From NCBI GenBank assembly GCA_022561455.1, contig JADFRC010000002.1:1-32000 (forward strand): a DNA stretch of 32,000 bases, written 5' to 3'. Source of the stretch: Chloroflexota bacterium. GTDB taxonomy: Bacteria; Chloroflexota; Dehalococcoidia; Lucifugimonadales; Australimonadaceae. How positions within the stretch are numbered: position 1 is the first letter of the stretch; every line of letters starts with the position of its first letter. Below are positions 1-32,000 of this stretch, piece by piece. The notes beneath the pieces are model-generated. The model ran no database searches, was not told where the DNA came from, and worked only from the letters and a program-made list of their open reading frames with translations. A program made the translations under genes and the position numbers.

Positions 1-2
1 CC

Positions 3-524
3 GTCATCGGCGCGTCGCAGTACACGATCCAGGTCAGCGGCAGCACGATCTTCATCTCGCCGCTCGACGCCGTCCCCGTCCGCAACGTCCCCGTCGTGAC
101 GCCGGAGGTCGACCTCACGGCCGACGTGATCGACCCCGCCGCCGTTGCCGACGGCATCGAGCGGGGCCTCCGGAGGCTCGACCTCGCCGGAGCGGACTCG
201 CCCGTGGCGCTCGGCGTGCACTGGGGCGGCTCGGCGACCTTCGCTCGGCTCGACGGCTTCTGCCGGGGCGTCGTGCGGGCCATGCAGCCCGTGCTGGACG
301 CGGGCAACCCGCTCGTGCTGGTGAGCGACGGCGACATCGGCGGGCTGGTCGGCCTGCACCTGCGCGAGGAGCTCGGGCTCACGAGCCCGCTCATCTCCAT
401 CGACGGCATCGAGCTGCGCGAGTTCGACTACGTGGACGTGGGCGAGCTCATCCCGTCCTCAGGCGCCGTGCCCGTCGTCATCAAGTCGCTCGTCTTTCCG
501 GCACCGGCCCACGGTTCCCCGTAG
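3..524 (+). CDS. C-terminal part of an EutA-like (ethanolamine ammonia-lyase reactivase / ASKHA-type) protein; 5' end lies outside the window
   Basis: Frame 3 is open from base 3 (VIGASQYTIQVSGSTIFISPLDAVPVRNVPVV...) to TAG 522-524. The listed ORF 96..524 is only its Met-initiated tail. The GxSQYTIQVSGSTI segment and the C-terminal PVVIKSLVF resemble EutA C-termini as I remember them. Family call is from memory only. Confidence 0.45.
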   Translation, partial: VIGASQYTIQVSGSTIFISPLDAVPVRNVPVVTPEVDLTADVIDPAAVADGIERGLRRLDLAGADSPVALGVHWGGSATFARLDGFCRGVVRAMQPVLDAGNPLVLVSDGDIGGLVGLHLREELGLTSPLISIDGIELREFDYVDVGELIPSSGAVPVVIKSLVFPAPAHGSP

Positions 525-525
525 C

Positions 526-1146
526 GTGGCGCACTGGTACCTGGTACGCCACGGCGAGACGGAGTGGAACGCGCAGGAGCGGGTCCAGGGGCAGACGGAC
601 GTCCCGTTGAGCGGCGTGGGCCGGGAGCAGGCGGCGCGCACGGCACAGCGGCTCGCCGGCTGCGGGTTCGGAGCCGTTTACGCAAGCGACCTCGTTCGCG
701 CGCAGGAGACCGCCCGGATCATCGTCGCGCGCGGCTCGGAGCCCCGCCCGGAGGTGCGGCACCGTCCGTCGCTCCGTGAGATCGCCTACGGCGTGCTCGA
801 AGGCGAGCGCTGGGAGGAGGTCCGCGCCTCCACCGGCGAGCTGCGCGACTCCCAGGGGACCTACCACGACCTCGATCTGAAGCCGGAGGGAGGCGAGTCG
901 TTCCGGGAGCTGCTCGAGCGTTTGGCCGGGTTCGCGCGCGAGCTGGAGGCGAGCCACCAAGACTCCGACGCGCTCGTCGTCTCCCACGGAGGGGCGCTCC
1001 GCGCGCTCGCCGTGGGCCTGCTCGGCCTGCCGCCGGAGGCCTTCTGGCGCATGCGCGGCCTCCTGCCGGCCAGCGTGTCGGTCATCCGCCACGATGAGGG
1101 CTTCTCGACGCTGACGGCCTGGAACGACGTCGGCCACCTGCTCTAG
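526..1146 (+). CDS. histidine phosphatase family protein (phosphoglycerate mutase / CobC-like)
   Basis: GTG start 1 nt after the upstream stop. N-terminal LVRHGETEWN catalytic motif and downstream VVSHGGALRAL second-His motif. High GC3 throughout. Confidence 0.85.
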   Translation: MAHWYLVRHGETEWNAQERVQGQTDVPLSGVGREQAARTAQRLAGCGFGAVYASDLVRAQETARIIVARGSEPRPEVRHRPSLREIAYGVLEGERWEEVRASTGELRDSQGTYHDLDLKPEGGESFRELLERLAGFARELEASHQDSDALVVSHGGALRALAVGLLGLPPEAFWRMRGLLPASVSVIRHDEGFSTLTAWNDVGHLL

Positions 1147-1324
1147 CTGGCACGCGGCTGTTGCCCGTTCGTCCTGAGGCTCTCGAAGGACGAGAGAGCC
1201 TCGCCCACCAGGCGGCTGGTCATGGGCAGGCGTTCGTCCGTACTTCGACAAGCTCAGCACGAACGGAGAGGAGGACGCTCGCCACGACGCGCTGAGGCCT
1301 GCATGCCGAGGCGGTGCGAGCCCC

Positions 1325-1333
1325 TGGTATACT
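1325..1333 (+). promoter_or_regulatory. extended -10-like box TGgTATACT
   Basis: AT-rich hexamer TATACT (1328-1333) preceded by TGg. It lies about 20 nt upstream of a GAGGA Shine-Dalgarno (1341-1345) and ATG 1354. No good -35. Confidence 0.35.
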
Positions 1334-1353
1334 GGCTCGCGAGGATATCCCCC

Positions 1354-1488
1354 ATGCCCACCACCAAGAAGCCGAAGACAGAGAAGAAGCCGCTGACGAC
1401 CGCCGAGTTCATCGAGCAGGTCAACAAGCAGGACGTGAAGCGCAACGGACTCAAGATCCGGTTCGGCTTCACCAAGAACCAGCGGTAA
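1354..1488 (+). CDS. hypothetical small basic protein (44 aa, MPTTKKPKTEKKPLTTAEFIEQVNKQDVKRNGLKIRFGFTKNQR)
   Basis: Internal ATG of track ORF 1222..1488. GAGGA sits 8 nt upstream. Nearly all codons end in G/C as in the real genes here. TAA stop lies 8 nt before the amidase GTG. No family recognised. Confidence 0.4.
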   Translation: MPTTKKPKTEKKPLTTAEFIEQVNKQDVKRNGLKIRFGFTKNQR

Positions 1489-1496
1489 ACCCCCTC

Positions 1497-2837
1497 GTGG
1501 CCGAACCCCACGAGCTGTCCGTGACCGAGGCCGCCGCCGCGATCCGCGCGCATGACCTCTCCCCCGTCGAGCTCGTTCAGTCGCTGCTAGACCGTATCGA
1601 TGCGCTCGAGCCCAAGCTCGTGGCCTGGGCGACGCTCGTCCCCGAGCAGGCGCTGGCCGCGGCGCGTGAGGCCGAGCGCCACGCCGGGCCCAAGAGCCCG
1701 GTGCACGGCGTCCCCTTCGGCGCCAAGGACATCTTCGACACCGCGGGCATCCGCACCGCCGCGGGCTCCAAGATCTGGGCCGAGCGCGTGCCGGAGAAGG
1801 ACGCGGCCTCCGTCGCGCTGCTCAAGGGCTCCGGCGCGGTCCTGCTCGGCAAGACGCACACGACCGAGTTCGCCGACGGCGACCCGGCGCCCAGCCTGAA
1901 CCCGTGGGGGGCCGAGCACACGCCCGGCGGGTCGAGCACCGGCTCCGGCGTCGCCGTCGCGGCCCGCATGGTGCCCTTCGCGCTCGGCTCGCAGACCGTC
2001 GGCTCGGTGCTCCGGCCCGCCGCCTACAACGGCATCGTCGGCCTCAAGCCGACGTTCGGCCGCATCAGCAGGCTCGGCGTCGCCCCGCTCGCGGACTCCT
2101 TCGACCACGTGGGCGTGCTGACGCGCACGGTCGCGGACGCGGCTGCGGTCCTCGATGTGCTCGCTGGCCATGACGCCGCCGACCCCGACAGCGCCGAGGA
2201 GCCCGTGGACGCCTATTCGGCGGCGCTCGGAACCGGCGGGCCGCCGCGCATCGGCCTCGTGCGGACGTGGTTCGCCGACGAGTCCGACGCCGAGACGCGC
2301 CTGAAGATGGAGGACGTGGCGCAGAAGCTGGCCCGCGCCGGCGCCGAGGTGCACGAGGCCGACCCAGGCATCGACTTCGGCGAGGCCTACGCGCACCACC
2401 GGGTGATGATGGAGACGGAGACGGCCGCGACGCACGCCGAGCTCTTCGCCGGCAACGAGCACCTCTACGGCCCGAAGCTGACCGGCTACATCCGGCGTGG
2501 CCAGGCCCACTCCGCGACGGCGTACGTCGCCGCCGCCGCGTTCCGCCGCAGGATGACGGCCCTCGCGAGGGCCGCGTTCGAGCGCGTCGACGTGCTGCTC
2601 ATGCCGACCGCGTCCGGCCCGGCGCCGCGCGACCTCACGTCCACCGGCGACACGCGTTTCCAGAGCGCGTGGAGCTACACGGGGTTCCCGAGCATCACGG
2701 TCCCGATGGGGCTTGCCAGCAACGGCCTGCCGTTGGGCATGCAGCTCGCCGGCGCTCCGTTCGAGGAGGCGAAGCTGCTGCGCGTCGCGCACTGGGCCGA
2801 GCAGGCCCTCGGCGTGCGGCTCAGCCCGCCGGTGTAG
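1497..2837 (+). CDS. amidase signature (AS) family amidase, GatA-like
   Basis: Track ORF 1314..2837. The N-terminal 61 codons overlap the small ORF and look non-genuine. GTG 1497 gives VAEPHELSVTEAAAAIRAHDLSPVELV, a typical AS-family N-terminus. FGAKDIFD (Lys), GGSSTGSGVAVA and GSQTVGSVLRPA motifs are present. Start codon is uncertain. Confidence 0.85.
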   Translation: MAEPHELSVTEAAAAIRAHDLSPVELVQSLLDRIDALEPKLVAWATLVPEQALAAAREAERHAGPKSPVHGVPFGAKDIFDTAGIRTAAGSKIWAERVPEKDAASVALLKGSGAVLLGKTHTTEFADGDPAPSLNPWGAEHTPGGSSTGSGVAVAARMVPFALGSQTVGSVLRPAAYNGIVGLKPTFGRISRLGVAPLADSFDHVGVLTRTVADAAAVLDVLAGHDAADPDSAEEPVDAYSAALGTGGPPRIGLVRTWFADESDAETRLKMEDVAQKLARAGAEVHEADPGIDFGEAYAHHRVMMETETAATHAELFAGNEHLYGPKLTGYIRRGQAHSATAYVAAAAFRRRMTALARAAFERVDVLLMPTASGPAPRDLTSTGDTRFQSAWSYTGFPSITVPMGLASNGLPLGMQLAGAPFEEAKLLRVAHWAEQALGVRLSPPV

Positions 2838-2843
2838 GGGCGC

Positions 2844-4730
2844 CTAGGCGGGCGCCGCCTCGGACACCTCGTCGTCGAACTCGTTGGCCGGCGCGTCGAC
2901 CCGCTTCACGCCGGCGAGCGCCAGCCCGCGGTGCAGCTCGTACTGCTTCGCGTACAGCCCGCCGAGAGCGATGAGCTCGTCGTGCGTGCCATTCTCGACG
3001 ATCCGTCCGTGGTCCATCACGACGATCTGGTCGGCGTTGCGGATCGTCGAGAGCCGGTGGGCGATGACGACGGCGGTGCGGCCGTGGAGCAGCTTGCCGA
3101 TGGCGTCTTGGATCATCCGCTCGGTGTGCGTGTCGACGTTCGCCGTCGCCTCGTCCAGGATGATGATCCGCGGGTCGGCGGCGAGCGCACGGGCGAAGCT
3201 GATCAGCTGCCGCTGTCCGACGCTCATGTTCGCGCCGCGCTCCTGCATCTCCGTGTTGTAGCCGTCCGGGAGACTCATGATGTGGTCGTGGATGCCGACG
3301 GCCTTGGCCGCTCGCTCCACGTCCTCGTCGCTCGCCTCTTCGTGCCGGTAGGCGATGTTCTCGCGGATGGTGCCGGAGAACTGGAACGGCTCTTGGAGCA
3401 CGATGCCCATCTGGTGTGCCAGCGAGTCGCGCGTCACGTCCCGGACGTCGTGCCCATCGATGGTGAGCCGCCCCGAGTCGACGTCGAAGAAGCGCGAGAG
3501 CAGCGCGGCCATCGTCGTCTTGCCAGCGCCCGTCTTGCCGACGAGCGCGATCGTCTGGCCGGGCGCGATGTCCAGGTTGATGTCGTGCAGCACCGGCTTG
3601 CCGGGGCTGTAGGCGAAGGACACGTTCTCGAACCGCACCGCGCCCTCGATCGGGGGGAGCTCGATCGCATCCGGCGCGTCGCGCAGGTCAGGCTCGATGT
3701 CGAGGAGGTCGAAGACCCGCGCACCTGACGCCATCGCTCGCTGGAGCTGCGTGAACTGCATCGTCAGCATGCGGATCGGGTCGAAGAACCGCTGGATGTA
3801 GAGGGCGAACTGGACGAGCACCCCGATCAGTATGGTCCCGGTGAGCACCATCTGCCCGCCGAATACGATCGTCGCGGCGAGTCCGAACGACATGAACACC
3901 TCGACCGTCGGCATCAGGGATGCGGACAGCCGCTGGGCCACCAGGTTCGTGTCGAGGTGCTGATGGTTCAGATCGTCGAAACGCTCGTAGTTGGTCTCCT
4001 GGCGGTTCATGCTCTGGACGATGCGGACGCCGTCGAGGTTCTCGGCCAGGGAGGCGTTGACCCGCGAGATGGCGACGCGGACCCGGAAGTACGCGGGCCG
4101 GGCGAAGCGCTGCCAGACCGCGATGATCACGATGAGCAACGGGAGCGTCGCCAGCGAGAGGAGCGTGAGCCGCCAGTTGACCGCCAGCATGACGCCCAGG
4201 ATGCCGACCACGCTGAGCAGGTCGGCGAGGCTCGTCACCAAGATGTCCATGAACTCCTGGAGCTGATAGACGTCGTTCTGCGCCCGCGACATCACCGAGC
4301 CGACCTTGTTGCGGTTGTGGAACGACATGGACAGCCGCTGGAGGTGGGCGAACAGGTCGCGCCGCAGGTCGTACACGACCAGCTGGCCCACCCGCGCGAG
4401 GATGACCTGGTGGCTGTAGTTGGAGGCGTAGTGGACGGCGATCACGGCGCCGAAGACGATGCCCAGGAAGTTCAGGCCGCTCAGGTCGCCCTTCTCGATG
4501 TAGTCGTCGATGGCGATCCTGATGAGCACGGGGATGGCGACCGTCGCCGCTGCGTAGACCAAGACGCCGATCATCGCCAGCGCCACCTCCCGCCGGTAGG
4601 GGCCGAGGTAGCCGATGAGCCGGATGATGACGCGCTGGTCGTAGAGCCGCGTGCCGTCGTCGTCGATGTCGCCGTCGACGTGACGCATGTGCCAGTTCCC
4701 GCCGCCGCCCCCCCCGCCGCTGTACATCAT
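2844..4730 (-). CDS. ABC exporter, fused permease/ATPase subunit (type I exporter, heterodimer partner 2)
   Basis: Six-TM N-terminal half. Walker A GKTGAGKTT, signature MSVGQRQL, Walker B IIILDEATANVD. Its ATG overlaps the upstream gene's stop as ATGA (4727-4730). Confidence 0.9.
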   Translation of the reverse strand: MMYSGGGGGGGNWHMRHVDGDIDDDGTRLYDQRVIIRLIGYLGPYRREVALAMIGVLVYAAATVAIPVLIRIAIDDYIEKGDLSGLNFLGIVFGAVIAVHYASNYSHQVILARVGQLVVYDLRRDLFAHLQRLSMSFHNRNKVGSVMSRAQNDVYQLQEFMDILVTSLADLLSVVGILGVMLAVNWRLTLLSLATLPLLIVIIAVWQRFARPAYFRVRVAISRVNASLAENLDGVRIVQSMNRQETNYERFDDLNHQHLDTNLVAQRLSASLMPTVEVFMSFGLAATIVFGGQMVLTGTILIGVLVQFALYIQRFFDPIRMLTMQFTQLQRAMASGARVFDLLDIEPDLRDAPDAIELPPIEGAVRFENVSFAYSPGKPVLHDINLDIAPGQTIALVGKTGAGKTTMAALLSRFFDVDSGRLTIDGHDVRDVTRDSLAHQMGIVLQEPFQFSGTIRENIAYRHEEASDEDVERAAKAVGIHDHIMSLPDGYNTEMQERGANMSVGQRQLISFARALAADPRIIILDEATANVDTHTERMIQDAIGKLLHGRTAVVIAHRLSTIRNADQIVVMDHGRIVENGTHDELIALGGLYAKQYELHRGLALAGVKRVDAPANEFDDEVSEAAPA

Positions 4731-6505
4731 GAGGCGGCACCTCGGGCGGGGAGCCCCGCGGCGGTTGACGGGTGCCCGTCGGCGCTTGCCGCGATCTGCA
4801 CCTCCGCCATCTGCGAGAACAGCCCACCGGAGGCGGCGAGCTCCTCCGGCGTGCCCATCTCGGCGATGCGCCCCCCGTCCAGGACGACCAACGTCCGCGC
4901 GTGCTGGATGGACGAAAGGCGGTGGGCGATGATGAACGTCGTGCGCCCCTTGACCACCGCCTCCATCGCGCGCTGGATCTCCGCCTCGGTCCCCGCGTCC
5001 ACGCTGGAGGTCGAGTCGTCGAGGACCAGGATGGGCGGGTCGAGCAGCAGCGTGCGGGCGATCGAGAGCCGCTGGCGTTGACCGCCTGAGAGCGTCACGC
5101 CGCGCTCGCCGACCTCCGTGTCGTACCCCTCCGGCAGCAGCATGATCTCGTCGTGGAGCTGCGCGGTCTTCGCGGCCGCGACGATCTCCTCCTGCGTGGC
5201 GTCCAGCCGGCCGTAGGCGATGTTCTCGCTGACCGTCGCGCTGAACAGGAACACGTCCTGCTGCACGAGGCCCACGGCCGCCCGGAGCGAGGCGAGCGTT
5301 ACGTCGCGGACGTCGGTCCCGTCGATCGTCACGCGCCCGCCGTCGACGTCGTAGAAGCGGGCGAGGAGGCTCATCATCGTCGTCTTGCCGGCGCCCGGCG
5401 CTCCGAGCAGCGCGATCACCTCGCCCGGCTCGACGGTGAGGTCGATGTCGCGCAGCGTCGGCTGAGAGGTGTACGAGAAGTTGACGCCCTCGAACCGCAC
5501 CTCGCCGCGCACGTCCTCGAGCACGACGGCGCCGGGGCGCTCCTCGACCGGCGATGGCGCGTCCAGCACCTCGAACAGCCGCTCGCCCGCGGAGATGGCG
5601 CGCGCGAACGTGTTCACGAGCATGCCGATCATGCGGACGGGCTGGACGAGCAGGCTCGTGTAGAAGATGAACGAGACCAGCTCACCCACGCTCATGCGCT
5701 CGCTGATGACCGCCTGACCGCCGAACCAGAGGATCATGCCCGTGGACGCCCAGAAGACCGCCTGCATGAACGCGCTGTTCTGGGACTGGAGCCGCCTCGC
5801 CTGGTACGTCCAGTCGTAGACCGACGTGTTCTTCCGCTCGAACTTCTGCTCCTCGTGCGCCTCCGCGCCGAACGCCTTGACGACGCGCTGCCCGGCCAGG
5901 TTCTCCTGGAGCACCGTCGTCATGAGCCCCATCTCGACCTGCGCGCGCCGCCACATCACCCGCATCCGCCGGCTCACGATCATCGCGCGGGCGGCGATGA
6001 TCGGTACGAAGGTCAGGCTCACCACCGCGAGCTGCCAGTCCATGAGGAACATCATGGTGGAGGCGCCGCCGACCAGCAGGAGGATCTGGCCGGAGCGCAC
6101 AAGCCCCATCTGGATGAAGTGGCGGTTCATCTCCACGTCGACGGTGGAGCGGGACATGAGGTCGCCCGTGTGCTGCGTATCGTGGAACGCGAAGCTCAGG
6201 TGCTGGAGCCTGTCGTACATGAGGTTCCGCACGCGGTAGGAGAGGTGCTGGGACACCGACTCCGCCATGTACAGGTTGACGTAGTTGAAGATACCGCGCA
6301 GGAAGACGACGCCGATGATGAGCCCCCCGAGCGTCACCATCTGCGACATGGTCGTGTCCGGGTCGCCGACGTCGTCGATGGCCGAGCCGATCAGCCGGGG
6401 GACGGTGAGGAAGAAACCGGTCGACAGCAGGAGGGAAGACCAGGCCGCCAACATCCGCCACCGGTCTTGGGCGGCAAGCTTCGTTATTCTCCAGAGGATT
6501 CGCAT
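4727..6505 (-). CDS. ABC exporter, fused permease/ATPase subunit (heterodimer partner 1)
   Basis: TM-rich N-terminal half. Walker A GAPGAGKTT, signature LSGGQRQRLSIAR, Walker B ILVLDDSTSSVD. Translationally coupled to the downstream paralog. Confidence 0.9.
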   Translation of the reverse strand: MRILWRITKLAAQDRWRMLAAWSSLLLSTGFFLTVPRLIGSAIDDVGDPDTTMSQMVTLGGLIIGVVFLRGIFNYVNLYMAESVSQHLSYRVRNLMYDRLQHLSFAFHDTQHTGDLMSRSTVDVEMNRHFIQMGLVRSGQILLLVGGASTMMFLMDWQLAVVSLTFVPIIAARAMIVSRRMRVMWRRAQVEMGLMTTVLQENLAGQRVVKAFGAEAHEEQKFERKNTSVYDWTYQARRLQSQNSAFMQAVFWASTGMILWFGGQAVISERMSVGELVSFIFYTSLLVQPVRMIGMLVNTFARAISAGERLFEVLDAPSPVEERPGAVVLEDVRGEVRFEGVNFSYTSQPTLRDIDLTVEPGEVIALLGAPGAGKTTMMSLLARFYDVDGGRVTIDGTDVRDVTLASLRAAVGLVQQDVFLFSATVSENIAYGRLDATQEEIVAAAKTAQLHDEIMLLPEGYDTEVGERGVTLSGGQRQRLSIARTLLLDPPILVLDDSTSSVDAGTEAEIQRAMEAVVKGRTTFIIAHRLSSIQHARTLVVLDGGRIAEMGTPEELAASGGLFSQMAEVQIAASADGHPSTAAGLPARGAAS

Positions 6506-6640
6506 AGACGGGAGGAGCCGGGGCGCGTCTCGACGCAGTAGCGAGGGGAGGCGGCGTATGCCGCAGTATAGTCTATCGACTGCCTAGTCGGGAACGCGGT
6601 GCGCGCGCGGGAGGGGGCCGGTCGGGTGGCCTCGGCGCGA

Positions 6641-6649
6641 TGCTAGAAT
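6641..6649 (+). promoter_or_regulatory. extended -10-like box TGcTAGAAT upstream of the GNAT gene
   Basis: TAGAAT at 6644-6649 preceded by TGc, in the divergent intergenic region between the ABC operon and the GNAT gene. Confidence 0.35.
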
Positions 6650-6693
6650 GCGAGCCGCTCCGGAGCGTTCGTGCCATGCGTGGACAGTCGGTC

Positions 6694-7311
6694 ATGCCCT
6701 ATGCGCTGCGGCCCATGGGGGCCCACGATATCGATCAGGTCGCGGCGATGGAGCGGGAGGCCTTCCCGACGCTGTGGCCGCCCACGTCGTATCGGCGCGA
6801 GCTCAAGAACAGGGTCGCCGAGTACCTGGTCTGCGTCCGGGAGGGCGAGTTCGTCACCGTCGAGCCGCCCCGGCGCTCGCGTCTGCTCCGCCTCTTCAGC
6901 AGGCGCAACAAGCCCACGCTCCCCCTCCAGGTCCCGCTGCTCGTCGGCTTCGTCGGCGTGTGGTACCAGGCTGGCGATGCCCACATCGTCGCGATCGCCG
7001 TGCGGGAGAAGTACCGCCGCCGCGGCCTGGGTGAGCTGCTGCTGATCGGCGCCGTCGAGATGGCCATTCGCCGCGGCCAGCAGGTCGTCACCCTCGAGGT
7101 GCGCGCCTCCAACGACTCGGCCCAGGCGCTGTATGCGAAGTACGGTTTCAGCCAGACGGGCCTCCGCCCCCGCTACTACGCCGACAACCACGAAGACGCC
7201 GTCATCATGACCAGCGACCCGCTGGGCTCGGCCGAGTACGACGCGCTGTTCGCCGGCCTCCGCAAGGCGTTCGAGGAACGTTACGGCGAGGCAACGCGCG
7301 ACTACCTGTAG
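6694..7311 (+). CDS. rimI: GNAT N-acetyltransferase, RimI-like (ribosomal-protein-alanine acetyltransferase family)
   Basis: MPYALRPMGAHDIDQVAAMEREAFPTLWP resembles RimI N-termini. GNAT motif A REKYRRRGLGELLL; ALYAKYGF. Start chosen at ATG 6694 because ATG 6640 overlaps the putative -10. ATG 6676 is also possible. An internal insertion makes it longer than classic RimI. Confidence 0.65.
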   Translation: MPYALRPMGAHDIDQVAAMEREAFPTLWPPTSYRRELKNRVAEYLVCVREGEFVTVEPPRRSRLLRLFSRRNKPTLPLQVPLLVGFVGVWYQAGDAHIVAIAVREKYRRRGLGELLLIGAVEMAIRRGQQVVTLEVRASNDSAQALYAKYGFSQTGLRPRYYADNHEDAVIMTSDPLGSAEYDALFAGLRKAFEERYGEATRDYL

Positions 7312-7402
7312 GCCGGCCGCCGAGCGATGCCGATGCGGCCATCGCTCAGAACCGCCGTTCACACACCTGGCCGTCCGCGCATCTATCAATCCCGGTACCG
7401 GC

Positions 7403-7482
7403 AGGGAGTGCAGAGAGCCTGCCCTGAGCTTGTCGAAGGGGGCAAGCTCCTTGCCGGAGGCACCGGGTGTCCCCGTACTCAT
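7403..7482 (+). repeat. partial (5' half) copy of the ~125-nt three-hairpin repeat, carrying the 23-nt mini-element at 7416-7438
   Basis: AGGGAGTGCAGAG + AGCCTGCCCTGAGCTTGTCGAAG + GGGGGC...CACCGGGTGTCCCCGT aligns to hairpins 1-2 of the full copies. Hairpin 3 and the tail are absent. Confidence 0.7.
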
Positions 7483-7591
7483 CGCCGCCACGCCCGGCCG
7501 TTCGTGAGCCTCCCCGTCCCGCGCGGCTGTTCGTGAACCTACCTGTCCCCGCCTAGCAGTCCAGCGCATCCACCCGATCCCTCTGTACCGT

Positions 7592-7716
7592 GGGGAGTGC
7601 AGAGGGGCGGGGCCCCTCTGCCGGGGGCATGGGGGTGTCCCCCATCGCTGGATTGATCACCCCCTTCCTGGCGAGGAAGGGGGACGGGGGGATGGTCGAA
7701 ACGGTTGCAGGGCGCC
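7592..7716 (+). repeat. three-hairpin intergenic repeat, copy 1
   Basis: GGGGAGTGCAGAGGGGCGGGGCCCCTCTGCCGGGGGCATGGGGGTGTCCCCCATCGCTGGATTGATCACCCCCTTCCTGGCGAGGAAGGGGGACGGGGGGATGGTCGAAACGG. Aligns end to end with the other copies. Confidence 0.9.
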
Positions 7717-7772
7717 AGCGTCAGAGGAGCGGGGAAGAGTTCTGGGCAGGACATGCTGGCGTGCCCGGCCGC

Positions 7773-8210
7773 TCAGTCCCCCACGTCCAGCGGCCCAAAG
7801 CTGAGCACGCGCTCGATCCGCAGCGCGATCACCGGCGCGCCGTCCAGCACCATGTCGTCGAACTGCGGGTAGCGCTCGCGCAAGAGCCGCACCGCCTCCG
7901 CGTGCTCGTGGCCCGACGTGAAGACCTCGGCCGTGCCATCGACCCGCACCCACGCCACGCGGTCCCAATCGTCCTCGTAGTGGTCGGCGGCGAGCGACGC
8001 CTTCGGGTTCAGCGCCAGGTTGCGGAGCCGCTTGTCGAGCCGCTCGCCCGTGCGGTTCCGCTCGCCACCGCTCACCACGTATGCGGTCCCACCGGAGAGC
8101 GCGAAGCAGACCGGCACGGCGTGTGGCGCCCCGGCCGCGTCCACCGTCGTCAGGTAGCCGACCAGCCGCGTGTCGAGGAACCGGCGCTGCTCGGGGGTCG
8201 GAGCGGTCAT
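7773..8210 (-). CDS. pyridoxamine 5'-phosphate oxidase (PPOX) class protein, probably F420/FMN-dependent
   Basis: Internal ATG 8210 of track ORF 7773..8444 gives MTAPTPEQRRFLDTRLVGYLTTVDAAGAPHAVPVCF..., a typical PPOX split-barrel N-terminus. The upstream 78 codons of the track ORF are Arg/Pro/Ser-rich and look non-coding. Confidence 0.7.
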   Translation of the reverse strand: MTAPTPEQRRFLDTRLVGYLTTVDAAGAPHAVPVCFALSGGTAYVVSGGERNRTGERLDKRLRNLALNPKASLAADHYEDDWDRVAWVRVDGTAEVFTSGHEHAEAVRLLRERYPQFDDMVLDGAPVIALRIERVLSFGPLDVGD

Positions 8211-8284
8211 GAGCGCACCGTACCACGCCTGCCCCTCGCGCCCCTGTGCCTTGGCGCCTTGGCGCCTTGGCCCTGCGCCTTCGT

Positions 8285-8290
8285 TAGAAT
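8285..8290 (+). promoter_or_regulatory. -10-like TAGAAT placed 8 nt before ATG 8299 (possible leaderless transcript)
   Basis: AT-rich hexamer in GC-rich DNA. No Shine-Dalgarno between it and the ATG. Preceded by three 8-bp direct repeats CCTTGGCG (8249-8272). Confidence 0.35.
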
Positions 8291-8298
8291 GCACCCCC

Positions 8299-8922
8299 AT
8301 GCTTCGTCTCATCCTCGTGCGCCACGGACGCACCGCGTGGAACCTGCTCGGCCGCGTCCAGGGCGGCGGCGCGCTCGACGACGTCGGGCGCCAGCAGGCC
8401 GCGGCGCTCGCCGAGCGCCTCAGCGGCGAGCCCATCTCCGTCATCTACGCCAGCCCGGCGCTGCGGGCCCGCCAGACGGCGAGCGCCATCGCCGAGCGGC
8501 TCGGGCTCCCCGTGCGGCGCGCGATGCTCCTGCGGGACCTGAGCTACGGCAAGCTCGCCGGCGCGCTCGTGTCCGACGTCGAGGAGCGCGAGCCCGGCCT
8601 GCTCGAGCGTTGGCGCGCGAGCCCGCACACCGTGCGGTTCGACGGCGGCGAGACCGTCCCGGAGCTGCGCGTGCGCATCGCCCGCTTCATCGAGCGGACC
8701 GCGGAGCGTCACGACGGCGCGACGGTGCTCGCCGCGACCCACGACTCGCCCGTGCGGGTCGCGGCGTCGCTCGCGCTGGGCCTCGACGACTCGCAGCACA
8801 CGCAGGAGCGTCTGCGCACGCGGCTCGCCTCCATCACCGAGCTCTCGGTCGACGGTGGGCTGATCGCGCTCCCGGTCCACAACGACGTCGGCCACCTGCA
8901 AGGGATCGACGGTGGGGCCTAG
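8299..8922 (+). CDS. histidine phosphatase family protein (second paralog)
   Basis: Internal ATG of track ORF 8170..8922 gives MLRLILVRHGRTAWN (RHG motif). Later ATHDSPV second-His region. Confidence 0.8.
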   Translation: MLRLILVRHGRTAWNLLGRVQGGGALDDVGRQQAAALAERLSGEPISVIYASPALRARQTASAIAERLGLPVRRAMLLRDLSYGKLAGALVSDVEEREPGLLERWRASPHTVRFDGGETVPELRVRIARFIERTAERHDGATVLAATHDSPVRVAASLALGLDDSQHTQERLRTRLASITELSVDGGLIALPVHNDVGHLQGIDGGA

Positions 8923-8938
8923 CGCCCGTAGTCCCAGG

Positions 8939-9670
8939 ATGGGCCGGCGGCGCAAGGTGCTCCGTCCGCGCAGCGTGCGCGGCATCAAGCCGTATACCTC
9001 CGACGAGGTCTACGACCTGCTCGCCGCAGCGTACGGACCTCTCACGCTGGCGCGCCCCAGGCACGCCGACGGCACCGCCGAGCTCATCGAGACGATCCTC
9101 TCGCAGCACACCTCCGACACCAACGCGGAGCGCGCCTTCGCCGCGCTGGCCGACCGCTATCCGACGTGGCAGGCCGTGGTCGACGCGCCGACGGCCGAGC
9201 TTGAGGAGGTGATCCGCAGCGGCGGCCTCGCCCGGCAGAAGGCACCCCGCATCCAGGAGGCGCTACGCTCGGTCCACGCGCGCACGGGCGGCTATGGCAT
9301 CGACTTCCTGGCGGAGATGGAGCTGCCCGATGCCAAGGCGTGGCTCCAGGAGCTGCCCGGCGTCGGGCCGAAGACGGCCGGCGTCGTGCTCTCCTTCGCC
9401 TACGGCCGCCCCGCGATGGCCGTGGACACGCACATCCACCGCGTCACCCGACGGCTCGGCCTCATCGGGCCCAAGGTCACGGCCGACGAGGCCCACGACG
9501 TGCTCGAGCCGACCATCGCGCCGGAGCGGGTGCTCGGCTTCCACGTCGGCCTCATCACCCACGGCCGTCAGGTATGCCACGCGCAGCGGCCCGCGTGCGC
9601 CGGCTGCGTCCTCGCGCCCCAGTGCCCGTCGCGGCCCCTGTTCGAGCGCGCCCCCGAGCGCACGCGGTGA
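8939..9670 (+). CDS. endonuclease III-like HhH-GPD base-excision DNA glycosylase with [4Fe-4S] cluster loop
   Basis: HhH-GPD segment LQELPGVGPKTAGVVLSFAYGRPAMAVDTHIHRV. C-terminal CHAQRPACAGCVLAPQC fits C-X6-C-X2-C-X5-C. Start could be 8912 or 8939. Confidence 0.8.
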   Translation: MGRRRKVLRPRSVRGIKPYTSDEVYDLLAAAYGPLTLARPRHADGTAELIETILSQHTSDTNAERAFAALADRYPTWQAVVDAPTAELEEVIRSGGLARQKAPRIQEALRSVHARTGGYGIDFLAEMELPDAKAWLQELPGVGPKTAGVVLSFAYGRPAMAVDTHIHRVTRRLGLIGPKVTADEAHDVLEPTIAPERVLGFHVGLITHGRQVCHAQRPACAGCVLAPQCPSRPLFERAPERTR

Positions 9671-10209
9671 GCGGCCCCACCGGGCTGCCATCGGGCGGCG
9701 CCGTGCCCGAGCGCACGCGGCGGGAGGCCCGCTCGCTGCTGGAAGCGCTATGCGCCGAGCACGGCATCACGCCCGTCCCGGCGCTCGAATGGTCGACGCG
9801 GATGCGGCGCGTCCTGGGCCGCGCCTTCGTCCGGGAGAACCGCATCCGGCTCTCGGCCTGGCTCGACGAGCGCCAAGCCGCCGACACGCTACGCCACGAG
9901 CTCGCGCACATCGCCGTCGGCCGCTCGCGTCGCCGGCCACACGGACCGCGGTGGCGTGCGTGGGCGGCGCGCCTCGGCGTCGAGCCCCGTGCCGCCGCGA
10001 AGGCCGAGCCCGCCCACGCGCCACCGCGCAGTCCGGGCCGCCGCCACGTCGGTCTCGAGTGCGCGAGCTGCGGCACGCGCTTCGTGCGGCAGCGCGTGCT
10101 CCGCGGCCTCTACTGCGCAGCCTGCGGCCCGCGCAAGGGCACGCTCGTGCGCACCGCCGAAGGCGACCGAGAAACGATCCACACCTGGGCACAAGGGCAC
10201 AGCCCTTGA
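9667..10209 (+). CDS. SprT-like zinc metalloprotease domain protein with C-terminal zinc ribbon
   Basis: In frame with track ORF 9340..10209. GTG 9667 overlaps the upstream TGA as GTGA. HELAH (HExxH) motif; CASCG...CAACG ribbon. Start inferred. Confidence 0.65.
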   Translation: MSGPTGLPSGGAVPERTRREARSLLEALCAEHGITPVPALEWSTRMRRVLGRAFVRENRIRLSAWLDERQAADTLRHELAHIAVGRSRRRPHGPRWRAWAARLGVEPRAAAKAEPAHAPPRSPGRRHVGLECASCGTRFVRQRVLRGLYCAACGPRKGTLVRTAEGDRETIHTWAQGHSP

Positions 10210-10430
10210 CCCACTTGGGGTAGCACCGCGGAGCTCGGCGAACGCTGTCATTCAGAGCGGGGTGTTGGCGGTCAGCCCCGGACCACGTTTGTGCTGAGGC
10301 TCTCGAAGTACGAGCGAACGGTTGGCTGGCACCGCCGACGCCGAGGCACACCCCGGTTGCTCGCCCACCTGACGCGCTCCGGCTGGCGCCGCGGGGCTTG
10401 GCGCCAAGGAATGGCTTCACCGCACAGGAC

Positions 10431-10602
10431 GGGGAGTGCAGAGAGCCTGCCCTGAGCTTGTCGAAGGGGGCGCTGCCCCTCTGCCGGGGGCACGGGGGTG
10501 CCCCCCGTATTTGGCTTTACCACCCCTATCCTGGCGAGAGCCTGCCCTGAGCACAGTCGAAGGGAAGGGGGACGGGGGGATGGTCGAAGCAGTCGTGAGC
10601 GC
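10431..10602 (+). repeat. three-hairpin repeat, copy 2, expanded by two nested mini-elements (10444-10466 and 10539-10562)
   Basis: Head GGGGAGTGCAGAG, hairpin 2 CACGGGGGTGCCCCCCGT, tail GGGGGACGGGGGGATGGTCGAAGC. Two 23/24-nt inserts AGCCTGCCCTGAGC..GTCGAAG interrupt it. Confidence 0.85.
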
Positions 10603-10917
10603 CGACCCCTCGCTAGCGGCGTGGCGCTTCGAGGCGACCGGCTTACGCGGGCGGTCCGCCGCAGCACGCTCAGGGTCTTGGCAGAAAGCCTCCCCGCGCC
10701 CTATGATGGGGCTGCGGCAACTGGCCGCAGAAAGGGGGTGATTCAGTAGTGAAATCATCGTTATCTCGCACTGCTGCGTCGCCCGCTGCCCATCGCTAGG
10801 AGCCGGTAGGTCGAAGCCGGCTGCCTGCGATGCTCTCGCGGACCTATGTGATGGGTCCTTGCGGGGATGCAGCAGGGTGCGACCCGGTCCCTCTTATGAT
10901 GGACCGGGACATTGAGG

Positions 10918-10951
10918 GAGCGCCCCGCTCGCTTCGGTGAGCGGGGCGCTC
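10918..10951 (+). other. 15-bp GC-rich hairpin capped by a TTCG tetraloop (terminator-like, weak T tail)
   Basis: GAGCGCCCCGCTCGC-TTCG-GTGAGCGGGGCGCTC, followed by TTGCG. It closes a lower-GC stretch holding three smaller hairpins. Confidence 0.4.
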
Positions 10952-11069
10952 TTGCGTCCGCGGCCGGCCCGGCCGCGTGCGATACAATATGTCAGCGCCG
11001 ACGGCTTCGCAGTCCGGCCGCGGCGCCCATCTCGTTCATGTAGGGGAGCCCGCCGAGGTGCCAGGCAGC

Positions 11070-12035
11070 ATGGTCGTCAGGATAGGCGTCGCCGGTGCCT
11101 CCGCGATGGCGCGGGAGGGCCGCGAGACGTTCCTCCGGTACCTCGACACGCTCGAGGCGCTCCGGTGGGACTCCGTGTGGTTCTCGGACCGCATCGTCGG
11201 CGGCGCATGGCGGATGGACCCGCTCGCCGGCATGGCGATCACCGCCGGCCGGACCGAGAAGCTCAAGTTCGGCACGGGCGTGCTGCTCATGTCGATGCGC
11301 AGCCCCGTGGCGGCCGCCCGCGAGCTCGCCACGATCGACCTGCTCTCGAACGGCAGGCTCATCGTCGGCGTCGGCATCGGCCAGGAGTCGACGGTCGAAT
11401 ACGACGCGATGGGCGTGCGCAAGCGCGACCGCGGCAAGCGCCTCGACGAGGCGATCGTGATCATGCGGCGGCTGTGGACGGAGGACAGCGTCACCTACGA
11501 GAGCGACTTCCTCAAGCTGACCGAGGCCTCGATCCAGGTGCGCCCGAAGCAGGCCAACATACCGATATGGATCGGCAGCAGGACGGAGCCCGGACTGCGC
11601 CGCACCGGGCGCCTCGGCGACGGCTGGCTGCCGACGCAGATCACGCCGGAGGAGGTCGAGAAGGGCATCGAGCGCATCAAGGAGCACGCGGCCGAGGCAG
11701 GCCGCGACTTCGACCCCGGCCACTACGGCGTGCAGATCGGCACGTACCTGGTCGAGCGCGGACGCGTCCCCGCCGAGGTCACGGAGCGCTATCTCACCTC
11801 GCGCCGCTCCGACGTCCCCGCGGAGGCGATCAACCTGCTCGGCACGCCGGAGACGGTGACGGCGCGGCTCCGTGAGTACATCGACGCCGGAGCCACGAAG
11901 TTCGTCTTCAACCCCGCATGCGGCGCCGGCGAGATGTTCGACCAGCTCCAGCTCCAAGCCGAGGCCATCGTCCAACCCTTCCACCAGGGCGCAGCCCTGG
12001 ACCCACTAGAGGGGCGAACTTCAGTGGTGGGCTGA
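11070..12035 (+). CDS. LLM-class (luciferase-like) flavin/F420-dependent oxidoreductase
   Basis: Track ORF 10977..12035. Start moved to ATG 11070 (MVVRIGVAGAS...) because ATG 10977/10989 overlap a TACAAT box (10983-10988). TIM-barrel LLM pattern: WDSVWFSDR, GRLIVGVGIG, IPIWIGS. The last ~16 codons run into a repeat module. Confidence 0.75.
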   Translation: MVVRIGVAGASAMAREGRETFLRYLDTLEALRWDSVWFSDRIVGGAWRMDPLAGMAITAGRTEKLKFGTGVLLMSMRSPVAAARELATIDLLSNGRLIVGVGIGQESTVEYDAMGVRKRDRGKRLDEAIVIMRRLWTEDSVTYESDFLKLTEASIQVRPKQANIPIWIGSRTEPGLRRTGRLGDGWLPTQITPEEVEKGIERIKEHAAEAGRDFDPGHYGVQIGTYLVERGRVPAEVTERYLTSRRSDVPAEAINLLGTPETVTARLREYIDAGATKFVFNPACGAGEMFDQLQLQAEAIVQPFHQGAALDPLEGRTSVVG

Positions 12036-12155
12036 CGCGGTCGTGCAGAGCTAGGGCATGGGACGAGATCCTTCGCGGAGCCTGTCCTGAGCGAAGTCGA
12101 AGGGCTCAGCATGGCGGTTGGCGAAGCGAGCTGAGGTACGGTGTCCAACCGTGAG

Positions 12156-12456
12156 CTTTAGTCCGGAGCCGGAGCGAAGCGTAGGCGCATAGTCAGACAG
12201 GAGGTTCGCCGGGCACCGAGGGCGGAAGCAGCGCGTGCCTGCTTTAGTCCGGAGCCGGAGCGAAGCGTAGGCGCATAGTCAGACAGGAGGTTCGCCGGGC
12301 ACCGAGGGCGGAAGCAGCGCGTGCCTGCTTTAGTCCGGAGTCCTTCCTCAGCGGAAGGACGCACAGTCAGACAGGAGGTTCGCCGGGCACCGAGGGCGGA
12401 AGCAGCGCGTGCCTGCTTTAGTCCGGAGCCGGAGCGAAGCGTAGGCGCATAGTCAA
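12156..12456. repeat. tandem array, about 3.5 units with period 86/86/88 bp, ending at the argC ATG
   Basis: CTTTAGTCCGGAG recurs at 12156, 12242, 12328 and 12416. Units carry AGTCAGACAGGAGGTTCGCCGGGCACCGAGGGCGGAAGCAGCGCGTGCCTG. Unit 3 swaps CCGGAGCGAAGCGTAGGCGCAT for the hairpin TCCTTCCTCAGCGGAAGGACGCAC. Confidence 0.9.
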
Positions 12457-13491
12457 ATGAAAATAGGCATCATCAACGTCACCGGATACGCCGGCATCGA
12501 GCTCGCGCGCATCCTGCATCGCCACCCCGAGGCCGACATCGTCGGCGTCACCGGGCGCAGCGCGGCCGGCGAGGAGCTCGGCGACGCGCTCCCGCACCTC
12601 GCCCGCCTCGGCTTGAGGATCGAGCCGGAGATCACCAGGAGCGTCGACGTCGTGTTCTCGGCGCTGCCGCAGGTGGCGAGCGCCGAGGTGTGCATACCCT
12701 TCGTCCGCGACGGCGTGAAGGTCGTCGACATCTCGGCGGACTTCCGCCTGCACGACCCCGCCGTCTACGCGGAGTGGTACGGGGCGAAGCACCCGGCGCC
12801 GGACCTGCTCGAGACGGCCGTGTACGGCCTGACCGAGCTCGACCGCGACGGCATCGCGGCCGCGCCGCTCGTCGCCAACCCCGGCTGCTATGCGACGGCA
12901 GCACTGCTCGCGCTCGCGCCGGTCGTCCGCGAGGGGCTCGTGAGCGAGCGTCTGATCGTCGATACGAAGTCGGGCGTCTCGGGCGCCGGCCGCGGCCTGA
13001 GCATGGGCACCCACTTCTCGGAGGTCAACGAGAACGTCTTCGCCTACGCGGTGGACGGCCACCGCCATCTGCCGGAGATCACGCAGGAGCTCCGCCGGAT
13101 GCGCGCCGGATTCGAGCCGAGCGTCACGTTCCAGCCGCACCTCATCCCGATGACGCGCGGCATCCTCGACACGGTCTACGCGGAGCTCGCCGACGGCGCC
13201 TTCGCGTCCGCCGAGGCGGCGAGGGACGGCGTGCGCGAGCTGTACGCTGGCTTCTATGCCGATGCGCCCTTCGTGCACGTGGTGGACGCACCGCCGCAGA
13301 CCAAGCAGACGTGGGGCAACAACGACTGCCTGATCCACCCGACCGTCGATGTGCGGACGGGCCGGCTCGTCGTCTTCGCGGTGCTCGACAACCTCGTCAA
13401 GGGCGGCGCTGGCCAGGCGGTGCAGAACATGAACCTGATGTTCGGCCTGCCCGAATCGACCGGGCTCGAGCAGCTCGCGATCTATCCGTAG
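12457..13491 (+). CDS. argC: N-acetyl-gamma-glutamyl-phosphate reductase
   Basis: MKIGIINVTGYAGIELARIL NAD-binding N-terminus. Active-site region ANPGCYATAALLALAP. 344 aa, typical ArgC length. Confidence 0.93.
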   Translation: MKIGIINVTGYAGIELARILHRHPEADIVGVTGRSAAGEELGDALPHLARLGLRIEPEITRSVDVVFSALPQVASAEVCIPFVRDGVKVVDISADFRLHDPAVYAEWYGAKHPAPDLLETAVYGLTELDRDGIAAAPLVANPGCYATAALLALAPVVREGLVSERLIVDTKSGVSGAGRGLSMGTHFSEVNENVFAYAVDGHRHLPEITQELRRMRAGFEPSVTFQPHLIPMTRGILDTVYAELADGAFASAEAARDGVRELYAGFYADAPFVHVVDAPPQTKQTWGNNDCLIHPTVDVRTGRLVVFAVLDNLVKGGAGQAVQNMNLMFGLPESTGLEQLAIYP

Positions 13492-13545
13492 AGCCGGGTT
13501 CCCCAAAGCCTGGTATCGTGCCCCTTGTTCGCAGCACCCGCGCGT

Positions 13546-13622
13546 GCCCCCATCGTCTAGCGGCCTAGGACGTCGCCCTTTCAAGGCGAAGACCAGGGGT
13601 TCAAATCCCCTTGGGGGCACCA
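13546..13622 (+). tRNA. tRNA-Glu (anticodon TTC), CCA encoded
   Basis: GCCCCCA/TGGGGGC acceptor stem. Anticodon arm TCGCC-CTTTCAA-GGCGA. T arm CAGGGGTTCAAATCCCCTT. Close to the E. coli tRNA-Glu pattern (GTCTAG...GGAC, CCCTTTCA). Confidence 0.9.
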
Positions 13623-13777
13623 GCCAGGGCACTGCCCCTTCGACAAGCTCAGGGCAGGCTCTGGACCCACTAGAGGGGCGTCTGTCAGTGGTGGGCTGAT
13701 GCGGCGGTGAAGACAGACCGATCCCCTTGGGGCACCGGGCGGAAGCAGGTCAGGGCTCAGGGAGGCCACGAGTGGCC

Positions 13778-14557
13778 AAGATGTCGGCAGAGGAACGCTG
13801 GGGGCATATCCTCACGGAGCGCCACCGCTCTCCTCTTTCTCGGCTGCCGCACGACCCTCGGTGCGCCATATGCAGCGTGCCGTTCGAGGGGATCGGGGGC
13901 GCGATCGGGCGCGCGGTCGGATACCGCCGCTGGAACAAGAACCCGACCCTGTGCAACCAGTGCTACACGCACATGCCCGACGGCGGCATCGAGATCGACG
14001 TGGCGATCATGTTCGCCGACCTCCGGGGATCGACCGCACTCGCGGAGAAGCTCGAGCCACAGGCCTTCGCGGAGATACTGAACCGTTTCTACCGGGTCGC
14101 GATCGAGGTGCTGTCGGCGCACCGGGCGGTCATCGATAAGATGATCGGCGATGAGGTCATGGCCTTCTTCGTGTCCCTGGGCAGCGACGACTACCGGAGG
14201 AAAGCGGTCATGGCGGCCACGGAGCTCATGCGGCGCTTCCCCGAGGTCCTTCCCGAGGAGGAATCCCCACGCCTCGGCATCGGCCTCAACGCCGGGCTGG
14301 CCTTCGTGGGCAAGGTGGGCGAGGGCGAGGTGAGCGACTTCACGGCGCTCGGCGATACGATCAACGCCGGCGCCCGGCTCCAAGCCGAGGCCAAGGCGGG
14401 CGAGATCATCATGAGCGAGGACCTGTACCAGTCGGTTGCGTCCGACCACCCGGACCTCGAGCGCCGGGTGTTGCATCTGCGGGGCCGTGAGGAGCCGATT
14501 ACCGTACGGATACTGAAGGCGGGAGCGCCTTCCGCCCCGGGCGGCGTCGGCGCGTGA
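13778..14557 (+). CDS. class III adenylate/guanylate cyclase domain protein with N-terminal Cys-rich zinc-ribbon-like segment
   Basis: IDVAIMFADLRGSTALAE, IGDEVMAFF, FTALGDTINAGARLQ motifs. N-terminal CAICS...CNQC. Start 13778 or 13727. Confidence 0.8.
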   Translation, partial: KMSAEERWGHILTERHRSPLSRLPHDPRCAICSVPFEGIGGAIGRAVGYRRWNKNPTLCNQCYTHMPDGGIEIDVAIMFADLRGSTALAEKLEPQAFAEILNRFYRVAIEVLSAHRAVIDKMIGDEVMAFFVSLGSDDYRRKAVMAATELMRRFPEVLPEEESPRLGIGLNAGLAFVGKVGEGEVSDFTALGDTINAGARLQAEAKAGEIIMSEDLYQSVASDHPDLERRVLHLRGREEPITVRILKAGAPSAPGGVGA

Positions 14558-14573
14558 CCGAACGGAGGTTCCT

Positions 14574-15440
14574 GTGCAGCTAGGCGTCGTGTTCCCGCAG
14601 ACCGAGCTGGGCTCGGACCCCGGCGCGGTCCGCGCGTTCGCCCTGGCGGCGGAGGAGCTCGGCTACGCCCACCTCGTCGCGTTCGACCACGTGCTCGGCG
14701 TCGACACCAGCACGCGGCCCGACTGGCGCGGCCCCTACACCTCCCGCAGCAACTTCCACGAGCCGTTCGTCCTGTTCGGCTACCTGGCGGGGATCACCAC
14801 GACGCTGGAGCTCGTGACGGGCATCATCATCCTCCCGCAGCGCCAGACCGCGCTCGTCGCGAAGCAGGCCGCCGAGGTCGACGTCCTCAGCGGCGGGCGG
14901 CTGCGCCTCGGCGTCGGCATCGGCTGGAACGACGTCGAGTACGAGGCGCTCGGCGAGGACTTCCACAACCGCGGCCGCCGTTCCGAGGAGCAGGTCGACG
15001 TGATGCGGGCGCTGTGGGCCCAGGAGACCGTGACCTTCGAGGGGCGGTGGCACACCATCCCCGGAGCGGGGATCAATCCCCGGCCCGCGCGCGGCACCAT
15101 CCCCGTCTGGTTCGGCGGCGGCAGGGAGGAGCGCGTCCTGCGCCGCATCGCGCGCATGGGCGACGGCTGGTTCCCCCAGGGCGCGCCCGACGAGAAGATG
15201 GTGGAGCGGCTCGCGATGTTTCGGGGGTTCATCGCCGAGGCCGGGCGGGACGCCGCCGCCGTCGGCATCGAGGCCCGCGCGGGCATGCGCGATGGCCTCG
15301 ATGCGGCCCTCGATCAGGCTCGCCGGTGGGAGGCGCTCGGCGCAACCCACCTGGCGGTGAACACGATGGGTGCCGGGTACGAGACCGTGGAAGCGCACAT
15401 CGATGCGATCGCATCGTTCAAGCAGAGGCTGACAGGCTGA
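14574..15440 (+). CDS. LLM-class F420-dependent oxidoreductase (Rv2161c-like family by recollection)
   Basis: GTG start after GGAGG. MQLGVVFPQTELGSDPGAVRAFALAAEELGYAHLVAFDHVLG and GRLRLGVGIGWN are typical of this family. Confidence 0.8.
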   Translation: MQLGVVFPQTELGSDPGAVRAFALAAEELGYAHLVAFDHVLGVDTSTRPDWRGPYTSRSNFHEPFVLFGYLAGITTTLELVTGIIILPQRQTALVAKQAAEVDVLSGGRLRLGVGIGWNDVEYEALGEDFHNRGRRSEEQVDVMRALWAQETVTFEGRWHTIPGAGINPRPARGTIPVWFGGGREERVLRRIARMGDGWFPQGAPDEKMVERLAMFRGFIAEAGRDAAAVGIEARAGMRDGLDAALDQARRWEALGATHLAVNTMGAGYETVEAHIDAIASFKQRLTG

Positions 15441-15451
15441 AGGAGGAACGC

Positions 15452-15994
15452 ATGAGCACCGCAGTCATCATCCTGGACATGGCGAAGGGCTACGGGTGGG
15501 AGCCCGGCAGCTTCGGCTACGAGATGGTCGCGAACGTCCGCAAGCTCAAGGACGCCGCCTACGCCGCGGGCGCCCAGGTCATCCACGTCAACAGCATGCG
15601 CCGGCCGACCGACAACCTGGGCAACCCGCGCATGATGGTCGGGACGGACGCCGTCGACGTCATACCGGAGCTCCAGCCCGTGGACCGCGACATACTCATC
15701 TACAAGCGCTACCTCAGCGGCTTCTCGCACAACGACCTGGACTACACCCTCCGCACGATGGGCGCGGACACGGTCGTCATCGCCGGCGCCTCCACCGACA
15801 ACACCGTGCTCTGGACCGCGGCGGACGCGCACCAGTACCGGTACAAGGTGGTCATCGTCGAGGACTGCACGATCGTCCACCGTGAGCAGGAGCCGCCCGG
15901 AGCGAAGGAGGGCGCGCTGCGCATCGTGCGCGGCGTGCTGAAGGGCGAGGTCCTGCCGCTGGACGAGGTGGTCCCGCGCTACCTCAAGGCGTAG
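15452..15994 (+). CDS. isochorismatase-family (cysteine hydrolase superfamily) protein
   Basis: ATG after AGGAGGAACGC, in frame within track ORF 15014..15994. AVIILDM..., IYKRYLSGFSHNDLDYTLRTMGADTVVIAGASTDNTV pattern. Confidence 0.8.
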   Translation: MSTAVIILDMAKGYGWEPGSFGYEMVANVRKLKDAAYAAGAQVIHVNSMRRPTDNLGNPRMMVGTDAVDVIPELQPVDRDILIYKRYLSGFSHNDLDYTLRTMGADTVVIAGASTDNTVLWTAADAHQYRYKVVIVEDCTIVHREQEPPGAKEGALRIVRGVLKGEVLPLDEVVPRYLKA

Positions 15995-16059
15995 CGGGCA
16001 CGCCTGCCAGGGCGCACGCCGTGCGCCCCTACGCGGGCCGTGGCTTGGCGCCGCCAGAG

Positions 16060-16184
16060 GGGGAGTGCAGAGGGGCGAAGCCCCTTTGCCGGGGGTGCGG
16101 GGGTGTCCCCCGTCTCTGGCTCTATCACCCCCTTCCTGGCGAGGAAGGGGGACGGGGGGATGGTCGAAACGACGGTAGGGCACC
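16060..16184 (+). repeat. three-hairpin repeat, copy 3
   Basis: GGGGAGTGCAGAGGGGCGAAGCCCCTTTGCCGGGGGTGCGGGGGTGTCCCCCGTCTCTGGCTCTATCACCCCCTTCCTGGCGAGGAAGGGGGACGGGGGGATGGTCGAAACGACGGTAGGGCACC. Confidence 0.9.
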
Positions 16185-16296
16185 GACGCTCGCGCACGGA
16201 GTGGAGGTTCCGCGGCAAAGCCGTGCGGCGCGGATGGCGAGCGCGTAGACTGCCTGGCGGATCGCGAGGGGAACGACGACGGAGGGAGACCCAGCC

Positions 16297-17532
16297 ATGC
16301 TGACTCAAGGGCAGAACGAGCGCCTGACGCGGGTCGGCCCCGGCACGCCGATGGGCGAGCTGATGCGGCGCTACTGGCACCCCATCGCGGCGGCCTCGGA
16401 GCTCTCCGGCGAGCAGCCGACGAAGCCGGTGCGGCTGCTGGGCGAGGACCTCGTCCTCTACCGCCTGCGCGGCGGCCGCCTCGGACTCATCACGAACCGG
16501 TGCGCGCACCGCGGCATGGACCTCTCGTACGGCATCCCCGAGGAGGATGGGCTGCGCTGCGCCTACCACGGCTGGATGTACGACGTGAGCGGCCAGTGCA
16601 TCGAGCAGCCGTCCGAGCCGTCGCGCAGCAACTACAAGGCCGAGATCAAGCTGACCGCCTACCCCGTGGAGGAGCTGGGCGGCCTCGTCTGGGCGTATCT
16701 CGGCCCGACGCCGGCGCCGCTCGTCCCCCGCTGGGACATGTTCGCCTGGGACAACGTGACGCGTGAGATCTCGGCCGTCATGCTGCCGTGCAACTGGCTC
16801 CAGACCGTCGACAACGCGCTCGACCCCGCCCACTTCGAGCACCTGCACGGCTACTACGGCTCCTGGGTCATGTCGCAGAGGGGCACGTCGGAGGAGTGGG
16901 ACGTGGTCCGCTCCCGCCCGCGCGCCGGCCACCACTACCGCATCGGCTTCGACCGCTTCGAGCACGGCATCATCAAGCGCCGCGTCACCGACGCCGGGGA
17001 CGAGAACAGCGACATCTGGAAGATCGGGCACCCGATCATCTTCCCGTACACGCTCCGGATCGGAGGGGGCGAGCAGCACACCTTCCTGCTGCGCGTGCCG
17101 GTGGACGACGAGAACACCTGGTACGTGCGCTACATCGTCCGCGTGCCCGAGCAGGGGCAGCAGGCCCCGCCGCAGGACGCGATCCCGCTGGGCGAGATAC
17201 CGCTCTACGACCCGCGCGGGCGGCTGAAGAACGACACCATCCCGTCGCAGGACCAGCTCGCCTGGGTCGGCCAGGGCGCGATCAGCGACCGCACGACGGA
17301 GCACCTCGGCGTGACCGACACCGGCGTGATCATGTACCGCCGGATGCTGGAGGAGCAGATGTCGATCGTGGCCGAGGGCGGGGACCCCATCAACACCTTC
17401 CGGGACCCGGCCGCCAACGAGTGCATCCTGCTCCCGATCGAGGGCGGGCGGTACCCCGGATACGACGTCGAAGGAGGCCCCTTCGCCGGCCAAGAGTCCC
17501 ACCGCGCCGAGGCCGAGGCGAACCTCGTCTAG
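16297..17532 (+). CDS. Rieske [2Fe-2S] non-haem iron oxygenase, phthalate-family alpha-type subunit (paralog 1)
   Basis: SD GGAGGGA. Rieske motif CAHRGMDLSYG...CAYHGWMYD. Mononuclear iron motif CNWLQTVDNALDPAHFEHLH. N-terminal NERLTRVGPGTPMGELMRRYWHPI. Confidence 0.88.
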   Translation: MLTQGQNERLTRVGPGTPMGELMRRYWHPIAAASELSGEQPTKPVRLLGEDLVLYRLRGGRLGLITNRCAHRGMDLSYGIPEEDGLRCAYHGWMYDVSGQCIEQPSEPSRSNYKAEIKLTAYPVEELGGLVWAYLGPTPAPLVPRWDMFAWDNVTREISAVMLPCNWLQTVDNALDPAHFEHLHGYYGSWVMSQRGTSEEWDVVRSRPRAGHHYRIGFDRFEHGIIKRRVTDAGDENSDIWKIGHPIIFPYTLRIGGGEQHTFLLRVPVDDENTWYVRYIVRVPEQGQQAPPQDAIPLGEIPLYDPRGRLKNDTIPSQDQLAWVGQGAISDRTTEHLGVTDTGVIMYRRMLEEQMSIVAEGGDPINTFRDPAANECILLPIEGGRYPGYDVEGGPFAGQESHRAEAEANLV

Positions 17533-17612
17533 GCAGGCAGGGCACTGCCCTGCACCCATAAGGGGGACGTACGCCGATCGTCGCCTGAAGCGGTTGTGCA
17601 GAGCAAGCGCAC

Positions 17613-17735
17613 GGGGTGTGCAGAGGGGCGAGCCCCTCTGCCGGGGGCACGGGGGTGTCCCCCGTATCTGGCTTTATCGCCCCCTTCCTGGCGAGGAAGG
17701 GGGACGGGGGGATGGTCGAAACGGTCGTGGGGCAT
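17613..17735 (+). repeat. three-hairpin repeat, copy 4
   Basis: GGGGTGTGCAGAGGGGCGAGCCCCTCTGCCGGGGGCACGGGGGTGTCCCCCGTATCTGGCTTTATCGCCCCCTTCCTGGCGAGGAAGGGGGACGGGGGGATGGTCGAAACGGTCGTGGGGCAT. Confidence 0.9.
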
Positions 17736-17807
17736 CGACGCGAGGCCATCGCGGGTGTTTCGAGGGAATGCCCATAGTCAGGGCGCGGCCCCAGAGGAGG
17801 TGACGAC

Positions 17808-18551
17808 GTGAAGCTCGACGGGAAAGTGGCGATCGTGACGGGTGCCGGACGCAACGTCGGCGAGGGCATAGCGCACCTCTTCGCGGAGGAGGGCGCGAGC
17901 GTGGCCGTCGTCGACTGGCTCGAGGAGCGCGCGCAGGCCGTCGCCAGCGCCATCAACGCCGAGCGCGACGGCGCGGCGCTTGCGGTGACGGCCGACGTGA
18001 CCTCCAGCGCCGACGCCGAGCGCATGGTCGCCGACGTGGTCGCTCGGTGGGGCCGCGTCGATGTGCTCGTGAACAACGTCGGCGTCGTCGACCGCACCAA
18101 CGTCCTCGAGCTCCCCGAGGCCGAGTGGGACCGCGTCACCGGCGTCTCGCTCAAAAGCGTCTTCCTCGTCACCAAGTACGCCGCCAAGCAGATGGTCGCG
18201 CAGGGCGACGGCGGACGCATCGTCAACATCGCTTCGACGTCCGGTCACCGTGGGCGGGAGAACGCCACCGCCTATCCGGCGGCCAAGGGCGGCGTGCTCA
18301 ACCTGACGCGCGCCCTCGCCGTGCAGCTCGCCCCGTACGCCATCCGGGTCAATTCCATCACGCCCAACCGCGTGGAGACCATAGCGGAGCCGGGCGCCCC
18401 CGACCGCAACCGGGGGCCGGTGGACAACCTGATCGGACGGCCCTGCATGCCGCGCGACGTCGCGCTCGCGACCGTCTTCCTAGCCTCGGCGGACGCCGAC
18501 TTCATCACCGGGATCGACCTTCCGGTGGACGGCGGCGTGCTCGCCAGGTAG
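17808..18551 (+). CDS. short-chain dehydrogenase/reductase (SDR) family oxidoreductase
   Basis: GTG after GAGGAGG. TGAGRNVGEG cofactor motif, NNVG, catalytic YPAAKGG (YxxxK). Confidence 0.88.
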   Translation: MKLDGKVAIVTGAGRNVGEGIAHLFAEEGASVAVVDWLEERAQAVASAINAERDGAALAVTADVTSSADAERMVADVVARWGRVDVLVNNVGVVDRTNVLELPEAEWDRVTGVSLKSVFLVTKYAAKQMVAQGDGGRIVNIASTSGHRGRENATAYPAAKGGVLNLTRALAVQLAPYAIRVNSITPNRVETIAEPGAPDRNRGPVDNLIGRPCMPRDVALATVFLASADADFITGIDLPVDGGVLAR

Positions 18552-18637
18552 GAGGGTGCCTCTAGCCGCGGGCGTTCGACTTGTCTTAGAGTAGGGTCGC
18601 CGCGCATGCCCATGACGGGCAGCCGCGGGAGGTCATC

Positions 18638-19414
18638 ATGCCGAGGGTCGACGTCCTCCTCCACGGTCAGAGCCTGCGCACCGACCAGGGCTCCCTGGGC
18701 TTCTGCAGCACGCTCCTGATCCGGGGCGAGAAGCTGACCATCGTGGACACCGGCCACGTCGGGCGCCGCCAGCCGCTGCTTGCCGCACTCGAGCGCCAAG
18801 GCGTGAAGCCCGCCGACGTCGACTTCGCGTTGATGACACACGCCCACTGGGACCACGCCCAGAACTACGACCTCTTCGACGGCGCGACCATGCTCATCCA
18901 CGACTGGGAGCTGAAGTACGCCCGCAACCCGCACCCGAACGACTGGGCCACGCCGCGCTGGACCAGTGCCATGATCGACTTCATGAGCAGCGTGCAGACG
19001 GTCGAGGAGGGGTTCGAGATCGAGCCCGGGGTGCGCATCATCCACACGCCCGGCCACTCCCCGGGCAGCATGGGCGTGCTTGTCGACACCGACGAGGGGA
19101 CGATGGCGATCGCCGGCGACGCCGTCCACAGCGCGAGGGTCGCGGTGAGCAAGAAAGCCCCGCTGGTCTTTTGGAGCGAGGCCGACGCCCGCCGCAGCAT
19201 CGAGCGGCTGATCGGATCGGCCGAGATCATCTACCCCGGCCACGACCGGCCGTTCCGCATGCTGAAGGACGGCCGTACCGAATATCTGGCCCCCGGACAG
19301 CTGACCCTGTTCGGCCTCGACTTGGAGGAGCCCGGCTATGCCGTCGACCCCTCCATGCCGGCGCCGTGGGTCATGCCCGGCATCGAGGAGCAGACCGTCG
19401 AGCGGTTCGGCTAG
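18638..19414 (+). CDS. MBL-fold metallo-hydrolase
   Basis: SD GGGAGG. THAHWDH (HxHxDH) motif; later HTPGHSPGS and AGDAVH metal ligands. Confidence 0.8.
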   Translation: MPRVDVLLHGQSLRTDQGSLGFCSTLLIRGEKLTIVDTGHVGRRQPLLAALERQGVKPADVDFALMTHAHWDHAQNYDLFDGATMLIHDWELKYARNPHPNDWATPRWTSAMIDFMSSVQTVEEGFEIEPGVRIIHTPGHSPGSMGVLVDTDEGTMAIAGDAVHSARVAVSKKAPLVFWSEADARRSIERLIGSAEIIYPGHDRPFRMLKDGRTEYLAPGQLTLFGLDLEEPGYAVDPSMPAPWVMPGIEEQTVERFG

Positions 19415-19438
19415 CCGCGTGGAGAAGGAGATGGCGCT

Positions 19439-20467
19439 ATGGCCACGAGAGTGATCGACTCAGACGCACACGTGATCGAGAACGACCGCACGTGGGAGTT
19501 CATGCGCGAGGAGGACGCGGCGCACAAGCCGCAGGTGCTCGTGCCCCGGGCCGGCGGCCCGGACGAGTACTGGCTGGTGGAGGGGCGCGCCTTCAAGAGG
19601 ACGGCGAACGTCGGCGCCGACACCCCGCCGGAGACGCGCGAGGCGTCCGACATCAAGAAGCGGCTCGCCCACATGGACGAGATGGGCGTGGACGTACACG
19701 TGCTCTACCCCAGCTTCTTCCTGACCCAGCGCACGCACCACGCAGATACCGACTACGCCCTCTCCCGGTCGTACAACCGCTGGCTGGCCGACATATGGGC
19801 GCAGGGCGAAGGGCGGCTCCGCTGGGCGGTGATCCCGCCGCTCCACTCCATGGACCGGGCCATCGAGGAGCTCCGGTTCGGCAAGGAGCACGGCGCCTGC
19901 GCCGTGTTCATGCGCGGCATCGAGGGCGACCACCGCCTCTCCGACCCGTACATGTTCCCGCTGTACGAGGAGGCCATCGACCTGGATCTGCCCATCTGCA
20001 TCCACGCCGCCGCGGGCAACATGCAGGCGTTCGAGCTCATCGACCGCGACTTCGGCTTCTCGAAGTTCAAGCTGCCGGCCGTCGGTGCCTTCCACGACCT
20101 CATCATGCAGGGCACGCCGCAGCGCTTCCCCAAGCTGCGCTGGGGCTGGATCGAGATCAGCGCCTCGTGGCTGCCGTACGCCCTGAACGACCTCGCGCTG
20201 CGGTTCGCGCGGCAGAAGCGCGACTGGCCCGGCACGGACGTGCTGCGGGAGAACAACATGTGGGTCGCCTGCCAGACCGCCGACGACCTGCCCTACGTGC
20301 TCGCCTGCACCGACGACGACCACATCGTGATCGGCACCGACTACGGGCACAACGACACCGCGTCGGAGATCTTGGCGCTGCGCATCCTGCGCGACGGGGG
20401 CACGGTCCCGCCGGCCTCCGTCGACAAGATCCTCGGCCCGAACGCTGAAACCCTCTACGGGCTCTAA
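19439..20467 (+). CDS. amidohydrolase-2 family protein (ACMSD/LigW-type decarboxylase or LigI-type hydrolase fold)
   Basis: SD GGAGAAGGAG. N-terminal VIDSDAHV metal motif; later CIHAA and IGTDYGH motifs. Confidence 0.8.
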   Translation: MATRVIDSDAHVIENDRTWEFMREEDAAHKPQVLVPRAGGPDEYWLVEGRAFKRTANVGADTPPETREASDIKKRLAHMDEMGVDVHVLYPSFFLTQRTHHADTDYALSRSYNRWLADIWAQGEGRLRWAVIPPLHSMDRAIEELRFGKEHGACAVFMRGIEGDHRLSDPYMFPLYEEAIDLDLPICIHAAAGNMQAFELIDRDFGFSKFKLPAVGAFHDLIMQGTPQRFPKLRWGWIEISASWLPYALNDLALRFARQKRDWPGTDVLRENNMWVACQTADDLPYVLACTDDDHIVIGTDYGHNDTASEILALRILRDGGTVPPASVDKILGPNAETLYGL

Positions 20468-20475
20468 GGCGCACC

Positions 20476-20769
20476 ATGCACGTCGTCGTCGGCACGCACA
20501 AGATCAAGCCCGAGCACCTCGACGACTACCTAACGAGCATGCGCGCGTACGCGGCCGTCTGCGTCGCGGAGCCGGGGTGCGTCCGCTACGAGGTCCTCCA
20601 GGACCTGTCGGAGCCGACCGTCATCTGCCTCTACGAGGTGTTCGTGGACGCCGAGGCCTTCGCCGCGCACCAGCGCTCCGAGCACCACGAGCGGTGGATG
20701 GCGCTCTCGGCCGGCTGGCGCGAGGTCAGCCCGATGACGCGGCACGAGCTCGGCTTCGTCTTCCCCTAG
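20476..20769 (+). CDS. ABM (antibiotic biosynthesis monooxygenase-like, YgiN-type) domain protein
   Basis: 97 aa, starting 8 nt after the upstream stop. EPGCVRYEVLQD...YEVFVDAEAFAAHQRSEHH is the usual ferredoxin-like ABM pattern. Confidence 0.7.
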   Translation: MHVVVGTHKIKPEHLDDYLTSMRAYAAVCVAEPGCVRYEVLQDLSEPTVICLYEVFVDAEAFAAHQRSEHHERWMALSAGWREVSPMTRHELGFVFP

Positions 20770-20867
20770 TGCGGTGGGCCGGGAGGGGAGCGGGCATCCG
20801 CAGATTGCTCGCAGATCCGGCGCATCAGCACTTGACACTGCTTGTATGTGCTGATGTACGCTTGCGC

Positions 20868-20977
20868 AGTCCCGAGTGAACGAGGAAAGAGCGCGGTCGA
20901 GGGCCGGAGCCGAGCGGGCAACCGCGAAGCCGAGAACCAACGCCAAGCTCGGGCGCCCCGGTCACTCGGGACACTTT
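20868..20977 (+). other. 104-nt structured element closed by an 11-bp helix and followed by TTTT (terminator-like or cis-regulatory RNA candidate)
   Basis: GTCCCGAGTGA (20868-20878) pairs perfectly with TCACTCGGGAC (20961-20971). Inner CGCGGT/ACCGCG helix. T run at 20974-20977. Confidence 0.3.
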
Positions 20978-21048
20978 TGTGCCCACGCAATCACCATCCG
21001 CCCGCGTCCGCCCCGCCACGAAGCCCGGCGAGCAGGTCCGCCGGGTCG

Positions 21049-21077
21049 TTGACTATGGCCGTGCGCTGGGCTATAAG
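21049..21077 (+). promoter_or_regulatory. sigma-70-like promoter: TTGACT, 17-nt spacer, TATAAG
   Basis: TTGACT 21049-21054, spacer ATGGCCGTGCGCTGGGC, TATAAG 21072-21077. It lies about 70 nt upstream of GTG 21150 of Rieske paralog 2. Confidence 0.45.
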
Positions 21078-21149
21078 CATGGGTAGGTGAGCCGGTGCCG
21101 CCCGGCCCCACGGCCAGGCGCGGCGGCTATCGGAAGTGAGGACGCAGCC

Positions 21150-22403
21150 GTGCTGACTCAAGAGCAGAACGAGCGCCTGACGCGGGTCGGACCCGGCACG
21201 CCGATGGGCGAGCTGATGCGCCGCTACTGGCACCCCATCGCGGCCAGCGTCGAGCTCAGCGAGGACAACCCCACCAAGGAGGTCCGCCTCCTCGGCGAGG
21301 ACCTCGTGCTCTTCCGCAGCACGGCAGGTGAGATCGGGCTGATCGAGCCGAGCTGCGCGCACCGCAAGGCCAACCTCTCCTACGGCATCCCGGAGCCCGA
21401 GGGCATCCGGTGTGCCTACCACGGCTGGCTTTATGACATCCACGGCCAGTGCGTCGACCAGCCGTCGGAGCCCGAGGGCAGCCGCTTCAAGGAGAAGGTC
21501 AAGCTCAAGGCGTATCGGGCCCAGGAGCTCGGCGGGCTCATCTTCGCCTACATGGGCCCCGAGCCCGCGCCGCTGCTCCCGCGCTACGACATGTTGGTCT
21601 GGCCCGGCGTCCGCAACGCGCAGGCGTGCATGCTGCCGTGCAACTGGCTCCAGTGCCACGAGAACTCGCTCGACCCGCTGCACTTCCAGTGGCTGCACCG
21701 CTACTACGGCGGCTACGTCATGAACAGGAAGAAGCCGCAGGCGGAGCGCGACGCCTGGAACCTCAGGACGCTGACCAAGGGCGCGGACCACCACAAGATC
21801 GGCTTCGAGAAGACGAGCTACGGCGTCATCAAGCGCCGGCTCATCGGCGACGAGACGGAGGACGACGACAACTGGAGGCTGGGGCACCCCGTCTTCTTCC
21901 CCAACATCCTGCGCATCGGCATCAACCTCCAGTTCCGCGTCCCCGTCGACGACACGCACACCCTGCACATGATGCTGAACTGGCGCGCCCTCAAGGACGG
22001 CGAGGAGACGCCTGATGCCGTCCCGTATCAGGAGCTCCCCGTCTACGACGACGACGGGAGGATCAAGGGCGATTGGGTGGTCGGTCAGGACCAGACCGCC
22101 TGGATCATCCAGGGCGCCATCACCGACCGCACCACCGAGCGCCTCGGCGTCACGGACATCGGGCTCATCATGTACCGCCGGATGCTCGAGGAGCAGATGC
22201 AGGTGGTCGCGGATGGGGGCGACCCGCTCAACACCCACCGCGACCCGGTGGAGAACGAGATCATCATGGTCCCGTGCGAGCGCTTCGAATACCCTGGCTA
22301 CGAGGGCATCCCCGGCGGCCCGTTCAAGGACATCGTCGTCCACAACGACGTGGAAGCGGTGCTCTCGGGCGAGGGCGTGAAGCGCCCCGAGTTCGCCACC
22401 TAG
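21150..22403 (+). CDS. Rieske [2Fe-2S] non-haem iron oxygenase (paralog 2)
   Basis: In frame within track ORF 21087..22403. GTG 21150 gives VLTQEQNERLTRVGPG, colinear with paralog 1 (MLTQGQNERLTRVGPG). CAHRKANLSYG...CAYHGWLYD; CNWLQCHENSLDPLHFQWLH. Confidence 0.88.
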   Translation: MLTQEQNERLTRVGPGTPMGELMRRYWHPIAASVELSEDNPTKEVRLLGEDLVLFRSTAGEIGLIEPSCAHRKANLSYGIPEPEGIRCAYHGWLYDIHGQCVDQPSEPEGSRFKEKVKLKAYRAQELGGLIFAYMGPEPAPLLPRYDMLVWPGVRNAQACMLPCNWLQCHENSLDPLHFQWLHRYYGGYVMNRKKPQAERDAWNLRTLTKGADHHKIGFEKTSYGVIKRRLIGDETEDDDNWRLGHPVFFPNILRIGINLQFRVPVDDTHTLHMMLNWRALKDGEETPDAVPYQELPVYDDDGRIKGDWVVGQDQTAWIIQGAITDRTTERLGVTDIGLIMYRRMLEEQMQVVADGGDPLNTHRDPVENEIIMVPCERFEYPGYEGIPGGPFKDIVVHNDVEAVLSGEGVKRPEFAT

Positions 22404-22553
22404 GGCACAGCCCTGGACCCATAAAAGGGCGCACGCCGGCGGTGGGCTGACGTGGCAGCGATGGCCGGAGCGTAGGCGTACAAGGGCAGCGGGACGAGAT
22501 CCTTCGCTCCGCTGCAGGATGACCGCCGACGAAGCGGACCGAGGGTGCGCGGA

Positions 22554-22598
22554 CCAACCGTGAGCTTTAGTCCGGAGCCGGAGCGAAGCGTAGGCGCA
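22554..22598 (+). repeat. 45-nt segment identical to 12145-12189 (head of the argC-proximal tandem unit)
   Basis: CCAACCGTGAGCTTTAGTCCGGAGCCGGAGCGAAGCGTAGGCGCA at both loci. Here it is followed by CAGTTAGAGGAGGCGACAAGCATG, which supplies the SD and start of Rieske paralog 3. Confidence 0.9.
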
Positions 22599-22619
22599 CA
22601 GTTAGAGGAGGCGACAAGC

Positions 22620-23876
22620 ATGATTACCGCGGAGATGAACGACCGGCTGACGCGCGTCGGGCCCGGCACGCCGATGGGCGAGCTCATGCGCCGCTACTGG
22701 CACCCCATCGCCGGCAGCTCCCAGCTCAACGACGACAACCCGACCAAGGAGGTACGCCTCCTCGGCGAGGACCTCGTGCTCTTCCGGAGCACCGCCGGCA
22801 AGCTCGGGCTGATCGAGCCGAGCTGCGCCCACCGCAAGGCGAACCTTTCGTACGGCATCCCGGAGCCCGAGGGCATCCGATGTGCCTACCACGGCTGGCT
22901 CTACGACGTGGACGGTCAGTGCGTCGATCAGCCCTCCGAGCCCGAGGGCAGCCGCTTCAAGGAGAAGGTCAAGCTCAAGGCGTACAAGGCAGAGGAGCTC
23001 GGCGGCCTCATCTTCGCCTACATGGGCCCCGAGCCCGCGCCGCTGCTCCCGCGATGGGACATCCTGGTCTGGGACGGCATCCGCAGCGCGACGTCGGTCA
23101 AGCTCGCGTGCAACTGGCTCCAGTGCCACGAGAACTCGCTCGACCCGCTCCACTTCCAGTGGCTCCACCGCTACTACGGCGGCTGGGTCATGAACCGCAA
23201 GAAGCCCGCCGCGGAGCGCGACGAGTGGAACGCGCGCACGATGTCCAAGGGTGCCGAGCACCGCAAGATCGGCTTCGAGAAGACGAGCTACGGCGTCATC
23301 AAGCGCCGGCTCATCGGCGACGAGACGGAGGACGACGACAACTGGAAGCTGGGTCATCCCATCCTGTTCCCGCACATCCTGCGGAACGGAGACACGCTGC
23401 AGTACCGCATCCCCATCGACGACACGCACACCGACCACCTCGTGCTCTCGCACAAGTTCCTCAAGCCTGGCGAGGTCACCAACGAGGGGAACGTGCCCTT
23501 CGAGGACGTCTCCGCCTACTACGAGGACGGCCGGCTGCGCGACGACTACGTGCGCGGCCAGGACCAGACCGCCTGGGTGATCCAGGGCGCGATCATGGAC
23601 CGCACGACCGAGCGCCTCGGCGTCTCCGACGTTGGCCTGATCATGTTCCGCCGCATGCTCGACGAGCAGGCAAGGATCGTCGAGGACGGCGGCGAGCCGA
23701 TGAACGTCTACCGCGACCCGGCTGAGAACGAGATCCACATCTTCCCCGTCGAGCGGCGCGCGTACCCCGGCTACGAGGGCACGGGCGGGCCGTTCAAGGA
23801 CATCACCCCACGCAAGCCCGACGTGGAGACCATCCTCTCCGGCGAGGGCGCCAAGCTCTCCCAGTGGAAGACGTAG
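22620..23876 (+). CDS. Rieske [2Fe-2S] non-haem iron oxygenase (paralog 3)
   Basis: ATG 22620 after GAGGAGG, within track ORF 22545..23876. Same Rieske and iron motifs as paralog 2. Confidence 0.88.
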   Translation: MITAEMNDRLTRVGPGTPMGELMRRYWHPIAGSSQLNDDNPTKEVRLLGEDLVLFRSTAGKLGLIEPSCAHRKANLSYGIPEPEGIRCAYHGWLYDVDGQCVDQPSEPEGSRFKEKVKLKAYKAEELGGLIFAYMGPEPAPLLPRWDILVWDGIRSATSVKLACNWLQCHENSLDPLHFQWLHRYYGGWVMNRKKPAAERDEWNARTMSKGAEHRKIGFEKTSYGVIKRRLIGDETEDDDNWKLGHPILFPHILRNGDTLQYRIPIDDTHTDHLVLSHKFLKPGEVTNEGNVPFEDVSAYYEDGRLRDDYVRGQDQTAWVIQGAIMDRTTERLGVSDVGLIMFRRMLDEQARIVEDGGEPMNVYRDPAENEIHIFPVERRAYPGYEGTGGPFKDITPRKPDVETILSGEGAKLSQWKT

Positions 23877-23897
23877 CCCCAGCGGAAGACAGCACAC

Positions 23898-23930
23898 CGA
23901 ACGGCTCCGGACCCCGGAGCCGTTCGCTTT
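23898..23930 (+). terminator. intrinsic-terminator-like hairpin downstream of Rieske paralog 3
   Basis: CGAACGGCTCCGG-ACC-CCGGAGCCGTTCG is a perfect 13-bp stem, followed by CTTTCG. It starts 22 nt after the stop codon. Confidence 0.55.
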
Positions 23931-23984
23931 CGCCCAGAACCGGGCTCATCCTTAGCGGGTTCGCTCAACCCAGGTTGGTGAACG

Positions 23985-24350
23985 GAACAGCATGCGCAGA
24001 GCGGCGAAGCCCGTTCGCCGGGCGCGCGCGGGTACCCCTCGTCATGGGCTCTATCACCCGCTTCCTGTCAGGGGCCTTGCCTATCGAGGTCCCCTTTCGT
24101 GCACCGGACAGGGTGTGCAGAGCGGCGAAGCCCGTTCGCCGGGCGCGCGGGTGCCTCTCGTCATGGGCTCTATCACCCACTTCCTGTCAGGGGCCTTGTC
24201 CCAAGGTCCCCTTTCGGCCATCGGACAGGGGTATGCAGAGGGGCAGAGCCCCTCTGCCGGGGGCACGGGGGTGTCCCCCGTTGTTGGCCTTATCCCCCCC
24301 TTCCTGGCAGGAAGGGGGACGGGGGGATGGTCGAAAGGGTGGTAGGGAAC
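23985..24350 (+). repeat. head-to-tail array of three repeat units: two divergent-subfamily units (about 23985-24105 and 24106-24226) plus one canonical three-hairpin unit (24227-24350)
   Basis: Units A and B share GCAGAGCGGCGAAGCCCGTTCGCCGGGCGCGCGGGT..CTCGTCATGGGCTCTATCACCC.CTTCCTGTCAGGGGCCTTG...GGTCCCCTTTCG. Unit C is canonical (GCAGAGGGGCAGAGCCCCTCTGCC...GGATGGTCGAAAGG). Confidence 0.85.
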
Positions 24351-24409
24351 TGACGCGACGGTAGCGGAGCGGACGTTCCAGGCAAGATCCAATTGCAGGA
24401 GGAGCCAGC

Positions 24410-24808
24410 ATGAGCGCACTCACGCTCGATGAAGCCGTCCGCATGCTCGGCGCCGCGGTGAAGGCGGCGGAGGGGATGGACGTGAAGGTCGCCATCGCCG
24501 TCCTCGACCCGCGCGGCGACCTGATCGCGCTGCACCGGATGGACGGCGCGCTCTGGCGCTCCGTGCCCATCTCGCAGGGCAAGGCAGCCGCGTCCGCCGC
24601 GTGGGACGCCCCCAGCGGCGACCTGCGCGAGCGGTGGGACCAGCCGGTGCTCCGTGCGCTGTCCATGATGGAGAACGGCCGTCTCATCCCCTGGCCCGGC
24701 GCGGTGCCCGTGCGGCACGGCGACGAGCTCGTGGGCGCGGTCGGCGTCAGCGGCGCGCGGCCCGAGCAGGACGAGGAGATCGCGAAGGCCGGCGTCGCCG
24801 CGATCTGA
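24410..24808 (+). CDS. GlcG/HbpS-like (DUF336) haem-binding-fold protein
   Basis: SD GCAGGAGGAG. DPRGDLIALHRMDGA, SVPISQGKAAASAAW, GAVPVRHGDELVGAVGVSGARPEQDEEIAKAG pattern. Confidence 0.75.
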   Translation: MSALTLDEAVRMLGAAVKAAEGMDVKVAIAVLDPRGDLIALHRMDGALWRSVPISQGKAAASAAWDAPSGDLRERWDQPVLRALSMMENGRLIPWPGAVPVRHGDELVGAVGVSGARPEQDEEIAKAGVAAI

Positions 24809-24825
24809 GCCCGCCGCGACGCGTG

Positions 24826-24831
24826 TAGAAT
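24826..24831 (+). promoter_or_regulatory. -10-like TAGAAT placed 6 nt before ATG 24838 (possible leaderless start)
   Basis: TAGAAT then CCCGCC then ATG. No SD. Same hexamer as at 6644 and 8285. Confidence 0.35.
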
Positions 24832-24837
24832 CCCGCC

Positions 24838-25914
24838 ATGACCGAGAGCTTCAAGGTCCCCGAGCGGGACGCCGTGCGCGTCGATGCCGGCGCCCTCCGC
24901 GCCGCAGCCGCCGGGCTCATCGCGAAGATGGGCGTGCCGCCCGCCGACGCGGAGCTCGCCGCCGACGTGCTGGTCTCGGCCGACCTGCGCGGCGTCGAGA
25001 GCCACGGCGTGTCCAACATGCTCAAGGTCTACCTCGACCGCTACGCCGACGGCACCACGAACCCCAACCCGGAGTGGACGGTCGTGCGCGACCGCCCGGC
25101 CATCGCCAACATCGACTGCGACCGTGGCCTCGGCGTCATCCTCGTCCCGAAGGCGATGGACCTCGCCATCGCCAAGGCGCGCGAGACCGGCGTCGGCGTC
25201 GTGACCATGTTCAACTGCGGCCACCTCGGCATGGCCTCCTACCACGCGATGCGCGCGCTGGCCCACGACATGGTCGGCATGTGCATGACCGCCACGGGCC
25301 CGTCGGTCCTGCCGACCTTCGGCGCCGAGCCGCGCTTGGGCACCAACCCCATCGCCATCGCTGCGCCGGCCCTCGATCGGCACCCCTTCGTGCTGGACAT
25401 GGCGACGAGCACCGTCGCCGTCAACAAGCTCCGGAATGCGAAGCGGCTCGGCTCGCTGCTGCCGCCGGGCACCGTGGCGGATGCCGCCGGCACGCCCATC
25501 ATGGAGGCGGTCCCGGTGCCTGAGGCCTACTTCGGCCTGCCGCTCGGGAGCACGCGGGAGCTCGGCTCGCACAAGGGATACGGGCTCGCCGTCGCCGTGG
25601 AGGTCCTGTGCAGCGTGCTCTCGGGCGCCGGGTTCGCCACGCGCCTCCCCCGCACGCACTACCGGCACTACGTCGCCGCCTACGACGTGTCCGCATTCAC
25701 CGATGTCGAGGAGTTCAAGCAGACGATGGACGACTTCATCGGCGAGCTCGCTGCCACGCCGCCCGCGCCCGGCCACGAGCGCGTCATGGTCGCCGGGCAG
25801 CTCGAGTGGGAGGCCGAGGCCGAGCACCGCGCCCACGGCATCCCGCTGCACCGAGACGTCGTCGATTGGCTGCGCACCACCTGCGCGGAGATGGACGTCG
25901 CCTGCGAGGTGTAG
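24838..25914 (+). CDS. Ldh2-family (type 2 malate/L-lactate/ureidoglycolate dehydrogenase-like) oxidoreductase
   Basis: ADLRGVESHGVSN, NCGHLGMASYH, GTNPIAIAAP, GSHKGYGLAVAVE motifs typical of the Ldh_2 family. Confidence 0.8.
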   Translation: MTESFKVPERDAVRVDAGALRAAAAGLIAKMGVPPADAELAADVLVSADLRGVESHGVSNMLKVYLDRYADGTTNPNPEWTVVRDRPAIANIDCDRGLGVILVPKAMDLAIAKARETGVGVVTMFNCGHLGMASYHAMRALAHDMVGMCMTATGPSVLPTFGAEPRLGTNPIAIAAPALDRHPFVLDMATSTVAVNKLRNAKRLGSLLPPGTVADAAGTPIMEAVPVPEAYFGLPLGSTRELGSHKGYGLAVAVEVLCSVLSGAGFATRLPRTHYRHYVAAYDVSAFTDVEEFKQTMDDFIGELAATPPAPGHERVMVAGQLEWEAEAEHRAHGIPLHRDVVDWLRTTCAEMDVACEV

Positions 25915-25920
25915 TCCTCG

Positions 25921-26067
25921 CCATCGTCTGTTATCCAGAGCAACCGTCCTGTCATTCCGGGCCACTGTTCTGTCATTCCGAGCCACTGTTCTGTCATTCC
26001 AGGCCACTGTTCTGTCATTCCGGGCCACCGTCCTGTTATTCCAGGCCACTGTTCTGTCATTCCGAGC
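25921..26067. repeat. 21-bp tandem repeat, 7 units (consensus CACTGTTCTGTCATTCCGRGC)
   Basis: Units start at 25921, 25942, 25963, 25984, 26005, 26026 and 26047. The first and sixth are more diverged. The last unit is also the 5' arm of the REP hairpin at 26054-26136. Confidence 0.9.
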
Positions 26068-26136
26068 GGAGCGAGAAATCTCTCGGGACGCGCGTGAGAG
26101 ATCTCTCGTCGGCCTGCGGCCTCCTCGGGATGACAG
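26054..26136. repeat. REP-like long hairpin (arms CTGTCATTCCGAG / CTCGGGATGACAG)
   Basis: 13-nt arms are complementary apart from one G:T. Inner near-palindrome GAGAAATCTCTC...GAGAGATCTCTC. Confidence 0.7.
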
Positions 26137-26248
26137 TAGGGGTTCTCCGCGCGCCGAATCGGCGAAATCCGCCCGGTAACCCACGTGCGCGCCATGCCGT
26201 CCAGCCCTATCGTTCTCGCGGATCGAACGTAATGGGGGTGGGCTGCCA

Positions 26249-26752
26249 ATGTCGCCGATCGCTCACGCCATCATGAACAGCGAGCTCTTCGCTGACCTAT
26301 CGCCCCGCCAGGCCAAGAGCCTGGACCGCCTTGCCAAGCATGTGCGCTTCAAGAAGGGCGCCGTGCTCTTCTCCGCCGGGGAGCCCGCCGAGCGCCTCTA
26401 CGTCGTGCTCGAAGGCACCGTGGAGCTCCGGATGCCCGTCCCAAGCTGGTGGGGGATAGCGACGCCGCACGAGAAGATGACCACCGCCCGGCCGGGCCAG
26501 ATCGTCGGCTGGTCGGCGCTGGCCGAGCCCTGCGTGTACTCGCTCACCGCGGTCGCGTCCGAGCGCGCCACGGCGGCACGCTTCGAGGCGGGTGCGCTGC
26601 GGGAGCTCATGAGCGCCGACCCGGAGCTGGGGAACATCGTCCGGGCCCGCGCGCTCTCCGTCGTCAGCCGCAGGCTGGACGCGCTGGCCGAGGCCATGCT
26701 CGCGCAGCGCGCCGTCATGGCCTCCCAGGCCGCCGCTCCCGCGTACGCGTAG
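26249..26752 (+). CDS. cyclic nucleotide-binding domain protein (stand-alone cNMP-binding, no HTH seen)
   Basis: LFADLSPRQAKSLDRLAKHVRFKKGAVLFSAGEPAERLYVVLEGTVEL is a typical cNMP-binding beta-barrel start. 167 aa. Confidence 0.7.
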   Translation: MSPIAHAIMNSELFADLSPRQAKSLDRLAKHVRFKKGAVLFSAGEPAERLYVVLEGTVELRMPVPSWWGIATPHEKMTTARPGQIVGWSALAEPCVYSLTAVASERATAARFEAGALRELMSADPELGNIVRARALSVVSRRLDALAEAMLAQRAVMASQAAAPAYA

Positions 26753-26822
26753 CGTGTACACCGGCCGCAGCTTTCTCACAGCCGAGCGTCGGCCTCGCCT
26801 CAAGTCCCTGTTCCTGCACCCT

Positions 26823-26947
26823 GGGGAGTGCAGAGGGGCAAAGCCCCTATGCCGGGGGCACGGGGGTGTCCCCCGTCTTTGGCTTCATCTCCCCCTTCCT
26901 GGCCAGGAAGGGGGACGGGGGGATGGTCGAAACGGTCGTGGGGCACC
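26823..26947 (+). repeat. three-hairpin repeat, copy 6
   Basis: GGGGAGTGCAGAGGGGCAAAGCCCCTATGCCGGGGGCACGGGGGTGTCCCCCGTCTTTGGCTTCATCTCCCCCTTCCTGGCCAGGAAGGGGGACGGGGGGATGGTCGAAACGGTCGTGGGGCACC. Confidence 0.9.
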
Positions 26948-26970
26948 GGCGCGGCGGGCGTGGGGCGGGC

Positions 26971-27870
26971 CTACCCGCGCAGCTTCGCGATCACCTGCTC
27001 GCCGAACGCCGGTATCTGCTCGTCCACCATGTCCCCTGGGAACTGCACGTGGAACGTGTCCACCCCCGCCTCGCGCCACGTCTCGACCTGATCGAGCACC
27101 TCGTCCGCGGTGCCCATGATGCCGCCGCGCGTGCCGAGGGTCTGCGGCATGAGGGTGGCCGGGTCGGCGGCCCCCACGTAGGCCGTGCAGTTCACGACGC
27201 GGTGCAGCACCGCCGGGTCCCGGCCGGCTGCATCCGCGCCTGCTTCGAGCAGCGCGACCTGCTCGCGGTACGCCTCGATGGAGTCCGGCCAGCCGCCGTT
27301 CTTGATCCAGCCGTCGGCCACGCGGCCCGTGAGCGCCATCATCCGCGGCTTGCCCGCGCCCAAGAAGATGGGGATCGTGCCCTCGACCGGCTTCGGGTCG
27401 ACCACGCCCTCGGCCACGCTCAAGCGCTTCCCCTCGTACGTGAACGACTCGTTCGCCCACAGCCCGCGGAGGATGGTGATGGCGTCCTCGAGGCGCTCGA
27501 AGCGCTCGGCGGGGGTGCCCAGCGTGATGCCGTAGCCCGCGTAGTGCTTCTCCTGGCCGCCCGCGCCGAGGGTCAGCAGCACGCGGCCGCCGCCGGTGAT
27601 CACATCCAGGCTCGCGGCCATCTTCGCGAGCATGCCGGCGTTGCGGAACGGCACGTTGAGCGTCGAGTGCGTCAGCCGGATGCGCTCGGTCTGCACGCCG
27701 ACCGCCGTGGCCATCGTCCACGCCTCGATGTTGTGCTCCGGCGGCCGGTCGCTGAAGGCGATGTTGTCGAACCCGGCGGCCTCGGCGGCCTTCGCGACCG
27801 CGACGGTCCGCTCGTAGGAGAGCCCACGGGGGTTCAGGCCGAAGCGCGTCGCGTTGCTGCTGCGTCCCAT
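26971..27870 (-). CDS. LLM-class flavin/F420-dependent oxidoreductase
   Basis: SD GGGAGG before ATG 27870. FGLNPRGLSYERTVAVAKAAEAAGFDNIAFSDRP, GGRVLLTLGAGG, IPIFLGAGKP pattern. Confidence 0.8.
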   Translation of the reverse strand: MGRSSNATRFGLNPRGLSYERTVAVAKAAEAAGFDNIAFSDRPPEHNIEAWTMATAVGVQTERIRLTHSTLNVPFRNAGMLAKMAASLDVITGGGRVLLTLGAGGQEKHYAGYGITLGTPAERFERLEDAITILRGLWANESFTYEGKRLSVAEGVVDPKPVEGTIPIFLGAGKPRMMALTGRVADGWIKNGGWPDSIEAYREQVALLEAGADAAGRDPAVLHRVVNCTAYVGAADPATLMPQTLGTRGGIMGTADEVLDQVETWREAGVDTFHVQFPGDMVDEQIPAFGEQVIAKLRG

Positions 27871-28098
27871 CGTGGCCTCCCGCGGTCAAGGCTGGAGGGC
27901 CCAGGATAGCAGCGATCTGCTCATAGGGCGGTCTCCGGAAGGGTTTTCGTTCGTCCTGAGGCACTCGAAGGGCGAACGGCCGGTTGCCGGCCAACCTTTG
28001 TTCGTGGTTCGAGAACCTCACCACGAACGGCACCAGGGCTCGACTCCTTCACCAGCCCCCGATGGCGATTCGTCAGAGTAGCGAGGTACCCTAAGACC

Positions 28099-28521
28099 AT
28101 GATCCGCGTCACCGACACGCTATGGCTCGGCGAGAGCGAGGTCGAGTTCTCGTTCTTCACCGCCTCGGGCCCCGGCGGCCAGCACGTCAACAAAGTCGCG
28201 ACCGCCGCGCAGCTGCGCTTCGACGCCGCGCGCTCGCCGTCGATTCCGGACGCCGTGCGCACGCGCCTGCGCTCGCTCGCCGGCCGGCGCATGAGCGCCA
28301 GCGGCGTCGTCGTCATCAAGGCGCAGCGCTATCGCTCGCAGGACCGCAACCGCGCAGACGCGCTCGAGCGGCTCGTGGGCCTGATCCGCCGCGCCGCCGA
28401 GCCACAGCGCCCACGCCGGCCGACGGCCCCGACCAAGGCCTCCGTCCGCCGCCGCCTGGACGCGAAGGCACGGCAGGCACGCGCGAAGCAGCTGCGCGGC
28501 CCCGTCGGGCCGGAGGAGTAG
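28099..28521 (+). CDS. arfB: alternative ribosome-rescue factor ArfB (YaeJ-type peptidyl-tRNA hydrolase)
   Basis: 140 aa. SGPGGQHVNKVATA GGQ motif. Basic C-terminal tail RRRLDAKARQARAKQLR. Confidence 0.88.
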   Translation: MIRVTDTLWLGESEVEFSFFTASGPGGQHVNKVATAAQLRFDAARSPSIPDAVRTRLRSLAGRRMSASGVVVIKAQRYRSQDRNRADALERLVGLIRRAAEPQRPRRPTAPTKASVRRRLDAKARQARAKQLRGPVGPEE

Positions 28522-28601
28522 GGGCGGCGTTACAATGGCGGCGCCGTGGCTGCTGCGCGTGAACTGGGCTCGCTTCAGCAGCCCTGTTCATGCGCCGGAT
28601 T

Positions 28602-28726
28602 AGGGAGTGCAGAGGGGCGAAGCCCCTTTGCCGGGGGCACGGGGGTGTCCCCCGTATCTGGCTTTATCACCCCCTTCCTGGAGAGGAAGGGGGACGGGGG
28701 GATAGTCGAAAGGGCCGTGCGGCGCC
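28602..28726 (+). repeat. three-hairpin repeat, copy 7
   Basis: AGGGAGTGCAGAGGGGCGAAGCCCCTTTGCCGGGGGCACGGGGGTGTCCCCCGTATCTGGCTTTATCACCCCCTTCCTGGAGAGGAAGGGGGACGGGGGGATAGTCGAAAGGGCCGTGCGGCGCC. Confidence 0.9.
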
Positions 28727-28782
28727 GAGGCCTCGTGACTGGGACAGAGGCGTTGATGCAAACCCGCTGAAGGAGCTAGCCG

Positions 28783-29961
28783 ATGCCAAGGCTCGAAGAC
28801 CTGAGCGACACCGCCCGCCAGGGACACCTGAACTTCCCCGCGAGAGAGCACGACGACGCCCCCTTCGCGCGCTTGCGCAAGCCGCTGTCCGAGGCCAAGC
28901 TCGCGCTCGTGACCACCGCCGGCCTGCACCTGCGCGGCGACGCTCCGTTCAGCTCCGGCGACCAGACCTATCGGGTCATCCCGTCGAGCGCGGCCGCCAG
29001 CGGCATCATCCAGAGCCACACGAGCATCGGGTTCGACCGCACGGCCTTCATGCGGGACATCAACGTCACGTTCCCGGTCGACCGCCTCCGCGAGCTCGTG
29101 GACCGCGGCACCATCGGCGCGCTCTCGGAGCGCTTCTACTCCTTCATGGGCGCGAACCGCGACCCGAAGAAGATCATCGAGGAGACCGGCCCCGAGGTCG
29201 CCCGCAAGCTGCTGGAGGAGGGCGTCGAGGCCGTGCTGCTGACCCCCACCTGACCGCTGTGCACGCACACGGTCTGTGTGCTCGCGCGGGTGTTCGAGGA
29301 GGCCGGCCTGGCGACGACCGCCATCGTGCTCATCAAGGAGCACGCCGAGCGCGTGAAGCCGCCGCGGGCGCTCTTCGTGCCCTTCCCCTTCGGCTTCGCG
29401 CTCGGCAACCCCGACGACCCGCCCTTCCAGCACAAGGTGCTCGCGGCCGCGCTCGACCTCTTCGGAGCCGACTCGACGCCGGTGCTCGCCGATTTCCCGG
29501 ACGACGCGGATGCGCCCGCCCGCCTGGTGCAGGCCAAGGCCGCCCAGAGCGAGGCCGTCAACGCCGATGGGGATGCGGCCGGCGAGATCACCGCGCTGCG
29601 CGGCTACTACGAGCGGTGGCTCGGCGACCACGACGGCCGCACGATGGTCGGCCTTTGCGGCGTGCCGCAGCGCAAGTTCCGCGGCCTCGTGCGCTTCCTC
29701 GAGGCCTATGCCGGCGGCGAGGACGCCCCGTACGACGACCGGCCTGCGGACATGCCGCTGCCGCGCTTCCTGCGCGTGGCCTCCGACGACCTCAAGGCCT
29801 TCTACATGGAGGCGCGCATGTGCCAGCGCCAGGACCACCGCAACAACGACCTCCAGAGCTGGTTCTGGTCGGAGACCGCGGGCGGCCGCCTCCTAGCGCG
29901 CGTCGCCGAGCGCCTCACCGCCGACGGCGACGAGCGCGCCGCGCAGGGGATCGCGCGGTAG
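28783..29961 (+). CDS. probable selenoprotein of the glycine/sarcosine/betaine/D-proline reductase component B (GrdB/PrdB-like) family; TGA 29251-29253 read as selenocysteine
   Basis: Track ORFs 28783..29253 and 29278..29961 share one frame and are separated only by TGA plus 24 nt encoding PLCTHTVC. The joined sequence ...AVLLTPT-U-PLCTHTVCVLARVFEEAGLATTAIVLIKEH has a UxxC motif. A SECIS-like hairpin starts 11 nt after the TGA. SD AGGAG precedes ATG 28783. Family call is from memory. Confidence 0.65.
29265..29281 (+). promoter_or_regulatory. candidate bacterial SECIS upper stem-loop
   Basis: GCACAC-GGUCU-GUGUGC: 6-bp stem with a loop containing GGUC. The first stem base is 11 nt after the UGA. 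Bulged extension is possible with 29259-29264 / 29282-29288. Confidence 0.55.
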
Positions 29962-30054
29962 GGAAGTTTGGGTTTCTGTATGCGACGCCCCACGATCGGG
30001 GGCTCGAAGTTACGCGGGTGCGCGGGTCGTGGGCATAGAGGGGTGGGACGTTCG

Positions 30055-30342
30055 CTACACGGCGGCGGAGTGCCGCTTCACCAGGGCCTTGGTCAGCTGG
30101 TAGTCGGTTTCCAGGTTCAGCCAGAACCGGGCTGGGATCTCCGGCATCACATGCTCAAGCTGAAGAGCCGTCTCAGCAGTAATGCTCTTTTTCCCGTTCA
30201 TGATTTCGTTGATGGCGTTCGCTGGGCGCCGCATGCGCCTGGCCAACTCCTTCTGCGACATGCCCCGTGCCTCGATCTCCTCCAACAGATACTCGCCAGG
30301 GGGAATGGCAACGTCAGGATAGGCGTCCGTCCTAGTCGCCAT
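30055..30342 (-). CDS. higA: HigA-family antitoxin (XRE-type HTH)
   Basis: ATG 30342 preceded by GGAGG. IPPGEYLLEEIEARGMSQKELARRMRRPANAINEIMNGKKSITAETALQLE matches the HigA/VapI antidote pattern. The track ORF start at 30393 is less likely. Confidence 0.85.
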   Translation of the reverse strand: MATRTDAYPDVAIPPGEYLLEEIEARGMSQKELARRMRRPANAINEIMNGKKSITAETALQLEHVMPEIPARFWLNLETDYQLTKALVKRHSAAV

Positions 30343-30628
30343 GGTAGTCCTCCACATCCCAGATTCGCACTTCATCCTCGCTGATCCTCTCAACGAGAAG
30401 CCGATAGTTGCCCGTAAGCGTCATGGCGTGCTGGCCGGCACGATTCCCTTTCAAGGGATGCAATCGTAGAGCCCGGTGCCCGTAGAGTTGGGCGAATCTG
30501 TCAGTCGCTCGCAGGACTGCCAACCTTTGGATGTACTTCCGGCCGATGGGAACTCCGAAGAGCCTGGAGGCCTCTGATAGGCTTCGACTCGCCCTGGCGA
30601 GGCGAGTGGTTGCGAAACTGATGTCCAC
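30332..30628 (-). CDS. higB: HigB-type toxin (plasmid maintenance system killer, RelE/ParE superfamily)
   Basis: GTG start. ...RKYIQRLAVLRATDRFAQLYGHRALRLHPLKGNRAGQHAMTLTGNYRLLVE...VEDYH matches the HigB killer-protein pattern. Toxin-first order; 11-nt overlap with higA. Confidence 0.8.
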   Translation of the reverse strand: MDISFATTRLARASRSLSEASRLFGVPIGRKYIQRLAVLRATDRFAQLYGHRALRLHPLKGNRAGQHAMTLTGNYRLLVERISEDEVRIWDVEDYHGD

Positions 30629-30630
30629 CT

Positions 30631-30649
30631 ATACACCTGATGGGTGTAT
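30631..30649. promoter_or_regulatory. perfect 7-bp inverted repeat ATACACC-N5-GGTGTAT abutting the higB start (candidate HigA operator)
   Basis: Ends 2 nt upstream of the higB GTG on the coding strand. One half-site contains the AGGTG SD-like sequence. Confidence 0.45.
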
Positions 30650-30719
30650 CATCGCCAGTCATGCCTGCCGTGTCAAGGCTCCCAGTCAGGCGGGCCAGTT
30701 GGCCGCACGCCGTGCGCCC

Positions 30720-31985
30720 CTACGGCGAACCGGCGCGCCTCGGCGGAGGAGGCGTGCGGGCGAGCAGGAAGAAGAGCGAGCTCACGATCGTCACCACGCC
30801 GATCGTCCAGAACGCCGTCGTGTAGTTGCCGAAGCGGTCGTGCATCGTCCCCGCGTAGACCGACCCGACGATGCTGCCGGACATCGTGATGGCCGTGGAC
30901 CACCCGGCGATGATGCCCAGGTTCCGCGCGCCGAAGTAGTCCGCCCGGATCGCTATCATCAGCGGTCCGCGTGCCCCCCAGGCCAGCCCGTGCAGCACCG
31001 CCACCCCGGCCAGGGCGGCCGGCGTCGTCGAGAAGGCGAGCAGGATCATCGCGGCACCGTGCCCGAGCATCGCGAAGGTCGCGATCAGCCGCTTGGAGTA
31101 GCGGTCGCCCAGGAACCCGCCGCCCAGCTGGCCGATGATCTGCATGACCATGATGGCGGGGAACATGAGCCCCGCCACCACCGTCTCCCAGCCGTTGCGC
31201 TCCACCAGGTGCGGCACCAGGTGCGTCGGTATCGTGCCGACCCCCAGCAGCGCCATGCCGTGCCCGATCGAGATGAGCCAGAACGAGCGGTCGCGGATCG
31301 CCTCGCGCAGCGTGAAGTCGACGGTGCTCGCCGCCGACGGCCGGCGCTCCTCCCGCGGCGCGCGCTCGGCTTCGGGCCCGAGCGGCGGATCGCCGTCCGG
31401 GGCGAGGCCCATGTCCTGGGGCTGGCGCCGGAAGACCTGCGCGGCCGGCAGACCCACGGCAAGGATCAGCACGCCCGAGATCACCGCCGTGGGCCGCCAT
31501 CCCAGCGCCGCGATCGACCAGCCGACCAGCGGCACGAAGATGGCGCCCGCCGCGAACCCAGCGGACGTGAGCCCCATCGCCATCGCGCGCTTGCGGACGA
31601 ACCAGTGAGCGATCGCGACGTGGACGGTCAGGAAGCCCGCCAGGCTTGAGCCGACCGCCACGAGCGCCATGACGGCGAAGAGCTGCCAGAGGGTCTCGAT
31701 ACGGGAAAGCAGGATGAACCCGCCGCCGAAGAGCACCGTGCCGATGCGCATGACCGGCCGGGGCCCGAAGCGGTCGATCATCCACCCCTGGACCGGCCCG
31801 AGCAGGCCGGCCTCGAGCCGGACCAGGCCGAAGGCCCAGGAGATCGCGCCGCGGCTCCACCCGAACGTGGCGCCGTACTCCACGACGTAGAAACCCTGGG
31901 ACAGGAACAGCAGCGAAGAGTGAAGGATCTGGCTGCCGAACGCGGCAGCGACGATCCGCCAGCCATAGAAAAGCGGCCGTCGCAC
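30720..31985 (-). CDS. MFS transporter
   Basis: 421 aa, about 12 predicted hydrophobic spans. N-terminal RRPLFYGWRIVAAAFG..., GWMIDRFGPRP motif-A-like loop, central hydrophilic loop. The start at 31985 is inside the window but close to its edge. Confidence 0.8.
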   Translation of the reverse strand: MRRPLFYGWRIVAAAFGSQILHSSLLFLSQGFYVVEYGATFGWSRGAISWAFGLVRLEAGLLGPVQGWMIDRFGPRPVMRIGTVLFGGGFILLSRIETLWQLFAVMALVAVGSSLAGFLTVHVAIAHWFVRKRAMAMGLTSAGFAAGAIFVPLVGWSIAALGWRPTAVISGVLILAVGLPAAQVFRRQPQDMGLAPDGDPPLGPEAERAPREERRPSAASTVDFTLREAIRDRSFWLISIGHGMALLGVGTIPTHLVPHLVERNGWETVVAGLMFPAIMVMQIIGQLGGGFLGDRYSKRLIATFAMLGHGAAMILLAFSTTPAALAGVAVLHGLAWGARGPLMIAIRADYFGARNLGIIAGWSTAITMSGSIVGSVYAGTMHDRFGNYTTAFWTIGVVTIVSSLFFLLARTPPPPRRAGSP

Positions 31986-32000
31986 CGTGGTGGTCGCGCG

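Follow-up and report, generated by a model that had tools for sequence, protein, structure and literature searches.

The window analysed here, a 32,000-nucleotide (nt) stretch of DNA from a Chloroflexota bacterium, contains seven full copies, one half copy and two partial units of a hairpin repeat, all on the + strand. The cores of the full copies span positions 7590–7730, 10429–10617, 16058–16198, 17611–17750, 24226–24365, 26821–26961 and 28600–28740. The 27-nt tail motif and the 26-nt hairpin 2 motif of the repeat each match the window seven times at three or fewer mismatches, compared with 0.00 matches expected from 100 shuffles. An initial annotation of this DNA had placed seven full copies, a half copy and two divergent units on the + strand; all of them were recovered at their coordinates, and its description of the stems and loops proved accurate. 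The ~125-nt unit that it proposed is a real part of the conserved core, which measures ~141 nt within a whole element of ~200 nt (full-length consensus, 202 nt).

The most complete copy in the window (28567–28765) covers positions 4–200 of the 202-nt full-length model. Its left arm (~28567–28586) and degenerate right arm (~28746–28765) flank the core, which comprises hairpin 1 (28609–28631), hairpin 2 (28639–28655), a T-rich spacer (28656–28669), hairpin 3 (28670–28693) and the invariant tail ACGGGGGGATAGTCGAAA (28694–28711). A second full-length copy (24192–24385; model positions 3–196) ends 25 nt upstream of the start codon (24410) of an HbpS-like gene and has an orthologous copy in L026. 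It is preceded by two tandem 5′-partial units (23965–24069 and 24073–24188), each consisting of the left arm, hairpin 1, hairpin 2 and the 5′ arm of hairpin 3. These are the two divergent units, hit by the covariance model at 23996–24074 and 24108–24225, and both are missing at the orthologous locus L026, the flanks of which are 94% identical.

The copy at 26792–26965 (model positions 4–180) has a recognisable arm only on the left and is located between convergent genes for a cNMP-binding protein (26249–26752, +) and a luciferase-like protein (26971–27870, −). The copy at 17607–17772 (model positions 32–200) has a right arm and lacks the left arm, with a Rieske oxygenase gene (stop codon at 17532) on one side and an SDR gene (start codon at 17808) on the other. 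The same Rieske oxygenase gene (16297–17532) lies downstream of the copy at 16054–16223 (model positions 32–201), which carries the right arm GGAGGTTCCGCGGCAAAGCC. The copy at 10422–10635 (model positions 29–194) owes its extra length to two 24-nt modules nested inside it, at 10447–10467 in the 5′ arm of hairpin 1 and at 10542–10563 in the loop of hairpin 3. Copy 1 (7571–7743; model positions 17–188) lies between convergent GNAT (6640–7311, +) and PNPOx-like (7773–8444, −) genes, contains a derived U:A pair in hairpin 2 and has an orthologous copy in L016. The half copy (7403–7482) is a degenerate 5′ fragment, in which a hairpin 1 split by a 24-nt module (7419–7439) is followed by a decayed hairpin 2. 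The L016 orthologue lacks this fragment and ~110 nt 3′ of it (7380–7592), and the breakpoint of the absence falls in a shared GGGAGTGCAGAG.

Third-position GC contents are 0.54–0.74 in the open reading frames (ORFs) that cross the copies, compared with 0.86–0.99 for real genes, and the copies vary among themselves by 1-nt indels. Thus, the copies are non-coding, and the ORFs crossing them are artefacts, in agreement with the initial annotation.

Covariation and conservation of the three hairpins

A clade of high-GC Chloroflexota carries the family in abundance. We aligned 118 copies, including diverged relatives from metagenome contigs of 57–64% GC. In this alignment, 98.0% of the stem cells pair, and double-sided changes occur in 21 of the 27 pairs, compared with 4.9 in shuffles and 7–9 in slid controls, the covariance-model alignment being biased towards the modelled structure. 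In an unfitted MAFFT alignment of 44 copies, double-sided changes are present at 8 pairs, as compared with 4.2 for shuffles, none of the 500 of which reached as high a value. Hairpin folding favours one strand, and G:U and U:G cells outnumber A:C and C:A cells (73 versus 18). In diverged copies, the sequence of hairpin 1 is wholly replaced and the hairpin is still kept.

A comparison of orthologous copies revealed changes at 2 of the 144 sites in the stems and tail and at 25 of the 137 sites in the loops and spacers (p = 7e-7), and both stem changes form a single compensatory pair. We confirmed the C:G to U:A double change that had been noticed in copy 1, in hairpin 2; C:G is retained in the orthologous copy of L016, a 93%-identical genome, indicating that the change arose in the window lineage. 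The case for conserved stems, free loops and compensatory changes, first made from the window copies, is thereby strengthened by the 118 copies and the orthologue comparison. Neither the apex of hairpin 2 (GGGGGTGTCCCCC) nor the tail (GGGGGATGGTCGAAAC) varies across contigs of 57–72% GC, an apparent invariance for which the exact-match probes that fetched the loci account in part. Collectively, these results show that either purifying selection or biased gene conversion, acting on the G-rich strand, maintains the tail GGGGGG-ATGGTCGAAA together with the three hairpins.

Three further structures were considered and rejected. A candidate fourth hairpin, GUCG/CGAC, located in the 3′ tail, was dropped because just 73% of its cells pair, and the fourth free G tract of a G-quadruplex on the G-rich strand is not conserved. 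By inspection, the CUGANGA core of a hammerhead ribozyme is absent from the CUGAGC...GUCGAAGG module. The initial annotation had also proposed a comparison with Rfam, which matched no relevant family at either gathering or permissive thresholds: in the window, only a tRNA reached its gathering score, and over one copy the best scores were at most 16 bits (E of at least 0.7). The plasmid collection contained no match to the element, and we found no description of the family in the papers and sequence records searched.

Terminal repeats and target-site duplications

Where its ends are preserved, the element is bounded by imperfect ~20-bp terminal inverted repeats (GGGGCYTTGCCTCAAA.../...TTTGAGGCARAGCCCC), with GGGGCYTTGCCTCAAA(A)CCCC as the left arm and GGAGGTTTTGAGGCARAGCCCC as the right arm, and in the predicted fold of the 202-nt consensus the arms form a closing stem (z = −4.5). 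Across 484 kb of DNA, the arm motif adjoins a core in the correct geometry in 37 of its 43 matches. Among the 65 copies with enough flanking sequence, 12 have both arms, 25 have one and 28 have none at the threshold used. Target-site duplications of 8–9 bp flank the terminal inverted repeats. Direct repeats just outside the arms agree at 8 of 8 positions in 4 of 11 two-armed copies (L009, L030:4566, L052 and L065) and at 7 of 8 positions in two more (L087 and L093), compared with 0 and 4, respectively, of 110 mismatched control pairings; none of the window copies has a clean duplication. The initial annotation had missed the terminal inverted repeats, the target duplications and the ~200-bp extent of the element.

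A filled and an empty site can be compared directly: a ~193-nt insertion in L035 occupies the exact place of a 12-nt spacer between two co-directional genes in its orthologue L015, with the exact duplication blurred by 13–17% divergence. A second candidate pair, L012 and L023, was set aside as not clean, since L023 still has 25 nt of an element tail. Neighbouring partial units also differ in presence or absence between the window and L016 and between the window and L026. Many copies lie at most 250 nt from contig ends. The copies show decayed ends, internal rearrangement, tandem partial arrays and nested 24-nt hairpin modules; deletions within the element and inserted modules are tolerated. 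Conservation is much stronger in the core than in the terminal repeats, the reverse of what is expected for a neutral non-autonomous DNA transposon of the MITE type.

Duplication of 8–9 bp is characteristic of DDE-type transposases acting in trans, and such an enzyme would move the element. Within the 484 kb, no arm pair 0.6–3.5 kb apart encloses an ORF as in an autonomous element, and no multi-copy transposase-like protein is present as a candidate partner; the multi-copy proteins present are all molybdopterin oxidoreductase or Rieske oxygenase paralogues.

Orientation, gene context and predicted role in RNA

The uniform direction of the window copies had been read as strict polarity, with a probability of about 1 in 64 under random orientation. 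This figure was overstated, because 20 of the 22 genes called between 6.6 and 30 kb of the window are on the + strand, and both element orientations occur elsewhere. Strict polarity fails outside the window: sense and antisense copies in co-directional spacers number 12:4 or 9:7 depending on the gene calling, which is a crude one based on third-position GC, and four copies on a 7.6-kb contig alternate in the order −, +, −, +. The sense bias there is ~3:1 at best. The copies favour the 3′ flanks of genes, in convergent and co-directional spacers, and are rare between divergent genes: outside the window, the spacers occupied comprise 16 that are tandem (background, 128), 14 that are convergent (background, 46) and 4 that are divergent (background, 47), and a co-oriented upstream gene is found in 35 cases versus 15. 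The flanking genes are functionally unrelated and tie the element to no single gene class, which argues against a dedicated cis-regulator.

Hairpin 2 is weakly terminator-like, with a 7-bp stem (six GC pairs), a 3-nt loop and 45% T in the following 12 nt, versus 16% T across the copies. At least five Ts fall within some 8-nt stretch in 40 of 105 copies, the T tract being interrupted in high-GC copies, and two of the seven window copies pass a simple terminator scan (hairpin 2 with its tail at 10492–10508 and 26860–26876). The window copies end 25–105 nt ahead of the next start codon and the L035 copy occupies an intra-operon spacer, positions at which a strong terminator would silence the downstream gene; location within an operon argues against strong termination. 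If transcribed, the element is likely to be a passenger 3′ or intercistronic RNA structure, serving as a weak terminator or stabiliser. Most copies would then be co-transcribed with the upstream gene, the hairpins would remain passive, and hairpin 2 may function as a weak intrinsic terminator or exonuclease barrier. Sense insertions downstream of genes could thus be tolerable or mildly useful, which would explain both the ~3:1 sense bias and the conservation. Of the transcribed structured RNA suggested in the initial annotation, the conserved stems are borne out, and a role in RNA is predicted.

Identity of the element

We consider it probable that the repeats are a ~200-bp non-autonomous DNA transposon (MITE) with hairpins acting as passive 3′ or intercistronic RNA structures. 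The terminal repeats, the target duplications and the filled and empty site point to a MITE, and disfavour REP/RAYT and IS200/IS605-type elements; of the mobile REP or MITE originally envisaged, the MITE stands and the hairpin-dependent REP does not. The defining features of MITEs include terminal inverted repeats, target duplications and an RNA stem-loop fold (PMC3184786). The family is a new one of a familiar kind, the MITEs, and does not constitute a novel class of RNA gene.

Correia/CREE of Neisseria, RUP of Streptococcus pneumoniae, Nezha of cyanobacteria and ERIC of enterobacteria are likewise small, non-coding, multi-copy and intergenic, with terminal repeats around a core, target duplications, filled and empty sites and a long RNA stem-loop. 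The present family differs from them in its unrelated sequence, its 8–9-bp duplication (that of Correia is TA), its uncultured Chloroflexota host, a core far better conserved than the ends and covariation across lineages of differing GC. Also in S. pneumoniae, the dispersed repeat SPRITE has a structure similar to that of a Rho-independent terminator, and the modular repeat BOX is predicted to work at the RNA level (PMC3184786). The terminator-like hairpin 2 and T-rich tract, the optional 24-nt modules and the tandem partial units recall these repeats, whereas the terminal repeats and target duplications are demonstrable here and the T tract is weak in high-GC copies. REP/BIME elements of Escherichia coli and Pseudomonas are mosaic, GC-rich extragenic hairpins located 3′ of genes or within operons, and have been proposed to terminate transcription or stabilise mRNA. 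RAYT is considered to mobilise REPs, a process not known to duplicate the target. One account describes the REP as a single 20–40-nt palindrome with a GTAG or CGTC tag (PMC3733652), whereas the present element is ~200 bp long, with three different hairpins, terminal repeats, target duplications and neither tag.

It is possible, albeit unlikely, that the 141-nt core is itself a functional, selected structured RNA (a protein platform, processing signal or small-RNA scaffold), dispersed by the MITE as its vehicle, with a specific partner, protein or RNA, binding the invariant GGGGGUGUCCCCC apex and GGGGGAUGGUCGAAAC tail. Selection would then favour the activity of the RNA and not simply its harmlessness. 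The covariation, the purifying selection seen in place, the G:U excess on one strand, the apex and tail shared by contigs of 57–72% GC and the better conservation of the core than of the transposition ends are consistent with such an RNA. However, Rfam holds no match, the flanking genes are unrelated and lie in both orientations, internal deletions and inserted modules are tolerated, and the invariance is in part a product of the fetching probes.

It is improbable that the family is a neutral MITE, the palindromes of which are kept by gene conversion and template switching with neither RNA nor host function. Quasi-palindrome template switching yields 'compensatory' double changes in one step, conversion could explain the long identical stretches between orthologous copies, and the high copy number, tandem and partial arrays and recombination breakpoints in shared motifs fit such a history. 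Nevertheless, hairpin 1 always pairs in spite of wholly different sequences between lineages, the fourfold excess of G:U over A:C is not predicted by a double-stranded DNA process, and loops and spacers diverge freely within otherwise identical copies, unlike in tract-wise conversion.

Least probable by far is a REP/BIME or IS200/IS605-derived element (PATE or TnpB-guide-like), in which a Y1 (HUH) transposase moves single-stranded DNA via hairpins and would give replication-strand polarity: the shared direction of all ten window units, the better folding on one strand and the BIME-like module mosaic agree with it, but Y1 transposition is not known to yield either of the end features found here, the hairpins lack the REP tags, orientation alternates within 7.6 kb, no Y1 transposase was seen in the genome fragments analysed, and GC skew relative to orientation is weak, noisy and uninformative on replication polarity (15 positive and 29 negative, from small values and non-independent copies). 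IS200/IS605-derived elements have subterminal hairpins and insert in a strand-specific manner, with neither terminal inverted repeats nor target duplications.

This high-copy element breaks assemblies in uncultured Chloroflexota, creates spurious ORFs and drives small indels and tandem arrays between close relatives. Annotation and binning of these genomes would both benefit from a model of the element. If the core were instead a functional RNA, a common post-transcriptional signal for processing, stabilisation or attenuation would lie behind dozens to hundreds of unrelated genes. The family provides a clean natural case of a MITE in which the interior, rather than the ends, is under selection for nucleic-acid structure, and the long-standing question of RNA domestication of such repeats becomes testable with metatranscriptomes.

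Extent, ends and mobility of the element

The repeat family was recovered by a repeat finder exactly where the initial annotation had placed it, and two long family motifs each have seven matches in the window (69.6% GC), all on the + strand and none on the - strand, against 0 expected in shuffles. Six copies align with 86% identity per column; their stems are invariant, while the loops of hairpins 1 and 3 vary, as does the spacer between hairpins 2 and 3. Two divergent units noted earlier were both found again by a covariance model, at 23996-24074 and 24108-24225. The length of the copy at 10431 is due to a 24-nt hairpin module that is nested in it twice, and the supposed half copy at 7403-7482 shares this module. 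The repeats are non-coding, as had been proposed, since the third-position GC of the ORFs that cross them is low (0.54-0.74, compared with 0.86-0.99 in Pfam-supported genes) and the copies differ by single-base indels.

When 60 nt of flank were added to the alignment at either end, conservation was seen to continue beyond the core. The left arm, GGGGCYTTGCCTCAAA(A)CCCC, precedes the core by about 30-45 nt, and the right arm, GGAGGTTTTGAGGCARAGCCCC, which is its reverse complement, follows the core by about 15-35 nt. In 484 kb of fetched sequence, 37 of the 43 matches to the arm motif flank a core in the arrangement expected, and most others adjoin partial copies; thus, the arms are part of the same element. 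Eight two-armed copies yielded a full-length consensus of 202 nt, in which the arms are predicted to form a closing stem around the hairpins when folded as RNA. Perfect 8-bp direct repeats stand immediately outside the arms in 4 of 11 two-armed copies (extending to 9 bp in two), and two further two-armed copies match at 7/8 positions, whereas none of 110 mismatched control pairings reaches 8/8. Furthermore, an orthologous site carries a sense-oriented insertion of ~193 nt at locus L035, placed between the stop codon of one gene and the start codon of the next, and a 12-nt spacer at locus L015.

A MITE is by definition a small element that encodes no transposase, has terminal inverted repeats, is flanked by target-site duplications and occupies sites that are empty in other genomes (PMC3184786). 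The element shares these features and is most probably a MITE. REP/RAYT and IS200/IS605-type elements would not be expected to show them. The initial annotation had offered a structured RNA or a REP/MITE; the terminal repeats, target duplications and filled/empty site support the MITE, and the target duplications speak against the REP. Loss of one or both arms is common, with both absent in 28 of 65 copies at the threshold used, and only the copies at 28567-28765 and 24192-24385 approach the whole model length in the window. The 484 kb yielded no autonomous partner. The terminal repeats and target duplications support mobility through a putative trans-acting DDE transposase; candidate insertion-sequence families with 8-9-bp duplications include ISL3, IS1595, IS256, IS66, IS6 and IS1.

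Derivatives of the element with internal deletions or swapped modules occur at other loci. The deletion spans one G run to another in L002 (175-229) and lies between two nested 24-nt modules in L047 (3695-3766); GTCCCGA...TCGGGAC hairpins take the place of hairpin 1 in L018 (1-110) and L010 (4867-5028).

Conservation of the hairpins and a proposed role for the core

The hairpins are maintained, and the strongest evidence is the comparison of orthologous copies in place. In two orthologous copy pairs (the window against L016 and against L026), 2 of 144 positions in the stems and tail have changed, compared with 25 of 137 elsewhere (p = 7e-7); both stem or tail changes belong to the compensatory pair that the initial annotation had spotted. 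When 44 copies were placed in an unfitted MAFFT alignment, pairing held in 91.8% of cells, and double-sided changes were seen at 8 pairs, compared with 4.2 in shuffles, none of 500 being as high. When 118 copies were aligned to the model, pairing held in 98.0% of cells, and double-sided changes affected 21 of 27 pairs, compared with 4.9 in shuffles and 7-9 with slid partners; this alignment is biased towards the modelled structure, and the raw diverged copies are concordant by inspection. In diverged copies, the sequence of hairpin 1 is wholly different and yet able to pair (GCAGGGAAC/GUUCCCUGC, GCUGGGAAC/GUUCUCAGC and CUGAAGCCCCGAC/GUCGGGGCUUCAG), the base of hairpin 2 varies among C:G/A:U, U:A/C:G and A:U/C:G, and hairpin 3 has gained or swapped pairs. 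Because G:U/U:G cells outnumber A:C/C:A cells by 73 to 18, the G-rich strand is the constrained one; its folding energy is also lower, partly because it is G-rich.

A spare G run stands beside each hairpin, at core positions 3-6, 34-38 and 97-102 (for example, 28602-28605, 28633-28637 and 28696-28701 in the window), and could pair alternatively with the same C run as the neighbouring hairpin. Together, these runs have a G-quadruplex-like spacing, but without a fourth conserved run.

Hairpin 2 comprises a 7-bp GC stem and a 3-nt loop followed by a tract of 45% T (16% in the copies overall), which is clearer in lower-GC relatives, and a simple terminator scan flagged it in two window copies. Copies are also present in operon-like spacers, and window copies end 25-105 nt before the next start codon. 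Because a strong terminator would silence the downstream gene at such sites, that role is unlikely, and we favour a core that would act as a weak terminator, a 3'-exonuclease barrier or an intercistronic stabiliser, similar to the roles proposed for REP/BIME, SPRITE and BOX. It is rather unlikely that the core is a genuinely functional RNA with the MITE as its carrier, and very unlikely that the hairpins are maintained at the DNA level without function. A Y1-transposase element is highly improbable given the target duplications.

Orientation and distribution

All ten units in the window lie on the + strand, as first reported, and of the 22 genes called from 6.6 to 30 kb, 20 lie on that strand too. 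Outside the window, with genes called by third-position GC, co-directional spacers hold 12 sense and 4 antisense copies (9 and 7 under an earlier, cruder gene call), and the upstream gene is co-oriented with the element in 35 cases versus 15. The polarity is a moderate tendency, not the strict rule initially claimed, because L001 has a robust antisense copy and L030 has four copies of alternating orientation within 7.6 kb. The element occurs in 14 convergent and 4 divergent spacers outside the window, against a background of 46 and 47; it clearly prefers gene 3' flanks and avoids promoter regions. The flanking genes are functionally unrelated (GNAT, luciferase-like, Rieske oxygenases, SDR, HbpS-like, cNMP-binding, RF-1 domain protein and others), which argues against a dedicated cis-regulator.

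Loci were collected with exact probes, and the window itself is not in the set. In a species-representative genome collection, the tail 22-mer identified 51 stretches, of which nearly all belong to four Chloroflexota MAGs (33 to a single one) and many lie at contig ends; the hairpin 2 26-mer identified 46 metagenome contigs. Diverged but clearly related copies are present on several metagenome contigs of 57-64% GC. The window is 93-94% identical to L016 and L026 across several kb. The element is also found on L026 (JADFMM010000399), labelled Planctomycetota, and L006 (JADFOM010000038), labelled Acidobacteria; given the identity of L026 to the window, both contigs are probably Chloroflexota DNA in wrong bins.

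Nested modules, neighbouring repeats and significance

The 24-nt module, (A/C)GCCTG(C/T)CCTGAGC-N3-6-GTCGAAGG, lies at 7419-7439, 10447-10467, 10542-10563, 12082-12103 (+) and 13637-13657 (-), and at many other loci. Its predicted fold, CCCU-GA-G[loop]C-GA-AGGG, contains tandem G·A pairs. The module is found both free and nested, and within the MITE core it is in the sense orientation in 17 of 17 cases, at one of three sites. The two commonest core sites and the nestings in related units have GAG or AAG before the module and G after it; the module is possibly a tiny insertion unit with site specificity. A short hairpin repeat, CGTTCGTSCTGAGGCTCTCGAAGNACGAR (1166-1197, 10286-10317 and 27948-27979), is related to the module through a common CTGAG...TCGAAG core, and at other loci the module is inserted after its TCGAAG.

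The window contains further repeats. A tandem array with a period of 86-88 nt (12135-12457; three to four units, containing GCTTTAGTCCGGAGCCGGAGCGAAGCGTAGGCGCA), with a solo unit 10 kb away at 22509-22606, represents an intergenic family distinct from the MITE. A 56-nt repeat, GCCCTGGACCCACTAGAGGGGCG...GGTCGTGCAGA (11994-12049, 13658-13713, 17547-17602 and 22409-22464), is located at or just after gene ends or a tRNA; its 3' end, GTGCAGA, is similar to the beginning of the MITE core, and a MITE copy directly follows the repeat at 17547. About seven tandem 21-nt units of CTGTCATTCCGRGCCACTGTT, ending in GTCATTCCGAGCGGAGCGAGAAATCTCTC, directly follow the Ldh_2 gene (25927-26073). Three paralogous Rieske/LigXa-like oxygenase genes (16297-17532, 21087-22403 and 22545-23876), 70-89% identical in DNA blocks, and three luciferase-like monooxygenase genes mark out a catabolic region rich in oxygenases.

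The Rfam scan suggested in the initial annotation returned no match to the element, nor did plasmid records, and none of the papers in the library searched describes its sequence or a similar Chloroflexota MITE. The element represents a new family within a well-known class. Its moderate interest lies in the selected structured interior and the nested 24-nt modules, and its practical value in the annotation and assembly of these genomes.

Follow-up and report, generated by a model that had tools for sequence, protein, structure and literature searches.

The region 28783-29961 on the forward strand of the window (the whole 32,000-nucleotide stretch of Chloroflexota DNA analysed here) is best explained, with a probability of about 0.93, as one gene, with a UGA decoded as selenocysteine (Sec), that encodes a selenoprotein of 392 residues in the GrdB/PrdB superfamily; the protein would be a stand-alone one and probably not a D-proline reductase. 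Judged from sequence comparisons, the internal TGA very probably encodes Sec, the protein continues through it, and the gene is assigned to the environmental "PrdB-like" selenoprotein family as a stand-alone, long-form member. The selenoprotein status itself is unsurprising to a specialist; the window gene is a clean, well-controlled case of a selenoprotein systematically cut in two by annotation pipelines, and it adds to the evidence that largely aerobic lineages decode Sec.

Direct reading of the window sequence gives two open reading frames, 28783-29253 and 29278-29961, which lie in a common frame whose sole break is the TGA at 29251-29253. The 24 nucleotides between them (29254-29277) encode PLCTHTVC, the read-through product has 392 residues and contains the motif T-U-P-L-C, and GC3 is 0.96 both 5' and 3' of the TGA. 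Its N-terminal MPRLxxL lines up with the start of full-length homologues. Beyond the TGA, GCACAC (29265-29270) pairs with GUGUGC (29276-29281) around the loop GGUCU, and the stem begins 11 nt past the TGA. The original prediction had described this same layout (a common frame with a lone interruption, the linker peptide, the length and motif of the read-through product, equally high GC3 on the two flanks, and the stem, loop and offset of the hairpin), and the sequence agrees with it on every one of these points. The features of the gene are collected in Table 1.

Table 1. Features of the predicted selenoprotein gene, in window coordinates.
Feature	Position	Strand	Basis
Shine-Dalgarno-like AAGGAG	28770-28775	+	7 nt 5' of the ATG, read from the sequence
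Predicted complete selenoprotein CDS, 392 aa, Sec at residue 157, then TAG	28783-29961	+	Single frame with one TGA
PrdB/GrdB-like core, residues ~18-225	28834-29457	+	PF07355 and TIGR04483 matches
UGA predicted to be read as selenocysteine U157, opening UxxC	29251-29253	+	Cys column in homologues, conserved TGA
Spacer from UGA to hairpin, 11 nt	29254-29264	+	Length identical across aligned relatives
Codon of Cys160, putative resolving Cys of UxxC	29260-29262	+	Invariant Cys in relatives
SECIS-like hairpin, 6-bp stem GCACAC/GUGUGC, loop GGUCU	29265-29281	+	Conserved core 29266-29280
GTG (Val166) in the hairpin 3' arm, called as start of the second ORF	29278-29280	+	ORF list
C-terminal, mostly helical domain, residues ~228-392	29464-29958	+	Without Pfam or NCBIfam model

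Alignment of the homologues bore out the expectation that Sec or Cys would occupy the column of the TGA, since Cys is found there in all 24 full-length homologues examined. The homologue motif at this column is TPT-C-PxC-T (Cys in 16/16 of the full-length homologues aligned), and the codon is TGC or TGT in the eight Cys-type loci. Among the closest relatives of the window gene in named genomes (80 loci with 53-88% identity, from Dehalococcoidia/SAR202, Entotheonella, Acidobacteriota and others) the column is TGA in 80/80 cases, and it is TGA in 70 soil metagenome loci as well, although the sequences share descent and these counts are not counts of independent events. Neither TAA nor TAG occurs at the column in any of the 150 loci; homologues split by non-TGA stops, which the original prediction had named as evidence against it, were therefore not seen. 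The position of Cys160 is Cys in 77/77 Sec-type sequences (TGC in 72, TGT in 5) and is invariant in Cys-type homologues too; just 11 of 77 relatives have a counterpart of the last Cys of the window's UxxCxxxxC. Codon-level conservation continues 3' of the TGA in the relatives. Over the eight codons from the TGA to the GTG the protein is kept and synonymous changes are free, as in the case of Pro (CCG, CCC, CCT or CCA).

These data bear directly on the possibility that a Cys-type gene acquired its TGA as a pseudogene lesion, or shows it because of a mistake in sequencing or assembly. One base is enough to convert TGC or TGT into TGA, and the source of the sequence is a metagenome assembly. However, 150 independent assemblies, which span different species and habitats, have the same TGA and a strongly conserved sequence after it, the independent contig L001 matches the window sequence exactly, and the relatives are free of decay (frameshifts, other stops) beyond the TGA. 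The comparative data refute this explanation, whose probability is practically nil.

A second alternative takes the annotation literally: a 156-residue protein would end at the TGA and a 227-residue protein would start at GTG 29278, the two being subunits of a split version of the Cys-type enzyme. Gene callers have annotated the locus so in hundreds of assemblies, and the GTG is invariant in 77/77 close relatives, as a start codon might be. Nevertheless, the stop is TGA in 150/150 loci and falls exactly on the Cys column, the 24-nt linker is under protein-level selection with synonymous drift, and the division would halve the UxxC motif. Inspection of the sequence revealed no Shine-Dalgarno-like motif before the internal GTG, and in locus L151 this codon is replaced by GTT, a non-start codon, and the 5' arm of the hairpin has changed to compensate. 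Two real genes are thus highly improbable.

The single-gene reading is further sustained by the hairpin, whose SECIS-like character, anticipated from the window, was confirmed by conservation and covariation among the relatives. The core 5-bp stem pairs in 138/138 distinct Sec-type sequences versus 0/8 Cys-type ones. Pair 19:27 is A-U in 115 of the Sec-type sequences, G-C in 22 (a double change without breakage) and G-U in one, and pair 16:30 changes from C-G to A-U in L151 with pairing kept. The observed covariation was reached by none of 500 shuffles, and slid-partner controls gave 19-57% of cells paired against 78% observed. Wobble sites within the stem are frozen (Val GTG in 77/77 and His CAC in 76/77), whereas the Val codon of the loop uses all four synonyms. 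Loop position 2 is G in 138/138 Sec-type sequences; loop position 3 varies, with U in 83 of them and G in the other 55. The 11-nt spacer has the same length in all aligned relatives and in three Sargasso paralogues, and wholly different stems (CCAGAC/GUCUGG and CUCCGU/GCGGAG) occur in an unchanged register in paralogues of the 2005 supplement.

Thermodynamics alone gives the hairpin no support, because the z-score of its MFE is +0.98 and, at 70% GC, 172 of 200 shuffled sequences fold at least equally well. Its significance thus lies in the comparative data only, the folding energy being chance-like. It should also be considered that the hairpin is inside coding sequence, so that conserved amino acids partly dictate four of the five core pairs. 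An extended lower stem in the MFE structure of the window (29257-29262/29284-29289) was dropped as not conserved, the majority of its pairs failing to form in 24-61 of 77 sequences. Rfam searches of the whole window at gathering thresholds, and of 29100-29450 at permissive E-values, returned no SECIS family and only chance miRNA/sRNA matches.

A third possibility is that the UGA is read as a standard amino acid (Trp, Cys or Gly), through near-cognate suppression or a reassigned code. Two observations would suit it: the genes of the window end in TAG with a marked bias, and no Sec machinery was detected, neither tRNA-Sec in the window or the related loci (ARAGORN) nor selA, selB or selD in the window or 1.6 Mb of related loci (tblastn, the E. 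coli proteins as queries). Against them, TGA terminates Pfam-complete genes in the same window; it ends an HbpS-like gene whose profile match (1-128 of 128) is complete before the TGA, and with TGA serving as an ordinary stop at other places in the window, the genetic code is not reassigned. Moreover, the codon occupies the catalytic Cys column in a family founded by PrdB and GrdB, experimentally proven selenoproteins according to the literature (for PrdB, Kabisch et al. 1999), and a hairpin with fdhF spacing and a loop G tracks the TGA and is missing from Cys-type genes. Decoding as a standard amino acid is consequently very unlikely. A blind screen of the 1.6 Mb of related loci for other genes with a conserved in-frame TGA gave only off-frame high-GC artefacts, so that Sec use by these genomes rests on the PrdB-like gene alone. 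Support for Sec machinery is indirect only, from sponge-symbiont bins, in most of which SelA and SelB co-occur (PMC5649159).

The likely route to the selenoprotein would be standard bacterial Sec decoding, in which SelB and tRNA(Sec) are assumed to play their usual role. The hairpin, with a G in its apical loop, would recruit SelB-GTP-Sec-tRNA(Sec) to the approaching ribosome, the UGA would be decoded as Sec and not as a stop, and translation would then run on to TAG 29959. The Sec157-x-x-Cys160 pair is predicted to lie where a β-strand meets the N-terminus of a helix; the structure model places Cys157 between strand 150-154 and helix 158-173. This pair most likely forms a selenol/thiol redox centre like those of PrdB and GrdB and could cycle through a selenenyl-sulfide that an external dithiol would re-reduce.

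Searches with curated models upheld the GrdB/PrdB-like family proposed from the sequence. The joined protein matches Pfam GRDB (PF07355) with 52.4 bits against a gathering threshold of 22, residues 18-156 covering profile positions 206-347 of 347 and ending right before the TGA. The best-scoring curated model is NCBIfam PrdB (TIGR04483), aligned straight over the TGA (residues 27-225, 151.6 bits, E = 2e-44) with half of its equivalog cut-off of 300 bits. The GrdB subfamily model TIGR01918 gives 55.4 bits, below its cut-off of 65.45, and the GrdB equivalog models (the set TIGR01917, NF040794 and NF040795) are missed, with 48.3 vs 602.2, 59.8 vs 775 and 59.3 vs 800 bits; GrdB-type models match at profile positions ~204-400 only and not over their full length (~430 aa). 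The C-terminal ORF has no Pfam or NCBIfam family match. In the AlphaFold model of a 50%-identical Cys-type homologue (P0012) six helices are found in residues 266-393 (pLDDT 87.7); no fold match to this C-terminal helical domain was found in the PDB, and the domain is conserved in 983 clusters at 50% identity.

Regarding the genomic context, neither grd nor prd partner genes are found in the window or in any of the 150 Sec-type loci, and no PrdA or other prd gene is near the eight Cys-type loci; the orphan state that had been noted in the window therefore extends to all the related loci searched. Conserved-neighbour clustering gave no universal partner in 79 genome loci or 74 metagenome loci, the most widely shared neighbour being present in at most 20 of the 79 genome loci and at most 10 of ~38 soil loci. 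Annotated neighbours comprise arfB, LLM, MFS, GNAT, MBL, glyoxalase and ADH. The hosts of Sec-type genes belong to SAR202, sponge-symbiont and soil lineages, and their loci are rich in oxygenase genes. The Cys-type relatives are located in catechol ortho-cleavage clusters (intradiol dioxygenase, muconate cycloisomerase, muconolactone isomerase), with one case of a muconolactone isomerase fused to a GRDB protein, and a GcvH-type lipoyl carrier recurs as their partner, in one case together with GcvT. None of GcvH, intradiol dioxygenase, dienelactone hydrolase, or the Fe-ADH, muconolactone isomerase and CoA-transferase of the Cys-type clusters was found near the 80 Sec-type genome loci. An enolase-superfamily neighbour (~12 loci) was not counted as a link, its identity to the cycloisomerase being only ~25%.

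Scores and context together bear on whether the gene encodes a genuine PrdB subunit of D-proline reductase, with the pyruvoyl partner PrdA encoded elsewhere in the genome. The top rank of TIGR04483 and the shared UxxC motif would fit this, as would the names in use, since JGI calls Cys homologues "D-proline reductase (dithiol) PrdB" and the label appears in the metagenome papers of 2005 and 2008 (PMC1088965, PMC2398784). It is nonetheless unlikely, given a score at half of the equivalog cut-off, a C-terminal domain of ~165 residues that PrdB does not have, the lack of PrdA or prd genes around both Sec-type and Cys-type genes, hosts with oxygenase-rich loci, and Cys forms that lie in catechol-cleavage clusters instead. 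Because the protein scores below the curated PrdB and GrdB cut-offs, no prdA or grd partner accompanies the gene and an extra helical domain is present, "proline reductase" is probably a misnomer for the long-form family, an abundant one that has carried the name for twenty years.

The stand-alone selenoprotein may have another function. As the Cys-type members sit in catechol clusters with GcvH, it is conceivable, although rather doubtful, that the long-form PrdB-like proteins are not proline reductases but self-contained reductases, dependent on Sec or Cys, that serve aerobic catabolism. The same context suggests a GrdB-like reductive cleavage of a C-N or C-X bond, either in a ring-cleavage intermediate or at an amino or halo substituent, and suggests lipoyl-GcvH as the dithiol donor. 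If this were true, the Sec forms of Chloroflexota would be the high-activity selenium version of such a reductase. In any case, the catechol-pathway genes and GcvH around the Cys forms offer a starting point for function.

Approximately 140 of the best 150 cluster representatives of the family in a library of 1.8 billion proteins are fragments starting just past the TGA, as expected from the prediction that gene callers would emit fragments here; the database fragments (227-233 aa) begin at the position of GTG 29278-29280. Since the gene is split at the TGA, the PrdB-like family has wrong gene counts, domain statistics and structure predictions in SAR202, sponge-symbiont and soil Chloroflexota.

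Among known systems, the real fdhF gene of E. coli MG1655 has the order UGA, 11-nt spacer and GGUUGCA-GGUC-UGCACC, in accordance with the original prediction, which gave it a stem 11 nt past the UGA and a loop with GGUC. Both SECIS elements thus have an 11-nt spacer, a short upper stem and GGUC in the apical loop (GGUCU in the window). The upper stem of fdhF has a bulged U, whereas that of the window is a perfect 6-bp stem without bulge; the fdhF loop is GGUC, whereas only the G at loop position 2 is invariant in the window family, whose SelB site is putative. Clostridial D-proline reductase PrdB (TIGR04483) has a homologous core with the Sec of UxxC at about the same model position, and a selenol/thiol redox role is presumably common to both. 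However, PrdB has ~240 residues and no further domain, whereas the window protein has 392, about 150 more, and an extra helical domain; PrdB is encoded with prdA, prdC and other prd operon genes, none of which is near the window gene, and the ecology differs. With GrdB, GrdF and GrdH the window protein shares the C-terminal half (profile 204-396 of 431), Sec region included, but it lacks the N-terminal half of GrdB (~200 residues). GrdB carries a third Cys in UxxCxxC, the motif given in a review, where the window protein has UxxCxxxxC, and the GrdB partners grdA, grdC and grdE are absent from the vicinity of the window gene.

The closest known system is environmental. The selenoprotein family is not new: its long form with the C-terminal domain was already published in 2005/2008, when "proline reductase PrdB" selenoproteins with UxxC were reported from the Sargasso Sea (Zhang, Fomenko & Gladyshev 2005, PMC1088965) and again in the GOS survey (Zhang & Gladyshev 2008, PMC2398784). 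That "PrdB" set mixes short and long forms named by homology only, and neither paper addresses partners or function; a literature search found no functional work on the stand-alone PrdB-like/GrdB-like/PF07355 family. BLASTP of the window protein against AACY01067792 gives E = 2e-41 with 33% identity over 248 columns, in an alignment that runs from the Sec motif to the C-terminus with the Sec columns aligned, and AACY01439659 has motifs in common with the window protein. The Sargasso/GOS family and the window gene share the position of Sec in UxxC, the KPPRA(L) motif, the long C-terminal domain and the SECIS register, with a spacer of 11 nt, a stem of 5-6 bp and a loop of 5 nt that has G as its second base. 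In both, Sec forms are commoner than Cys forms, with 235 vs 110 in GOS (PMC2398784) and ~140 vs 6 here among the best 150 cluster representatives. The window copy differs from the Sargasso/GOS family in being of the Chloroflexota type, in a genome of 70% GC, and in its other stem sequence.

Translation of the forward strand between 28783 and 29961 gives a single reading frame whose sole interruption is the TGA at 29251-29253 (residue 157). On sequence grounds this is very probably one selenoprotein gene, and the interpretation offered in the original prediction is right. The joined product has 392 residues with the motif T-U-P-L-C, the 24 nt following the TGA encode PLCTHTVC, and the high-GC3 usage described for both flanks corresponds to a third-position GC of 0.96 on either side of the TGA. 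An AAGGAG motif is found 7 nt upstream of the ATG at 28783. The proposed GrdB/PrdB-like affiliation also holds: the joined protein passes the threshold of the Pfam GRDB model (PF07355), and the NCBIfam model of PrdB, the D-proline reductase selenoprotein (TIGR04483), aligns with residues 27-225 across the TGA. The protein is thus placed by profile comparison within the GRDB superfamily.

Database searches retrieved two classes of relatives: full-length proteins (394-399 aa, 45-50% identity) and many pieces of 227-233 aa (60-94% identity) starting just past the TGA. The suspicion that gene callers would emit fragments was well founded, since post-TGA pieces make up about 140 of the 150 best cluster representatives. 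At the TGA column, expected to hold Sec or Cys in homologues, Cys is present in 16 out of 16 full-length proteins (motif TPT-C-P-x-C-T). A genome scan with one genome per species found 80 loci (53-88% identity), mostly from Dehalococcoidia/SAR202 (in many cases MAGs of sponge or marine origin), together with Entotheonella, Acidobacteriota and others; all 80 carry TGA at the column. Even when Cys-type proteins (Cys codon at this column) served as the seeds of a metagenome scan, it gave 70 TGA loci, mostly from soil, versus 4 Cys loci. Homologues split by other stop codons had been considered as contrary evidence, and TAA or TAG was never found among the 80 genome and 70 metagenome loci. The TGA recurs in 150 independent assemblies, which rules out a pseudogene or a sequencing error. 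Reassignment of the genetic code at TGA is excluded as well, because this codon terminates genes of the same window with complete Pfam matches, such as the HbpS-like gene at 24410-24808 (profile positions 1-128 of 128, then the TGA stop). For a genome of 70% GC, TAG is unusually frequent among the stops (24 TAG, 13 TGA and 1 TAA in high-GC3 ORFs), and all seven genes around the locus stop with TAG (ends 26752, 26971, 28521, 29961, 30055, 30332 and 30720); despite this, TGA is still a genuine stop in the window.

The hairpin that had been described downstream of the TGA is present in the sequence: GCACAC (29265-29270) pairs with GUGUGC (29276-29281) around a GGUCU loop, and the stem starts 11 nt past the TGA. 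By itself it is not statistically remarkable in 70% GC DNA (z-score +0.98; 172 of 200 shuffles fold equally well or better), and therefore the case rests on comparison. The five core pairs (29266-29270 with 29276-29280) are unbroken in all 77 distinct genome-derived sequences. One of these pairs is A-U in 54, G-C in 22 and G-U in 1, and where Ala (GCN) replaces Thr (ACN) in the 5' arm, a synonymous change of Ser AGU to AGC in the 3' arm restores the pairing. The Val codon of the loop varies (GTC 46, GTG 23, GTA 6, GTT 2), whereas that of the 3' arm, two positions later, is GTG in 77/77; the His codon of the 5' arm is CAC in 76/77, and third positions outside the stem show entropies of 1.4-1.9 bits. 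When the soil clade is added, every one of 138 distinct Sec-type sequences (TGA at the column) keeps the five core pairs. Among the eight Cys-type genes, the number retained is 2-4 and never five. Position 2 of the loop is the sole universal loop base (G), position 3 being U in 83 and G in 55. In the soil locus L151 the otherwise invariant C-G pair is replaced by A-U (His to Asn, GTG to GTT); since this GTT is compensated, the invariance of GTG reflects a constraint on the stem and not a start codon. These comparisons indicate that the hairpin is under selection as RNA. A lower stem taken from the window's own MFE fold was rejected, as it is not conserved among relatives. The existence of two separate genes is contradicted by the exclusive use of TGA as the stop, by the conservation of the inter-ORF codons as protein, by the internal GTG at 29278, which no AAGGAG-like motif or other ribosome-binding site precedes, and by the GTT of L151 at that position. 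The likeness to E. coli fdhF noted in the original prediction was found in the actual gene (UGA, 11-nt spacer, GGUUGCA-GGUC-UGCACC), although its stem contains a bulged U that the window stem lacks. Paralogues from the Sargasso Sea (2005 supplement) keep the register of 11-nt spacer, 6-bp stem and 5-nt loop with wholly different stems (CCAGAC/GUCUGG and CUCCGU/GCGGAG).

Searches of the window and of 1.6 Mb of related loci found neither tRNA-Sec nor selA, selB or selD, and a blind screen of the related loci for a second conserved gene with an in-frame TGA was negative. The only indirect support for Sec machinery is a report that most bins of sponge symbionts have SelA and SelB together (PMC5649159). 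The window contains no grd, prd, sel or trx gene, in agreement with the reported lack of visible partners, and no conserved partner (prd, grd, thioredoxin or other) adjoins the gene in related loci. Its commonest neighbours (arfB, a luciferase-like oxidoreductase and an MFS transporter) reflect synteny, because they are common only to the ~20 closest relatives. Residues ~228-392 form an extra domain of ~165 residues that no Pfam or NCBIfam model matches, and nothing similar was found in the PDB by sequence or by fold. The AlphaFold model of the Cys-type homologue P0012 (50% identical to the window protein) is confident (pLDDT 87.7, pTM 0.88); it predicts that the Sec-equivalent Cys157 is flanked by a strand (150-154) and a helix (158-173), and that the extra domain consists of six helices. 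Given the missed curated cut-offs (below), this domain and the lack of a conserved partner, we regard the protein as a putative selenol/thiol redox enzyme with a PrdB/GrdB-like catalytic centre, and probably not a subunit of D-proline or glycine reductase. In one Sec-type clade (L035, L036, L039, L040, L051, L056, L058, L061, L063, L064, L070) an enolase-superfamily gene, ~25% identical to actinobacterial muconate cycloisomerase, is kept ~1.2-2.5 kb downstream on the opposite strand.

The eight Cys-type loci (L082-L085, L169-L172; Actinomycetota and soil) offer a suggestive context. Catechol ortho-cleavage genes (intradiol dioxygenase and/or muconate cycloisomerase) adjoin the GRDB gene in six of them, in clusters with the families Dioxygenase_C, MR_MLE, DLH, Fe-ADH and CoA-transferase; the homologue P0042 combines GRDB and muconolactone isomerase in one fused protein, and in L172 the isomerase gene is adjacent. 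The lipoyl-carrier gene GcvH (GCV_H) lies less than 4 kb away in 5/8, accompanied in L170 by GcvT (GCV_T) and DUF1330. None of these partners occurs near Sec-type genes, save GcvH at L151. This catechol/GcvH context is a candidate lead on the function of the family.

Other features of the window are collected in the table. The ~141-nt repeat, without Rfam match, resembles a REP- or MITE-like element, and its last copy ends 40 nt upstream of the selenoprotein start codon. The upstream partner that overlaps HigA (30332-30628, 98 aa) has no match in Pfam or NCBIfam. The two genes look like a recent insertion, because their GC is 0.59 versus 0.70 in neighbours and because in relatives the MFS transporter gene comes immediately downstream at this site. 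The window is dense in LLM and Rieske/LigXa-like genes and also carries amidase, amidohydrolase, SDR and MBL hydrolase genes, a catabolic set typical for SAR202-type Chloroflexota.

Further features of the window
Feature	Positions	Strand	Remarks
~141-nt intergenic repeat	24229-24369, 26824-26964, 28603-28743		internal G/C-rich inverted repeats; at least 3 copies in 5 kb
Shorter relatives of the ~141-nt repeat	24024-24079, 24143-24198		
Tandem repeat, ~7 copies of 21-nt unit TCTGTCATTCCGRGCCACTGT	25927-26073		intergenic, between Ldh_2 and cNMP-binding genes
HigA and overlapping upstream partner	30055-30628	-	HigA confirmed by NCBIfam equivalog TIGR02607
Luciferase-like monooxygenase (LLM) paralogues	10977-12035, 14574-15440, 26971-27870		
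Rieske/LigXa-like oxygenases	16297-17532, 21087-22403, 22545-23876		

The original prediction was right in its finding and interpretation, but what it re-discovered is a known and abundant selenoprotein family. Its remaining value lies in the systematic mis-annotation of this family and in the family name ('proline reductase'), which is probably wrong. Related to this, the Pfam GRDB profile halts at the residue directly before Sec (profile position 347 of 347 at residue 156), suggesting that UGA-truncated sequences went into the model, which helps to perpetuate the split annotation. The window protein stays below all curated cut-offs for PrdB and GrdB: it reaches 151.6 bits for PrdB (cut-off 300) and 55.4 for the selenoprotein-B subfamily (cut-off 65.45). 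The N-terminal half of GrdB, the selenoprotein B of the glycine reductase group, has no counterpart in it. 'Proline reductase PrdB' (UxxC motif) ranked third in abundance among the selenoprotein families of the Sargasso Sea (42 Sec genes, 1 Cys; PMC1088965), and the GOS survey placed PrdB among the top families (235 Sec and 110 Cys sequences, 38 samples; PMC2398784); reviews of 2022 and 2026 add nothing further on its function. Long-form members are already present in the 2005 Sargasso Sea supplement (PMC1088965), one of them being AACY01067792. Its alignment with the window protein (33% identity, E = 2e-41) runs from the Sec motif as far as the C-terminus and takes in the C-terminal-domain motifs GRT.VG, DDL.A.Y.E and W.W.ET..G.LL. 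Therefore the literature already contains this family with its Sec residue and SECIS, and the window gene is a new member.
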